Assembly (NCBI GenBank): GCA_041497895.1
Contig: JBGQHJ010000004.1
Coordinates: 11,888 to 75,887 of the forward strand
Reading direction: 5' to 3'
Origin: Candidatus Methylomirabilia bacterium
GTDB taxonomy: Bacteria; Methylomirabilota; Methylomirabilia; Rokubacteriales; CSP1-6
DNA: 64,000 nucleotides
The position numbers and the translations under genes are program-made. The notes beneath the pieces are model-generated. The model had not been told where the DNA came from. It ran no database searches and was given only the letters and a program-made list of their open reading frames with translations. Shown piece after piece: positions 1 through 64,000 of the stretch (its first letter is position 1; each line of letters begins with the position of its first letter).

Positions 1-1443
1 ACCATGGCCATCGGCGTCCACGTGACCCTCGTCTCGCGCTGGCTCGATCCCGGCGAGACGGAAGCGCTCATCACCCCGTTCATGGTGCTCTACGCGCTGC
101 ACGACGCGCTCGTGAAGCCCATGCCCGGGGGGATCATGACGCCGAGCCTGGCCGAGTCCTGGACCGCGTCCAAGGACGGCCTGAGCTACGAGTTCGTCAT
201 CCGGAAGAACGCGCGCTTCCACACCGGCGACCCGGTCACCGCCGAGGACGTGAAGTTCACGTTCGAGCGGTACAAGGGCAGCGGCGCGAAGCTCCTGAAG
301 GACAAGGTGAAGGAGATCCAGGTCCTCGCGCCGAACCGGGTGCGCTTCGTCCTCAAGGAGCCGTGGCCCGACTTCATGGCCTTCTACGGAACCTCGGCCA
401 CCGGGGCCGGCTGGATCGTGCCGAAGAAGTACATCGAGAAGGTGGGGGAAGATGGCTTCAAGAAGGCCCCGGTCGGCGCGGGGCCCTACAAGTTCGTCGC
501 CTTCACCCCGGGTATCGAGCTCACGCTCGAGGCCTTCGGGGACTACTGGCGGAAGGCCCCGCAGGTCAAGCGCCTGGTCATGCGCTCCATCCCCGACGAG
601 ACCACTCGCGCCGCCGCGGTGAAGACCGGCGAGGTCGACGCGGCCTATCTCTTCGGCGGGGCCGTCGCGGAGGACCTGAAGCGCTCGCCGGGAGTCCGGG
701 TGGTGGCCCCCCTCCTCTACGGCATCTACTGGCTGGACTTCCCGGATCAGTGGGACCCGAAGTCGCCCTGGCACGACCGGCGGGTGCGCCTGGCCGCCAG
801 CCTGGCCATCGACCGGCCGGCCATCAACCAGGCCGAGATGCTGGGGCTGGGGAAACCGGCCGGCGCCTTCGTGCCTCCGGAGTTCGACTTCGCCCTGCAC
901 GTCGATCCGCCCGCCTTTGATCCGAAGCGGGCCAAGGAGCTCATGGTCGAGGCCGGGTACCCGAACGGCTTCGACGCGGGCGACCTCACCCCCCTGCCGC
1001 CCTACACCTCGCTGGCCGAAGCGGTCGGGGGCTACCTGCAGGCGATCGGCATCCGCAGCTCGGTCCGCACGATGGAGCGCGCCACCTTCTTCTCCGGCTG
1101 GCGGGAGAAGAAGTTCCACGGCCTGATCATCGGCGCCACCGGCGCGGCCGGCAACGCCGCCGCCCGCATCGAGCCCTTCTTCACCAAGAGCGGCATCTAC
1201 GCCTACGGCACCCGGCCGGAAATCGACGATCTCTTCCAGCGGCAGACCAACGAGGGTGACCGCAAGAAGCGCGAGGCCGTGCTCCACCAGATCCAGAAGA
1301 TCATCGTGGACCAGACGATGGTCGCGCCGATCTTCCAGCAGGGCTTCATCTGGGGGGTCGGGTCGCGCGTCGAGCAGGCGGGCGCGGGCCTGATCCAGGG
1401 CTACCCGTACGCGGCGCCCTGCGAGGACCTGAAGCTCAAGTAG
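1..1443 (+). CDS. ABC transporter substrate-binding protein, family 5 (peptide/nickel); probably 5'-truncated
   Basis: SBP5-type motifs (PSLAESW, FHTGDPVTAEDVKFT, PVGAGPYKF, GYPNGF). The frame is open to the window edge and no signal peptide is visible. Confidence 0.9.
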   Translation, partial: TMAIGVHVTLVSRWLDPGETEALITPFMVLYALHDALVKPMPGGIMTPSLAESWTASKDGLSYEFVIRKNARFHTGDPVTAEDVKFTFERYKGSGAKLLKDKVKEIQVLAPNRVRFVLKEPWPDFMAFYGTSATGAGWIVPKKYIEKVGEDGFKKAPVGAGPYKFVAFTPGIELTLEAFGDYWRKAPQVKRLVMRSIPDETTRAAAVKTGEVDAAYLFGGAVAEDLKRSPGVRVVAPLLYGIYWLDFPDQWDPKSPWHDRRVRLAASLAIDRPAINQAEMLGLGKPAGAFVPPEFDFALHVDPPAFDPKRAKELMVEAGYPNGFDAGDLTPLPPYTSLAEAVGGYLQAIGIRSSVRTMERATFFSGWREKKFHGLIIGATGAAGNAAARIEPFFTKSGIYAYGTRPEIDDLFQRQTNEGDRKKREAVLHQIQKIIVDQTMVAPIFQQGFIWGVGSRVEQAGAGLIQGYPYAAPCEDLKLK

Positions 1444-1454
1444 GCCGGGCGGCC

Positions 1455-2327
1455 CTACTCGTCGCGGGGGTCTTCCCGGATGAAGCGACCGGTCTGGAGG
1501 TCGCGCAGGGCCTCCTCGATCTCGGCGCGGGTGTTCATGACGAACGGCCCGTGACGAGCGATCGGCTCGCCGAGCGGGCGCGCCGCCGCGAGGAGGAAGC
1601 GCCCGCCCCCGGGCGCGCCGGCGGCCTCCACGAGATCGCCGTCGCCGAAGACCACCAGCGCCGGCGCGCGCGCCGCGGTCCGCTGCGGGCCGAAGCGCAC
1701 CTCGCCCTGGTCCACGTACGCGAAGGCGGTGTGCCCGCGCGGCACCGCCTCGCGGAACGCGGCGCCGTCGGGCAGCGTCACGTCGAGGAACTTCGGCGCC
1801 ACCGCCAGACCGTCGACGGGTCCGGTGAGCCGCCCGCCCGCCGCGTCGCCCGCGACGACGCGTGCCCGCGCGCCGCCGTCGAGCGGGGTCTCGGGCAGAT
1901 GGCTCGCGGTCAGGTCACGGTACTTCGGCCGCGTCATCTTCTCGCGCGCGGGCAGGTTGAGCCAGAGCTGCAGCCCGCCGATCCCCTCTGGGCGCACCTG
2001 CGGCATCTCCTCGTGGAGGATGCCGCTGCCGGAGGTCATCCACTGGATGTCGCCGGGCCCGATGCTCCCGTGGTGGCCGAGCGAGTCGCAGTGCTGCACC
2101 TCCCCGGTGCGGACGAACGTCACCGTCTCGATCCCGCGGTGGGGATGGTAGGGAAAGCCGGCCTCGTAGTCCTCGGGGCGGACCGACTCGAAGTGGTCGA
2201 GGAGCAGGAACGGGTCGAGATGGTCGAGACGCCGCGTGCCGATGCTGCGCCGGAGATGCACCCCGGCGCCTTCCACCACCGGCTCCGGCTTGACGACGTG
2301 GGCGACCGGGCGCGAGGTCTCGCTCAT
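1455..2327 (-). CDS. Pirin family protein
   Basis: DPFLLLDHF, HPHRGIETVT, QWMTSGSGILHEE, GPFVMNT. Confidence 0.95.
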   Translation of the reverse strand: MSETSRPVAHVVKPEPVVEGAGVHLRRSIGTRRLDHLDPFLLLDHFESVRPEDYEAGFPYHPHRGIETVTFVRTGEVQHCDSLGHHGSIGPGDIQWMTSGSGILHEEMPQVRPEGIGGLQLWLNLPAREKMTRPKYRDLTASHLPETPLDGGARARVVAGDAAGGRLTGPVDGLAVAPKFLDVTLPDGAAFREAVPRGHTAFAYVDQGEVRFGPQRTAARAPALVVFGDGDLVEAAGAPGGGRFLLAAARPLGEPIARHGPFVMNTRAEIEEALRDLQTGRFIREDPRDE

Positions 2328-2336
2328 CGGGAGCCC

Positions 2337-2774
2337 TCAGGCGCGCTCGAGGACGACGACCGGGATCTCCCGCATGGTCCGCGCCTGATACTCGTCGTAC
2401 GGCGGCCAGATCGCGGCCATCGTCTTCCACAGCGCCGGCCGCTCGGCCGGAGTGGCGGTGCGGGCGCGCGCCTTGAACCGGTCCGCCATCACCTGCACCT
2501 GCACCTCCGGCTGCGCGACGAGATTGCCGTACCACGCCGGATGCGCCGGGGCACCGCCGCGGGAGGCCACCACCAGGTAGCGCTCGCCGTCGCGGCCGTA
2601 GATGAGCGGAGTCGTGCGCGACTGGCCGGAGCGCCGGCCGGTCGTGGTCAGCAGGAGGGTCGTCACGCCCTCCCAGACGTGACCGTCCTGGCCGCCGGTC
2701 GCGAGGTAGCGCCGGGCATGCTCTTGCTGCCAGCCGGGCGGCCGGCTCGACGGAGCGGGGCGGGGCGTGGACAT
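2337..2774 (-). CDS. Deazaflavin (F420)-dependent nitroreductase/oxidoreductase family (Ddn-like)
   Basis: LLLTTTGRRSGQSRTTPL, VVASRGGAPAHPAWYGNL, YQARTMREIPVVVL; GGAGGT SD before ATG at 2774. Confidence 0.85.
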   Translation of the reverse strand: MSTPRPAPSSRPPGWQQEHARRYLATGGQDGHVWEGVTTLLLTTTGRRSGQSRTTPLIYGRDGERYLVVASRGGAPAHPAWYGNLVAQPEVQVQVMADRFKARARTATPAERPALWKTMAAIWPPYDEYQARTMREIPVVVLERA

Positions 2775-2841
2775 GGGTGATACCTCCCGGCGCCAGTCTG
2801 CCACGGCGCCGGGCCGCCTGCCACCGGCCCGCGGTCGACGA

Positions 2842-3291
2842 TCAGGGCCGGCGGTGCGGCTCCGGGTGCGCCGAGGTCGCCCCGCCGGTCAGCCACACGA
2901 AGCCGCGCAGGATGTCGGTCTCGGTGACGATCCCGATCAGCTTGCCGCCCTCGGTCACCGGCAGCGCGCCGATCTTGTGGTCGAGCATCAGGACCGCGGC
3001 GGCCCGCGCGTCGCGGTCGGGCCCGACCGTGATCACGGTCTTGGTCATGACCTCGCCCACCGTGAGCTTGGTCAGGAGGTGGTTGACCTCCCACACCGAG
3101 AGGCTCGTGGCCTGCGAGGGCAGGTTGAGCCGGATATCGCGGTCGGTCACGATCCCCACCAGGCGGCCGTCGGAGCCGACGACCAGGAGATGCCGGATCT
3201 GCTTCTCCACCATCGTGTGGCGTGCCTCGAGCACCCCGGTCTCCACCTTGACCGTGATCGGGTTCCTGGTCATGAGCTCGTCGACTCGCAT
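2842..3291 (-). CDS. CBS-pair domain protein
   Basis: MRVDELMTRNPITV, IRHLLVV, GIVTDRD, IGALPV, GIVTETD; SD GAGGAGG. Confidence 0.9.
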   Translation of the reverse strand: MRVDELMTRNPITVKVETGVLEARHTMVEKQIRHLLVVGSDGRLVGIVTDRDIRLNLPSQATSLSVWEVNHLLTKLTVGEVMTKTVITVGPDRDARAAAVLMLDHKIGALPVTEGGKLIGIVTETDILRGFVWLTGGATSAHPEPHRRP

Positions 3292-3317
3292 GGGGTTCCC
3301 TCCTCTCTCGGCCTCGG

Positions 3318-3887
3318 TCATACCGGCATGCCCCGGCGCCCGGGGCGCTCGGCCTCCCGCTTCTGGTCCATCGCCTCCGCGCGAATGTGCGCCCGGCACG
3401 GCTCGCAGATCAGCTCGTCGCTCGGCTTGCCGCACACCAGGCACGGCCGTGGCGGTGTGACCGCGGGGGCCGCCGCGGGGGCGGCCGCGCCGACCGCCTC
3501 GAGCGACCCGGCGGGCACGGTGAGGACCGGACAGGGCGCCAGCCGCACCACCGTCTCGGCGACGCTGCCCAGGATCGCGTGGCTAAAACCCGTGCGCCCG
3601 TGCGTGCCGAGCACGATGAGGCCGATGCCCTTCTCGCGCGCGTAGTCGACGATCGTTCGCCCGGCCAGCCCGGTCCGCAGCGCGGTCTCCACCCGGAGCC
3701 CCTCGGCGAGACCCTGGCTCGCCCGCGCGAGCTGCTCGCGGAAGGTCGATGGATCGGTGACGGGAGGCACCACGTACAGCACGTGCAGGCGAGCCCGCGC
3801 CTCGAGGGCCATGCCACGCGCGATCCGGCCCGCCGCCTCGGAGGCGGGGGAGAAGTCGGTCGGGAAGAGAATCTCGGTCGGTCGCAT
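3318..3887 (-). CDS. Universal stress protein with C-terminal CxxC-x8-CxxC extension
   Basis: ILFPTDFS, LIVLGTHGRTG, LGSVAETVVRLAPCPVLTV, then CLVC...CEPC. Confidence 0.9.
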   Translation of the reverse strand: MRPTEILFPTDFSPASEAAGRIARGMALEARARLHVLYVVPPVTDPSTFREQLARASQGLAEGLRVETALRTGLAGRTIVDYAREKGIGLIVLGTHGRTGFSHAILGSVAETVVRLAPCPVLTVPAGSLEAVGAAAPAAAPAVTPPRPCLVCGKPSDELICEPCRAHIRAEAMDQKREAERPGRRGMPV

Positions 3888-3901
3888 GTCGTCCTCCTCG
3901 C

Positions 3902-4369
3902 TCACTTGACCACCAGCACCTCGACGGGCGAGCGCTTGAGCGCGGCCTCGGCGACGCTCCCCAGCAGGAAGTGGGTCACCGCGCCCGCCCCCCTCGCCCC
4001 CACCACCAGCACGTCCGCCCGCTCCGCGCGGAGCGCGGCCAGCAACTCCGGCAGCGGGAGCCCGGTCCGCACGACGCCGCGGGCGCGCCAGCCGGCCTTC
4101 GCCAGCAGGGCGGCGGCGCCGTCGACCTGGCGCTGGGCCACCGACCGGCGGATCCGCTCCATGGAGGCCGCCTGCGCCGCGATCTGCGCGCGCATCGGAG
4201 CGGGCACGAGCGGCATCGCCGGCAGCCGCACCGGCTCGACCACGCGCACGCACGTCACCCGGCCGCCCCGCGGGGGACGGAGCCGCGCCACGAAGGCGGC
4301 GGCCCGGCGCGAGTGCGCCGACCCGTCCAGCCCGACCACGATACGGCGGTACCTCCGCGGAGCGGCCAT
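3902..4369 (-). CDS. Universal stress protein
   Basis: IVVGLDGS, DVLVVGARG, LLGSVAEAALKRSPVEVLVVK. Confidence 0.9.
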   Translation of the reverse strand: MAAPRRYRRIVVGLDGSAHSRRAAAFVARLRPPRGGRVTCVRVVEPVRLPAMPLVPAPMRAQIAAQAASMERIRRSVAQRQVDGAAALLAKAGWRARGVVRTGLPLPELLAALRAERADVLVVGARGAGAVTHFLLGSVAEAALKRSPVEVLVVK

Positions 4370-4378
4370 CGAGCTCTC

Positions 4379-6469
4379 CTAGGCGCCGAGGCTGGCCCGC
4401 GCGTCGACCACGATCGCGCCGTCCGGGCTCGCCAGCAGAGGGTTGATCTCGATCTCTCGCAGCTCGGGGAGATCCACCATCAGCTGCGAGAACCGGCTGA
4501 TGATGCCGGCGAGCGCGAGGCGATCCACCGGCCGCTCGCCGCGGATGCCGCGGAGCAGCGGCGCGATACGGAGCTCGTCGAGGAGCGTCGCCGCCTCGTC
4601 GGGAGAGACCGGGGCCAGGCACACCGCGGTGTCGCCCATGACCTCGACGTAGATGCCGCCGAGCCCGACCATCAGGACCGGGCCCCACTGCGGATCGCGC
4701 ACGCCGCCCAGCAACAGCTCCTTGCCGGTCGGGGCCATCGCCTCGACGAGCAGCCCGCGGATCGTCGCCTGCGGCCGCTCCACCGCGACCCGCGCCAGCA
4801 TGGCCGCCGCCGCCTCGCGCACCGCGCGCGCGTCGCGCAGGCCGAGGGCCACGCCGCCCACCTCGGTCTTGTGGGTGATGTCGGGCGAGACGATCTTCAG
4901 GGCCACCGGGAAGCCGAGACGCTCCGCGGCGGCCGCCGCGTCGTCCGCACTCTTGACCACGCGGCCCTCGACGCCGGGAATACCGTAGGCGGTGAGCAGC
5001 GGCTGCAGCTCGGGCGTGCCGAGCTGCCGCGCCCCCGGGCCGCCCTGCTCACCGAGCCAGGCGCGGGCCGCGGCCGGGTCGACCGACGGGACGAACGGGC
5101 TCGGGTCCCTGAGCCGGCGCTCGCTGAGCTTCGCCATGCCGGCCAGCGTCTTGACGGCCGGCTCGGGGAAGGCGTAGCACGGGATGCCGGCCTCCTCGAG
5201 GGTGCGGATCCCGGGGGCCACGCGCGCGCCTCCCACGAAGGCCGCGACCACCGGGATCGACCAGCCGAGCGTCGCGCCCGCGATGGTGCGCGCCACGCTG
5301 GCCGCGTCGGTCGCGGCCTGCGGCGTCAGGAGCACGAGCATCGCGTCGGCGCTCTCGCTGCCCAGGGTGTGCAGCGCGTGGCCGTACCGGCGCGCGTCGG
5401 CGTCGCCCACCAGGTCCACCGGGTTGCCGAGCCCGGCCGTCGCGGGCAGCCCCTCGGCAAGTCGCCGGCGCAGCGGCTCGGCGGGCGGCTCCATGGTGAA
5501 GGCGGCGGCCCGCGCCGCGTCCGTGGCGACGATGCCGAGACCGCCCCCGTTGGTCACCACCACCAGACGGCGGCCGCGCGGCATCGGCTGGCTCGCGAGC
5601 CCGCGCGCGACGTCGAACAGCTCCTCGACGGTGTCGACGCGCAGCGCGCCCGCCTGCCGGACCGCCGCGTCGAAGGCCCGGTCGGATCCGGCAAGCGCGC
5701 CGGTGTGCGAGGCGACCGCGCGCGCGCCCTCGGGGGAGCGCCCCGCCTTCAGCACCACCACCGGCTTGATGAGGGCGGCGCGCCGGAGCGCGTCGAGGAA
5801 CCGGCGGCCGTCGGCCACGCCCTCGATGTAGCACGCCACCACGCGGGTCTCCGCGTCGGTGGCCACCGCATCGAGCAGGTCGCTCTCGTTGACGTCGGCC
5901 TGGTTGCCGAGCGAGGCGAAGAGGGAGAAGCCGACCCGGCGGTCGCGCGCCCAGTCGAGGATCGCCACCGCGAGCGCGCCGGAATGGGAGAGGAAGGCGA
6001 TGCCGCCGGGCTCGGGCATGCCGGGGGCGAACGTCACGTTGAGCCGCCTGGTCGGCCGGATCCAGCCGAGGCAGTTCGGTCCCAGCACGCGGATCGGCTG
6101 GTCCCGCAGCCACTCGCGCAGCTGGGCCTCCCGCCGCGCGCCCTCCCCGCCGATCTCCCGGAAGCCGGCCGAGATCACCACCGCGCCGCCCACTCCCTTG
6201 GCCACGCACTGCACGAGCGCGGGCAGCACGTCGACCGCGGGCAGCGCGATCACGGCCAGGTCCACCGGGCCCTCGGCGTCCTGGATCCGCGGCACCGCGG
6301 CCAGGCCCTGCACCGTGCTCGCGCGCGAGTTGACCGGGATGATGCGGCCGCGGAAGCCGGCCGAGCGCAGGTTGGCGACGACGCTGCCGCCGACCTTGAA
6401 CGGATCGCGCGAGGCCCCGATCACCGCCACGCTGCCCGGGTCGAGGAACGGAACGAGCGAGCCGCTCAC
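4379..6469 (-). CDS. Acyl-CoA synthetase (NDP-forming)/acetate-CoA ligase family, fused alpha-beta
   Basis: SVAVIGAS, GPNCLG, SLGNQAD, ASHTGALAGS (phospho-His site), C-terminal ATP-grasp (FPVALKIVSPDITHKTEVGGV, EINPL); no GNAT domain. Confidence 0.9.
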   Translation of the reverse strand: MSGSLVPFLDPGSVAVIGASRDPFKVGGSVVANLRSAGFRGRIIPVNSRASTVQGLAAVPRIQDAEGPVDLAVIALPAVDVLPALVQCVAKGVGGAVVISAGFREIGGEGARREAQLREWLRDQPIRVLGPNCLGWIRPTRRLNVTFAPGMPEPGGIAFLSHSGALAVAILDWARDRRVGFSLFASLGNQADVNESDLLDAVATDAETRVVACYIEGVADGRRFLDALRRAALIKPVVVLKAGRSPEGARAVASHTGALAGSDRAFDAAVRQAGALRVDTVEELFDVARGLASQPMPRGRRLVVVTNGGGLGIVATDAARAAAFTMEPPAEPLRRRLAEGLPATAGLGNPVDLVGDADARRYGHALHTLGSESADAMLVLLTPQAATDAASVARTIAGATLGWSIPVVAAFVGGARVAPGIRTLEEAGIPCYAFPEPAVKTLAGMAKLSERRLRDPSPFVPSVDPAAARAWLGEQGGPGARQLGTPELQPLLTAYGIPGVEGRVVKSADDAAAAAERLGFPVALKIVSPDITHKTEVGGVALGLRDARAVREAAAAMLARVAVERPQATIRGLLVEAMAPTGKELLLGGVRDPQWGPVLMVGLGGIYVEVMGDTAVCLAPVSPDEAATLLDELRIAPLLRGIRGERPVDRLALAGIISRFSQLMVDLPELREIEINPLLASPDGAIVVDARASLGA

Positions 6470-6888
6470 GCGTGGGGCCCCTCGGCGATCGCCAGCAGCG
6501 CCTCGAGGGCGTCCGCGGCCGTGAAGACGCCCACCACCTGCTCCCCGTCCCAGACCGGGAGCGCGCCGATCCGGCGCTCGAGCATGAGCCGCGCCGCCAC
6601 CGTCATCGGCACCCCGCGCCCCACGCTGACCGGGCCCTCGCTCATGATGGAGCGCACCGGCGCGGCGAGCGCGGGCGACCCCGGCTCGTGGCCGACGAGC
6701 CGCCGCAGGTCACGGTTGGAGAGGATGCCGGTGAGCACCGGGCCGTCCATCACGAGCAGGTGCCGCACGGCGGCGCGATCCATCAGGGCGACGGCGACGT
6801 GGACCGGGGTGTCCTCGGCCACCGCCACCGGCGGCTTGCTCATCCAGTCGCCCACCGTCCCGCCGCGCGCCCCGCCGTCCGGCGTCAT
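6466..6888 (-). CDS. CBS-pair domain protein
   Basis: VGDWMSKPPV, VRHLLV, GILSNRD, IGALPV; stop overlaps the next GTG. Confidence 0.85.
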   Translation of the reverse strand: MTPDGGARGGTVGDWMSKPPVAVAEDTPVHVAVALMDRAAVRHLLVMDGPVLTGILSNRDLRRLVGHEPGSPALAAPVRSIMSEGPVSVGRGVPMTVAARLMLERRIGALPVWDGEQVVGVFTAADALEALLAIAEGPHA

Positions 6889-6893
6889 GGCGC

Positions 6894-7334
6894 TCAGGCG
6901 GGCTCGCGCACCGTGAGCACGGGGCACGGCGCGAGCCGGATCACCCGATCGGCCACGCTGCCGAGGAGCGCGCGGTCGATCCCGCCGCGCCCGTGGGTGC
7001 CGATGACGATCAGGTCGGCCCGCTCGTCCACCGCGAGCGTCACGATCTCCTGGTAGGCCACGCCGCTGCGGAGCGCGGCGCGCGCCGAGAGGCCCTCGGC
7101 CCGCGCCTTGGCCGCCCACTCCTCGAGCGCGGCGTCGGCGAAGCTCCGGGCCGCCTCGAAGACCTCGCGCACCTTGGGCATGATGAACGGGCCCTCGCGG
7201 AACAGCGGAGCCTCGGTCAGCACGTGGGTCAGCACCAGCTCCGCGCCCGACATGCCGGCGAGCCGCTGCGCGAGACGCCACGCGTCCTCCGAGCACGACG
7301 AGAAGTCGGTCGGGACGATGATCCGGTAGAACAT
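6894..7334 (-). CDS. Universal stress protein
   Basis: IIVPTDFS, DLIVIGTHGRGG, LGSVADRVIRLAPCPVLTV. Confidence 0.92.
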   Translation of the reverse strand: MFYRIIVPTDFSSCSEDAWRLAQRLAGMSGAELVLTHVLTEAPLFREGPFIMPKVREVFEAARSFADAALEEWAAKARAEGLSARAALRSGVAYQEIVTLAVDERADLIVIGTHGRGGIDRALLGSVADRVIRLAPCPVLTVREPA

Positions 7335-7338
7335 GGTG

Positions 7339-7770
7339 CTAGGCCTCCCCGATCGGGATCATGGTGCCCCGGGCCGCGGGCGTCTTGGGCAGCGTCACGG
7401 TCAGGAGCCCGTTCTTGACCGTCGCGGTCACCCGCGCCGCGTCCACCGCCACCGGCAGACGCAGGGTGCGGACGAAGACCCCGCAGACGCGCTCGGCGTG
7501 ATGATAGCGCGCCCCGGGCTCCCGGCGCTTCTCCCCCTTGATCGTGAGCAGGCCGTCGTGGAGCGCGATCTCGACGTCCTGCCGCTCCAGTCCCGGCACC
7601 TCGAGAGTCGCGACCAGGCTGTCGCCGGTCTCGGCGACATCCAGGCTGGGTACCCAGTCCCCCAGCGCCGGCAGCTCCGTGCGCTTGACCCGCGCGATGC
7701 GATCGAGCAGCCGGTCCATCTCCCGCTGCAGGCTTTCGATTCCGGCCCACGGCATCAGCCCGCGCATCAT
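7339..7770 (-). CDS. Hsp20/alpha-crystallin small heat-shock protein
   Basis: PSLDVAET, LLTIKGEK, ATVKNGLLTVTLPK. Confidence 0.92.
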   Translation of the reverse strand: MMRGLMPWAGIESLQREMDRLLDRIARVKRTELPALGDWVPSLDVAETGDSLVATLEVPGLERQDVEIALHDGLLTIKGEKRREPGARYHHAERVCGVFVRTLRLPVAVDAARVTATVKNGLLTVTLPKTPAARGTMIPIGEA

Positions 7771-7818
7771 GGTGGTCTTCCTCCCTCCTCGAGCGTCACG
7801 TGCCCGCCCTCGAAGATT

Positions 7819-7834
7819 TGCAACGCGAGTGCCA
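7819..7834 (-). promoter_or_regulatory. sigma54 -24/-12 promoter P1 (hsp20-usp-cbs-acyl-CoA synthetase operon)
   Basis: Minus strand TGGCAC-TCGCG-TTGCA; IHF-like ATTCGGGCAGTTA at 7851-7863. Confidence 0.9.
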
Positions 7835-7885
7835 CGAGAGACCCCCGTCGATTCGGGCAGTTACGGCCGGCGGCGGCGCGACCGC

Positions 7886-7922
7886 CGAGGCGGCCCCGCC
7901 TCGCTGTGGCGACGGCGCCCCA
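7886..7922. promoter_or_regulatory. Tandem 18-bp palindromes (putative bEBP enhancer) U1
   Basis: CGAGG-cggccccg-CCTCG c TGTGG-cgacggcg-CCCCA. Confidence 0.75.
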
Positions 7923-7929
7923 GGACCTC

Positions 7930-7958
7930 TTGAAGCCACCCGGCCCTTGGCCCACAAT
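7930..7958 (+). promoter_or_regulatory. Possible sigma70-type promoter for the sensor kinase
   Basis: TTGAAG-N17-CACAAT, ending 33 bp before the GTG start. Confidence 0.4.
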
Positions 7959-7991
7959 GCAGGCGTTCATGATCCCGCGCGCCGAGGCCAC

Positions 7992-10157
<2,166 letters not shown>

Positions 10158-10184
10158 CGGTGACCGGTCGCCCGCGGCGCGGGC

Positions 10185-11618
10185 TCAGTCCCGGTCCTCG
10201 CGCTTTGCGGTCTCGGCGCGCTCGCGATGGAGGCTGCGTGCGTGGAGCAGCAGGCCGAGCGCCAACCACAGCGCGATCACCGCCACCGGCACCGCGATCA
10301 GCCGCGGCCAGACGAGGCCGAGGAGGGCCAGCGCCACGAGCGCGACCCCGGCGCCGCCCATGATGCGCGCCTCGGCCGGACCCAGCGCGCGGCGCCCGGT
10401 CACCGCGGCACTCACCGCGCTGCCGATGCTCACCGCCCCGGCGGCGGCCCGACCGGCGCTGCCTCGCCGCCGGGCCCGGCGGCGAGGCGAGGGCGCGGTC
10501 CGCACCACGCGCGAGCGCGCCGAGAGGGTGATCTCGGTGGCGCGCGTGAGGTCGTCGAGGTACATCCGCTCCATGGCCTGCGCGAAGCCTTCGTCCTCCA
10601 CCGCCACGTCGAGCTCCCAGTTCCCGAACCAGGACTGCAGGTTCAGGTTGGTCGAGCCCACGCGGGCCCAGCGACCGTCCGCGACCGCGGTCTTGGCGTG
10701 CAGCATGGATCCGTTCCACTCGTAGACGCGCACGCCCGCCTCGAGGAGCGGGCGATAGCCGGCCCGCGACAGGCCCCGCAGCAGCCAGATGTCGCTGGCG
10801 CCGGGCACCAGCAGGCGCACGTCGACGCCGTCGCGGGCCGCCGAGCTCAGGGCCTGCACATAGGTGGCCGTCCCGACGAAGTAGACGTCGGTGAGCCACA
10901 GCGTCCGCCGCGCCGCCGCCGCGATCAGCTGGTCCAGGCGGTACACCGCGGCGGTGCCCGGGGCGCTCGCGATCACCCGCATCGCCATGTGGCCGGCGGG
11001 CGCGGCGCGATCACGGGCCAGCCGCGAGGTGCCGGGAGCCGGCGACCCGGCGGCCAGCGCCCACATCCGGGCGAACGCCTCCTCGAGCGCGGCCACCGCT
11101 GGCCCGCGCACCGCCACGCCGGTGTCGCGCCATGGCTCGATCCCGCGCGCGGGATCGCCCACCCAGTGGCGGCCCACGCAGAGGCCGGTGACGAACGCGA
11201 CCCGCCCGTCGACCGCGAGCATCTTCCGGTGATCGCGCGCCAGCCAGGCGAACGGGCTCGACAGGCCCGGCGGATTGAAGCCGCGCACCTCGACGCCCGC
11301 CGCGCGCAGGTCGCGCCAGAACCGCCGGCCGGTCTTGCCGACCGCGCCGAGCCAGTCGTAGATCACGCGCACGCGCACCCCCGAGCGGGCGCGCGCCGCG
11401 AGCGCGCGGGCGAACTCCTGTCCGGTCGCGTCGTCGTGGATGATGTAGCTCTCGAAGTGGATCGTGTGCTCCGCCGCCCGGATGGCCCCGAGCCACGCCG
11501 GGTAGTTCTGGCCCGCGTCCTTGAGCAGGCGCACCTCGTTGCCGGTGATGAGGGGTGCTCCCGACGCGCGGGCGAACGCTTGCTCGACGACCGGGAAGGT
11601 CTTCCGGGGCTCGTCCAC
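10185..11618 (-). CDS. cls: Cardiolipin synthase / phospholipase D family
   Basis: Two HKD motifs ([16 protein letters not shown]), WRDT, GSTNLN. Confidence 0.88.
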
Positions 11619-11685
11619 GGGTCCGATTATGCTACAGCCCCCGGCGGGTCCCCCGGGGCATACTCGGCACGAGGGAGGTGCCGCG

Positions 11686-12543
11686 ATGGATGCCCTGCTG
11701 CCGCCTCAGATGGCGGAGCGCGCCGAGACGATCGGGGTGGCGAAGACGTCGATGGACGCCTCGCGGCTCTTCGTGCTCGCGGTCCTGGCCGGCGCGTTCA
11801 TCGCGCTGGGGGCCGTCTTCGCCACCACCGCGCTGGCCGGGTCGTCCGCCCTGCCCTGGGGGCCCGCCCGCGTGCTCGGCGGGGTCGCCTTCAGCCTCGG
11901 GCTCATCCTGGTGGTGGTGGGTGGCGCCGAGCTCTTCACCGGTAACAACCTGATCGTGATGGCGTGGGCGAGTGGCCGCGTGAGCACCCCCGCCCTCCTC
12001 CAAAACTGGGCCATCGTGTTCGCCGGCAACTTCGCGGGAGCCGCCGCGACCGCGCTCGCGGTCTGCCTGGCCGGCACCGCCCGCGGCGGCGACGGCGCGT
12101 TCGGCGAGGCCGCCTTCGCCATCGCGCAGGCCAAGCTCGCGCTCCACCCGTTCCAGGCGGTGGTGCTCGGCATGCTGGGCAACTCGCTCGTGTGTCTCGC
12201 GGTATGGCTCGGCTACAGCGCGCGGACCACCGCCGACCGGATCCTCGCGATCGTGCCGCCGATCAGCGCGTTCGTGGCCGCCGGCTTCGAGCACTCGGTC
12301 GCGAACATGTACTTCGTGCCCTATGCGATCTTCGTCACCGCGCTCGATCCGGAGTGGGTCCGCGCGCACGCGCCGGCCGCGGGCGCCGCCGCGCCGACGT
12401 GGGGCGCGTTCCTGGTGCGCAACCTGGCGCCGGTCACGCTCGGCAACATCATCGGCGGCGCGGTGCTGGTGGGCGCGGTCTACTGGTTCGTCTACCTGCG
12501 GGGCCGGCCGGGCTCGAAGCGCGCGAGCGGGCGCGAGTCCTAG
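11686..12543 (+). CDS. Formate/nitrite transporter (FNT) family channel
   Basis: [42 protein letters not shown]. Confidence 0.92.
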
Positions 12544-13637
12544 GCGGGGGCCTCGTCGCCGAAGATCGTCCCCACGCTGCGCGCCACCGTCACGCGCTCC
12601 CCGAGCGGATCGACGAGACGCGGACGGGTGACGGTCTCATCGATGGGCACGCGCTCGATCCGATTGCCGTGCAGGGCCACCATGCACCCGGAGTCGCCCT
12701 CGGCGAGCGCGGTCACCGCCGCGACCCCGAACCGGGTCGCCAGCATCCGATCGAACGCGGTCGGGCCCCCGCCGCGCTGCAGGTGCCCCAGCACGACGCA
12801 GCGCACCTCGAAGGGCACGAGGGCCTCGAGCGCGTGGGAGACCACCGCCCCCACCCCGCCCAGGCGGATCGGCTCCGGGCTGTCCGCGATCCGCTGGTGC
12901 ACCACCGGGCCCCCGTCGGGACGGAGGGCTCCCTCCGCCACCACCACGATCGAGAACCGGCGGCCGCGATGGGCGCGCGCGAGGATGCCGGTGGCGGCGG
13001 CCTCGTAGCGGAACGGGATCTCCGGGATCAGGACCACGTCCCCGCCCGCCGCGATCCCGGCCTCGAGGGCGATCCAGCCCGCCTGCCGGCCCATCACCTC
13101 GACCACCATGACGCGGTGATGGGCGGCGGCGGTGGTGTGCAGCCGATCGAGCGCCTCGGTCGCCACGCCCAGGGCCGAGTCGAACCCGACCGTGATGTCG
13201 GTGCCCGACACGTCGTTGTCGATGGTCTTCGGGATGCCGACGATCGGCAGGCCCCGCGCGGCGAGCCGCCGGGCGATCGTGAGGCTACCGTCGCCGCCGA
13301 CCACCACCAGGCCGTCGAGCCCGTGCCGCGCCGCGGTGGCCAGCACCGCGTCCGATCGATCCTCGTAGCCGGTCCCGCCCACGATCGGAACGCGGAACGG
13401 ATCGTCGCGGTTGGAGGCGCCCAGCATCGTGCCCCCCTGGGCGAGAATGCCGGCCACGTCGTCGAACCCGAGCGGGCGGGCACGATCCGCGAGCAGCCCG
13501 GCGAAGCCGTCGAGGAAGCCGGTCACCCGGAGCTCGTGCCGGTGCTCCGCGGTCTTCACCACCGCGCGCACCGCCGCGTTCATCCCCGGGCAATCGCCGC
13601 CCGCGGTCAGGACGCCGATGTGGCGGGGGCGCGCCAT
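12540..13637 (-). CDS. pfkA: 6-phosphofructokinase (PfkA family)
   Basis: GGDCPGMNA, GGDGS, PKTIDND, EVMGR, LGHLQRGG. Confidence 0.93.
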   Translation of the reverse strand: MARPRHIGVLTAGGDCPGMNAAVRAVVKTAEHRHELRVTGFLDGFAGLLADRARPLGFDDVAGILAQGGTMLGASNRDDPFRVPIVGGTGYEDRSDAVLATAARHGLDGLVVVGGDGSLTIARRLAARGLPIVGIPKTIDNDVSGTDITVGFDSALGVATEALDRLHTTAAAHHRVMVVEVMGRQAGWIALEAGIAAGGDVVLIPEIPFRYEAAATGILARAHRGRRFSIVVVAEGALRPDGGPVVHQRIADSPEPIRLGGVGAVVSHALEALVPFEVRCVVLGHLQRGGGPTAFDRMLATRFGVAAVTALAEGDSGCMVALHGNRIERVPIDETVTRPRLVDPLGERVTVARSVGTIFGDEAPA

Positions 13638-13670
13638 GCCCGGCCGATCAGCTGCGCTGCGCTTTCCAGA

Positions 13671-13976
13671 TCACCGCAGCGATGCGAGGTAGGAGGCGAG
13701 GGCCTGCACTTCGGCCTCGGTGAGCTGGAGCTTCGGCATGTGCTGGCGCGGCTTCTGCTGCGAGGGGTCGCGCAGCCAGCGGCCGAGGTAGGCCTCGTCG
13801 TGCTTCGCGCCGATCCGGGAGAGGTCCGTCGCGATCGGCGTGCCCGTCGCGCCGACCGTGTGACAGCCGTAGCAGCCCTGGTCCCTGAAGAGGCCCTTCC
13901 CGCGGGCCACCAGCGCGCCGTCCTCCGCCTCCACGCCCGCGGCCAGCAACAGCATCAGCAGCAGTCCCTTGATCAC
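13671..13976 (-). CDS. Monoheme cytochrome c (secreted)
   Basis: Signal peptide, CYGCH, distal Met in HMPK; GTG overlaps the upstream TGA; SD AAGGAGG. Confidence 0.88.
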   Translation of the reverse strand: MIKGLLLMLLLAAGVEAEDGALVARGKGLFRDQGCYGCHTVGATGTPIATDLSRIGAKHDEAYLGRWLRDPSQQKPRQHMPKLQLTEAEVQALASYLASLR

Positions 13977-14335
13977 GGCACGACCTCCTTGCTCTCCTGG
14001 CAGACCACGCACAAGCGCGCCGCGGGTACCGCCCGCAGGCGCGCGAGCGCGATGGGCTCACGGCAGCTCTCGCACATCCCGTACGCGCCCGATGCCAGCC
14101 GGCGCAGTGCGGCGGCCACCTCGTCGAGCTCCCGCTTCTCCTGACCCGCCAGCCGGGACATCAGCGTGGTCATCGAGCGCGACGAGGCATTGTCCAGCGA
14201 GTCGCCGGGGCCCGGGGCCTCGAGCGCCGACACCTCCTCGTCGCTGGCGGCCACCGTGCGCAGCAGGCTCTCGCGGGCCGCGAGGAGCCGACGGCGGAAC
14301 TCGTCGTGCAGGGTCGAATCGAACCGGCCATCCAT
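13973..14335 (-). CDS. TraR/DksA C4 zinc-finger protein
   Basis: Coiled coil with DSLDNA (DxxDxA), GAYGMCESC...RLRAVPAARLCVVC. Confidence 0.9.
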   Translation of the reverse strand: MDGRFDSTLHDEFRRRLLAARESLLRTVAASDEEVSALEAPGPGDSLDNASSRSMTTLMSRLAGQEKRELDEVAAALRRLASGAYGMCESCREPIALARLRAVPAARLCVVCQESKEVVP

Positions 14336-14374
14336 CGCGCTCCTCCTCGGTTGTTCTTCCTGGGCAGAGGCAGC

Positions 14375-14390
14375 TGCAACGTGAGTGCCA
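14375..14390 (-). promoter_or_regulatory. sigma54 promoter P2 (traR/dksA-cytochrome c-pfkA)
   Basis: Minus strand TGGCAC-TCACG-TTGCA. Confidence 0.9.
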
Positions 14391-14406
14391 TGCGGTAAGG
14401 CTGAAG

Positions 14407-14419
14407 AATCAGGACGTTG
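14407..14419 (+). promoter_or_regulatory. IHF-like site between P2 and U2
   Basis: AATCAGGACGTTG matches WATCAR-N4-TTR. Confidence 0.65.
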
Positions 14420-14441
14420 GCAGGGCCGACGCACACCTGCG

Positions 14442-14479
14442 TGGGGAGGGCGTGCCTCAGTCGGGGCCGGGCGGCCCCG
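14442..14479. promoter_or_regulatory. Tandem palindromic enhancer U2
   Basis: TGGGG-agggcgtg-CCTCA gt CGGGG-ccgggcgg-CCCCG. Confidence 0.8.
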
Positions 14480-14528
14480 AACCGGCGGGCCGCCGCTCGG
14501 GTCACGCCACCAGGCCGTCACTCGCCCA

Positions 14529-14948
14529 TCACGCCGATGCCGGCGCGATGGCGTCCATCAGATCGTTGCGGGAGACCATGCCGACGACCCGCTGTTCGTC
14601 GTCGATGACGGGCAGGCTCCGGAGCTTCGACTCGGTGAGGTACTCGACCGCGGAAGCCAGCGACTCCGTCGGGCGCAGGGCCAGGACCCCGTGAGCCATG
14701 AACCGGGACACCGGCTGCTGCCAGACCTCGGGGGTTTCGATGGCCAGGCACGCGACGCGCAGGAGGTCGCCCTTGGTGACCATGCCGACCAGACGTCCTT
14801 CGCGCGTGACGACCGGAAACGCATTGTAGTCGTACTTGGCCGCGACGTTGCGGACCTCGAGCATCGGGATCGCCTCGATGATCTGCACGATCTTCCGCGT
14901 CATCACGGTCTCCACCGGAGCGGCCAGCGCGCTCGGCGCGGAGCCCAT
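14529..14948 (-). CDS. CBS-pair domain protein
   Basis: VETVMTRKIV, AFPVV, GMVTKGD, LRSLPVID, GMVSRND. Confidence 0.88.
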   Translation of the reverse strand: MGSAPSALAAPVETVMTRKIVQIIEAIPMLEVRNVAAKYDYNAFPVVTREGRLVGMVTKGDLLRVACLAIETPEVWQQPVSRFMAHGVLALRPTESLASAVEYLTESKLRSLPVIDDEQRVVGMVSRNDLMDAIAPASA

Positions 14949-15337
14949 CACGCGTCCTCCCAGACGTCCTTGAGATCGCGGGGCAGCTGCGCACACACGT
15001 CGTCGGCCTCGCCGGGCGAGAGCTGCTCCTTGAGCGCGGCGAAGACGCCGATGGTGAGGAAGCGGGCCTCGCGAATGGTCTTGAGGCCCGCCTCCCGCCT
15101 GACCCGCTCGTAGAACTCCGGGCGATTCATCTTGATCGGCTTGCGCCCCGGCACGTCGCCGGCTTTCCACACCTCCTTGAGCGCGCGCGGCAGCTGCGCG
15201 ACCGCCTGCGCCGCCTCCGTCGGCAGCAGGCGGTCCCGCAGGGCGTGGAGGACGGCCGCGGATCCGACCTTGGCCACCCCCCGATCCGTCTGCCCGGTCT
15301 CGTCGATCACCCGGCGGTAGAAGCTGAGCGTGGTCAT
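14948..15337 (-). CDS. DUF2267-like protein
   Basis: Two internal repeats (VLHALRDRL...AQLPRALKEVW and VFAALKEQL...AQLPRDLKDVW). Confidence 0.75.
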   Translation of the reverse strand: MTTLSFYRRVIDETGQTDRGVAKVGSAAVLHALRDRLLPTEAAQAVAQLPRALKEVWKAGDVPGRKPIKMNRPEFYERVRREAGLKTIREARFLTIGVFAALKEQLSPGEADDVCAQLPRDLKDVWEDA

Positions 15338-15351
15338 TGGGATCCCTCCGG

Positions 15352-15834
15352 CTACTTCTTCAACAGACCGAGTGCCTCGCGGGCCTTGCGGGCCGAGAGG
15401 GTCATGTCACCCTTCTTGCAGGCGGCATCCGCCTGCTGGACGAGCGCGCCGGCCTGCTTCACCCGCGGCGCCTGGATGTCCTGCCCGCGCGGCACCGGAG
15501 GCTCCTGCTGGCTGCGGGGCGCCTGAATGTCCTGCTGGCGCGGTGCCTGAATGTCCTGCTGCCGCGGTGCCTGAATGTCCTGCTGCCGCGGTGCCTGGAT
15601 GTCCTGCTGGCGCGGTGCCTGAATGTCCTGCTGCCGCGGTGCCTGAATGTCCTGCGACCGGGCGCCCGCCTGACTGCGAGGAGACTGGATGTCCTGGCTC
15701 TTGGCCTGGGCGCTCTTGAGCGCGGCCTTGGCCTGGGCCAGCTCCGCCGGACATGGATCGGCAGCTCGGGCCACTCCGGGCGTCGTGAGCGCGATGATCC
15801 CGAGACCGAGCACGACAGCGACGACTTGCCTCAT
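15352..15834 (-). CDS. Secreted hypothetical protein with (Q)QDIQAPR tandem repeats and a Cys pair
   Basis: SD AAGGAG; signal peptide ending ARA; DPC...ACKK; eight QDIQ(A/S)PR units. Confidence 0.85.
   Translation of the reverse strand: MRQVVAVVLGLGIIALTTPGVARAADPCPAELAQAKAALKSAQAKSQDIQSPRSQAGARSQDIQAPRQQDIQAPRQQDIQAPRQQDIQAPRQQDIQAPRQQDIQAPRSQQEPPVPRGQDIQAPRVKQAGALVQQADAACKKGDMTLSARKAREALGLLKK
15514..15657 (-). repeat. Six tandem 24-bp coding repeats (xQDIQAPR)
   Basis: Unit CAGCAGGACAT(T/C)CAGGCACCGCG(G/C) with synonymous variation; two further dispersed copies at about 15463-15486 and 15676-15699. Confidence 0.95.
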
Positions 15835-15869
15835 GGCATTCTCCTTTTGATGGACCCTTACACGGTGGG

Positions 15870-15885
15870 TGCATTCCGAGTGCCA
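15870..15885 (-). promoter_or_regulatory. sigma54 promoter P3 (repeat protein-DUF2267-CBS)
   Basis: Minus strand TGGCAC-TCGGA-ATGCA; IHF-like AAACGGGACGTTG at 15912-15924. Confidence 0.82.
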
Positions 15886-15926
15886 CGCCACTCGGGTCGG
15901 CGGGTGCGAGAAAACGGGACGTTGGG

Positions 15927-15984
15927 CGGAGCCCGCGCGGCTCGGCTGGGGCGGCCCGCTCCGGAGTGAGGCGGCGATGCCCCG
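15927..15984. promoter_or_regulatory. Triple palindromic enhancer U3 (20-bp period)
   Basis: CGGAG-N8-GCTCG gc TGGGG-N8-TCCGG ag TGAGG-N8-CCCCG. Confidence 0.65.
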
Positions 15985-15994
15985 CCGCCCCGCC

Positions 15995-17464
15995 TCAGCC
16001 CTTGATGTTGCCGATCGGCGTGAGTGAAACCACGCGGCGGGAGATGTCGAGGCGGTGCAGGGTGTCGACCACCGCGGTCAGGTCCTTGTAGGCGAACCCG
16101 GCTTCCTCGGCCACTCCGGACTTGGACGCCGCGCGCACGACGATCCCGCGCTCCGCCATGCTCTTGATCAGGGTCTCCCCCCCCACTCGGCGCTTGGCCT
16201 GCGCGCGCGACATGGTGCGGCCCGCGCCGTGGGCCGTCGAGCCCCAGGTCTCGGCCATGGCCCGTGCGGTCCCGACCAGGAGCGCGGAGCCGGTCTCCAT
16301 GGAGCCGCCGATGATCACCGGCTGGCCGATCTCCCGGTAGTCGGCGGGCACGTCGGGCTCGCCCGGCCCGAAGGAGCGCGTGGCGCCCTTGCGGTGCACG
16401 ACCAGCTCCAGCGCCCGGCCGTCCACGACGTGGCGCTCGAGCTTGGCCGTGTTGTGGCAGACGTCGTAGACCACGGAGAGGCCGAGGGCATGCGCGTCGC
16501 GCCCGAACACCTTGGAAAACACTTCCCGGATCCGGTGGGTGATCACTTGCCGGTTGGCGAACGCGGTGTTCGCCGCGGCCGTCATGGCCCCGAAGTAGGC
16601 CTGCCCTTCCTTCGACCGAAACGGCGCGCACGCGAGCTCGCGGTCCCGCACGCTGATGCCGTACTGCGGCATCACCCGGTCGAACATCTTGAGGTAGTCG
16701 GTGCCGACCTGATGACCGAAGCCGCGCGAGCCGCAGTGGAGCATGACGAAGATCTGACCGGGGCCGTCCACGCCGAGGACGCGCGCCACGCGCTCGTCGT
16801 GGATGGCGCCGGGCCGCACCACCTGGATCTCCAGGTAGTGGTTGCCGGAGCCCAGCGTCCCGAGCTGCTCCATCCCCCGCTCGAGCGCCCGCGCGCTGAC
16901 CTGCTCGGGATCGGCCCCGGGCAGGCAGCCGCCACTCTCGATGTGCGCGAGATCCTCGGGCCACGCGTAGCCGCGCGCCACGCACCAGCCGGCGCCCTCC
17001 ACCATCACCTTGCGGAACTCCGACCCGGAGAGGCGCACGAAGCCCTTCGCGCCGACCCCGGCCGGCACCGAGCGGAACAGGGCATCGATCAGCTGGGGCA
17101 AGCGCGGCCGCACCTCGGCCTCGGTGAGGCCGGTCCGCACGAGCCGCATCCCGCAGTTGATGTCGAACCCGATGCCGCCCGGCGAGATCACCCCCGAGTC
17201 GGCGCGGAACGCGGCGACCCCGCCGATCGGGAAGCCGTACCCCCAGTGGCCGTCGGGCATGCAGAGCGACGCGCGCACGATGCCGGGCAGGCAGGCCACG
17301 TTGGTGACCTGCTCGAACACGCCGTCGTCCATCTGCTCGAGCAACGGGCCCGAGGCGTAGAGACGCGCCGGCACCAGCATGCCGGGCTTCGCCTGCGCCG
17401 GGATCTCCCAGACGCACTCCTCGACCCGCCGGGCCGCGCCGCGCAGCGATTCGGTGATCTTCAT
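15995..17464 (-). CDS. rtcB: RtcB RNA ligase (archaeal/eukaryote-like long form)
   Basis: MPDGHWGYGFPIGGV, GFDINCG, LGTLGSGNHYLE, HCGSRG, YDVCHN, HRKGAT, HGAGR, AYKD. Confidence 0.96.
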   Translation of the reverse strand: MKITESLRGAARRVEECVWEIPAQAKPGMLVPARLYASGPLLEQMDDGVFEQVTNVACLPGIVRASLCMPDGHWGYGFPIGGVAAFRADSGVISPGGIGFDINCGMRLVRTGLTEAEVRPRLPQLIDALFRSVPAGVGAKGFVRLSGSEFRKVMVEGAGWCVARGYAWPEDLAHIESGGCLPGADPEQVSARALERGMEQLGTLGSGNHYLEIQVVRPGAIHDERVARVLGVDGPGQIFVMLHCGSRGFGHQVGTDYLKMFDRVMPQYGISVRDRELACAPFRSKEGQAYFGAMTAAANTAFANRQVITHRIREVFSKVFGRDAHALGLSVVYDVCHNTAKLERHVVDGRALELVVHRKGATRSFGPGEPDVPADYREIGQPVIIGGSMETGSALLVGTARAMAETWGSTAHGAGRTMSRAQAKRRVGGETLIKSMAERGIVVRAASKSGVAEEAGFAYKDLTAVVDTLHRLDISRRVVSLTPIGNIKG

Positions 17465-17471
17465 GCGTCTC

Positions 17472-17900
17472 CTAGATGTCGATGACCACTCGCGCGCGCC
17501 AGCCTCCCTCGACGGGCGCGAGCGCGAACTGGTGGAAGGTGACCGCCTTGGGGTCGGCCCCCAGCGCGGTACGCGGGGGATCGATGATACCGCCCTGGAC
17601 GTCGGCGGTCAGCCGGTACGGCCCCTCCCCCGTCACGCGCACCACCGCGTGGGGAAAGACCTGGGCGTCCCGGTCCTTGAGAAAGATCATCTCGGACAGC
17701 CAGTCGTACAGCAGCAGGTCGCGCTCCGCGGCCTCGAGCTCGATCCGCCGCTCGACCGTGATCGCCAGCGTGCCCGGATCCACCATGAGGCGGGCGATGG
17801 CCGCCGCCGCGGTCTCGAAGAGATCGTCGAGGGACTTCCCCTCGATCTCGACCGCGCAGTCGGCCAGCGCCACGTCCTCCAGGAACGTGTAGCGCCCCAT
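17472..17900 (-). CDS. Archease (RtcB activator)
   Basis: YTFLEDVALAD..., LLYDWLSEMIF, KAVTFH, C-terminal VVIDI; directly upstream of rtcB. Confidence 0.88.
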   Translation of the reverse strand: MGRYTFLEDVALADCAVEIEGKSLDDLFETAAAAIARLMVDPGTLAITVERRIELEAAERDLLLYDWLSEMIFLKDRDAQVFPHAVVRVTGEGPYRLTADVQGGIIDPPRTALGADPKAVTFHQFALAPVEGGWRARVVIDI

Positions 17901-17905
17901 CCGGG

Positions 17906-18112
17906 CTAGCGGCCGCCGGGGATCACGGTCTCCTTCCGCGTCGAGATGCCGAGCGCCGACCAGATCGGGCACCATCCCGCGAGCGCGGTGGCGATCGGGA
18001 CCACCCCGATCAGGCCCCACCACGTCTGCGGTCCCACCACGACCAGGGCCAGCAACACCACGCCGACCAGGACCCGGATCACTCGTTCCGCACTCCCCAC
18101 GTTGAGCGTCAT
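17906..18112 (-). CDS. DUF2892 (YgaP-like) membrane protein
   Basis: NVGSAERVIR..., GWCPIWSALGIST. Confidence 0.88.
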   Translation of the reverse strand: MTLNVGSAERVIRVLVGVVLLALVVVGPQTWWGLIGVVPIATALAGWCPIWSALGISTRKETVIPGGR

Positions 18113-18136
18113 CTCGCCTCCTCCTCTCGGGTCAGG

Positions 18137-18529
18137 TCAGCTCTCCGCCGCCTCCGCCATGATCGCCTCGAGCGTGGCCTCCACCTCGCGGGCGACCTCC
18201 TTGAGACCCGGGGTCCCGTAGAGGTCGATCAGCGCGCTCGGCTTGATGGTGGCCAGCTTGGTGACGCCGCCCTCCTCGTAGAGCGAGATCCGGCACGGCA
18301 GCGCGGTGGAGATCTCGAGGTTGGTGTCGAGCACCTTCTTCGCCTGGATCGGGTTGCACACCTCGAAGATCCGGCACTCGTGGTCGAAGGACACGCCCTT
18401 CTCGGCCATCTTGGCCCGGAGGTCGTGCGTCCCCAGCACCCCGAACTTGTGGCGGGCCACCGCGGCCTCGAGATCCTTGGCGACCCGATCCAGCGGCTTG
18501 CGGGATTGAACGACGTGCAGCATCGGCAT
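18137..18529 (-). CDS. DUF302 family protein
   Basis: FGVLGTHDL, IFEVCNP, LPCRISLYE. Confidence 0.85.
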   Translation of the reverse strand: MPMLHVVQSRKPLDRVAKDLEAAVARHKFGVLGTHDLRAKMAEKGVSFDHECRIFEVCNPIQAKKVLDTNLEISTALPCRISLYEEGGVTKLATIKPSALIDLYGTPGLKEVAREVEATLEAIMAEAAES

Positions 18530-18542
18530 GATTGTCCTCCTC

Positions 18543-21500
18543 TCAGCGCTCGGCCATGTAGTAGAGGACCGGCACCGCCATGCGGGACAGCAGGGTGGAC
18601 GCGACCTCGCCGGCCATGAGCGACACCGCGAGGCCCTGGAAGATCGGATCGAACAGGATCACCGAGGCGCCCACCACCACCGCGGCCGCGGTGAGCAGCA
18701 TGGGACGGAAGCGCACCGCGCCCGCGTCGATCACCGCCTCGGCCAGCGGCATGCCCTGGGCCCGGCGCAGCTCGATGAAGTCCACCAGGATGATCGAGTT
18801 GCGCACGATGATGCCGGCGCCCGCGATGAAGCCGATCATCGAGGTGGCGGTGAAGAAGGCGCCGAGCAGGCCGTGGGCGGGCAGGATCCCGACCAGGGTG
18901 AGCGGGATCGGCGCCATGATCACGAGCGGCGTGCGGAACGACCGGAACCAGCCCACCACCAGCACGTAGATCAGCACCATCACCGCGCCGAAGGCCAGGC
19001 CCAGATCGCGGAACACCTCGTAGGTCACCTGCCACTCCCCGTCCCACTTCATGGCCACGTGCTCGGTGAGGAACGGCTGGCTGGCCACGTGACGAGGGAT
19101 GGCGCGCCCGTCGGGCAAGCGCACCGTGTCCAGCTCCCGGTTCATGCGGAGGATCGCATAGACCGGGCTCTCCTCCTGGCCGGCCACGTCGCCGGTGACG
19201 TAGACCACCCGCTGGAGGTTCTTCCGGTACACGAACGGGGGCTCGGTGGTGGCCTCCACCCGGACGAGCTCGGCCAGCGGCACCAGCGCGCCACTGCCGC
19301 TCCGGAGCTTGAGCCCGGCCAGGGCATCCACCCCGCTTCGCTGGTCGCGGGGCAGCCTCACGAAGATCGGCACGTCCTCCTTCTCGGCCGGCAGGTGGGC
19401 GAGGCCCGGGCTCGCCCCGCCGAGGACCACCCGCAGTGCGTCCACCACGCGCTCCGTCGAGACGCCGAGCAGCGCCGCCTTCTCCTTGTCGAGGACGAAG
19501 CGGTAGCCGGGCTGCGGATCCTCCACGTACCAGTCCACGTCCACCACGCCCGGCGTGCGCTCGAAGACGCCGAGCACCCGCCGCGCGGCGTCGAGCTGGG
19601 CGGTCCGATCGTCGCCGTACACCTCGGCGACGAGGGTTTGCAAGACCGGCGGGCCCGGCGGGACCTCGGCGACCTTGATGCGAGCGCCCGCGGGCCCCGC
19701 GATCCGCGCCAGCACCGGGCGCAGCCGCCCGGCGATCTCGTGGCTCTGGACGCTCCGCTCGCCCTTGGGCCGGAGGTTCACCTGGATGTCGGCCACGTTC
19801 GATCCCTGCCGCACCGGCGGGAAGTAGTGGCGGATCAGCCCGTTGAAATTGTACGGCGCCGCGGTCCCCACGTAGAGCTGCAGGTCGGTCACGTCGCGAT
19901 CGGCGGCCAGGGCCCGGCCGAGCTCGCGGCCCACCCGCGCCGTCTCCTCGAGCGTGGTGCCCTCCGGCATGTCCACGATCACCTGCAGCTCGCTCTTGTT
20001 GTCGAAGGGCAGCATCTTCACCCGCACCAGCCGGAAGTACACGAGCGAGCCCGATCCCAGCAGGAGCAGGCCGACCACGCCCAGGAAGAGCCAGCGGCGC
20101 TTCCAGTCGGTGAGCAGCGGCGTCATGATCCGGCGGTAGAGGCGCGTGGTCCAGTCCTCCGCGCCCTCCTCGTGGCCGGGCCCGCCGCCGGTGGGCGCGC
20201 GCAGCAGTCGGGTGGCGGCCCACGGGGAGACCATGAACGCGATGAAGAGCGAGAAGAGCATGGCCACCGAGGCGCCCACCGGGATCGGCCGCATGTACGG
20301 ACCCATGAGCCCGCCCACGAAGGCCATGGGCAGGATCGCGGCGATCACCGCGAACGTGGCGAGGATGGTGGGGTTGCCGACCTCGTCCACCGCCTCGACC
20401 GCCACCGCGGCCCGGGAGCGGCCGCGGTTGGCGGGCAGGTGGACGTGACGCGCGATGTTCTCGACCACCACGATCGCGTCGTCCACCAGGATGCCGATGG
20501 AGAAGATCAGGGCGAAGAGGGTGACCCGGTTCAGCGTGTAGCCGTAGAGATAGTAGAGGAAGAGGGTGAGCGCCAGCGTGACCGGGATCGCCACCAGCAC
20601 CACCAGGGACGCGCGCAGGCCCAGGAACAGCGCGATCAGCCCGGTCACCGACACCGTGGCGAGCAGCAGGTGCCGGAGGAGCTCGTTGGACTTCTCGCTG
20701 GCCGTCTCCCCGTAGTTGCGGGTCACGGCCAGGTGCACGTCGGCGGGGATCAGGCCGCCGCGGACCGCCTGCACCTTGGCCAGCACGCGGTCGGCGATCA
20801 CCACCGCGTTGGTGCCCTTGCGCTTGGCCACCGACAGCGTCACCGCGGAGGCGACGTGTCCCGGAGCGGGGCCGTGGCCCGAGGCGCCCGCCCCCCCGCT
20901 CATCAGCACGTACTCCCGCGGCTCCTCGGGCCCGTCGTCCACGGAGGCCACGTCCCGCAGGTGGACGGGCCGGCCACGCGTCACCCCCACCACCACCTGC
21001 CCCAGCGCGGCGGGCTCGGCCAGGAAGACGCCGGCGTCGACCAGGTACTCGCGGTTGCCCCGGGAGAAGCGCCCGACCCGGAGCTCGCGGTTCGCCTCGC
21101 CGAGCGCCGCCACCACCGCGTCCGGCGTCACCCCGAAGCCGGCGAGGCGCTCGCGGTCGAGCGTCACCCGGAGCTGCCGGCGCAGCCCGCCGATGAGGCG
21201 CGTCTCGGCCACGTCGGAGACGGCCTTGACCTGGTCGTCGAGCTGCGCGGCGATGCGGCGCAGGGTGAACGGATCGGCGTGCTCGCTCCAGAGGGTGAGC
21301 GCCAGGATCGGCACGTCGTCGATGGAGCGGGGCTTGACGAGGGGCTGGGAGGCCCCGGGTGGGATCAGGTCGAAGTTGGCCCGCAGCTTGTCGTGGAGCT
21401 TGACCATGCTGCGCTCCTCGTCCTCGCCCACGTAAAAGCGCACGATGGCCAGGGCGGCCCCGGGCTGGCTGGTCGAGTAGACATACTCGACGCCGGGGAT

Positions 21501-21740
21501 CTCCCGCAGCTTCTTCTCCAGCGGAATGCTGATGCGCTCCTCGATCTCCTTGATCCCGGCCCCGGGCATCTCCACGAAGACGTCCGCGAAGGGCACCACG
21601 ATCTGCGGCTCCTCCTCCCGCGGGGTGGCGAGGACCGCGAAGAGACCCAGCAGGAGCGAGCCCAGCACCACGAGCTGGGTCAGCTTGGAATCGATGAAGG
21701 CCTGCGCCAGCCGGCCCGCCACGCCGATCGGGCGGCTCAC
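18543..21740 (-). CDS. RND efflux permease subunit
   Basis: 1065 aa; [46 protein letters not shown]. Confidence 0.95.
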
Positions 21741-22933
21741 GACCCGGTCGCGACGCTCGCGCCGTCACTCAGGCGGGGCGCGCCCTCCACCACGAGGCGC
21801 TCCCCCGCGTCCAGGCCCGAGAGGATCTCGACGCGGTCTCCGTACCGCGCGCCCGCGGTGACCAGGCGGAGCCGGGCGATCCCCCGGGCGTCCACGACGT
21901 ACGCGCTGGTGAGCTGGCCGCGCTCGACCAGGGCGGCGAGCGGGACCAGCAGGGCCTGGCGCTCCGCGGCGGGAAAGCGGGCGCGCCCGAACAGGCCGGT
22001 GCGCAGCCCGGGGTCGGCCGGCAGGTCGAGCTTGACCGTCACCGTGCGGCTGGTCGGATCGGCGGCGGGGATGATCTCGGCCACGCGGCCGAGCAGCGTG
22101 CGCGCGAGCGAGTCGACCACGACCGGGACGCTCTGGCCGATCTGCACGCGGCCGACCGCGGACTCCCCGACCACGGCCTCGAGGCGGTACGCACGCGGGT
22201 CGTCGAGCACGAGCAGGGGCTGGCCGGGGACCGCCAGGTCTCCCGGCTCCGCGCGGCGATCCACCACCACCCCGGTGGCCGGCGCGGTGATGCGCGTCTC
22301 GCCCAGCGCGATCTCGCTCGCCTGCAGCTCCGCGCTCGCTCCGTCGATGCGATAGCGCATCTGCTTCTCGCGGGCGTGCAGCGAGGCGATGCGCGCCTGG
22401 GCCTGCTCGACCGCGGCTGCGGTGCTCTTCCGCTTCATCTCCACCGCCTCGTAGTCCTGCGCGCTGACCAGCTCGCGCTGCCAGAGCTGGCGATAGCGTC
22501 CCGCGGTGGCCGCCGCATAGACGTGATCGGCGTCGGCCGATCGAAGGGCGGCCTCCCCCTCCTCGAGCGTCCGCCGCGCCTCGTCGAGCGCCATCTCGGC
22601 CTCCGCGAGCGCGGCCCGGGCCCGCTCCGCGCGCGCCGCGAGCTCACGCTCGTCGACGGTCACCAGCACCCGGCCCTGCTCGACGTGGTCGCCCTGGCGC
22701 ACCCGGATCTCGCGGACGTAGCCTTGCACCTTGCTCGAGACCAGCATCTGGGTCTTGGTCCGCACGGTCCCGACGACCTCCTCGGCGTCCCGCAGCGCCG
22801 AGAGGGCCAGCGTCTCCACCCGCACGCCGGTCACCGGCACGGCCCGATCCGCGGGGGCCTCGGCGGCGCGCTCGCCGCGGCAGGCCGCGAGCGCCGCGAG
22901 CGCCACGACCGCGACGAGGCACCGCGAGGTCAC
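21737..22933 (-). CDS. RND periplasmic adaptor (membrane fusion protein), lipoprotein
   Basis: Lipobox [18 protein letters not shown], long coiled coil, [16 protein letters not shown]. Confidence 0.92.
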
Positions 22934-23139
22934 GCGCGCACGCCCGCCGCGCCGCGCTCGACGCCGAGCTTCCGGAGGAACGTCTCCATCAGGCACCAGC
23001 CGGTGAGCGCAGACTGGAAGAGGTTGAGGCCCACGAACAGCGTGAAGAGCAGCCAGTACGGGCTGTGCACGTAGCTCAGCACGACGCTCACGGTGACGAA
23101 GGTCCCGGCGATGAGGCGGATCCAGCGTTCGAGCGACAT
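22930..23139 (-). CDS. DUF2892 (YgaP-like) membrane protein
   Basis: MSLERWIRLIAG...VGLNLFQSALTGWCLMETFL; SD GGAGG. Confidence 0.88.
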   Translation of the reverse strand: MSLERWIRLIAGTFVTVSVVLSYVHSPYWLLFTLFVGLNLFQSALTGWCLMETFLRKLGVERGAAGVRA

Positions 23140-23197
23140 GGCTTCCTCCCGCGTTGCGCCCGTCACGGGCTAGGAGTGATGTACCCGCTCATGACGG

Positions 23198-23213
23198 TGC
23201 AACCGGGGTGCCA
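23198..23213 (-). promoter_or_regulatory. sigma54 promoter P4 (DUF2892-RND...archease-rtcB)
   Basis: Minus strand TGGCAC-CCCGG-TTGCA; IHF-like AATCCGAGACTTG at 23231-23243. Confidence 0.9.
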
Positions 23214-23266
23214 CTGCTCTTCTGCCGTGGAATCCGAGACTTGCGGCGGCGAGCGGCGGCCCGGGC

Positions 23267-23304
23267 TGGGGAGCGCGCGCCTCAGCCGGGACCGCGGCGC
23301 CCCG
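23267..23304. promoter_or_regulatory. Tandem palindromic enhancer U4
   Basis: TGGGG-agcgcgcg-CCTCA gc CGGGA-ccgcggcg-CCCCG. Confidence 0.8.
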
Positions 23305-23324
23305 GGCGCACGCAGGCTACCGGC

Positions 23325-25850
<2,526 letters not shown>

Positions 25851-27587
25851 CTAGTCGTCGCCCCCGTAGCGCACCGTGATCAGCGCGTCGATCGCCTCGC
25901 GCAGATCCGGCAGCTCGCCGCGCCGCCAGCGCGTCTCGGCCTTGCCGAGCTGTCGCGCCAGCTCGCTGTCGGCGAATACGTCGCGCACCCAGCGCGAGAA
26001 GTCGCCGCGCTCGGCGTGGTACGCGAGCAGCTCTTCCGGCGTGATGGCCACCACGCGGCGAAAGGCCTGCAGGCTGTTGGCCGAACCGAGCACCCGGCCG
26101 CCGGCCCCCCGGAACAGGAACTCGCGGCCCGGGGGCACGTGCGAATCCACGTACTTGGTCAGGTGGCGCACGTGGACCGTCTGGCGCGGCGCGGCCACGA
26201 AGGTCACCGCGGTCGCCCGGCCGCCGGGGTCGCGCTGGACGATGAGGAACTGCCCGCGTGGCAGCCGCGAGAGCGCGGCCGACACCGCCTCGCTCCCGTC
26301 GATGGCGGGTAGGGTGGAATGGAGAAAGGCGAGCTCCTCGGGCACCGTGGTCCGCGCGAGGACGAATACGTCCACCGCCCGGATGACGGCCGCGCGCACC
26401 CACCGCGGCCGGTAGGTCACGAAGCAGAAGCCGCGGTCCTCGAGACCGAGCGCGTCGCTCGCGATGCCGCCGTCGTGCACCAGGTAGTGAGCCTCGTCGA
26501 CCAGCACCCAGTGCGGACGCCCGACGCGCCGCCGGATCTCGCGGATGCGCCGCAGGGCCCGTTCGATCAGGAGGACCTTCTCGGCGTGGGACAGCGTGGA
26601 GAGGTCGAGGACCGCCGAGGCCGTGGGGACGTGCTGGAGATGATCCAGCACCCGATCCACGTCCGCCGCCTCGGACACTTCGGCCCACGCGACGCCCGGC
26701 AGGCGCGAGAGCACACGGTAGTCCCCCTCCGGATCGATCACGCAGACCGCGTAGCGCGCAGCGACCAGCCGCTCGACGAGGGCGCCGGCGAGCCAGGACT
26801 TGCCGGAGTGCGGATCGCCGTGGATCAGCACGTTGATCCGGCGGGCCGGGATGGTGATCGGCTCGCTGGTGGTCGCGCCCCAGCCGAGCGAGATCCGGTG
26901 GCGTGGTGACTGCTGCACCGCGAGCTGGTCCTCGAGCACCGGCCCGGCGATGGCGGCCCCGACGTCGGCGCCCGCGCCGCCCGGCAAGACCCAGTCCACG
27001 CGGTCGCGGACGACCGCGATGCTGTTGCCCGGGCAGGCGCTGAAGCCGCACGCGTCGAAGAGGGCGAGGTCGTTCTCGGCGTCGCCCAGGGCCAGCACGT
27101 CGTGCGGCGAGAGCTCGAGAAATCGCAGCACCTGCTGGACCCCGGAGCCCTTGGACACGCCGGAGGGCAGCAGCATGAGGGCGGCGCGGTTCGGGATCAG
27201 GTCCCGGGTCACGTCGGCCGCGCGCAGCGCCTCGCGCACCCCCGCCTCGTCGCCACGGCCGGTGCCGACGATGACCCGGCCCACCTGGTAGTAGATGCCC
27301 CGCCGCTCGAGCTCTCCGAGCAGCCGGCCGGGCACCGGGGGTCCCTGGTCGCGGATCATCGCCGAGCCGGGATAGTAGATCACCGCGCCGTTCTCGGCCA
27401 CCACGCCGTCGAAGAGCTCCAGGCAGTCGCACACGCGCGTGAGCTCGAAGAAGGTGCGCCCGGTCACGAGCATCAGCCGGAGGCCCGCCTTCTTCGCCTG
27501 CTCGAGCGCGGCGCGCACCGACGGACCGATCCGGTCATCGACTGCGAGCGTGCCGTCGAAATCGCAAGCGAGCGCCTTGAAGAACAC
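25851..27587 (-). CDS. HAD (Cof-like) hydrolase fused to a P-loop NTPase
   Basis: CDFDGT, VTGR, GDAEND; then Walker A GDPHSGKS and Walker B VLVDEAH. Confidence 0.85.
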   Translation of the reverse strand: MFFKALACDFDGTLAVDDRIGPSVRAALEQAKKAGLRLMLVTGRTFFELTRVCDCLELFDGVVAENGAVIYYPGSAMIRDQGPPVPGRLLGELERRGIYYQVGRVIVGTGRGDEAGVREALRAADVTRDLIPNRAALMLLPSGVSKGSGVQQVLRFLELSPHDVLALGDAENDLALFDACGFSACPGNSIAVVRDRVDWVLPGGAGADVGAAIAGPVLEDQLAVQQSPRHRISLGWGATTSEPITIPARRINVLIHGDPHSGKSWLAGALVERLVAARYAVCVIDPEGDYRVLSRLPGVAWAEVSEAADVDRVLDHLQHVPTASAVLDLSTLSHAEKVLLIERALRRIREIRRRVGRPHWVLVDEAHYLVHDGGIASDALGLEDRGFCFVTYRPRWVRAAVIRAVDVFVLARTTVPEELAFLHSTLPAIDGSEAVSAALSRLPRGQFLIVQRDPGGRATAVTFVAAPRQTVHVRHLTKYVDSHVPPGREFLFRGAGGRVLGSANSLQAFRRVVAITPEELLAYHAERGDFSRWVRDVFADSELARQLGKAETRWRRGELPDLREAIDALITVRYGGDD

Positions 27588-27601
27588 GTGAGCGGTACCG
27601 G

Positions 27602-27617
27602 AGCAATCCTAGTGCCA
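27602..27617 (-). promoter_or_regulatory. sigma54 promoter P5 (HAD-mgtA)
   Basis: Minus strand TGGCAC-TAGGA-TTGCT. Confidence 0.88.
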
Positions 27618-27669
27618 CGCCGGCCGGTTCGGAAGACCCCGTTGGATGGCGATCATGGCCCGACCGGAG

Positions 27670-27687
27670 CGGGACACCCCTGCCCCA
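27670..27687. promoter_or_regulatory. Single palindromic enhancer U5 between divergent P5 and P6
   Basis: CGGGA-cacccctg-CCCCA. Confidence 0.6.
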
Positions 27688-27761
27688 CTGTCGTGGGAAT
27701 TCCGTGCGGGCGGACCGGCTGGGCGAGGAGCGGATCGTCGATTCGGCGCGCGCTTGGGGCC

Positions 27762-27777
27762 GGGCACCACGCTTGCA
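27762..27777 (+). promoter_or_regulatory. sigma54 promoter P6 (pal-gdh-DUF3300-DUF2950-OPT)
   Basis: GGGCAC-CACGC-TTGCA. Confidence 0.82.
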
Positions 27778-27790
27778 CCATGACAGGGGC

Positions 27791-28324
27791 ATGAGCACGA
27801 TACCCGTCCTTGCGCTGCTGGTTCTCCTGGTCTCCGCCGCCGGCTGCGGGACGGCGAAGAGCAGTCAGCCGGACCTCGCGGCATCCCCGCGCGAGCCCTC
27901 GCCCGCGGTGGCCGCCACGGAGCCTCCAGATGAAGGCGCCCTGACCCCCACGGGCTCACCGCCGCCGCCCCAGGAGTTCATCCCGGCCGCCCGGCTGGCC
28001 GACATCTACTTCGCCTTCGACGCCCACGAGATCCGTGCCGAGGACACGCGCGTGCTCGACGAGAACGCGGCGTGGCTGCGGGCGACCCCGAACGCGCTCG
28101 TCCTGATCGAGGGGCACACCGACGAGCGCGGGACCAGCGAGTACAACCTGGGGCTCGGGGATCTGCGCGCCCGCGCCGCCATGACCTACCTGATGGCCCA
28201 CGGCGTGCCGGCGGTCCGCATGGTCGCGATCTCCTACGGCAAGGAGCGGCCGATCTGCACCGAGCACGACGAGAGCTGCTGGGCGCGGAATCGCCGGGCC
28301 CACTTCCTGGTCAAGCTGCTCTGA
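27791..28324 (+). CDS. pal: Peptidoglycan-associated lipoprotein (Pal/OmpA-C family)
   Basis: Lipobox AAGC; IYFAFD, IEGHTDERGTSEYNLGLG, ISYGKERP, NRRAHF. Confidence 0.88.
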   Translation: MSTIPVLALLVLLVSAAGCGTAKSSQPDLAASPREPSPAVAATEPPDEGALTPTGSPPPPQEFIPAARLADIYFAFDAHEIRAEDTRVLDENAAWLRATPNALVLIEGHTDERGTSEYNLGLGDLRARAAMTYLMAHGVPAVRMVAISYGKERPICTEHDESCWARNRRAHFLVKLL

Positions 28325-28334
28325 CGAGCCGGCG

Positions 28335-29441
28335 ATGGACGTCCTCACCGCTGGCGGCGGCGACGAGCTCGGCCCGGCCAAGGTCGTGCTGATCAGGGAG
28401 CCGCGGGCCGGCCTCGAGGCCATCGTCGTCGTCGACAACGTCGCCTGCGGCCCCGCCATCGGCGGGGTGCGCATGGCCCCGGACGTGACGCTCGCGGAAG
28501 TGGCGCGGCTCGCGCGGGCCATGACCATGAAGAACGCGGCCGCCGGCCTGGCCCACGGTGGCGGCAAGGCCGGCATCGTCGCCGACCCCGCCGCCAATCC
28601 CGCGGACAAGGAGCGCCGGGTCCGGACATTCGCGCGGGCGATCCGCTCCCTCACGGAATACATTCCGGGCCCCGACATGGGCACCGACGAGCGCTGCATG
28701 GCGTGGGTCAAGGACGAGATCGACCGGGCGGTCGGCCTTCCGCGGGTGATCGGCGGCATCCCCCTCGACGAGATCGGGGCCACCGGCCTGGGCGTGGCCG
28801 TCGCGGCGGAGGTCGCGGCGCCGGAGGCCGGGATCTCCCTCGCCGGCGCGCGGGTGGCCGTCGAGGGCTTCGGCGCGGTGGGCCAGCACGCGGCGCGCTT
28901 CCTCGCCGCCCGCGGCGCCAGACTGGTCGCCGCCTCCGACAGTCGCGGCGCCATCCACGAACCGGCCGGGCTCGGCATCGACGCCCTGATCGCCCACAAG
29001 CGGGCGGGACGGCCGCTGTCCGGCTTCGCGGGCGGCCGGGCGATCACCCGTGAGGCGTTGATCGGCGTCCCGTGCGACATGTGGATTCCCGCCGCCCGAC
29101 CCGACACGCTCACCCTCGACAACGTGAAGGATCTCAAGGCCAGGCTGGTGATCCAGGGCGCCAACATCCCGGCCACCGGGCCGGCCGAGGAGTGGATGCA
29201 CGCCCACGGCATCCTGAGCATCCCCGACTTCATCGCCAATGCGGGCGGAGTCATCTGCGCCGCGATCGAGTACCACGGCGGCACGGAGACGCAGGCGCTG
29301 GCGGCCATCGAGGAGCGCATCCGCGCCAACACCCGCGAGACCCTCGAGCGCGCGCGCGCCGATCGGGTGCCGCCCCGGCAGGCGGCCACCCGGATGGCCA
29401 CCGCCCGCGTGTGCGAGGCGATGGGCTACCGTCGGCCCTGA
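28335..29441 (+). CDS. Glu/Leu/Phe/Val dehydrogenase
   Basis: GPAIGGVRM, AMTMKNA, GGGKAG, GPDMGT, EGFGAVG, PDFIANAGGV. Confidence 0.92.
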   Translation: MDVLTAGGGDELGPAKVVLIREPRAGLEAIVVVDNVACGPAIGGVRMAPDVTLAEVARLARAMTMKNAAAGLAHGGGKAGIVADPAANPADKERRVRTFARAIRSLTEYIPGPDMGTDERCMAWVKDEIDRAVGLPRVIGGIPLDEIGATGLGVAVAAEVAAPEAGISLAGARVAVEGFGAVGQHAARFLAARGARLVAASDSRGAIHEPAGLGIDALIAHKRAGRPLSGFAGGRAITREALIGVPCDMWIPAARPDTLTLDNVKDLKARLVIQGANIPATGPAEEWMHAHGILSIPDFIANAGGVICAAIEYHGGTETQALAAIEERIRANTRETLERARADRVPPRQAATRMATARVCEAMGYRRP

Positions 29442-29459
29442 CGCCCATCGGAGGCGACG

Positions 29460-30797
29460 ACGAGACATCGAGGCGGTCGCGGCTGGCGGCTCGTCGGTCT
29501 GCGGGACACCCTCGCGGGCCTGCTGGCCCTGGCGCTCGCCGCGCCGCTCCCGCTGCTTGCCCAGCAGCCGGTCGCGCCCCGATCCTTCGCCCCGGAGGAG
29601 CTGGAGCAGATCGCCGCGCCGATCGCCCTCTACCCCGACCCGCTCTTGGCGCAGGTGCTGATGGCGGCCACCTATCCGCTCGAGGTGGTCATGGCCGCTC
29701 GATTCGTCCAGGCCAATCCCGGGCTCACCGGCCCGGCCCTGAACGAGGCGCTCACCGCCCAGAACTGGGACGACAGCGTGAAATCGCTGGTCGCGTTCCC
29801 CCAGGTCCTCGGCATGATGAACGAGCAGCTCGCGTGGACCCAGAAGCTGGGCGACGCGTCCCTGGGGCAGCGGGAAGAGCTGATGGAGGCGATCCAGCGT
29901 CTCCGCGCTCGGGCCCAGGCCGAGGGCACGCTCGCCACGACCCCGCAGCAGGTGGTCACGGTGGAGCCCGCGCCGGCCGAGGGGCCACCGGTCATCGGCA
30001 TCGAGCCGGCCGAGCCCGGCGTGGTCTACGTGCCGGCCTACGATCCGCTGGTCGTCTACGGCCCCTGGCCCTACCCGGCCTATCCGCCGTACTACTACTA
30101 CCCGCCGGGATGGATCGTGGGCGGCTTCTTCACCTTCGGCGTCGGCATCGTCGTCGGCATGGCGCTCTGGGGCCGGTGCGACTGGCATCGCCACCGGCTC
30201 GACCTGGACGTCGGACGCTACCAGCGCTTCACGCGCGTCGTGAACGTCGACCGCGATCGCGGCGAGCTGATCCGCGGGAGGCTGATCCCGGGAGGGGAGC
30301 GCCTGCCGTGGGAGCACAGCCCCGAGCATCGTCGCGGCGTCCTGTATCGCACCGAGAGCCTGCAGCGCGTGTTCGGCCGGCAAGTGGTGCCGGACCCGAC
30401 GGCCCGCGAGATGTTCCGCGGGCGGGAGGACGCGGGCCGGCCGCAGCCCGGGCGCGCGCCGGGAGCCGAGATCCGTCCCGGCCCTCAGTCCGGACGCGCG
30501 CCGGGCGCCGACGTCCGCCCCGGCCCGGCACCGAGGCCGGAGCGGGGTCCCGGCACCGCCGCGCCGAGTCGCCCGATCGCGCCCGGCATCACGCCACGGG
30601 AGCCTGGCGCGTTTCAAGGCCTCGGCCGCGGCCCGGACACGCGAAGCTACAGCGATCGAGGCCGCGAGAGCCGTCGAAACATCGCCCCGCCGCCCAGGCC
30701 CGCTCCGCGATCTTCCCCGTCTCGTCCGGCCCCGTCTCGACCCGGCCCCTCCGGCCCGAGCCACGGCGCGGCGCCGGGCGGCGGAGGTCGGCGATGA
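29460..30797 (+). CDS. DUF3300-like secreted protein; apparent non-canonical (ACG) start
   Basis: EELEQIAAPIALYPDPLLAQVLMAATYPLEV, WDDSVKSL, VYVPAYDP. Signal peptide lies upstream of the first TTG; GGAGG SD ends 5 nt before an ACG. Confidence 0.8.
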   Translation, partial: TRHRGGRGWRLVGLRDTLAGLLALALAAPLPLLAQQPVAPRSFAPEELEQIAAPIALYPDPLLAQVLMAATYPLEVVMAARFVQANPGLTGPALNEALTAQNWDDSVKSLVAFPQVLGMMNEQLAWTQKLGDASLGQREELMEAIQRLRARAQAEGTLATTPQQVVTVEPAPAEGPPVIGIEPAEPGVVYVPAYDPLVVYGPWPYPAYPPYYYYPPGWIVGGFFTFGVGIVVGMALWGRCDWHRHRLDLDVGRYQRFTRVVNVDRDRGELIRGRLIPGGERLPWEHSPEHRRGVLYRTESLQRVFGRQVVPDPTAREMFRGREDAGRPQPGRAPGAEIRPGPQSGRAPGADVRPGPAPRPERGPGTAAPSRPIAPGITPREPGAFQGLGRGPDTRSYSDRGRESRRNIAPPPRPAPRSSPSRPAPSRPGPSGPSHGAAPGGGGRR

Positions 30798-31705
30798 TTC
30801 CGGCGCGGATCGCGCTCGCGGTGGTCCTCCTGTGGGCGGCGGGCTCGAGCGCCGCGCCGGCCGCACCCACGCGTTTTCCGTCTCCCGAGGCCGCCGTCGC
30901 GGCCCTCGTCCAGGCGGTGCGAGCAAGCGACACCGCGACGCTGCTGCGCGTGCTCGGACCGGACGCCCGGGCGCTCGTCGCCTCGGGTGACGACGTGGCC
31001 GATCGACAGAGCCGGGAGCGCTTCGTCCGCGGCTACGACGAGGCCCACCGGCTCGCCGAGGTCGGCCCGGGGATGCTCGTCCTCACGGTCGGCCGAGACG
31101 AGTGGCCCATGCCGATCCCGCTCGTCCAGGACGCCGCGGGCTGGTGGTTCGACACCTCCCGGGGTCGGGAAGAGATCCTCAACCGGCGTATCGGGCGGAA
31201 CGAGCTCAACGCGGTCCAGGTCTGCCTGGCCTACGTCGACGCCCAGCGCGAGTACTACGTGCGCGATCCCGACGGGGACGCCCTGCTGCAGTACGCGCAG
31301 CGGTTCCGCAGCACGCCCGGCAAGCGCGACGGGCTCTACTGGGACGCGCCGCCCGACGAGGCGCCGAGCCCGCTGGGTGCGCTGGTCGCCCGGGCCGAGG
31401 CGGAAGGCTATCCGACGAAGCGTCCGAGTGGCGGGCGCATCCCCTACTGGGGGTACTATTACCGCATCGTGAAGGCCCAGGGAGCGCGCGCGCCGGGCGG
31501 AGCCTACGACTACGTCGTGCGCGGCAACATGATCGGCGGCTTCGCGCTGGTCGCCTACCCGGCCGAGTACGGCGCCTCGGGCGTGATGACCTTCATCGTC
31601 AGCCACGACGGGGTGGTCTACCAGAAGGACCTGGGCCCGGGCACCGATGTGGCCGCGCGGGCGCTCACGCTCTTCGATCCCGACCCCACCTGGTCGCGCT
31701 TCTGA
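30794..31705 (+). CDS. DUF2950-like secreted protein
   Basis: FPSPEAAV, WPMPIPLV, RRIGRNEL, RDGLYW, SGVMTFIV; usual partner of DUF3300. Confidence 0.82.
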   Translation: MIPARIALAVVLLWAAGSSAAPAAPTRFPSPEAAVAALVQAVRASDTATLLRVLGPDARALVASGDDVADRQSRERFVRGYDEAHRLAEVGPGMLVLTVGRDEWPMPIPLVQDAAGWWFDTSRGREEILNRRIGRNELNAVQVCLAYVDAQREYYVRDPDGDALLQYAQRFRSTPGKRDGLYWDAPPDEAPSPLGALVARAEAEGYPTKRPSGGRIPYWGYYYRIVKAQGARAPGGAYDYVVRGNMIGGFALVAYPAEYGASGVMTFIVSHDGVVYQKDLGPGTDVAARALTLFDPDPTWSRF

Positions 31706-33606
31706 GCCACCCGCCCCTCGCGGCCGAGCCGGACGCGCTCCCGGTGCGCGGGTTTCAGGGCAGCGCCGAGGAGATCGAGCGGCAGTGGTACGAGCAGGTC
31801 TACCGCGGCCGCGGCGACCGGCTGCCCCAGCTCACGTGGCGCGCGGTGGTCATGGGCTCGGTGCTGGGCGGGCTGCTTTCCCTCACTAATCTCTACATCG
31901 GGCTCAAGGCGGGCTGGGGCTTCGGGGTCGCCATCACCGCCTCCATCCTCTCGTACGCGATCTGGAGCGTGGTGCACCGGCTGGGCCTCGCGCGCACGCC
32001 GATGACCATCCTCGAGAACAACTGCATGCAGTCCACCGCGAGCGCGGCCGGCTACTCCACCGGCGGGACGCTCATCTCCGCCTTCGCGGCCTACATGCTG
32101 ATCAACGACCGCGCGCTGTCGCTCCCGGTGATGCTCGCGTGGATCTTCTTCCTCTCGGTGCTCGGGGTGACCATGGCCATCCCGATGAAGCGCCAGATGA
32201 TCAACATCGAGCAGCTCCGCTTCCCGAGCGGCATCGCGGCGGCGGAGACCCTCCGAGCGCTCCACTCGGTCGGCGACCGCGGCGCGCGCTCGGCCCGGGC
32301 CCTCGGCTGGGCCGGCCTCGGCGCGGTCCTCGGCAAGTTCTGGGCCGAGGGCCTCGTGCTAGTGAGCCCGAAGCTCGCCCCCTTCATGGTCGGCACGTGG
32401 ATCGCGGCGGCCAACGAGCGCCTGCTCGGGCCCGCCTGGATCGGGCGGACCGTGATGCTCTCCTGGGAACCCATGTTCGTCGCGGCGGGCGCCATCACCG
32501 GCTGGCACGTGGGCTGGAGCATGCTGCTCGGCAGCGTCGGCGCGTGGATGATCTTCGTGCCCATGCTGCAGCACCAGGGCGTGATCGAGGGCTCGGGCTA
32601 CGGCACGCTCGTGCAGTGGACGCTCTGGGGCGGCGTGGCGTGCATGGTCACCTCGAGCCTCGTCGCCTTCGCCATGCAGTGGCGGACCGCGCGCCGCGCC
32701 TTCGCCGATCTCGGCGCGATGTTCAGCGGCCGCGGGCGGGCCGCGGACGATCCGCTCGCCGCGATCGAGACCCCCGCCTCCTGGTTCCTCTGGGGCCAGG
32801 TCGTGGGCTTCGCCGGCCTCGCCTGGCTCGGCCACGTCACGTTCGGCATGCCGTACTGGCAGACCGGGGCCGCGGTGCTCCTCTCCTTCGTGCTGGCCCT
32901 CGTCGCGTGCCGCGTCACCGGGGAGACCGACACCACGCCGGTGGGCGCCATGGGGAAGATCACCCAGCTCTTCTTCGGCGCGGTGAGCCCCGGCAACATG
33001 AACGTGAACCTCATGAGCGCCGCGGTCACCGCCGCGGCCGCGAGCAGCAGCGCCGACCTGCTCACCGACCTGAAGAGCGGCTATCTCCTCGGGGCGCACC
33101 CGCGCCGGCAGTTCGTGGCCCAGTTCGCCGGCATCTTCGTCGGCACCCTCGTGAGCGTGCTGTCGTTCCGGCTGCTCGTGCCGGACGCGAGCGCGCTGGG
33201 TGGGGACCAGTTCCCCGCGCCCGCGGCCCAGGCGTGGCGCGCGGTCGCGCTCGCGCTGTCCCACGGCGTCCTCGCGCTCGGCCCGGTCAAGACGTGGTCG
33301 ATCGCGGTCGGGGCCGGCGTCGGCGTCGTCCTGTCCGTGCTGCCGGCGATGTTCCCCGCGCGCCGGCACCTCTTCCCGTCACCGGCCGGGCTCGGCCTGG
33401 CGTGGACCTTCCACTGGCACTACGGCCTGCTGTTCTTCCTGGGCGGCGGGCTGGGCTGGTGGGCCGAGAAGAAGTACCCCCGGTGGTCGGAGGAGCTCAC
33501 CTTCCCGGTGGCCTCGGGCTGGATCGCGGGCGAGAGCCTGATGGGCGTGCTACTCGTGATGTGGCAGAACGGCCCCGAGCTCGTGCGCAGGCTGACCGGC
33601 CACTAG
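31702..33606 (+). CDS. OPT/YSL family oligopeptide transporter (start uncertain: CTG 31702 or GTG 31744)
   Basis: QLTWRAV, NLYIGLKAGW, ILENNCMQSTASA, LRFPSGIAAAE, DLKSGYLLGA, PAPAAQAW. Confidence 0.88.
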   Translation: MSHPPLAAEPDALPVRGFQGSAEEIERQWYEQVYRGRGDRLPQLTWRAVVMGSVLGGLLSLTNLYIGLKAGWGFGVAITASILSYAIWSVVHRLGLARTPMTILENNCMQSTASAAGYSTGGTLISAFAAYMLINDRALSLPVMLAWIFFLSVLGVTMAIPMKRQMINIEQLRFPSGIAAAETLRALHSVGDRGARSARALGWAGLGAVLGKFWAEGLVLVSPKLAPFMVGTWIAAANERLLGPAWIGRTVMLSWEPMFVAAGAITGWHVGWSMLLGSVGAWMIFVPMLQHQGVIEGSGYGTLVQWTLWGGVACMVTSSLVAFAMQWRTARRAFADLGAMFSGRGRAADDPLAAIETPASWFLWGQVVGFAGLAWLGHVTFGMPYWQTGAAVLLSFVLALVACRVTGETDTTPVGAMGKITQLFFGAVSPGNMNVNLMSAAVTAAAASSSADLLTDLKSGYLLGAHPRRQFVAQFAGIFVGTLVSVLSFRLLVPDASALGGDQFPAPAAQAWRAVALALSHGVLALGPVKTWSIAVGAGVGVVLSVLPAMFPARRHLFPSPAGLGLAWTFHWHYGLLFFLGGGLGWWAEKKYPRWSEELTFPVASGWIAGESLMGVLLVMWQNGPELVRRLTGH

Positions 33607-33940
33607 AACTCGCGGAGCGAGCTGAGATAGGCGGCCAGCGTCTCCAGCTCGGGCCCGGCCAGCTGGATCTTCGGCATGTGCTCCACCGACCCTCGCGCCG
33701 GCGTGTCCCGGAGCCAGCGGGACAGGTACTCCCGCGAATACTTGGCGCCCACCCGCGAGAGGCTCGGCGCGGTCGTGGCGCCCACGCCGCCGATGGCGTG
33801 ACAGCCGTAGCAGCCGTGGGTCTCGAAGAGGCGCCGTCCGCGCGCCACCGGCGAGTCGCCGTCCTCCGCCGCGGCCGGCGCGGCGGCGAGGAGCAGGGCA
33901 CTCACGGTCACCGCCCGCATCACGGTCCCGAGCGAAGCCA

Positions 33941-33944
<4 letters not shown>
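33603..33944 (-). CDS. Monoheme cytochrome c (paralog of 13671-13976)
   Basis: Signal peptide, CYGCH, LSRVGAKY, HMPK. Confidence 0.88.
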
Positions 33945-36347
<2,403 letters not shown>

Positions 36348-36355
<8 letters not shown>

Positions 36356-37580
36356 GGCGGAGCGCCTCGATCGGGTTGAGCCGGGATGCCTTCCGGGCCG
36401 GGTAGTAGCCGAAGAAGATCCCGACCGCGGCGGCGAAGAGGAACGCAGGCAGGACGGCCGACCACGAGACCAGCACGCTCCACTCGAAGAAGTAGGCGAT
36501 CACGTAGGACGAGGCGGCCCCGACCACGATGCCGATCAGGCCCCCGGCCAGGGACACGAACACCGCCTCGATCAGGAACTGGCCCAGGATGTCCCGGCGC
36601 CGCGCGCCGACCGCCCGGCGCAGGCCGATCTCCCGCGTCCGCTCCGTCACCGAGACCAGCATGATGTTCATGATCCCGATGCCGCCCACCACCAGCGAGA
36701 CCGCGGCCACCGCGGCCAGGAGCAGGCTGAGGACGCGGGAAGACGCCTCCTGGCTGGCCAGGACCTCGGCCAGGTTCCGGAGCGCGAAGTCGTCGTCCTG
36801 GTTGGGCTGCAGGTGATGCCGCTGCCGGAGCAGCTCGCGGATCTGCAGCTCGGCCTCCCCCATGCGCGCGGGATCGGCGACCTTGACGAGGATGCCGCCC
36901 ACCGATCGGGCGTTGGCCGGGCTCACCCCCAGGACCTTCTTCTTCGCGGTCGAGATGGGGATGATCACCGTGTCGTCCTGGTCCTCGCCCCGGGCGCTCT
37001 GCCCCTTGCGGGCCAGCACGCCGACGACGGTGAACGGCACCGTCTTGATCCGCACCGTCTGGTCGAGCGGGTCGCTGCCCCCGAAGAGATTGTCGGCCAC
37101 CGTCTGCCCGAGCAGGATCACCTTCCCGGCGGCGTCGACGTCCTCCGCGGTGAGGAGCCGGCCGGTGGTCACGCCCCAGTCGCGGGCCTGGAAGTATTCC
37201 GGGGTCACGCCCTGCATCGCGGTCGACCAGTTGCTGTTGCCGACCACCGCCTGGACGCCGCCCCGCACCGTGGGCGCGGCCGCCTCGACGCTCGGCACGT
37301 CCCGCTGGATCGCGCGGGCGTCGTCCTCGGTGATCGTGAGCAGGCTGCCCGAGCCGAGGCGGACGCCGCCCGAGGTGATGGAGCCCGACATCACGATGAT
37401 CAGGTTCGAGCCGAGGCTCCGGATCTGCTCGGCGACACGGACCTGCGCGCCCGCCCCGACCGCCATCATGGTCACCACCGCCCCCACCCCGATGATGACC
37501 CCGAGCGCGGTGAGGGCGGTCCGGAGCCGGTTGCTCCGGAGCGCGGCCGACGCCATCTGCAGCGTGGCGCCGATCTTCAC
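36348..37580 (-). CDS. MacB/FtsX-family ABC permease
   Basis: LTALGVIIGV, GGIGIMNIMLVSVTERTREIG, PIEALR. Confidence 0.92.
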
Positions 37581-38314
37581 GCCGCCCGCCCCGCGTCCAC
37601 CGCGAGCCCGGCCCGGGCGTCCCGGGGGTGCTCGATCCGCTCGTCGCCGACCAGCTCGCCGTCGCGGAAGCTCAGCACGCGCTGCGCGAACTGCGCGATG
37701 TCGGGCTCGTGGGTCACGAGCACGATGGTGAGACCGGCCCGGTGCAGGTCCTGGACGACCGCCATGATCTCGGCGCTGGTGCGCGTGTCGAGGTTGCCGG
37801 TCGGCTCGTCGGCCAGGAGGAGGATGGGATCGTTGACGAGGGCGCGCGCGATCGCGACCCGCTGCTGCTGGCCTCCCGAGAGCTGCCCGGGCCGGTGCTG
37901 GGCCCACCGCTCGAGCCCGACCATCGCGAGCTTGCGCCGCGCCCGCTCCCGGCGCTCGCGCCCGGGGACATCCCCGTAGAGCAGCGGCATCTCCACGTTG
38001 GCCTGGGCCGTGATGCGCGGGAGCAGGTTGAACTGCTGGAACACGAAGCCGACGCGCCGGTGCCGGATGGCCGACAGCGCATCGTCGTCGAGGCTCGACA
38101 CGTCGCGGCCCTCCAGCAGGTACCGCCCCGCCGTCGGCGTGTCGAGGCACCCGAGAATCGTCATGAACGTCGACTTCCCGGAGCCGGACGGGCCCATGAC
38201 CGCCACCATCTCCCCGGCCCGGATCTCGACCGAGACGCCCCGCAGCGCGTGCACCGTGTGGTCGCCGAGGGAATAGTCCTTCGAGAGCCCCTGGGTCGTG
38301 ATCAGCGGAATCAG
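37577..38314 (-). CDS. MacB/LolD-type ABC ATPase; probable CTG start overlapping the upstream TGA
   Basis: GPSGSGKST, LSGGQQQR, LLADEPTGNLD; GAGGAGGAG SD 5 nt before the CTG. Confidence 0.9.
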   Translation of the reverse strand: MIPLITTQGLSKDYSLGDHTVHALRGVSVEIRAGEMVAVMGPSGSGKSTFMTILGCLDTPTAGRYLLEGRDVSSLDDDALSAIRHRRVGFVFQQFNLLPRITAQANVEMPLLYGDVPGRERRERARRKLAMVGLERWAQHRPGQLSGGQQQRVAIARALVNDPILLLADEPTGNLDTRTSAEIMAVVQDLHRAGLTIVLVTHEPDIAQFAQRVLSFRDGELVGDERIEHPRDARAGLAVDAGRAA

Positions 38315-38514
38315 TCGAGCTCCTCCTCGGAGCGCCCGCAGTGGTCGCAGCGGGTCGCCGGCCAGTCGGTCCCTGCAGCGTCTTCCTCGCCGGAGGCGGC
38401 GTGGATCAGCCCGCCGCAGGGGCAGGGCTCCGGATACTCCTCCAGGCACTCCGGGCATCTCGCGTCGCCCACGACGTGCGTCGTCTCGTCGCCGATCACG
38501 AACAGCTCAGGCAT
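38311..38514 (-). CDS. Small acidic Cys-rich hypothetical protein (67 aa)
   Basis: SD GGAGG; CPEC, CPC, H, CDHC; fills the operon gap exactly. Confidence 0.7.
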   Translation of the reverse strand: MPELFVIGDETTHVVGDARCPECLEEYPEPCPCGGLIHAASGEEDAAGTDWPATRCDHCGRSEEELD

Positions 38515-38528
38515 GGTGCCCGCCTCCC

Positions 38529-38966
38529 TCACCGGCAGACCAGCACCGGGATCTTGCTGTGGGTGAGCACCTTCATCGTCTCGCTGCCGAGCACCAGGGC
38601 CGACATGCCCTTCCGCCCGTGGGAGGCCATGAAGATCAGGTCGCAGCCCCCCTTGCGGGCGGTGTCGATGATCGCCTCGTAGGGGTGGGGCGCCCGGACG
38701 TGGAGCGTCTCGCAGGGCACGCCCGCGACGCTCGCCTCGGCCTTGGCCATCCCGAGACACTTCTCGGCCAGCGCCTCGCAGTGCTGCTCGTACTGCCCGG
38801 GGGTGTCGCTCACCATGACCGGATCGAGCGCGAAGGCGTGGAACGGGATCGAGACGGTCATCGCGGTCACCCGCGCCTGCATGCTCTTGGCGAAGAGAAT
38901 GCCTTGCCGGATCGCCAGCTCGGACAGCGTGGACCCATCGGTGGGGATCAGGATGTGCTTGTACAT
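38529..38966 (-). CDS. Universal stress protein
   Basis: MYKHILIPTDGS, DLIFMASHGRKG, LGSETMKVL. Confidence 0.93.
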   Translation of the reverse strand: MYKHILIPTDGSTLSELAIRQGILFAKSMQARVTAMTVSIPFHAFALDPVMVSDTPGQYEQHCEALAEKCLGMAKAEASVAGVPCETLHVRAPHPYEAIIDTARKGGCDLIFMASHGRKGMSALVLGSETMKVLTHSKIPVLVCR

Positions 38967-39619
38967 GTGGAGCCTCCTTCGGGCCAGCCCTCGGCCCCGA
39001 TCAGTGGGACGAATGCCACGTACTCCAGGTTCTCGTGCTCGTACTCGTGTGCGTCGGTCCGGGTCACCCGGACGAGCCGCTGGCTGCGCGGGTCCGTGCC
39101 CACCGGCATGATCAGCCGGCCGCCGACCGCGAGCTGGTGCAGGAGAGCCTTGGGCACGCGCGGCCCACCCGCGGTCACCAGGATCGCTTCATAGGGGGCG
39201 TGCTCGGGCCAGCCCAGGCTGCCGTCGCCCTCGAGCACGTGGACGTTGTCGTATCCGAGCTCCGCCAGCCGCCGGCGCGCCGTCTCGGCCAGCTCCCCGA
39301 CCCGCTCGACCGTGTACACCTCGCCCGCGATCCGGGCCAGGACCGCCGCGCCATAGCCGGAGCCGGTCCCGATCTCGAGCACCCGCTCGCCGGGCTTGAT
39401 CCCGACCGCCGCGGTCATGACCGCCACGATGTACGGCTGCGAGATGGTCTGGCCCTTGCCGATCGGCAGCGGGCCGTCGTCATAGGCGAACCGCTCCATC
39501 GAGGCGGGCACGAAGCGCTCCCGCGGGACGGTCCGCATCGCGTCGAGCACGAGCGGATCGGTGATGCCCCGGGCCTCGATCTGGGTCGCGACCATGCGCT
39601 CCCGGTCCTCGCTCAGCAT
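38948..39619 (-). CDS. pcm: Protein-L-isoaspartate O-methyltransferase
   Basis: GQTISQPY, VLEIGTGSGY, GDGSLGW, VAFVPL. Confidence 0.94.
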   Translation of the reverse strand: MLSEDRERMVATQIEARGITDPLVLDAMRTVPRERFVPASMERFAYDDGPLPIGKGQTISQPYIVAVMTAAVGIKPGERVLEIGTGSGYGAAVLARIAGEVYTVERVGELAETARRRLAELGYDNVHVLEGDGSLGWPEHAPYEAILVTAGGPRVPKALLHQLAVGGRLIMPVGTDPRSQRLVRVTRTDAHEYEHENLEYVAFVPLIGAEGWPEGGSTCTSTS

Positions 39620-39651
39620 CGGAGCATCACCTCCCGCTCGTCCGGATCCGG

Positions 39652-40092
39652 CTACTCGGCCTTGATCGGGATCATCGTGCCCTTGGCCGCCGGCGTCTTG
39701 GGCAGGGTCACGGTCAGCAGGCCATTCTTGAAGCTCGCGGTCACCCGGCTCGCGTCCACCGCCACCGGCAGGCGCACGCTGCGGGTGAACGACCCGTAGG
39801 TCCGCTCCACGCGGTGATAGCGCTCGTCCTTCTCTTCCTTCTCCTGCTTCTTCTCCCCCTTGATGGTCAGGAGGTTCTCCTGGAGCGAGATCTGGATGTC
39901 CTTCTCTTCCATGCCGGGCGCCTCGATCTTCGCGACCAGGCTGTCCTTCGTCTCCGAGATGTCCATGCTCGGAGCCCAGTCACCGAGCGCCGGGAAGTCC
40001 TCCCACTTGCTCTCGAAGACCCGGTCGAACGCCCGATCCATCTCCTGCTTCAGACTCGCCATCCCCGTCCACGGCATCAACATGCGCATCAT
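39652..40092 (-). CDS. Hsp20 small heat-shock protein (paralog of 7339-7770)
   Basis: PSMDISET, ERTYGSFTRSVRLP, FKNGLLTVTLPK. Confidence 0.94.
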   Translation of the reverse strand: MMRMLMPWTGMASLKQEMDRAFDRVFESKWEDFPALGDWAPSMDISETKDSLVAKIEAPGMEEKDIQISLQENLLTIKGEKKQEKEEKDERYHRVERTYGSFTRSVRLPVAVDASRVTASFKNGLLTVTLPKTPAAKGTMIPIKAE

Positions 40093-40145
40093 CGATCCTC
40101 CTCTTGGCGAGAACGTTCCTCTCAACCTACCCGCCGGGCTCCAGG

Positions 40146-40161
40146 TGCATCGTGAGTGCCA
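40146..40161 (-). promoter_or_regulatory. sigma54 promoter P7 (hsp20-pcm-usp...ppsA-cytochrome c)
   Basis: Minus strand TGGCAC-TCACG-ATGCA; IHF-like ATTCAACCGCTTG at 40178-40190. Confidence 0.87.
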
Positions 40162-40213
40162 GGTAGAAGCCGCGCCAATTCAACCGCTTGGCGCGGGCGC
40201 GCGGACGAGTTGC

Positions 40214-40250
40214 CGAGGCACGCGCGCCCCGGTGAGGCCCGCCCGCCCCA
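40214..40250. promoter_or_regulatory. Tandem palindromic enhancer U6 between divergent P7 and P8
   Basis: CGAGG-cacgcgcg-CCCCG g TGAGG-cccgcccg-CCCCA. Confidence 0.8.
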
Positions 40251-40291
40251 GCGCGTGACGCCGGAAGGCCCGATCTAGCGAGCATTTCCAT

Positions 40292-40307
40292 CGGCATCTG
40301 CCTTGCA
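40292..40307 (+). promoter_or_regulatory. sigma54 promoter P8 (CBS-ACP/FAAL/acyltransferase-HdeD)
   Basis: CGGCAT-CTGCC-TTGCA. Confidence 0.78.
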
Positions 40308-40348
40308 CCACGATGGGCCGACCCACTCTCACTCACAGGAGGAATGCC

Positions 40349-40771
40349 ATGCTCGGGAAGATCTGCACCAAGCCAGTGGTGACCGCGTCGGCCCAGATGA
40401 CGGTGGATCAAGCCGCGCGAGCGATGCGATCCAAGAACGTCGGATCCCTCGTGGTCGTCAACGCCGGACGGCCGGTCGGGATGCTGACCGACCGGGACAT
40501 CGTCGTCGAGGTCGTGGCCCGCGGGATGGATCCCGAGGAGGTCCGGGTCGGCGACGTCATGGTCAAGAAGCCGGTGACGATCCGGCAGGATCTCGGGATC
40601 TTCGACGCGGCCAGGACTTTCGCCAAGACCGGCGTCCGCCGGCTCCCCGTCGTCACCGGCAGTGGCGCGCTGGTCGGCGTCATCACGATGGACGACGTGC
40701 TCATGCTCCTCGGCAACGAGATGGGCCACATGGCCGGGGCCCTCTCGGCCGGGCTTCGCCGGGTCTCGTAG
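40349..40771 (+). CDS. CBS-pair domain protein (Hrp1-like)
   Basis: SD AGGAGG; VGSLVVV, GMLTDRDIV, VRRLPVV, GVITMDD. Confidence 0.9.
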   Translation: MLGKICTKPVVTASAQMTVDQAARAMRSKNVGSLVVVNAGRPVGMLTDRDIVVEVVARGMDPEEVRVGDVMVKKPVTIRQDLGIFDAARTFAKTGVRRLPVVTGSGALVGVITMDDVLMLLGNEMGHMAGALSAGLRRVS

Positions 40772-40789
40772 GCCCGGCGAAGCGCGACC

Positions 40790-43639
40790 GTGCTGGCCGC
40801 GGACGCGATCCGGCAGGACCCGCGGGCGGTCGCGCGCGACGTCCTCGGCATCGTCTCGGTGCTCGTCGACGAGCTCGGCGGCCGGTCCGGCGACCGGCCG
40901 GTCGGGCTCGACGACGCGCTCGACCGAGACCTCGGCATCGGCAGCCTCGAGCGGGTCGAGCTGCTGGTGCGGCTCGAGCAGCGCTACGGAATACGTCTGC
41001 CCGACGCGGTGATGGCGGAGGCGGTCAGCCCGCGCGATCTGGTCACCGCCATCCAGGGCGCCGAGCCCCCGGGGGTCGAGACCATGCCGCCGCCTCGCGC
41101 GCCGGTCGGCGAGGCCACTCCGGCGCCGGCACAAGCGAGATCGCTCGTCGAGGCGCTCGACTGGCACGCCCACGCCTCGCCCGAGCGCGTTCACATCTTC
41201 CTGCGGGACGACGATGGGAAGGAGCGGCCGATCACCTATGGCTCGCTCTGGCAGCGGGCGCACGCGGTCGCGGCCTCCCTGCGAGAGCGGAAGCTCGGCC
41301 GGGGCGACACGGTGGCGATCATGCTCAGGACCGAAGAGGCCTTCTTCCACGCCTTCTTCGGGGTCTTGCTCACCGGGGCGGTGCCCGTGCCCATCTACCC
41401 GCCGTTCCGGCGCGACCTGATCGAGGACTACGCCCGTCGCCAGACCGGCATCCTGCGGAACTCGGCCGCGCGAGCGATCATCACGTTCCCGGAGGCCCTC
41501 CGCGTGGCCACGCTGCTCCGCTCCCGCGTGCCGTCGCTGTGGCACGTCGTGGCCGCCCCCGACCTCGCGCGGTCCGGGGGGCCCGGCGCCAGCGAGCGCG
41601 GGGGATCGGGGGACCCCGCGTTGATCCAGTACACCTCCGGGAGCACCGGGGAGCCCAAGGGCGTGCTGCTCTCCCATGGGAACCTGCTCGAGAACCTCCG
41701 GGCGATCGGCGAGGCGATCCGGGTGCGTCCCGACGACGTCGCCGTGAGCTGGCTGCCGCTCTACCACGACATGGGTCTGATCGGATCCTGGCTGGGCGCG
41801 CTCTATTTCGGCATCCCGATCGCGATCCTCTCCCCGCTGGCCTTTCTCGCCCGTCCCGCCCGGTGGCTGCAGGCCATCCACGCCCACCGCGCCACCATCT
41901 CCGCCGCTCCGAACTTCGCCTTCGATCTGTGCGCCCGGCGGCTGACCGACGAGGAGGTCGGTGGCCTCGATCTGTCGTCGTGGCGCCTCGCGCTCAACGG
42001 CTCGGAGCCGGTCAGCCCGGCGACGATCGACCGGTTCACCCTGCGCTTCGGCCCGCGGGGGTTCAGGGCGAGCGCGATGTGCCCGGTCTACGGGCTCGCC
42101 GAGGCCTCGGTGGCCCTCACGATCCCGCCGCCGGGGGCCCCGCGTGTGGACACGATCGGCCGGACGACCTTCCAGGAGGCGGGCCGGGCCGTCCCCGCCG
42201 CGCCGGACGAGCCGGCGCCGTTGCGCTTCGTCTCGTGCGGCCCGCCCCTGCCGCGACACGAGGTGCGCGTGGTCGATCGGGCGGGCCGGCCGCTCGGCGA
42301 GCGGGTCGAGGGCCGGATCGAGTTTCGCGGCCCCTCGGTCACCGACGGCTACTGGCGGAACCCGGCCGCGACCCGGGCGGCGCGACACGACGGGTGGATG
42401 GATTCGGGAGACCTGGGTTACTGGGCCGACGGCGAGCTGTACGTCACCGGGCGGCAGAAGGATCTCATCATCAAGGCGGGACGCAATCTCTACCCGCAGG
42501 AGGTCGAGGACATCGTGGGCGCCGTCCCGGGCATCCGGAAGGGCTGCGTGGCCGCCTTCGGCGTCCACGACCCGAGCGTGGGAACCGAGCGGCTGGTGGT
42601 CGTCGCGGAGACCCGGACGCGCCCGGGCCCCGAGCGGGAGCAGCTCCGGGCCGCGGTGATGGACCGGGTGGTGGCCGCGCTCGGGATCCCGGCCGACGTG
42701 GTCGTGATCGCGGATCCCCACGCCGTGCTCAAGACCTCCAGCGGCAAGGTCCGGCGCAGCGCGACCCGCGCCGTCTACGTGAAGGGCACCCTGGGCCGCC
42801 CGGGGCGGACGGTCGCGGCGCAGTGGGCGCGCCTGCTCCTGGGCGATCTCGGGGCGCGGGCGGGCCGGGCCGCCGGCCGGCTGCCCGCTCTCGTCCGCGC
42901 CGGCTACCTGGGCTCACTGCTCCTGCTCACCGTCCCGCCGCTCTGGCTGGCCGTGCGCCTCGCCCCGACCGGCCCCACGGCCGACCGGATGGTCCGAGGC
43001 TGGTGTCGCCTGATGCTCACGGCCTCCGGCTGCTCGCTTCGGCTGGAGGGAGCCGACCACCTCTCCGCGCGCGGACCGCTCGTGCTGGCCGCGAACCACG
43101 GGAGCTACCTGGACGTGGTCGCGCTCCTCGCGACCTTGCCGATCCCGTTCCGGTTCGTGGCCAAGCAAGAGCTCGTCACCACGCCGGTCGTGGGAAGCAT
43201 CATCCGCAAGGTCGGACACCTGACCGTGGAGCGCGGGCCGACCTCTCGCAGCGTGGCCGACGCCCTACGGGTGACCCGGGCCCTGCGCGACGGCTTCTCG
43301 GTGCTGGTGTTCCCGGAGGGCACGTTCGTGCGGGCGCCGGGCATCCTGCCGTTCCGCCTGGGCGGCTTCAAGGCGGCGGTGGAGACCGGGTGCCCGGTCA
43401 TCCCGGTCACGATCCGGGGAACCCGCGAGATCCTGCCCGATGACAGCTGGCTCCCACGCCCCGGGCCGGTCACGGTGGCGGTCGGTGCCCCGATCGCCCC
43501 CGAGCGTGATGGCTGGCCGGCCATGGTCCGCCTGCGCGACCGCAGCCGGGCCGAGATCATCCGCCGCTCGGGCGAGCCGGCAGTCGACCGCCACCAGATC
43601 CTCCCACCCCAACCCGGAGACCAAGATGATCAGCGATAG
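40790..43639 (+). CDS. ACP + fatty acyl-AMP ligase-like adenylation domain + PlsC acyltransferase fusion
   Basis: LGIGSLERVEL (Ppant Ser); QYTSGSTGEPKG, SWLPLYHDMGLIG, KTSSGK; NHGSYLD and FPEGT. Confidence 0.88.
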   Translation: MLAADAIRQDPRAVARDVLGIVSVLVDELGGRSGDRPVGLDDALDRDLGIGSLERVELLVRLEQRYGIRLPDAVMAEAVSPRDLVTAIQGAEPPGVETMPPPRAPVGEATPAPAQARSLVEALDWHAHASPERVHIFLRDDDGKERPITYGSLWQRAHAVAASLRERKLGRGDTVAIMLRTEEAFFHAFFGVLLTGAVPVPIYPPFRRDLIEDYARRQTGILRNSAARAIITFPEALRVATLLRSRVPSLWHVVAAPDLARSGGPGASERGGSGDPALIQYTSGSTGEPKGVLLSHGNLLENLRAIGEAIRVRPDDVAVSWLPLYHDMGLIGSWLGALYFGIPIAILSPLAFLARPARWLQAIHAHRATISAAPNFAFDLCARRLTDEEVGGLDLSSWRLALNGSEPVSPATIDRFTLRFGPRGFRASAMCPVYGLAEASVALTIPPPGAPRVDTIGRTTFQEAGRAVPAAPDEPAPLRFVSCGPPLPRHEVRVVDRAGRPLGERVEGRIEFRGPSVTDGYWRNPAATRAARHDGWMDSGDLGYWADGELYVTGRQKDLIIKAGRNLYPQEVEDIVGAVPGIRKGCVAAFGVHDPSVGTERLVVVAETRTRPGPEREQLRAAVMDRVVAALGIPADVVVIADPHAVLKTSSGKVRRSATRAVYVKGTLGRPGRTVAAQWARLLLGDLGARAGRAAGRLPALVRAGYLGSLLLLTVPPLWLAVRLAPTGPTADRMVRGWCRLMLTASGCSLRLEGADHLSARGPLVLAANHGSYLDVVALLATLPIPFRFVAKQELVTTPVVGSIIRKVGHLTVERGPTSRSVADALRVTRALRDGFSVLVFPEGTFVRAPGILPFRLGGFKAAVETGCPVIPVTIRGTREILPDDSWLPRPGPVTVAVGAPIAPERDGWPAMVRLRDRSRAEIIRRSGEPAVDRHQILPPQPGDQDDQR

Positions 43640-44195
43640 GCCCCACGGACACTTCCTTCTCGTCACGCTCGGCAAGAACTGGTGGATGATCGTTGCCCGG
43701 GGCGCGCTCGCGATCCTGTTCGGCGCCCTGCTCCTTCTCCGGCCTGCCACGTCCCTGAACGTGCTGGTCGCGTTCTTCGGTGTCTACGCGCTGCTCGACG
43801 GCGGCTGGGCTATCGCGTCGGCCCTCTGGGTCACACGGACGCCCTTCGCGGCCTGGCCGGTCCTGTTCGAGGGCGCGGTGAGCGTCGCGGTGGGTGGGCT
43901 CGCCCTGGCGTGGCCGCTCGTACCCCGCGAGCTGGTGCTCGCCATCGCCACCTGGGGTCTCCTCACCGGGGCCCTTGAGATCACCGCGGCCGTCCGCCTG
44001 CCCCGCCGGGGAGCCGGCTACTGGCTGCTGGCGACGGGCGGCGTGTTCTCGCTGTTCCTGGCCGTGGTCATCCTGATCCTGCCCCACGCCGCGCAGCCGT
44101 CGGTCGTCCGTGCCCTGGGCATCTACGCGCTCGGCTTCGGCGCCCTGCTGGTGGCGGTGGCCTTCTCGCTCCGGAGGACGCTGCCGGCACGGTGA
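43626..44195 (+). CDS. HdeD/DUF308 family membrane protein
   Basis: KNWWMIVARGALAILFG..., about six TM segments. Confidence 0.8.
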   Translation: MISDRPHGHFLLVTLGKNWWMIVARGALAILFGALLLLRPATSLNVLVAFFGVYALLDGGWAIASALWVTRTPFAAWPVLFEGAVSVAVGGLALAWPLVPRELVLAIATWGLLTGALEITAAVRLPRRGAGYWLLATGGVFSLFLAVVILILPHAAQPSVVRALGIYALGFGALLVAVAFSLRRTLPAR

Positions 44196-44262
44196 TCCGG
44201 TGAGCGGCGCCCCGATCTCCGCGGGCGGCATGGCTCGGGGACCAGGGCGCCACGGCCCGGCG

Positions 44263-44739
44263 TCACATCACGGCTTCACGCGACCTGCGTCGCGCCACCT
44301 CCGCCTCCGTGGTCCGCATCAGCAACACGGGGATCTCCGCCTCCCGCAGCACGGCCTCGGCCACCGACCCGAAGATCAGGCGTCCGAGGCCGCCACGGCC
44401 GTGGGTGGACATCGCGATGAGATCGGCCCCGGCCGCACGCGCGGCCGCCACGATCTCCTCGGCCGGCCCGCCGCTGCGCACCGCGGTCGTGACACGCACG
44501 CCCTTGTTCCGAAGCTCGACCGCCACCGGGGCGAGGTACTCCTCCGCGTCGATCCGCCGCGCGGCCGGGTCCTCGGCCGACAGGTATGGCGAGCCCTCGA
44601 GCACCATCGGCGGGAGGGGCTGGAGGACGCGGAGGAGGGTCACCTCCAGGTCCAGGGGCCCGGCGATGTCCAGGATGAACGGGATGATGGTCTCGGCCAC
44701 CGGAGAGCCATCGAGTGCGACCAGTGCGCGCTTGTACAT
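44263..44739 (-). CDS. Universal stress protein
   Basis: LVALDGS, DLIAMSTHGRGG, FGSVAEAVLR. Confidence 0.93.
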   Translation of the reverse strand: MYKRALVALDGSPVAETIIPFILDIAGPLDLEVTLLRVLQPLPPMVLEGSPYLSAEDPAARRIDAEEYLAPVAVELRNKGVRVTTAVRSGGPAEEIVAAARAAGADLIAMSTHGRGGLGRLIFGSVAEAVLREAEIPVLLMRTTEAEVARRRSREAVM

Positions 44740-44835
44740 CGTCGTCTCCTCTAGGCTGGTTCAGGGTCGTTGCTATTTGAACTTCGCGATGGCGCTCCGC
44801 AGGGCCGGCGGCCCTGTCGCCCGTGGCTCATGGAG

Positions 44836-44851
44836 TGCATGGGCGATGCCG
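44836..44851 (-). promoter_or_regulatory. sigma54 promoter P9 (usp)
   Basis: Minus strand CGGCAT-CGCCC-ATGCA; IHF-like AATCGAGGTCCTG at 44869-44881. Confidence 0.68.
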
Positions 44852-44914
44852 AGGGGGAAGGCCAGGAAAATCGAGGTCCTGGGAATCTCGCCGCCCCGCC
44901 CGAGACCGAGCGGG

Positions 44915-44952
44915 CGAGGCGCCACCGCCTCTCGTGGGTCGGCCGCGCCACG
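44915..44952. promoter_or_regulatory. Tandem palindromic enhancer U7
   Basis: CGAGG-cgccaccg-CCTCT cg TGGGT-cggccgcg-CCACG. Confidence 0.65.
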
Positions 44953-45003
44953 CCTGGCCCTTCCGGGCCGGGCATGGCAAGCTGCCCCAGCCCCATGTCC
45001 ACC

Positions 45004-45513
45004 ATGGCCACCTGCCTGTCGCGCGTCGGCCGACTCGTGTATTTCATGGCTCCGGCCTACATCGCCAACATGACCCCGCCCCTCGTCCGTTACTGGCGGG
45101 GATGGAACCGGCCGATCAGCGTGCGGTGGCTCGGCAGTCACAAGACCGTGGTCGGCTTCGGGGCGGGCGTCCTCGCGGCGGTGGTCGTCACGCTCGCCCA
45201 GTCGCACATCGCCTGGCCGGGCGGGCTCGTCGCGCACGACCGCTGGCTCGCGCTCGGTCTTCGATTCGGCGCCGGGGCCATGGCGGGCGACGCCGCGAAG
45301 AGCTTCGTGAAGCGCCGCCTGGGAATCGCCCCGGGCAAGCCCTGGATCCCATGGGACCAGGTGGACTTCGTACTCGGGGCGCTCATCCTGGTCTGGGGTC
45401 AGGCGGCCCTGTCATGGTCCGACGTGGCGATCATCCTGCTCCTGAGCGCCACGGGTCACATCCTGGCGAGCCACGTGGGCTACTGGATCGGGGTGCGGGA
45501 CGTGAAGTGGTAG
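45004..45513 (+). CDS. CarS-like (CDP-archaeol synthase/DUF46) cytidylyltransferase
   Basis: PAYIANMTP, GSHKTVVG, GDAAKSFVKRRLG, WDQVDF; start could be 44995. Confidence 0.78.
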   Translation: MATCLSRVGRLVYFMAPAYIANMTPPLVRYWRGWNRPISVRWLGSHKTVVGFGAGVLAAVVVTLAQSHIAWPGGLVAHDRWLALGLRFGAGAMAGDAAKSFVKRRLGIAPGKPWIPWDQVDFVLGALILVWGQAALSWSDVAIILLLSATGHILASHVGYWIGVRDVKW

Positions 45514-45525
45514 ATCCGGGAGGAT

Positions 45526-45723
45526 CTACCCCTTCTTGACCTTGGGCTTGGTGACGCCCCACAGCACGCGCGGTCCCTCGGCGGCCTGGTGAATCGTCGT
45601 GTCCTTGCGGAAGGCGGCCCGGGCGCTCTTCATCCGCCGCGCGACACGCGGGGCCAGCACCCGCACCTCGGGAGGCCGACCCGCCTTGCGGGAACGAGAC
45701 GCCCCGGTCTTCGCCTTTGCCAT
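45526..45723 (-). CDS. Small, very basic hypothetical protein (65 aa)
   Basis: SD AGGAGG; Lys/Arg-rich; follows the CBS gene on the same strand. Confidence 0.65.
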   Translation of the reverse strand: MAKAKTGASRSRKAGRPPEVRVLAPRVARRMKSARAAFRKDTTIHQAAEGPRVLWGVTKPKVKKG

Positions 45724-45747
45724 CACGTCCTCCTGTGGCCGTTGCTG

Positions 45748-46272
45748 CTACCACATGTAGCCGCCGACGAACTCGGCGACCCGGCCCTCCATCATGAGGG
45801 CCTTCAGCACGTCCTGCTCGGTGAGCAGGCCGACGAGCCGGCCGCGCTCGATGACCGGCAGGCTGCCCACGCGGCTCTCGAACATGATGAGGGCCGCGGA
45901 GAGCACCGGGGTCTCCGGAGCCGTCGTGACGACGGCCCACGTCATCACGTCCCTCACCCGCAGGTTCTCCAGGGTCTCGCCCAGCTGCCGCGCGAGCCGT
46001 CGGGCCCGGACCGAGAGGTATTCCTGCACCGCGGGCGCGAAGGCGGCGTGCCGCAGGTCGCGGTCGGTGACGATTCCCATCAGCGCTCCCTTTTCATCCA
46101 CGACCGGCAGGTGACGAACGTGCTTCGTCCGCATGACGTCCAGCGCCGTGCCCACGGCCGCTTCCGGCTCGATCGTCAGCGGGTCCTTGGCCATCACGTC
46201 CCTGACCTTCATCTTGTGCTCCCTTCGCCGGACCGAACGCCTGGCACTGCGGGTCCGTCGGGCTCGGGTCAT
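45748..46272 (-). CDS. CBS-pair protein, probably with an Arg-rich N-terminal extension (alternative start 46212)
   Basis: MKVRDVMAKDP, VRHLPVV, GIVTDRD, VGSLPV; in-frame ATG at 46272 with GGAGGAG. Confidence 0.88.
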   Translation of the reverse strand: MTRARRTRSARRSVRRREHKMKVRDVMAKDPLTIEPEAAVGTALDVMRTKHVRHLPVVDEKGALMGIVTDRDLRHAAFAPAVQEYLSVRARRLARQLGETLENLRVRDVMTWAVVTTAPETPVLSAALIMFESRVGSLPVIERGRLVGLLTEQDVLKALMMEGRVAEFVGGYMW

Positions 46273-46302
46273 GGCTCGATCGCTCCTCCGCTTCCCTGAG
46301 AG

Positions 46303-46318
46303 TGCATCCGGCCTGCCA
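46303..46318 (-). promoter_or_regulatory. sigma54 promoter P10
   Basis: Minus strand TGGCAG-GCCGG-ATGCA; IHF-like AACCGGGATGTTA at 46345-46357. Confidence 0.78.
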
Positions 46319-46379
46319 ACGCCCCACGTCTGCGACCGCTTCCGAACCGGGATGTTAGCCGCGATCTCCCGGGGCCCGC

Positions 46380-46417
46380 TGGGTCTGCGGCTCCCCGGCT
46401 GAGGCGTTCCGGCCCCA
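46380..46417. promoter_or_regulatory. Tandem palindromic enhancer U8
   Basis: TGGGT-ctgcggct-CCCCG gc TGAGG-cgttccgg-CCCCA. Confidence 0.8.
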
Positions 46418-46421
46418 GGAG

Positions 46422-47783
46422 TCATGCGCTCGGTGGATTCGCGATGAGGCCTTCGCGCATGAGGAGCGCGACCGCTTCGCGCGCCTCCCGCATGGTCCTG
46501 GCCGCGTCGGTGTAGAGCCGCTCCCAGTCCTTCGATAAGACCGCGACACCGTCCTCCTGGGCCGCGACTCCCGCCGCGGCGGCCACCCGGGGAAAGACGT
46601 CCCACTCGTCCATGCGCGGCAGGATGTCCTCGTCGTGGATCGACCGTGACTCGGCGAAGCGCGCCAGCTCCCGGGCGACGCTCCGCGCCATGCCGTCCGT
46701 GATGGCCCGGGTGCGAACGTCGAGAGCGCCCCGGAACAGGCCCGGGAAGACCAGCGAGTTGTTGAGCTGGTTGGGAAAATCGCCCCGCCCCGTCGCGATC
46801 ACGCGGGCGCCCGCCGCCCTGGCCTCCCACGGCCAGATCTCCGGAACCGGATTCGCGCAGGCGAACACGATGGCGTCGCGGGCCATGCCCGCCACCCACT
46901 CGGGCTTGATGATCCCGGGCCCGGAGGCCGAGAACGCCGCGCAGACGTCCGCGCCGCGGAGGGCGTCGGCGATGCCGCCGACCAGGCCGTCGGCGTTGCT
47001 CTCCCGGCACACGCGCCACTTGTCCGGGAAGCGCGCCTGCTCGGCCTCGATATCGTGCCGCCCCCGATGCAGGATGCCCGCTCGGTCGCACGCCACGATG
47101 GCGCCCGGCTCGACGCCGCTGGTGGTGAGCAGGCGATATCCCGCGACGTTCGCCGCCCCGATTCCGACCATCACGATCCGCACCCGGCCCAGGTCCTTGC
47201 CGACAACCTTGAGGGCGTTGAGCAGTCCGGCCAGGAGGCAGGTGGCCGTCCCCTGCTGATCGTCGTGCCAGACGGGAATGCGGAGGTCCCGCCGGAGCGC
47301 GTCGAGCACGCGGAAGCACTTGGGCTGGGCGATGTCCTCCAGGTTGATCGCCCCGAAGGCGGGCTCGATCAGCTTGACCGCGCGCGTCAGCTCGTCGGGA
47401 TCCTTGGTCGCCAGGCAGATCGGCACCGCGTCGACGCCGCCGAGGTACTTGAAGAGCATCGCCTTGCCTTCCATGACCGGCAGGCTGGCCTCGGGGCCGA
47501 TGTCGCCGAGGCCGAGCACTCGCGTGCCGTCGGTCACGATCGCGATCGAGTTGCCCTTGTTGGTGTGGGCGTACACCTGCTCTGGATCGGCCTGGATGGC
47601 CCGGCACGGGGCGGCCACACCGGGCGAGTACCAGATCGCCAGGTCCGACAAGCCACGGATCGCGCACTTCGGCATCACCTGCAGCTTGCCGCGGTAGAAG
47701 GGATGCAGGCGCAGGGCCTCTTCCGCCGGCTTCGCCGCCCGCGCGAGCAGCTCCTCCATCCCGGAAGGCGGCGGCGTCTTCAT
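46422..47783 (-). CDS. NAD(P)-dependent malic enzyme (short type)
   Basis: YSPGVA, TDGTRVLGLGDIG, MEGKAMLFK, INLEDI, HDDQQGT, ANPVPEI, FPNQLNN. Confidence 0.93.
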   Translation of the reverse strand: MKTPPPSGMEELLARAAKPAEEALRLHPFYRGKLQVMPKCAIRGLSDLAIWYSPGVAAPCRAIQADPEQVYAHTNKGNSIAIVTDGTRVLGLGDIGPEASLPVMEGKAMLFKYLGGVDAVPICLATKDPDELTRAVKLIEPAFGAINLEDIAQPKCFRVLDALRRDLRIPVWHDDQQGTATCLLAGLLNALKVVGKDLGRVRIVMVGIGAANVAGYRLLTTSGVEPGAIVACDRAGILHRGRHDIEAEQARFPDKWRVCRESNADGLVGGIADALRGADVCAAFSASGPGIIKPEWVAGMARDAIVFACANPVPEIWPWEARAAGARVIATGRGDFPNQLNNSLVFPGLFRGALDVRTRAITDGMARSVARELARFAESRSIHDEDILPRMDEWDVFPRVAAAAGVAAQEDGVAVLSKDWERLYTDAARTMREAREAVALLMREGLIANPPSA

Positions 47784-47802
47784 GATCACACGCTCCATCG
47801 CC

Positions 47803-47818
47803 TGCAACTCGACTGCCA
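47803..47818 (-). promoter_or_regulatory. sigma54 promoter P11 (malic enzyme)
   Basis: Minus strand TGGCAG-TCGAG-TTGCA. Confidence 0.85.
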
Positions 47819-47859
47819 GGCGAGGCGCCCACGATCACGGACACTTCTGATGCGAGCAT

Positions 47860-47897
47860 GGAGGCACGCGCGCCCCAGCTGGGGCGGTGACTCCCCC
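47860..47897. promoter_or_regulatory. Tandem palindromic enhancer U9 between divergent P11 and P12
   Basis: GGAGG-cacgcgcg-CCCCA gc TGGGG-cggtgact-CCCCC. Confidence 0.78.
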
Positions 47898-47962
47898 GGT
47901 CGAGCTGAGCGTCCCGGTCGCCGGAGGATCGCCTGGTCTGCCCTCGTCAGCACTTGAGCGCC

Positions 47963-47978
47963 AGGCACGGGGTTTGCT
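47963..47978 (+). promoter_or_regulatory. sigma54 promoter P12
   Basis: AGGCAC-GGGGT-TTGCT. Confidence 0.8.
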
Positions 47979-47999
47979 CTCCCTCTGGAGGACGAGATC

Positions 48000-48311
48000 A
48001 TGAGCTATCAATTCACCCGTATCTGGAGCCGGGCCTCGGTCGTCGTCGGGACCGGGGTGATCGTGCTGACCGTGCTCGTCGCGTCGTGGCTCGGCTTCTC
48101 GAGCGAGCCCGAGTTGGAGCGCTTCGCCTCGGCGAGCCGCATCCTGACCGGCCTGATCGTGAGCCTCGCGGGCCTGGTCGTCGGGGGCACCATGATCGTC
48201 GCGGGGCAGCTCGTCTCCGTGCTCCTCGACCAGCGCGAGCTCCTGGTCGAGATCCATCAGGCGCTCACCGCGCAGGCCAACCCGGCCTCGGAGGTGGCCC
48301 GACGGCCCTGA
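48000..48311 (+). CDS. Small two-TM hypothetical membrane protein (copy 1)
   Basis: SD GGAGG; two hydrophobic segments; GGTMIVAGQLVSVLLDQR shared with 49696-50004. Confidence 0.8.
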   Translation: MSYQFTRIWSRASVVVGTGVIVLTVLVASWLGFSSEPELERFASASRILTGLIVSLAGLVVGGTMIVAGQLVSVLLDQRELLVEIHQALTAQANPASEVARRP

Positions 48312-48334
48312 CCCGTCACCGGCTGGCGGGGCTC

Positions 48335-48760
48335 CTATCCTGGGCCGGTACTTTCTGGGGATCCCACGACGGCCCGAATGACGTCGGTGGCCGTGAGGAT
48401 CCCGACCACCCGGCCGGCGTCGGCCACCGGCAGGGCGCCGAGCTTGTGCTCGTGCATGATGCGGGCGGCGTCGCGAATGTCCGCGTCGGGTCCCACGGTT
48501 ATCACGCCCCAGGTCATGATCTCGTTGGTCCTCAGACGGCCGAGGGTCCCGACCAACCGGTCCGGCTCCTCTTGCAGGCACCATCCGAGGATCACCAGCT
48601 GCAGATCATGGTCGGTGACCATCCCGATGAGCCGGCGGTCGCTATCGAGCACCGGGAGATGGCGCACCTGCCGGGAGCGGAGGATGCTCCACGCATCCGC
48701 GATCGTCGCGTCGTGGCCGATCGTGATCACCGGACCGGTCATCAGGTCTGCGACCCGCAT
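48335..48760 (-). CDS. CBS-pair domain protein
   Basis: MRVADLMTGPV, VRHLPV, GMVTDHD, LGALPV. Confidence 0.88.
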   Translation of the reverse strand: MRVADLMTGPVITIGHDATIADAWSILRSRQVRHLPVLDSDRRLIGMVTDHDLQLVILGWCLQEEPDRLVGTLGRLRTNEIMTWGVITVGPDADIRDAARIMHEHKLGALPVADAGRVVGILTATDVIRAVVGSPESTGPG

Positions 48761-48852
48761 CGCTCCTCTTTCACGAGTCTCGCTCCGCACGCTCCTGGAT
48801 CGCGCGGCTCGCCGCCGGTCTCACCTGCCGGCGGCGATCACGCGCCCGGGGG

Positions 48853-49413
48853 TCAGGCCTCGGCGCCCCAGCGACCCGGGAACGAGATCACGCCCTCGTC
48901 GAGCATCCGGACCACCGTCTTCAGGACATCGCCGGCCGCGAGCATGCCGATCACCCGATCGTGCTCCACGACCGGCACGGCCCCGATCTTGTTGGCGTGG
49001 ATGAGCCGCGCGACCTCACGCAGCAAGGCATCCGGCTTCGTGGTGATCACGCCCCAGGTCATCACGTCCTTGACGGTCTGGGTCCGGAGCGCCCGATCCA
49101 GATCCTCGAACGCGTCGCGGAGGGCGGGGCTGAGAACCGTCTGGCGCAGGTCGCGGTCGCTTACGATGCCGACGAGATGCCCGGTGTCGTCCAATACCGG
49201 CGCGTGGCGGATATTCCGGGTCCGCATGGCCTTGACTGCGGCACCGACGAGCATCCCCTCACGGAACGTCACGGCCGGACGGGTCATGACGTCGCGCACC
49301 CGCACGACCCCCTCCGGCCAGCCGGCCTCTTCCAGCTCGCGCCCGGCCCGCCCCGGGCGTTTCGGATTCCTGGTTCGCACGGCTCGGGTGATCGCTCTCT
49401 TCGGATGCTTCAT
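48853..49413 (-). CDS. CBS-pair protein with basic N-terminal extension
   Basis: MKHPKRAITRAVRTRNPKR..., VRDVMTRP, GIVSDRD, IGAVPV. Confidence 0.88.
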   Translation of the reverse strand: MKHPKRAITRAVRTRNPKRPGRAGRELEEAGWPEGVVRVRDVMTRPAVTFREGMLVGAAVKAMRTRNIRHAPVLDDTGHLVGIVSDRDLRQTVLSPALRDAFEDLDRALRTQTVKDVMTWGVITTKPDALLREVARLIHANKIGAVPVVEHDRVIGMLAAGDVLKTVVRMLDEGVISFPGRWGAEA

Positions 49414-49455
49414 GGGAGGTCCTCCTTCCATCGACGCGGTCGAGTTCGTGCGATG

Positions 49456-49471
49456 TGCATCTGCCCTGCCA
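49456..49471 (-). promoter_or_regulatory. sigma54 promoter P13
   Basis: Minus strand TGGCAG-GGCAG-ATGCA; IHF-like ATCCAGGACATTA at 49502-49514. Confidence 0.78.
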
Positions 49472-49548
49472 GGGTCGAGTGGTGGTGATCGATCACCCTC
49501 GATCCAGGACATTAGCCTCCATCCACCGTTGCGCTCCGGCTCGGTACC

Positions 49549-49586
49549 CGGGGCATCGCCGCCTCAGCTGAGGCGGTAATCTCCCG
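49549..49586. promoter_or_regulatory. Tandem palindromic enhancer U10 between divergent P13 and P14
   Basis: CGGGG-catcgccg-CCTCA gc TGAGG-cggtaatc-TCCCG. Confidence 0.82.
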
Positions 49587-49651
49587 CACCGCCGAGGGCT
49601 CGATGCCCCGCTCGAGGTCAGCCCGCGTGCCTTTGCAAGGACTTGAGCGGA

Positions 49652-49667
49652 GGGCACAAAGCTTGCT
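49652..49667 (+). promoter_or_regulatory. sigma54 promoter P14
   Basis: GGGCAC-AAAGC-TTGCT. Confidence 0.82.
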
Positions 49668-49695
49668 CGCTCATACGGCGGTGGAGGAAGAGGCG

Positions 49696-50004
49696 ATGCG
49701 CTATCGATTCACTCGCAGTTGGGGTCAGGCGTCGGTGATGGTCGGCGGGGGCGTGTTCGTAGTCGCCCTGATCCTCGCGTGGTGGCTCGGCTTCTCGAGC
49801 GACGACGGGTTCGAGCGCTTCTCCCCGGCGGTGCGCATCCTGGCCGCCCTGGTCGTGAGCTTGGCTGGGCTCCTGGTGGGGGGGACCATGATCGTGGCGG
49901 GACAGCTCGTCTCCGTGCTGCTCGACCAGCGCGCCCTGCTGGCGCAGATCCGCGAGGTGCTCACGGAGAAGGCCGGCGCGGGCGAGAAGGCCCTCGGTCG
50001 TTGA
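49696..50004 (+). CDS. Small two-TM hypothetical membrane protein (copy 2)
   Basis: MRYRFTRSWGQASV..., clear paralog of 48000-48311. Confidence 0.8.
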   Translation: MRYRFTRSWGQASVMVGGGVFVVALILAWWLGFSSDDGFERFSPAVRILAALVVSLAGLLVGGTMIVAGQLVSVLLDQRALLAQIREVLTEKAGAGEKALGR

Positions 50005-50018
50005 CAGGAGGGAGATCG

Positions 50019-50279
50019 ATGCGCTACACGAGATCGACCGCAGCAGCGCTGATGCTCGCCGCCGCGGCAATATTCGTGGCGGGGTGCGCGACGGGTCGCA
50101 TCGCCTGGGAGAAGGCCGGCATCACCCAGGCGGACCGGGAGCGGGACGAGAACGCGTGTCTCCGGTCCGCCATCACCGCGGATAGCGGTGGCGGGCAGTT
50201 GCTCGCCCCCTACTGCATCGACCGTGAGATCTACACTCGATGCATGGAAGGCCGCGGCTACACCGTTCATTCCCAGTGA
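50019..50279 (+). CDS. Small lipoprotein with extra Cys residues
   Basis: SD AGGAGG; lipobox VAGC; WEKAG...DENAC...YTRCMEGRGY. Confidence 0.75.
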   Translation: MRYTRSTAAALMLAAAAIFVAGCATGRIAWEKAGITQADRERDENACLRSAITADSGGGQLLAPYCIDREIYTRCMEGRGYTVHSQ

Positions 50280-50887
50280 AGCGATTCCTCACCCTGGGGG
50301 TGATCGGCCTGGCTTGCACGCTCGGCTGGGCGCCGGGGGCCGGCGGGGCCGGGTCGGGTCCGACCGAGCAGCTCAAGGGCGCCATCGACCGTGTGCTCCA
50401 GGTCCTGGAGGATCCGGCTCTCAAGGGTGAAGCGCGGGCCGCGGAGCGCCGTCGCGCGCTCAGACAGATCGCCGACGAGATCTTCGACTTCGACGAGACC
50501 GCGCGTCGGGCCATGGCGCAGCACTGGCGGACGCTCACCGAGGCCCAGCGCAAGGAGTTCGTCGAGCTCTTCAGCGATCTGCTGGAGCGCACCTACACGT
50601 CGAAGCTCGAGCTCTACGGCGGGGAGCGGATCCAGTACTCCGCCGCGCGGATCGAGGGCGACTTCGCCACCGTCTCCACCCGGCTCATCACGGAGAAGGG
50701 CACCGAGGTGCCGATCGACTACCGGATGCTCAGGCAGGGAGAGCGATGGCGGATCTACGACGTCAGCATCGAGGGAGTCAGTCTCGTCGCCAACTTTCGT
50801 GGGCAATTCAACAACGTCATCCGCACCTCCTCCTACGACGAGCTCCTCCGGAGGCTGCGGAGCCGGGGCGCGGAGGTCCGGCCGTAG
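50276..50887 (+). CDS. MlaC/Ttg2D-like periplasmic lipid-binding protein
   Basis: FDFDETARRAM..HWR, WRIYDVSIEGVSLVANFRGQF; GTGA overlap. Confidence 0.85.
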   Translation: MKRFLTLGVIGLACTLGWAPGAGGAGSGPTEQLKGAIDRVLQVLEDPALKGEARAAERRRALRQIADEIFDFDETARRAMAQHWRTLTEAQRKEFVELFSDLLERTYTSKLELYGGERIQYSAARIEGDFATVSTRLITEKGTEVPIDYRMLRQGERWRIYDVSIEGVSLVANFRGQFNNVIRTSSYDELLRRLRSRGAEVRP

Positions 50888-50924
50888 GTCACCCGCCAAC
50901 CGGGACCGGCGGGCTCCCGGAGGA

Positions 50925-51479
50925 TCAGGCGGAATGCGACCAGGAGCGGACCCGCCCGACGTCCACGTGGACGAAGTCCGAGTCAGGGTAGTAGCCGACC
51001 CCACCCGCACGGAGTGCCATGGCGGTGTCGCGGACGGCGCGAAGCAGGCGCCCCGGGACCCGGATGTCGATGGCCATGCCCACCACGTGCAGGCTGGTGG
51101 GCGAGACGCCGCTCGTGGTCGACACGAGCGAGGCATTCGTGGCCGGCGACCGGTACCCGGAGATGACCTCGAAGGGCTCGCGGGTGTCGAGCCGGCCATG
51201 GAGCTCGTCCAGCACCGCCAGCAGGCGCCGGTCGATCGGGTGTACCGCGTTGGTGCGATGGTCGCGCAGGAGGCGGTCGATCCGGCTCAGCCCCTCTCCC
51301 AGGTACCGTCCGGCGGCCCAGTAGGTCGCCCGCACGAACTCGCCGGTGTGGAGGCTGCGCAGCGCGAGCACCCGCGTGCCGGCCTCCGCCGCGATGCCCC
51401 GGGTCGGCACGAGCAGGGCGGCCATTCCCGCGACGCCGAGCCGTACGAACCGCCGCCTCGCCCGGTTCCGATCAGTCAT
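50925..51479 (-). CDS. YcbK/MepK (DUF882, peptidase M15) with Tat-like signal
   Basis: RRRF, LHTGE, VISGYRSP, SLHVVGMAIDI, GGVGYYP..FVHVDVG. Confidence 0.88.
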   Translation of the reverse strand: MTDRNRARRRFVRLGVAGMAALLVPTRGIAAEAGTRVLALRSLHTGEFVRATYWAAGRYLGEGLSRIDRLLRDHRTNAVHPIDRRLLAVLDELHGRLDTREPFEVISGYRSPATNASLVSTTSGVSPTSLHVVGMAIDIRVPGRLLRAVRDTAMALRAGGVGYYPDSDFVHVDVGRVRSWSHSA

Positions 51480-53136
51480 CTCGCCCACTCCGATCCCCCT
51501 CGGCCAGCGCGGCGGCCAGCCGCCGGTCACGCCCGTAGACGTCCGCCCGGAACTGAACCGACCCGTCCGGCTCCACGAATGCCGTCCAGTACAGTATGTA
51601 CACGGGTAGCGGCCGGGTGAGGGAAATTCGCTGCGTCTCGCCGGCGTCCAGGGCGTCGTCGAGGCGCCGCCGGGTCCATCCCTGCGCCTCGTCCTCGAGC
51701 ACGTGGACGGCCAGGTCATCGGCCCGCTCCACCCGGATGCACCCATGGCTGGCCGTCCGCACCGGCCGCGCGAACAGTGCCCGGGTCGGCGTGTCGTGCA
51801 GGTACACGTCGAAGCGGTTCGGGATGTCGAGCTTGATGCGGCCCAGTGGGTTGTCGGGCCCGGGCTGCTGCTGCAGCCGGAACGGGAAGCGATCCGCGGG
51901 GATCGCGGCCCAGTCGATCGCGAGCCCGAACGGATCGCTCTCGCGCCGCTCCAGCACCACGATGTCGTTCTCGGCCAGATAGCGACGATTCTCGCGAAGC
52001 CGGGGCAGGACCTCCTCGACCGCGATGGAGGTCGGCACGTTCCAGCGCGGGTGGAGAACGATCGCGTCCACCCAGGCCTGTACCACCGGCGTCGGATGCC
52101 GGAGATCGCCGACCACGACCCGCGAGGTCAGCACCGGGCGCCCGTCCACGACGACGTGGAGGCGCGCGTCGGGCACGTTGACCACGACGTGGTGGCGCCC
52201 GAGCTCCCGCGGCAGCCAGCGCCACCGCTCCAGGTTCACGACGATCTGCCGGATGCGGTCGGTCACCGGGACGTTCAGGGCCTCGACGGTCGCGGGACCC
52301 ACGATCCCGTCGACGGCGAGCCCGTGGCGCGCCTGGAAGCGGCGCACGGCCTCGGCGAGCAGGTCATCGTAACGGACGTCGGCCCGGTGCGACACCAGCT
52401 CGTCCTCGGCCGCGAGGCGCGCCCGCAGCGCGGCGACCCGGCGCTCCTCGTCCCCCGGCTTCAGCAAGGCACCCGGCGGCATCGGCGGCCACCCGCCCCG
52501 CGCCGCGAGCGCGCGGTAGCGTCCGAGCGCCGCGACGAGCGCGCGGTAGTCCGGCGCCGGCGGCGGCAGCGACGCCAGCGCGGCCGCGAAGCTCCCCGGC
52601 TCGCGCAGCGACTGGGTCAACGCCGAGACCGCGTCGAAGCGGGGCGCGACGATCGCCCAGTCCGGCTCCGTGTATCCGGGGATCCGACGGCCGGCACGAA
52701 TCTCGGTCGCGTAGCGCACGAACGCGTCCGTCAGCAGCAGCTCGACCTCGATCGCGTCGCGTGCGCTCCCGCTCGACCGGCGCGCCCGGATCGCCTCGAG
52801 GTGATAGCGCCCCGGCTCGAGTCCATGGGTTTCCGCGCTCGCCAGCGCCTCGACGAGCAGCGCGCCGCGCTCGCGCCCGCCGCCGCCCGGGCCCCACGCG
52901 GGCGCGAAGTCGCGGGCCCGATAGAACCGCCCGAGCGCGCGCGCATCGAGTGTTGTCCCTGCGATGCGCAGGCCGTCCGGACTCGCCAGGAGACGTTGGA
53001 TGTCGCTCCGGCTCACCGTTCCGGGGTCCGGCTCCGCCCCGAGTGCCGCGCTCGCGATGCAGAGCAGCCCGGTCGCGGCGATCACCACCCCACCGGCGCG
53101 CGCCCAGGCGGCGATCCGCCCGGCCGTGCAGGTCAT
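51472..53136 (-). CDS. L,D-transpeptidase YcbB/LdtD
   Basis: FQARHGLAVDGIVG (PG-binding), NLERWRW, YLHDTP...SHGCIRV. Confidence 0.9.
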   Translation of the reverse strand: MTCTAGRIAAWARAGGVVIAATGLLCIASAALGAEPDPGTVSRSDIQRLLASPDGLRIAGTTLDARALGRFYRARDFAPAWGPGGGGRERGALLVEALASAETHGLEPGRYHLEAIRARRSSGSARDAIEVELLLTDAFVRYATEIRAGRRIPGYTEPDWAIVAPRFDAVSALTQSLREPGSFAAALASLPPPAPDYRALVAALGRYRALAARGGWPPMPPGALLKPGDEERRVAALRARLAAEDELVSHRADVRYDDLLAEAVRRFQARHGLAVDGIVGPATVEALNVPVTDRIRQIVVNLERWRWLPRELGRHHVVVNVPDARLHVVVDGRPVLTSRVVVGDLRHPTPVVQAWVDAIVLHPRWNVPTSIAVEEVLPRLRENRRYLAENDIVVLERRESDPFGLAIDWAAIPADRFPFRLQQQPGPDNPLGRIKLDIPNRFDVYLHDTPTRALFARPVRTASHGCIRVERADDLAVHVLEDEAQGWTRRRLDDALDAGETQRISLTRPLPVYILYWTAFVEPDGSVQFRADVYGRDRRLAAALAEGDRSGRDD

Positions 53137-54476
53137 CGCGCGGCGGCTCGACCGGTGGCGCAGCGCGCCAGGAACGCGTCGACGAGGGAGCCGAGCGTGG
53201 GCTCCCCGGCGTCGGCGAACTCGTACCGCGCGCGCACCACCGGCTTCTTGAGCGCGAGCAGCGCGGCCAGGTCGAGCGGGGTGGCCGCCACCACGACGTC
53301 CGCGGCCGCGCGATCGATGGTCTCGCGCAGCCCCTGCAGCTGATCGGCGTCGTACCCGACGGCGGGCAGCACGGCGCCGATGTGCGGATACCGGGCGAAG
53401 ATCTCCCGCACCCCCGGCGTCGCGGAATCGCGCGGGTCGACGATGGCCGCGGCGCCGCCGCGTGTGGCCGCGACATAACCCGCCCCGTAGGACATGCCCC
53501 CGTGGGTGAGGGTGGGCCCGTCCTCCACCACCAGGACCCGCCGGCCCCGGACCGCCCCGGGGTCGTCCAGCCGGACCGGCGAGGCCGCCTTCACGATGAC
53601 GGCGCGCGGATTCAGGGCCCGGACCTCGTCGACGACCGCCTGCACGTTGCCGGCCGACGCGGCGTCCACCTTGTTGACCACGACCACGTCCGCCATGCGC
53701 AGCACCGCCTCGCCGGGATGGTAGCCGTCGGCCTGTCCGGGCCGCAGCGCGTCGGCCATGACGATGTGGAGATCCGGCTTCACGAGCGGGAAGTCGTTGT
53801 TGCCTCCGTCCCACACGATCAGGTCGGCCTCCTTCTGGGCCTGCCCGACGATCGCGGCGTAGTCCACTCCCGCGAAGACGACGTGCCCCGCGGCCAGGTG
53901 CGGCTCGTACTCCTCGCGCTCCTCCGCGGTACAGCGCGCGGTGTCCAGGTCGGCCCGCTGCGCGAACCGCTGCACCCGCTGGCGCTCGAGATCGCCGTAC
54001 GGCATCGGGTGCCGGAGCACCGCGACCCGGTGGCCGTGCTCCCGGAGCCGTCGGCCGAGCCACCGCGCGGTCTGCGACTTGCCGCACCCGGTCCGGATCG
54101 CCGAGATGGCGATGACCGGGACGCGCGCCGGCAGCATGGTGCGAACGGGCCCGAGCAGCGCGAAGTCCGCTCCCGCGGCCAGCGCCCGCGAGGCCAGATG
54201 CATCACCGCCGCGTGCGGGACGTCGCTGTACGCGAAGACGACCCCGTCCACCCGCTCGCGCCGGCAGATCGCCTCGAGATCAGCCTCGGCCTCGATCGGG
54301 ATGCCGTTCGGATATCGCGGGCCGGCCAGCGAGGCGGGGTAGCGGCGATCGCTGAGCCGCGGGATCTGGGCCTGGGTGAACGCCACCACGTGGATGCCCG
54401 GGTCGTCGCGATAGACCACGTTGAAGTTGTGGAAGTCGCGGCCCGCCGCCCCCAGGATCACGATGCGCGTGGACAT
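53133..54476 (-). CDS. Cyclic 2,3-diphosphoglycerate synthetase-like P-loop protein
   Basis: GAAGRDFHNFN, RTGCGKSQT, RHPMPYG, EEREEYE, WDGGNND, EDGPTLTHGGM. Confidence 0.8.
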   Translation of the reverse strand: MSTRIVILGAAGRDFHNFNVVYRDDPGIHVVAFTQAQIPRLSDRRYPASLAGPRYPNGIPIEAEADLEAICRRERVDGVVFAYSDVPHAAVMHLASRALAAGADFALLGPVRTMLPARVPVIAISAIRTGCGKSQTARWLGRRLREHGHRVAVLRHPMPYGDLERQRVQRFAQRADLDTARCTAEEREEYEPHLAAGHVVFAGVDYAAIVGQAQKEADLIVWDGGNNDFPLVKPDLHIVMADALRPGQADGYHPGEAVLRMADVVVVNKVDAASAGNVQAVVDEVRALNPRAVIVKAASPVRLDDPGAVRGRRVLVVEDGPTLTHGGMSYGAGYVAATRGGAAAIVDPRDSATPGVREIFARYPHIGAVLPAVGYDADQLQGLRETIDRAAADVVVAATPLDLAALLALKKPVVRARYEFADAGEPTLGSLVDAFLARCATGRAAAR

Positions 54477-54479
54477 GCC

Positions 54480-54929
54480 TCACCAGAGGAGAAGATCGCT
54501 CTCGACGTCGACGCCGTGCACCTGCCTGAAGGCGGCCAGCACGTCCCGCTCGGTCAGGATGCCCACGAGCCGCGCATCCGCCACCACCGGCAGGCTGCCG
54601 ATCCGCCGCTGGAACATCGTGAGCGCCGCCTGGGCCACGGGGGTATCCGCGGTCGTCGTCACGACCGACCAGGTCATCACGTCCCGCACCCGCGGCGCCT
54701 TGGCCCGATGGGCCGGGCAGCCGGTCTGCTCGCCCAGCATCGGCACGAAGGCCGCGTGTCGCAGGTCGCGATCCGTCAGCATCCCCAGCACGTGCTCGGC
54801 CTCGTCGACGACCGGGAGATGTCGGATCCCCTGGGTCCGCATCAGCTCGGCCGCCTGCTTCACGGGCGTGTCGAGATTGACCACCGTCGGGTGCTTCGTC
54901 ATCACGTCGCTGACTTTCATGGCGATCAC
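54480..54929 (-). CDS. CBS-pair domain protein
   Basis: MKVSDVMTKHP, IRHLPVV, GMLTDRD, IGSLPV; start is 54929 (GTG) or 54920. Confidence 0.9.
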   Translation of the reverse strand: MIAMKVSDVMTKHPTVVNLDTPVKQAAELMRTQGIRHLPVVDEAEHVLGMLTDRDLRHAAFVPMLGEQTGCPAHRAKAPRVRDVMTWSVVTTTADTPVAQAALTMFQRRIGSLPVVADARLVGILTERDVLAAFRQVHGVDVESDLLLW

Positions 54930-55228
54930 GCGTGCGCTTTCTCGGGCACGGGCTCGGGGTTCAGGATGGCGCGCAGCTCCTTCCCCATCCTGAAGAACGG
55001 GGCGTTCCGGGCCGGAACCTCGACGATCGCACCGGTCTTCGGGTTCAGCCCCGTGCGGGGACGGCGCTGGCGAATCCCGAGCGTGCCCAGCCCGCGCAGC
55101 TCCACGCGCTCACCCTTGATCAGCGCCTGGACGATCCGTTCGAACACCGCGGTCACGACGGTCTCGCTCTCCTCGGGCGTGAGGCCGGCGACGCGGGCCA
55201 CTTCCTCGATCAGGTCGCTCTTGTTCAT
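54926..55228 (-). CDS. Integration host factor beta-like / HU family DNA-binding protein
   Basis: MNKSDLIEEV, GERVELRGLG, NPKTG, GKELR. Confidence 0.9.
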   Translation of the reverse strand: MNKSDLIEEVARVAGLTPEESETVVTAVFERIVQALIKGERVELRGLGTLGIRQRRPRTGLNPKTGAIVEVPARNAPFFRMGKELRAILNPEPVPEKAHA

Positions 55229-55254
55229 GGTCACCCCCCTTCAGGTTGCAGGGT

Positions 55255-55270
55255 TGCAACTGCGCTGCCA
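55255..55270 (-). promoter_or_regulatory. sigma54 promoter P15 (IHF-CBS-cDPGS-like-ldt-mepK)
   Basis: Minus strand TGGCAG-CGCAG-TTGCA; IHF-like TCCCGGATGCTTA at 55298-55310. Confidence 0.85.
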
Positions 55271-55334
55271 TGCTGGGCCCGGCCGAAAGGCCCGCGATCC
55301 CGGATGCTTACACGGCACCGAGCCCGGGCACCGA

Positions 55335-55372
55335 TGGGGCGCTCCCTCCCCAGCTGGGGCGAGCGCTCCCCT
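55335..55372. promoter_or_regulatory. Tandem palindromic enhancer U11
   Basis: TGGGG-cgctccct-CCCCA gc TGGGG-cgagcgct-CCCCT. Confidence 0.85.
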
Positions 55373-55380
55373 TGGACCGG

Positions 55381-56376
55381 TCAGCCGAGCCGGGTCAGCT
55401 CGTCGCGCGGGGACCACTCGAAGCGCACGCGCCTGCCGGCCCGATAGCCGTCGACACCGCGGCCGGCCTTCACCGCACCGATCACGGCGGCGGGGATCTG
55501 CTGGCGACGGAAGGTCGCGAGCAATCGCCCGGCCTTCGGCTCGGGTATGGTCAGTAACAGTGCGCCGGATGCGATCAGGCCGAGCGTACGGAGCCCGAAG
55601 TGGGCGCACAGGCGAGCCGTGTAGGGATGCACGGGCACGCGATCGAGGTCGGCGACCAGGCGCCGGCCCGAGGCGGTGGCCAGCTCGAAGAGCGCCGCGG
55701 CGACTCCGCCTTCGGTCGGGTCGTGCATCGCGGTCGCCCCGGCCCGCGCGGCCAGCCGGGCCTCGTCGACCACCGAGATGCCCGGCCGATGGTGGAAGCG
55801 CGCCGCTCGCCGTTGCGCGGTGCGGCCCAGCGCGGCTCGGGCCTCACCCGCGAATCGCCGCGCGATGATCGAGGTCCCCTCGATGCCGGCGACCTTGGTC
55901 ATGATGACGACGTCTCCGACCCGGGCGCCGGCCGCGGTCACCAGGCCGTCCCGCCGAACCAGTCCCTGCATGTCCCCGGCGACGATGGGCTGCCTCACCG
56001 CAGGGGAGATCTCGGTATGTCCGCCGGTGACGGCGATGCCGAGCCCACGGGCGCTCCGATCGACGTCCCGGAAGATCCGCTCGACCGTCGCGGGGGTCGT
56101 GCGGGGCGGCACGATGATCGTGGACTGGAACCAGGCCGGGCGGGCTCCCATCACGGCCACGTCGTTGGCGTTGACGTGAACCGCGTACCATCCGACTTCC
56201 TCGGCGGTGAACGTGACCGGGTCGCTCTTCAGGATCAGGTACTGCGAGCCGAGATCGATGACCGCGGCATCGAGCCCGAAGGCCGGACCCAGGACCACCC
56301 GGCGGTCCGGGGCGCCGCGAAAGCGGAGCAGCCGTCGCAGCACGGCGGGCGGCAGCTTACCGGGGAGGAGGGCCAT
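55381..56376 (-). CDS. AIR synthase/HypE-like (PurM superfamily) protein
   Basis: GKLPP, GLDAAVI, SDPVTF, VNANDVA, GGHTE, MHDPTEGG. Confidence 0.85.
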   Translation of the reverse strand: MALLPGKLPPAVLRRLLRFRGAPDRRVVLGPAFGLDAAVIDLGSQYLILKSDPVTFTAEEVGWYAVHVNANDVAVMGARPAWFQSTIIVPPRTTPATVERIFRDVDRSARGLGIAVTGGHTEISPAVRQPIVAGDMQGLVRRDGLVTAAGARVGDVVIMTKVAGIEGTSIIARRFAGEARAALGRTAQRRAARFHHRPGISVVDEARLAARAGATAMHDPTEGGVAAALFELATASGRRLVADLDRVPVHPYTARLCAHFGLRTLGLIASGALLLTIPEPKAGRLLATFRRQQIPAAVIGAVKAGRGVDGYRAGRRVRFEWSPRDELTRLG

Positions 56377-56518
56377 GGGACCGTCCGGGCAGGCGTCCGG
56401 CCTAGCGCGCCGGTGCAGGCGGCGGTGCTGGCGATGGGCCCGCGGGCGGAGCAGGAATGCCCGGCGGCAGCGAGGGCAGCGGCGGCGGGGAGATGGGTGA
56501 GAGGATGTCCCGCACTGG

Positions 56519-56809
56519 CTAGGGCCCGCCTGGCTCAGCCGCTCGGAGCGGCCCCCGTCGCACGCTCGATCCGTACGAACTCCGCCCTGGCGCGACGCCG
56601 AGGGTGCGGCGCTCGAGCTGGGTGATCCCGTCCTTGACGCGCCACGGGCCCATGCCCTCGACGATCATCGTGCCAGCGCCCTGATCCACCGCCACGACCG
56701 TGCCCGAGTACCTGAATTCCCTTGGGTCATCGCCCTGGCCCGGAATCGCCGAGCCGGTGATCGTCACCGCCGCTGCGACGACGGCCCAGATGCTTCTCCG
56801 TATGCTCAC
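56519..56809 (-). pseudogene. Secreted beta-rich hypothetical protein, possibly frameshifted/truncated
   Basis: Signal-like N-terminus, YSGTVVAVD. Codon style degrades after about 56590, while another frame reads EFVRIERATGAAPSG then TGA. Confidence 0.45.
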
Positions 56810-56812
56810 GCT

Positions 56813-57106
56813 TCAGCTCGGGAGCACGAGCTGGAACCGCTCCCAGGGCATCGCGGTCCAGGTCTCGGTCTGGGCGTGGCCGTACGAGCGGATGATCATC
56901 ACCACCTTGGCGGCCACGGTCTCGTCGGGAGCCTCGAAGATGTCCAGGTAGTCATAGGGCCCGAGGGTGGCGTAGTTGGCCACCCACTTCACCTGGGGGC
57001 AATCCCGCCGCACGTGATCGGCGACCACTCGTTCGAGCCGCTTCAGCTCGCCCGGCGTCTTCACGGCCTCGGGCGTCAGTCGGGTCAGCACCACATAGGT
57101 CGACAT
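56813..57106 (-). CDS. GYD domain protein
   Basis: MSTYVVLTRLT, YATLGPYDYLDIFEAPD, TETWTA. Confidence 0.85.
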   Translation of the reverse strand: MSTYVVLTRLTPEAVKTPGELKRLERVVADHVRRDCPQVKWVANYATLGPYDYLDIFEAPDETVAAKVVMIIRSYGHAQTETWTAMPWERFQLVLPS

Positions 57107-57165
57107 GGTGTTCTCCTCTCCCGGAAAGAACGTCGCACGTGGTCGAGCGTCTGGCTTCCTGGCAA

Positions 57166-57181
57166 CGCATGCGCTGTGCCA
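57166..57181 (-). promoter_or_regulatory. sigma54 promoter P16 (GYD operon)
   Basis: Minus strand TGGCAC-AGCGC-ATGCG. Confidence 0.72.
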
Positions 57182-57268
57182 GCCCACCGTCCTGTCGCCT
57201 CACGGTGAAGACCGCCGCGGCTGCGGTCACTTGCCTACCGATTGCGGCGAGGGCCGCCGGTGTGGGCA

Positions 57269-57306
57269 TGAGGCACCCGCGCCTCAGATGGGGCCGCGTC
57301 AGCTCA
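57269..57306. promoter_or_regulatory. Tandem palindromic enhancer U12
   Basis: TGAGG-cacccgcg-CCTCA ga TGGGG-ccgcgtca-GCTCA. Confidence 0.82.
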
Positions 57307-58425
57307 CACCCCCAGCTCGGCGCGCACGCGGACGTAGTGCAGGACCTGCTCCCGCGCGATCATGCCGAGGAGCTCGCCGGCTTCCACCACCGGCATCTGC
57401 GCCACGTCGGCGTCGTCCATCTTCTCCAGCGTGGTGAGCAGATCCGCCTTCGGCCCGACCGCGGCCAGCTTCTCCGCCGGTGTCATGACATGGCCCGCGG
57501 TGACGGTGGCCCACTGCTCCTGTGGCACGGCCTTGATCTCGTGCAGCGTGAGCAGGCCGACCATCCGCCCGGCATCGGTCACGACGAAGCAGCGCCGGCC
57601 CGCCCCCAGCACCTCCTCGCGAACGATGCGCTCCAGGCTCGTCCCCCGCTCCACGCGCCGGCAGTCCGACGTCATGACCTGGGCCACCGTCACGTCGCGC
57701 AGCAGCTCGCGTAGGTTGGTCTCCTTGTAGCTGGCCGCGGCGGCGTTCTGGAGGAACCACCCGATGAAGGCGATCCACATCCCCCCGATCACGTTGCCGT
57801 TCAGCGCGGTCAAGATTCCCCACCCGATGAAGCCGAAGGCCACCATCTGGCCGACGGCAGACGCGGCCCGGCTGGCACGCCGGAGGCTTCCAGTGGAGCG
57901 CCAGACGAGCGCTCGGAACAGTCGGCCGCCGTCCAGCGGGAAGCCCGGCACCAGGTTGAAAGCCGCCACCATGAAGTTGATGCGGGCCAGCCAGATCGCG
58001 GGCGCCGCCAGGGCCGGGACGTCACGAACCACCAGCCACGTGCCGCCGAACAGGCCGGCCAGCGCCAGGCTCGTGATGGGCCCGGCGATGGCAACCCGGA
58101 GCTCGACCGCCGGAGCCCCGGGTTCCCGGGCGATCTGGGCGATGCCGCCGAAGACGAAGAGCGTGATGCTCCGGATCGGGATCTGGTTCCGGAGCGCGAT
58201 CCAGCAGTGCCCGAGCTCGTGGACCAGGATGGAGGCGAAGAAGATCAGCGCGGTGATCGCTCCCACCACCCAGTAGGTCCCCGCGGCCCAGCCGGGGTAT
58301 TCGTGCGGGAAGTACCCGGCCGCCAGGGACCAGGCCACGAGTCCGAAGACCAGAAGCCAGCTCAAATGGATCCGGATCGGAATACCCCAGACCTCGAAGA
58401 TCTCGAGCCGACGCGCCAATGCCAC
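57304..58425 (-). CDS. Site-2 protease (M50) with C-terminal CBS pair (Rip3-like)
   Basis: HELGH, IAGP, FNLVPGFPLDGG, two CBS domains. Confidence 0.93.
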   Translation of the reverse strand: MALARRLEIFEVWGIPIRIHLSWLLVFGLVAWSLAAGYFPHEYPGWAAGTYWVVGAITALIFFASILVHELGHCWIALRNQIPIRSITLFVFGGIAQIAREPGAPAVELRVAIAGPITSLALAGLFGGTWLVVRDVPALAAPAIWLARINFMVAAFNLVPGFPLDGGRLFRALVWRSTGSLRRASRAASAVGQMVAFGFIGWGILTALNGNVIGGMWIAFIGWFLQNAAAASYKETNLRELLRDVTVAQVMTSDCRRVERGTSLERIVREEVLGAGRRCFVVTDAGRMVGLLTLHEIKAVPQEQWATVTAGHVMTPAEKLAAVGPKADLLTTLEKMDDADVAQMPVVEAGELLGMIAREQVLHYVRVRAELGV

Positions 58426-58434
58426 CCCGCCTCG

Positions 58435-58854
58435 TCAGTCTTCCTCGAGCACGCCCTGGAGCGCCCTCAGCACGTCCACGTAGCTGATGATCCCGACCAC
58501 CTCCCGCGTCCCCTCGTCGACCACCGGGAGGGCCCCGATCTTGTGGTCGAGCAGGAGCCCGATCACCTCGCTGATCTCGGACTCGGGCTCGACCGAGATC
58601 GGATCCGGGCTCATGACCCGGGAAATCGGAGTCGCCAGCTCCTGCCGGAGCGCGTCGGCACCCCCGACCTTCAGGAGGCGGGCGAGGTCGACCCGGGCGA
58701 GATCGCGATCGCTGAGCATGCCGACAAGGACACCATCCAGGGTGACCGGGACGTGCCGGACGTCGGCCTCTCGCATCAGGTCCCACACTTCTGCGACGCT
58801 CGCCTCGGGTGTCACGGTCAACGGGTTCGCGGTCATCACATCACGAGCGATCAT
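58435..58854 (-). CDS. CBS-pair domain protein
   Basis: SD AAGGAG; ARDVMTANP, VRHVPV, GMLSDRD, IGALPVV. Confidence 0.9.
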   Translation of the reverse strand: MIARDVMTANPLTVTPEASVAEVWDLMREADVRHVPVTLDGVLVGMLSDRDLARVDLARLLKVGGADALRQELATPISRVMSPDPISVEPESEISEVIGLLLDHKIGALPVVDEGTREVVGIISYVDVLRALQGVLEED

Positions 58855-58887
58855 GAGGATCTCCTTTGGGTGTCCATCTGAGGCGAG

Positions 58888-58903
58888 AGCAAGCGCGATG
58901 CCA
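58888..58903 (-). promoter_or_regulatory. sigma54 promoter P17 (CBS-site-2 protease)
   Basis: Minus strand TGGCAT-CGCGC-TTGCT; IHF-like ATTTCGGCACTTA at 58920-58932. Confidence 0.87.
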
Positions 58904-58965
58904 GTAGCGGTTGCACTGGATTTCGGCACTTATCTTCGGGCAGAGTAGCGGCGGGGCGCGGACAG

Positions 58966-59003
58966 TGGGGCGCCGGCTCCCCGGATGGGTCACGACGTCC
59001 CGG
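58966..59003. promoter_or_regulatory. Tandem palindromic enhancer U13
   Basis: TGGGG-cgccggct-CCCCG ga TGGGT-cacgacgt-CCCGG. Confidence 0.75.
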
Positions 59004-59050
59004 GGCCCCGCCGCCGTCCTTGCTCACGAGCCTCCCGAGGAGGGGTCAGC

Positions 59051-60073
59051 GTGGCGCGCAGAGCGGTGGTGCTGGTGACCGGGGCGAGCGGGGAGGTCGG
59101 ACACGGCCTGATCCATCGGCTCGCGGATCTCGGGGGCTACGAGATCGTGGCGCTCGACATCCGGGCGATCGACGAGGAGGCGGCCCGCCGGTGCGCCGCC
59201 CCCCGGGTAGGCGACATCCTCGACCGCCACGTCCTGGAGCGGCTGCGGAGCGAGTTCGAGATCGGCGTCGTCTTCCATCTGGCCGCGCTCCTGTCCACCC
59301 GGGCGGAGTTCGTGCCGGAGACGGCCCACGAGGTCAACGTGCAGGGCACGCTCAACCTGCTCCGCCTCGCGGTCGACGAGGCCCGCCCGCGCGAGCGACC
59401 GGTCAGGTTCCTCTTTCCGAGCTCGGTCGCGGTCTACGGGCTGCCGGATCTGGACACGAAGCGCGCGGCCGGGAAGGTCGCCGAGGACGCGTGGCTCGCG
59501 CCCATCACGATGTACGGATGCAACAAGCTCTACTGCGAGCACCTCGGCCGGTACTTTGCGCGCCACTACCGGCAGCTCGCGGGCACGCCGGCGACCCGGG
59601 TCGACTTCCGGGCGATCCGCTTCCCGGGGCTCATCTCGGCCCTGACCGAGCCGAGCGGGGGCACGAGCGACTACGCGCCGGAGATGATCCACGCGGCGGC
59701 GCAGCGGCATCCGTACGCCTGCTTCGTCCGCCCGGACACCCGCATCCCGTTCATGGCGATGCCGGACGCGGTGGCGGCCCTGGTGACCCTGCTGGAGGCG
59801 CCCGCCGATGCGCTCACCAGCCACGTGTACAACGTCACCGCCTTCAGCCCCACCGCGGGCGAGCTGGCCGACCTGGTCGGCCGCGCGTTCCCGAACGACC
59901 GCGTGACCTTCGCTCCCGACCCGCGCCGCCAGGCCATCGTCGACTCCTGGCCCGAGGACGTCGACGACGCGAGGGCCCGGCGCGACTGGGGCTTCCGGCC
60001 GGCGTACGATCTCACACGCACGTTCGAGGAGTACCTGGTGCCGAACATCACGCGCCTCTACGCGCGGCGCTAG
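59051..60073 (+). CDS. SDR/epimerase-type L-threonine 3-dehydrogenase
   Basis: [36 protein letters not shown]; adjacent to kbl. Confidence 0.82.
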
Positions 60074-60089
60074 ACGGAGGAACGCGAGC

Positions 60090-61274
60090 ATGTACGGCGA
60101 CGTCAGACGGAGGCTCCAGACCGAGCTCGACGGGATCCGCGAGGCCGGCCTGTGGAAGGACGAGCGGATCGTCCAGGGCCCGCAGGGCGCCCGGGTGGCG
60201 GTGGGCGGCCACGAGGTGCTCAACTTCTGCGCCAACAACTACCTCGGCCTGGCCAGCGAGCCCGCGCTCGTCCGCGCGGCCCAGGACGGCCTGGCCCGGT
60301 GGGGCTTCGGGCTCGCGAGCGTCCGGTTCATCTGCGGCACCCAGACCATCCACAAGGAGCTCGAGGCGGCGATCGCCCGCTTCCTGGGCGTGGAGGACGC
60401 GGTGCTCTACACCTCCTGCTTCGACGCCAACGGCGGGCTCTTCGAGACGCTCCTCGAGGAGCCGGACGTCGTCATCTCGGACGCGCTGAACCACGCCTCG
60501 ATCATCGACGGCATCCGCCTCTGCCGGGCCCGACGGGAGCGCTACGCCCACGCCGACATGGCGGACCTCGAGCGCATCCTGGCCGCCTCCGCCGCGGCGC
60601 GGACGCGGCTGATCGCGACCGACGGGGTGTTCTCGATGGACGGTGACGTCGCACCCCTGGCCCGGATCTGCGACCTCGCCGACCGCTACGACGCGCTCGT
60701 GATGGTGGACGACAGCCACGCCACCGGCTTCTTCGGCCCCACCGGTCGCGGCACGCCCGAGCACTGCGGCGTCGCCGGGCGTGTGGACATCATCACCTCG
60801 ACCCTCGGCAAGGCGCTGGGCGGCGCCAGCGGCGGCTTCACCGCGAGCCGGACCGAGGTCGTCGCGCTCCTGCGACAGCGCTCGCGGCCCTACCTCTTCT
60901 CGAACACCCTGCCGCCGGCCCTGGTCTGCTCGGCCCTCGCCTGCCTCGCCCTGCTCTCGCAGTCGACATCGCTACGCGACCGGCTCGCGGCCAACACCCG
61001 CTGGTTCCGCCAGGCGATGACCGAGGCGGGCTTCGGGGTCCGCCCCGGGGAGCACCCGATCGTGCCGATCATGCTCGGCGACGCGCGGCTCGCCCATCGG
61101 ATGGCGGCGGACCTGTTCGACGAGGGAATCTACGTCGTGGGCTTCTCCTTCCCGGTGGTGCCCCGGGATCAGGCCCGGATCCGCGTACAGATCAGCGCCG
61201 CGCACGAGCCGGCGCATCTCGAGCGCGCGGTGACCGCGTTCGGGAAGGTCGGCCGGGCCCACGGGGTGATCTGA
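60090..61274 (+). CDS. kbl: Glycine C-acetyltransferase (2-amino-3-ketobutyrate CoA ligase)
   Basis: [47 protein letters not shown]. Confidence 0.95.
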
Positions 61275-61288
61275 GCCGTCGGGGTCGA

Positions 61289-61312
61289 GACGCCCGACTT
61301 CGCTCGGGCGTC
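61289..61312. terminator. Hairpin between convergent kbl and pncB
   Basis: GACGCCCGA-cttcgc-TCGGGCGTC; 9-bp stem, no U-tract. Confidence 0.4.
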
Positions 61313-61331
61313 ACGGTGTCTCCCATCGCCT

Positions 61332-62786
61332 TCACTCGTGCGAGGCCGTCGCGGCCGCCCGCGCCGGCTCGGCCGCCTCGATCTGCGCTCGCAGGCCGCT
61401 CTGGAGGGACACGAGACGCTCGCTGCAGCTCACCGGATAGGTCGCGCGCCGATGCAGCTGCCGGAGATCCTCCGGCAGGGAGGCGACCTGGGCCGCGCAG
61501 TACTCCCGCACCGCGGTGAGTGCCGGGTGGGGCGCCAGAGGGCGGCCGCGCTCCATCACGGAGCGCAGCAGGATCTCGACGGTGCCGGGAGGCGGCGCCT
61601 CCTCACGCAGGGCGATCACGTCCCCCGCGAACTCTTCGCCGCTGAGAATGCGCCGGTACACCTGCTTCTGGGCGGCCCAGGTCACCTTGCCCTCGCTGCC
61701 TTTCAGTACCGGCCGGCCGTCGTATTCGACGAGCTTGTAGACCATGTCCAGATACGGCAGGTCGGCGGAGACGTCCATGCGCGTGCCCACCCCGAACGCA
61801 TCGATGGGCGCGCCGGCGGCGAGACATTCGCCGATGCTCTCTTCGTCGAGGCCCCCGCTCGCGACGATCTTTACGTACTGCAGCCCGGCGGCGTCGAGGA
61901 TCCGTCGGACCTCGAGGCTCAGGCCGACGAGGTTCCCGCTGTCCAGCCGGACGCCGGTGAGACGCTGGCCCCGGGCTTCCATCTCTTTCGCCACCACCAC
62001 CGCCTTCCGCGCCCCGCCGAGCGTGTCGTAGGTATCGAGGAGCAGGGTACTCTGCCCGGGAAATGCGTGGGCGAAGGCGCGAAAGGCGTCGATCTCGCGG
62101 GCGAACGCCGAGACGTAGGAGTGCGCCATGGTACCGGTGGGCGGGATGCCGTAGGAGAGACCGGCCAGCACGTTGCTGCTCATCGCGGCGCCCGCGATGT
62201 AGGCGCAGCGCGCCGCCTTCATGCCGGCATCGACCCCGTGGGTCCGCCGCAGGCCGAACTCGATCACCGGACGCCCGCGGGCCGCGAGGACGCACCGCGC
62301 CGCCTTGCTCGCGAGCACCGTCTGGAAATGGACCAGGTTGAGGACCGCGGTCTCCACCAGCTGGGCCTCGATGATCGGTGCGGTCACCTCGATCAAGGGC
62401 TCGTTCGGGAAGACCACGGTGCCTTCGGGCACCGCCCGGACCAGGCCGGTGAAGCGCAGCCGGCGAAGGAATTCCAGGAAGCCGGAATCGAAGTGGCCGA
62501 GCGCGTCGAGATAGGACAGGCCGTCGCGGGAGAAGCAAAAGTCCCGCAGGAAGTTCAGAACGTCCTCGAGGCCGGCCGCGACCAGAAAGCCGCGCCCCGG
62601 CGGAAGCGTCCGGGCGAACAAGCTGAAGGTCGCGGGACCATGCATCCCCTCGCGCAAGTACGAGGCGGCCATGGTGATCTGGTAAAGATCGGTGAAGAGC
62701 GCCGCGTCGCGGGTGAGGAGCGGCCCGGATGCGAACGTCCCCCGCCCTGTCCTCGGACGACGGCTACTGCGAGTTTCATCTGCCAT
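61332..62786 (-). CDS. pncB: Nicotinate phosphoribosyltransferase
   Basis: LFTDLYQITM, EFGLRR, GTMAHS, LLDTYD, VRLDSG, ASGGLDE, FGVGT, VYKLV. Confidence 0.94.
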   Translation of the reverse strand: MADETRSSRRPRTGRGTFASGPLLTRDAALFTDLYQITMAASYLREGMHGPATFSLFARTLPPGRGFLVAAGLEDVLNFLRDFCFSRDGLSYLDALGHFDSGFLEFLRRLRFTGLVRAVPEGTVVFPNEPLIEVTAPIIEAQLVETAVLNLVHFQTVLASKAARCVLAARGRPVIEFGLRRTHGVDAGMKAARCAYIAGAAMSSNVLAGLSYGIPPTGTMAHSYVSAFAREIDAFRAFAHAFPGQSTLLLDTYDTLGGARKAVVVAKEMEARGQRLTGVRLDSGNLVGLSLEVRRILDAAGLQYVKIVASGGLDEESIGECLAAGAPIDAFGVGTRMDVSADLPYLDMVYKLVEYDGRPVLKGSEGKVTWAAQKQVYRRILSGEEFAGDVIALREEAPPPGTVEILLRSVMERGRPLAPHPALTAVREYCAAQVASLPEDLRQLHRRATYPVSCSERLVSLQSGLRAQIEAAEPARAAATASHE

Positions 62787-62807
62787 GGTGGTCTCCTTCC
62801 TGCTTCG

Positions 62808-63437
62808 TCAGCGGCGATGGACCCGGGTGGCCTTCCGCCTCCGCCCGATGAGAAACGTCTGACCATCGGTGGCCAGCTCCCCGAAGGGCGGCCGGCCCCC
62901 GAGGGCCAGCGCACGGAGGGTCGGGCGACCCAGATGTGCGAACACGAGCCGCTTCACCCCCCGCCGACGGGCCGCCCGCGCGACGGCCATGACGTCCATG
63001 TGTCCGCCGACTCCTCCCGCGAACCGGATCGGACGGTCCCACGCCGCCCCTTCCGCGAACATGAGGTCGGCGCCCCCCGCCCAGGTCGGGAACCGGTAGA
63101 ACTCCGGCGCCCAGACGACGGTGCGGCCCCGAGCCCGGATGTGGTAGCCCCAGGTCGGATGATTGGTATGAACCACCCGCCGGCGCTCGACGCGCACGCC
63201 GTGGTGCCGGAACGTCCCGGCGTACGGGTGCAAACCCTTTGTGCCCGCCGCTCGCCGGATCGCGCCGATCAGCTCGGCTCGCTCGTCGGTCACCAGCCAC
63301 GCGTCGAGCCGGCCACGGGGCACGGCACCGGGGCCCCCGTCGAGCATGATCCGGACGGCCCCGCAGGCGACGAGAAGCCCCGCCGGCCGGAAGCGAGGAG
63401 AGTTCTGGGCCCCGACCCCGAGCGTCATGAGCCGCAC
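62808..63437 (-). CDS. Degenerate metallo-beta-lactamase-fold-like hypothetical protein
   Basis: TLGVGA, MLDGG, VVHT, GGHM, LVFAHLG, ATDGQ resemble the RNase Z/PhnP layout, but HxHxDH is absent. Confidence 0.55.
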   Translation of the reverse strand: MRLMTLGVGAQNSPRFRPAGLLVACGAVRIMLDGGPGAVPRGRLDAWLVTDERAELIGAIRRAAGTKGLHPYAGTFRHHGVRVERRRVVHTNHPTWGYHIRARGRTVVWAPEFYRFPTWAGGADLMFAEGAAWDRPIRFAGGVGGHMDVMAVARAARRRGVKRLVFAHLGRPTLRALALGGRPPFGELATDGQTFLIGRRRKATRVHRR

Positions 63438-63441
63438 CGCA

Positions 63442-64000
63442 TCAGGTCCAGGCCAGCACCTCGGGCTCGCGGCGGGTGGTCGGCGCCGTCTCACCGCGAG
63501 GCCAGCCCACGATGAGCGGCGCGACGGCCGAGAGCTCGCCCGGTATCCCGAGCTCGGCCTTGACCTCCGGCGTGTTCAGCGCCGGAACCGCCGACCCGAT
63601 CACGCACGAGCCGAGTCCCATCGCGCAGGCCGCGAGCATGAGGTTCTCCGCGGCGAGCCAGCAATCGGCCACGACGAATGGCCCCATCGGCTTGGCGCAG
63701 ATCACGATGAGCGTGCCGGCGTCGTAGAAGATGTTGAACTCCGGGCTCGCGAAGACATCGAGCAGGTGGCCGCCCCGGTCGAGGTGGGCGCGATGTGCTT
63801 CCTCGCCGAAGAGCGGCTTCGCCCGATCCGAGAGACGCTCGAGCGCGCTCGGGTCCTGCAGGACGACGAAGGCCCACGGCTCCTGGTGCACCGCGGTCGG
63901 CGCCCGCACGGCGGCCCGGAGCAGCGCGAGGACCGTGGCGCGGTCGACCGGCTCGGGACCGTACGAGCGCACCGAGCGTCTCGCATGGATCGCATCCAGC
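63442..64000 (-). CDS. Nitroreductase family protein (start lies beyond the window)
   Basis: DAIHARRSVRSY, APTAVHQEPWAFVV, AAENLMLAACAMGLGSC. Confidence 0.92.
   Translation of the reverse strand, partial: LDAIHARRSVRSYGPEPVDRATVLALLRAAVRAPTAVHQEPWAFVVLQDPSALERLSDRAKPLFGEEAHRAHLDRGGHLLDVFASPEFNIFYDAGTLIVICAKPMGPFVVADCWLAAENLMLAACAMGLGSCVIGSAVPALNTPEVKAELGIPGELSAVAPLIVGWPRGETAPTTRREPEVLAWT

Follow-up and report, generated by a model that had tools for sequence, protein, structure and literature searches.

The 64,000-nucleotide stretch analysed here (the window), 1.25% of the genome of an uncultured soil bacterium of the Rokubacteriales (Methylomirabilota; genome G+C 72%), probably forms most of an accessory island in the chromosome, about 95-100 kb long, that constitutes a single sigma-54 regulon. 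The island operons appear to be jointly switched on via sigma-54 promoters by a haem-type kinase and a partner activator. We assign a probability of roughly 0.6 to this organisation and mechanism taken together. Its likeness to the tuberculosis dormancy regulon is one of content and not of ancestry. The analysis covered motifs, motif statistics, conservation, domain content and co-occurrence, and from these we infer activator binding, kinase-regulator pairing, signal and co-induction. The preliminary description had assumed a diderm lineage, and the markers agreed: the Pal lipoprotein model scored above its cut-off, and RND/MFP and MlaC proteins were present (Pfam, NCBIfam).

Sigma-54 promoters and their shared enhancer

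The promoter consensus TGGCAC-N5-TTGC, with at most one mismatch, occurred at 14 window sites against 2.59 expected, a count reached by none of 100 shuffles. A weighted scan of the window gave 17 sites scoring at least 13, and 16 of them lay 15-60 nt before a start codon, as read by eye. The 17th site (44824-44839, plus strand) was dropped from the promoter set. These results bear out the earlier claim that the genes lie mostly behind sigma-54 promoters. No rpoN gene was found in the assembly (86.8% complete); five of five congeners have one.

Fourteen of the 16 -24/-12 promoters had a tandem dyad enhancer (UAS) in common. The 18-bp dyad, YGRGGC-N6-GCCYCR, occurs twice and sometimes three times, 1-3 nt apart, with dyad starts separated by 19-21 bp; the UAS lies about 65-125 nt upstream of the promoter (-24). 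A tandem TGGGG-N8-CCCCA enhancer had been proposed previously. The tandem layout and a degenerate form of the motif were real, with TGRGG-N8-CCYCA found six times in the window against 0.38 expected (0 of 100 shuffles reached six), but the literal form occurred only once, at chance level (10 of 100 shuffles).

A PWM was built from 18 dyads of nine window promoters, chosen by coordinates. On the 5.1-Mb genome it found 29 tandem sites, 12 of them in the window, and a sigma-54-like site lay within 170 nt of 26 of the 29. The same was observed for 15 of the 17 tandem sites outside contig C4, which the PWM had not seen. The reversed genome yielded five tandem sites, one of them near a promoter-like site, and 181 of 5000 random positions (3.6%) had a sigma-54-like site within 170 nt. 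It could be argued that the motifs are chance products of a 72% G+C genome and that their clustering is ordinary, since the literal motif stands at chance level and such genomes are rich in G+C-rich palindromes. The shuffle, reversed-genome and random-position controls refute this reading, whose probability we regard as negligible: no shuffle of 100 matched either the number of promoters or that of degenerate dyads, 29 tandem sites faced five in the reversed genome, promoter adjacency was 26 of 29 against 3.6%, and the layout was kept in three congeners.

These three congeners carried 9, 13 and 12 tandem UAS on one contig, of which 8, 13 and 11 had promoters. In the congener G019 the island was contiguous, with the kinase at one end and USP and bEBP genes at the far end, combining the content of the window and of a second contig, C25. 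The strict pattern count was at control level in two bEBP-bearing genomes (1 versus 4 in G002, 5 versus 4 in G012), despite which the PWM gave 13 sites in G012.

Operons and stress gene classes

Operon A (1455-7770, minus strand; Pfam, NCBIfam) has all its genes on the same strand, with small intergenic gaps or none. It is preceded by a control region at 7819-7922 (sigma-54 7819-7834, UAS 7886-7922, minus strand; PWM 24.6, outside the training set). Its first part encodes an Hsp20 (7339-7770), a USP (6894-7334) and a CBS protein (6466-6891), followed by an ADP-forming acetate/acyl-CoA ligase (4379-6469) and two USPs (3902-4369, 3318-3890). The operon ends with CBS (2842-3444), Ddn-like deazaflavin oxidoreductase (2337-2804) and pirin (1455-2327) genes. 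Divergent from it is the gene of a sensor histidine kinase (7800-10157, plus strand) with CHASE3, PAS, haem-type PAS (about 9030-9470), HisKA and HATPase domains (Pfam).

Three further control regions on the minus strand each precede an operon. The one at 14375-14479 (sigma-54 14375-14390, UAS 14442-14479; PWM 27.4) serves 12540-14320, with a DksA/TraR-type zinc finger (13973-14320), cytochrome c (13671-14012) and PfkA-type phosphofructokinase (12540-13637). The region at 15870-15984 (sigma-54 15870-15885, UAS 15947-15984; PWM 20.7) stands before 14529-15831, which encodes a secreted repeat protein (15352-15831), DUF2267 (14948-15337) and CBS (14529-14951). The operon at 15995-23169, behind sigma-54 23198-23213 and UAS 23267-23304 (23198-23304; PWM 27.3), starts with a YgaP-like TM protein (22930-23169), RND adaptor (21737-22996) and RND pump (18543-21740), and ends with DUF302 (18137-18529), archease (17472-17900) and RtcB (15995-17464).

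A divergent sigma-54-like pair (27602-27617, minus; 27762-27777, plus) had no UAS reaching the PWM threshold, the best crude tandem score being only 11. On its minus side are a HAD-IIB phosphatase/P-loop domain fusion (25851-27587) and an MgtA-type P-type ATPase (23325-25850), together 23325-27587; the plus side (27704-33606) encodes a Pal-like OmpA lipoprotein, a Glu/Leu/Phe/Val dehydrogenase, DUF3300 and an OPT transporter. At the fifth control region a shared UAS (40214-40250; PWM 28.8, outside the training set) lies between sigma-54 sites at 40146-40161 (minus) and 40292-40307 (plus). The minus-strand operon (33603-40125) comprises hsp20 (39652-40125), protein-isoaspartate methyltransferase (38948-39619), USP (38529-38966), ABC ATPase and MacB-type permease (36348-38458), PEP synthase (33941-36355) and cytochrome c (33603-33944). 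The plus-strand genes (40313-44195) encode CBS (40313-40771), an ACP-acyl-AMP ligase-PlsC fusion (40790-43639) and a DUF308 membrane protein (43440-44195).

The next minus-strand unit (44263-44952) has a USP gene (44263-44739), a weak sigma-54-like site (44836-44851, score 12.0) and a UAS (44915-44952, PWM 19.4) with no promoter scoring at least 12.5 beside it. It is followed by 45526-46417 (minus strand; sigma-54 46303-46318, UAS 46380-46417, PWM 26.4), with CBS (45748-46299) and a small ORF (45526-45747). Two divergent units then share a UAS each. At 46422-48311, the UAS (47860-47897, PWM 26.0) separates malic enzyme (46422-47807, minus; sigma-54 47803-47818) from a small membrane protein (48000-48311, plus; sigma-54 47963-47978). 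At 48335-50004, the UAS (49549-49586, PWM 25.5) separates two CBS genes (48335-48790 and 48853-49512, minus; sigma-54 49456-49471) from a paralogue of that small membrane protein, ending at 50004 (plus; sigma-54 49652-49667).

The remaining units are on the minus strand. That at 50925-55372 (sigma-54 55255-55270, UAS 55335-55372, PWM 29.3) encodes an HU/IHF-like protein (54926-55234), CBS (54480-54929), a 447-aa protein without family (53133-54476) and, at its end, L,D-transpeptidase and MepK-like endopeptidase (50925-53100). A GYD-domain protein (56813-57187) lies at 56813-57306 with sigma-54 57166-57181 and UAS 57269-57306 (PWM 25.5), and the unit 57304-59003 (sigma-54 58888-58903, UAS 58966-59003, PWM 22.7) contains CBS (58435-58851) and an M50-CBS protease (57304-58425). 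The last genes (61332-64000) are those of NAPRTase (61332-62786), an MBL-fold protein (62808-63494) and a nitroreductase (63442-64000, cut by the window/contig end). The operon of NAPRTase and nitroreductase begins past the end of the contig, so the window contains no promoter for them.

By Pfam, the window holds five USP genes, two Hsp20 genes, nine stand-alone CBS-pair proteins, one M50 protease with a CBS pair, whose gene immediately follows a CBS gene, an archease gene immediately preceding that of RtcB, and NAPRTase, P-type ATPase, PFK and the truncated nitroreductase. It accounts for 5 of the genome's 14 USP, 2 of its 3 HSP20 and 20 of its 51 CBS domain matches. The order of the CBS/M50-CBS and archease/RtcB modules is that of Rv2626c-Rv2625c and Rv2630-Rv2631.

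Counterparts of every DosR-regulon class had been claimed. All classes were present at family level, but the PFK, the ATPase and the nitroreductase are only analogues. The PFK is PfkA-type (PF00365; NF002872 over cut-off), which rules it out as a PfkB counterpart; Rv2029c is a pfkB/ribokinase-type enzyme. The window ATPase matched the MgtA-type Mg-ATPase model TIGR01524 at 902 bits (cut-off 610.75); contig C25 encodes a P2A-like ATPase that belongs to the same regulon. The nitroreductase matched FbiB-C/BluB models weakly and no Acg model among the NCBIfam models, and the Acg-type assignment was rejected. A window CBS protein matched Rv2626c at rank 24 (E 5e-8) and a window USP matched Rv2623 at rank 4-5 (E 6e-13), each among many other PDB entries. 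The resemblance to DosR regulon proteins is thus one of protein family or function only, orthology being unsupported by the NCBIfam models and PDB ranks.

The candidate activator and its possible signal

None of the genome's PF00158 matches fell in the window, and the genome has about 18 bEBPs. The island activator is likely an NtrC-type response regulator encoded outside the window on C25, with REC, Sigma54_activat (GAFTGA) and Fis-type HTH_8 domains. Its gene lies directly upstream of a USP gene bearing a UAS and promoter. Of 26 orthologue loci, 16 had a UAS next to the bEBP gene; none of four paralogue loci did. No UAS adjoined the homologue gene in G172 (75% identity) or G093 (60%), so the bEBP-UAS link is not phylum-wide. 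The proposal that sigma-54 replaces a NarL-type regulator is supported by one shared-UAS regulon behind the clustered stress and maintenance genes and an NtrC-type bEBP as candidate activator.

The window CHASE3-PAS-PAS kinase is the probable partner of this bEBP. In NCBIfam the kinase matched AtoS best and the bEBP matched AtoC best, and the two genes were adjacent on one strand in G002. Among 20 congeners, which are kin genomes and not independent samples, ten had both, eight neither, two the kinase only and none the bEBP only. For an island marker protein and the bEBP the counts were seven with both, one with the marker only, three with the bEBP only and nine with neither.

The dyad might instead be bound by another factor, such as a PAS-LuxR regulator with a DosR-type HTH or the HU/IHF-like protein, with several bEBPs firing the promoters. 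Two PAS-GerE regulators do belong to the regulon, their HTH matching NarL, VraR and DevR structures, and about 18 bEBPs leave room for several activators. We consider this improbable, because LuxR-type factors alone cannot, to our knowledge, open sigma-54 promoters, the UAS adjoins the bEBP gene in most orthologue loci, and bEBP, kinase and island co-occur. In addition, the placing of two or three dyads along the same face of the helix, at 65-125 nt upstream of -24, is the normal arrangement of bEBP enhancers in the account of PMC11841059. The dyad and the OsdR/DevR box, as presented in PMC5069765, have a GG-N8-CC geometry in common, a point in favour of a binder of the DosR type. The earlier likening of the enhancer to the DosR box therefore stands as to geometry about the dyad, but the activator has a Fis-type, not a LuxR-type, HTH, which makes the likeness convergence or coincidence.

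Returning to the NtrC-type activator, the input is suggested by the second PAS domain of the kinase. All 14 PDB matches at E <=1e-6 were haem-PAS proteins (7 FixL, 6 DosP/EcDOS, 1 FG214). Both the His at the FixL haem-ligand position and the FG214 pattern H-x-x-H...M were present, and both were kept in two orthologues. The domain is thus predicted to bind haem, and since it matches only haem-PAS sensors, a low-oxygen or redox signal is plausible. The hypoxia idea of the preliminary description gained one new support in this match with its aligned His; the idea would imply induction by low O2, NO or redox stress.

We propose that the CHASE3-PAS-(haem-type PAS) kinase would sense low oxygen or a redox change and phosphorylate the NtrC-type response regulator encoded at the island's far end, on C25. 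The phosphorylated activator would assemble on the tandem dyads and fire at least 26 units simultaneously from their sigma-54 promoters. The output would be a growth-arrest and maintenance programme. Proteostasis would be served by two sHSP, GroEL, a Lon-like protease, isoaspartate methyltransferase and the M50 protease, and USP and CBS proteins would bind nucleotides. Archease-RtcB, a DksA-like protein and an eRF1-like member of the Rv2629 superfamily would act in RNA repair and in shutting down translation. Carbon and energy flow would be rewired through ADP- and AMP-forming acetate-CoA ligases, PEP synthase, malic enzyme, PfkA and citrate synthase. The programme would further include an HU/IHF-like protein, ion pumps, efflux systems and remodelling of the envelope, and a second tier may be formed by two PAS-LuxR regulators and another kinase.

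The same regulon and switch could answer to another signal, either an extracytoplasmic cue via CHASE3 or a ligand of the first PAS, within a general starvation, desiccation, heat or stationary-phase programme. Both domains are candidate non-oxygen inputs, the sHSP, GroEL, Lon, isoaspartate methyltransferase and USP content suits any growth arrest, and the UAS of the window precede none of the respiratory or denitrification genes that typify hypoxia regulons. This reading is somewhat unlikely, as the second PAS matches haem sensors only, with the ligand His conserved, and ADP-forming acetate-CoA ligase, PEP synthase, malic enzyme and PFK suit energy conservation without respiration. The NmpR regulon, of the same architecture, is also described as hypoxia-induced in the account of PMC11841059. 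Soil RNA-library contigs from three studies matched island parts at 92-99% and spanned 39003-40123 within the hsp20 operon at 33603-40125; they carry no level, strand or condition and are weak evidence of expression.

Comparison with known systems

The DosS/DosT-DosR system of M. tuberculosis and OsdKR of S. coelicolor, as far as PMC5069765 covers them, overlap the island in USP, alpha-crystallin, CBS, M50-CBS, archease-RtcB, eRF1-like protein, NAPRTase, P-type ATPase and nitroreductase, and likewise have tandem palindromic boxes with G-runs 8 nt apart. However, the island regulator is REC-AAA+-Fis HTH where DosR is REC-LuxR, the promoters are sigma-54 type, and the kinase has PAS domains where DosS/DosT have GAF. 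The PFK, window ATPase and nitroreductase belong to other subfamilies, and the proteins are family-level kin only.

The Burkholderia cenocepacia lxa locus already provides a diderm example of a DosR-like set under different wiring; it is an island of about 50 genes that its authors liken to the DosR regulon (PMC3721108). In the sections describing it, lxa is similarly clustered, with six USPs, alpha-crystallin, nitroreductase, sugar kinase and cation ATPase, but has an Anr/FNR-type TGA-N6-TCA motif and neither sigma-54 promoters nor a bEBP in the locus (PMC3721108).

Over a length of about 105-130 residues, the second PAS aligns with the haem-binding PAS domains of FixL, E. coli DosP and FG214 (E 2e-15 to 4e-10; FG214 as outlined in bioRxiv 10.64898/2026.03.15.711900). 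The candidate output partner of the island kinase is an NtrC-type bEBP, unlike the LuxR-type FixJ of FixL, and CHASE3 is added. In Proteobacteria, RtcR-sigma-54 controls rtcBA, and RtcB is under sigma-54 control here as well. In contrast, the island has no CARF-type RtcR; its rtcB closes a longer operon that also includes archease, and rtcA is located apart from it, in the C25 portion of the island.

Among published systems the Myxococcus xanthus NmpRSTU/NmpR regulon comes closest; it is a hypoxia-responsive NtrC-type/sigma-54 'oxygen utilisation' regulon with USP, CBS and P-type ATPase genes (PMC11841059). As portrayed there, it too belongs to a soil diderm, feeds a haem-dependent kinase input (haem being predicted in the island) into an NtrC-type response regulator, uses paired dyad enhancers upstream of sigma-54 promoters, and targets a CBS protein, USP, P-type ATPase and its own signalling genes. 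The sensors differ, NmpU being a globin-coupled kinase acting via the relay NmpS, NmpT, whereas the island candidate is a single CHASE3-PAS-haemPAS kinase; the sites also differ (GCGCA-N5-TGCGC versus YGRGGC-N6-GCCYCR). The seven NmpR-bound promoters given in PMC11841059 centre on cbb3 oxidase, HemN and hemerythrin, whereas the island, with activators compared by architecture, groups at least 26 units, centred on proteostasis, RNA repair and carbon rewiring, within about 100 kb.

Sigma-54 promoters and their tandem-dyad enhancer

The window, which has a G+C content of 72.0% and reaches the end of its contig in a MAG of 5.11 Mb (280 contigs, 86.8% complete), is rich in sigma-54 promoter sequences. 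TGGCAC-N5-TTGC, with at most one mismatch, occurred 14 times against 2.59 expected, and none of 100 shuffled sequences reached this count (maximum 8). A weighted scan found 17 sites with a score of at least 13. As judged by eye, sixteen of them lay 15-60 nt 5' of a start codon, in most cases accompanied by a purine-rich ribosome site, so that the -24 GG and -12 GC elements stood at the proper distance from the genes. This bears out the preliminary description, which had placed the genes mostly behind sigma-54 promoters. The seventeenth site (44824-44839, +) was rejected, as it lay at the 5' end of a CarS-like ORF and its neighboring enhancer was downstream of it. This ORF (44770-45513, +) encodes a bacterial homologue of CarS (CDP-archaeol synthase), with an NF003114 match of 104 bits that is under the cut-off. 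The same island, a stress-survival gene region of about 95-100 kb of which the window is the larger part, also encodes an archaeal-type S-adenosylmethionine synthetase (PF01941; L021:18602-19975, -).

A tandem TGGGG-N8-CCCCA enhancer had also been proposed. In its literal form this sequence occurred once in the window, which is chance level (10 of 100 shuffles reached 1), and it was replaced by a degenerate dyad and a position weight matrix (PWM). The degenerate dyad TGRGG-N8-CCYCA was enriched, with 6 occurrences against 0.38 expected (0 of 100 shuffles reached 6), and the proposed tandem layout was found. By a crude score, 13 of the 16 promoters had an upstream pair of dyads 2 nt apart, which began 65-125 nt ahead of the -24 element; at some promoters a third dyad stood another 20 nt on. 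The PWM was trained on 18 dyads from nine window promoters, chosen by coordinates. Its consensus was YGRGGC-N6-GCCYCR, in which position 4 was G and the mirror position 15 was C in all 36 symmetrised units. Two dyads separated by 1-3 nt with a PWM sum of at least 17 were called a tandem enhancer (UAS).

The genome contained 29 UAS: 12 in the window, four on contig C25, two each on C8, C10 and C133, and seven singletons. Within 170 nt of 26 of these lay a sigma-54-like site directed away from the UAS. The proportion was 15 of 17 outside the contig of the window, where no site had entered the PWM training. The reversed genome gave five tandem sites, just one of them near a promoter-like site, and only 181 of 5000 random positions (3.6%) had a sigma-54-like site within the same distance. 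The 12 window UAS served 14 of the 16 promoters, three of them being common to divergent promoter pairs. The regulon thus has a common dyad enhancer, present in at least two copies about 70-150 nt upstream and kept in congeners.

No UAS was found for the promoter pair at 27602/27762. These divergent sigma-54-like sites (27602-27777) have start codons just 14-15 nt or so downstream, and may represent leaderless transcripts, the target of another activator, or a false positive. Two paralogous genes for small membrane proteins without a family (48000-48311 and 49603-50004, both +) each have their own sigma-54 promoter and share a UAS with a divergent operon, which carries malic enzyme in one case and CBS genes in the other. 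Behind the 15870 promoter lies a gene for a secreted protein; five promoter-scan matches within it (15533-15644) were spaced by exactly 24 nt, indicating an 8-residue tandem repeat in the protein. Elsewhere in the genome, a cluster of USP and CBS genes (C91:3900-11300) had no tandem UAS at the threshold used.

Despite about 18 sigma-54 activator genes, neither rpoN domain (PF04552, PF04963) was found in this 86.8% complete assembly. PF04552 was present in all five congeners searched, and its absence here is therefore probably an assembly gap.

Gene content of the island

Window genes were called by codon-position G+C and then confirmed with Pfam and NCBIfam. The gene families of the DosR type that had been named for the window were all found by Pfam at the family level. 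They comprise five USP genes (3318-3890, 3902-4369, 6894-7334, 38529-38966 and 44263-44739), two hsp20 genes (7339-7770 and 39652-40125), nine stand-alone CBS-pair genes, an M50 protease with a CBS pair immediately after a CBS gene (57304-58851), archease followed by RtcB with no gene between them (15995-17900), NAPRTase (61332-62786), a P-type ATPase (23325-25850), a phosphofructokinase (12540-13637) and a truncated nitroreductase (63442-64000, -). The window makes up 1.25% of the genome, yet it holds 5 of 14 USP, 2 of 3 HSP20 and 20 of 51 CBS domain matches. The island also encodes ADP-forming acetate-CoA ligase, PEP synthase, malic enzyme, isoaspartate methyltransferase, and DksA-like and HU/IHF-like proteins, which the preliminary description had not listed.

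The further claim that these genes are counterparts of DosR-regulon proteins stood for the families and failed for several members. The phosphofructokinase is PfkA-type, whereas Rv2029c is presumably pfkB-type. The ATPase passed the MgtA-type model (902 bits, cut-off 610.75), and the nitroreductase had weak matches to FbiB-C/BluB models and none to an Acg model. In PDB searches, Rv2626c ranked 24th for a window CBS protein (E 5e-8) and Rv2623 ranked 4th to 5th for a window USP (E 6e-13). As judged from sequence comparison, the likeness to M. tuberculosis DosR-regulon proteins is at the family level only. The assignment to a diderm lineage held, as the envelope genes include a Pal lipoprotein above the model cut-off, an RND pump with its adaptor, and MlaC. 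Overall, the earlier observations were confirmed in part, and their interpretation as a hypoxia or dormancy program under different wiring is partly supported.

A Ddn-like deazaflavin-dependent oxidoreductase (2337-2804, -; TIGR00026 above cut-off) lies near the start of the window. Together with the FbiB-C/BluB-like nitroreductase (63442-64000), its sequence gives a hint of F420 use in the lineage. Downstream of HU-like and CBS genes, and in the same operon, is a gene for a 447-residue protein (53133-54476, -) with no Pfam or NCBIfam family and only a faint P-loop match.

Part of the window sequence was contained in six RNA-library runs. In four soil metatranscriptome runs from three studies, contigs covered pieces of 39001-59000 at 92-99% likeness. 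The records include 39003-40123 (methyltransferase and hsp20), 44111-44744 (USP) and 45486-46295 (CBS); these contigs stem from close relatives under conditions that are not given, and they indicate presence only, not level, strand or co-induction. Such contigs can neither rank genes nor reveal transcript ends, and per-gene depth and uncovered stretches were left out.

Activator, kinase and their distribution among relatives

None of the sigma-54 activator domain matches of the genome fell inside the window. The candidate activator gene is on contig C25, directly upstream of a pair of USP genes. Its product has REC, an AAA+ sigma-54 interaction domain (PF00158, E 4e-72) with the GAFTGA loop read in the translation, and HTH_8, and its best NCBIfam model is AtoC. 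With the UAS and sigma-54 promoters, this domain order agrees with the earlier claim of wiring through sigma-54 instead of a NarL-type regulator. The four UAS-promoter modules on C25 precede AMP-forming acetate-CoA ligase; a YbaK-like protein and GroEL; an eRF1-like protein (baeRF family 10) and a Lon-like protease; and the two USP genes. The eRF1-like protein matched the Rv2629-family hibernation-factor model weakly (65 bits, cut-off 320). C25 also carries a P2A-like ATPase, one more CBS gene and RtcA. The RtcA gene (RNA 3'-phosphate cyclase; L022:2-862, +, equal to C25:20002-20862) is about 2 kb from the operon of the Lon-like and eRF1-like proteins and apart from rtcB-archease, and RtcR is absent.

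On C8, such modules stand before a CBS-citrate synthase pair and before a second PAS kinase. Others stand before a USP gene on C1 and two PAS-LuxR regulators on C10 and C133. These one-component PAS-LuxR (GerE) regulators (L025:9442-10425, -; L027:9425-10108, +) lie behind UAS and sigma-54 promoters, so that the regulon does include the NarL-type HTH, at a second tier.

The window kinase (7800-10157, +) consists of CHASE3, two PAS domains, HisKA and HATPase_c, with AtoS as its best NCBIfam model. All 14 PDB matches of the second PAS domain (about 9030-9470) at E values up to 1e-6 were haem-PAS domains (seven FixL, six DosP/EcDOS and one FG214). In the alignments, a query His fell opposite the FixL His that serves as the proximal haem ligand. 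The available text on FG214 gives two His, one Met and one further His as candidate haem ligands (bioRxiv 10.64898/2026.03.15.711900); the second PAS domain has its H-x-x-H...M pattern and keeps three of the four positions. The His pair of this domain was kept in the kinase orthologues of congeners G012 and G007. The likeness to haem-PAS domains and the conserved His make an oxygen or redox input through this putative haem-PAS plausible. Other signals could enter through CHASE3 and the first PAS domain. For the PAS-LuxR regulators, the PAS domains had no haem-PAS match in the PDB, and the second kinase on C8 had no tblastn match to the second PAS domain of the window kinase.

Activator orthologues, with at least 62% identity against at most 57% for the next matches, were found in 25 of 40 relatives. 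Across the phylum, activator matches at E values up to 1e-140 occurred in 125 of 251 genomes, a count that takes in the unpublished genomes G233 and G074. In G093 (a 2.75-Mb single-contig genome with 58% G+C) and G172, no UAS lay next to the activator homologue and strong sigma-54 sites were few or absent, so we make no phylum-wide claim. The closest named relative was that of Candidatus Rokubacteria bacterium GWA2_70_23 (L063, 72% identity), the one orthologue in its set; the other 79 related loci (39-49% identity) were set aside as paralogue level. This relative places the lineage in the Rokubacteriales (Methylomirabilota). Of 26 orthologue loci, 16 had a UAS beside the activator gene, most often just beyond the activator stop codon with the promoter pointing to the next gene; none of four paralogue loci had one.

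The UAS-promoter layout was kept in three congeners, which carried 9, 13 and 12 tandem UAS on one contig of about 100 kb (8, 13 and 11 with promoters). The synteny check gave the same result: the island of congener G019 is unbroken, with the kinase at its start and USP and activator genes at its end. It merges the gene content of the window and C25, and adds a PGA_cap protein, Lon and a BON-domain protein. As a phyletic marker for 41 genomes, the strict pattern GRGG-N8-CCYCRNNYGRGG was rejected as too insensitive; in G012 it gave 5 sites against 4 in the control, yet the PWM found 13. The evidence for the regulon, its enhancer and their conservation is solid.

In G007, G012 and G019, the kinase orthologue shares a contig with the activator at a distance of 6-90 kb, and in G002 the two genes are neighbors on one strand (C57:1370-2812 and 2922-4313). 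Among 20 congeners, ten had both kinase and activator, two the kinase alone (G005, a partial match, and G018, 78% complete), none the activator alone and eight neither. The 447-residue protein was matched at 84-93% identity in eight of these congeners: seven with the activator and one without it, against three with the activator alone and nine with neither. As related genomes do not count as independent samples, these figures serve as description. Position and co-occurrence lend good support to the identity of the candidate activator and kinase, and the oxygen or redox signal and the dormancy role can reasonably be inferred.

The patchy co-occurrence implied that the island is accessory within the genus. 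Our most far-reaching reading, tentatively put at about three chances in ten, is that a single pair, the haem-PAS kinase and the NtrC-type activator, acts as master switch for an accessory 'hibernation island' of about 100 kb. Its sigma-54 promoters, at least 26 in number, would place it among the largest sigma-54 regulons under one activator. The operator would have reached the DevR/OsdR GG-N8-CC geometry by convergence despite a different DNA-binding fold, and the island would split relatives into ecotypes. About half of the genus species carry kinase, activator and island and the rest lack them; if the reading is true, these ecotypes among close relatives would differ in their ability to outlast anoxic episodes in soil. 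Rokubacteria are common in soils and, to our knowledge, have never been cultured. The island offers a concrete, testable model of persistence, in which a single sensor and a single activator act through one enhancer motif on about 26 listed promoters, and the motif and co-occurring marker genes could be used to score MAGs for its capacity.

Comparison with known dormancy regulons

The proposed switch differs from the DosR system in regulator, kinase and promoter type. DosR is a REC-LuxR/GerE (NarL-type) regulator, whereas the candidate activator has REC, Sigma54_activat and HTH_8. DosS and DosT are GAF-haem kinases with HisKA_3, while the window kinase lacks GAF and carries two PAS domains with HisKA and HATPase_c. 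The Dev box precedes sigma-70-type promoters; the dyad here lies 65-125 nt upstream of -24/-12 promoters. The preliminary description had likened the enhancer to the DosR box, and only part of this likeness remained. The OsdR consensus is given in the accessible part of its report as a palindrome of 16 nt whose GGG and CCC are spaced by 8 nt, which the authors describe as conforming to that of M. tuberculosis (PMC5069765). When that box, as given there, and our dyad were aligned on the dyad axis, GG fell at the same two positions with an adjoining C, and only the GG-N8-CC geometry was shared. However, the HTH of DosR and OsdR is LuxR-type and that of the candidate activator is Fis-type, and NtrC-type enhancers usually have two to three dyads on the same face of the helix, according to the sections available of PMC11841059. 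The resemblance is therefore read as convergence or coincidence.

Literature searches that combined sigma-54 with Rokubacteria, or with dormancy, universal stress proteins and enhancer-binding proteins, found nothing; one joining RpoN, USP, Hsp20, CBS and RtcB surfaced just Bradyrhizobium microoxia work. A DosR-like gene set under other wiring in a diderm has already been published, as the excerpted account of the 50-gene lxa locus of Burkholderia cenocepacia, with its Anr/FNR-type motif, makes clear (PMC3721108). A hypoxia-responsive NtrC-type/sigma-54 regulon with such targets is also published: by the available sections of its report, Myxococcus xanthus NmpRSTU acts on CBS, USP and P-type ATPase genes (PMC11841059). 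NmpRSTU uses a globin-coupled kinase and a hybrid-kinase relay, whereas the kinase of the island has neither globin nor REC. The NmpR site in those sections, GCGCA-N5-TGCGC (PMC11841059), differs from YGRGGC-N6-GCCYCR, and a Myxococcales locus (L097) was 48% identical to the candidate activator, which is paralogue level. Compared with the NmpR regulon, the one described here has another sensor, is much larger and physically clustered, and has another output emphasis. The 'dormancy regulon' gene set of USP, sHSP, CBS, RtcB-archease, eRF1-like factors and ion pumps would thus stand under a third regulatory logic, sigma-54 with an enhancer-binding protein, after the LuxR-type DosR and the FNR/Anr-type lxa, and this third case helps to tell the essentials of the program from lineage history.
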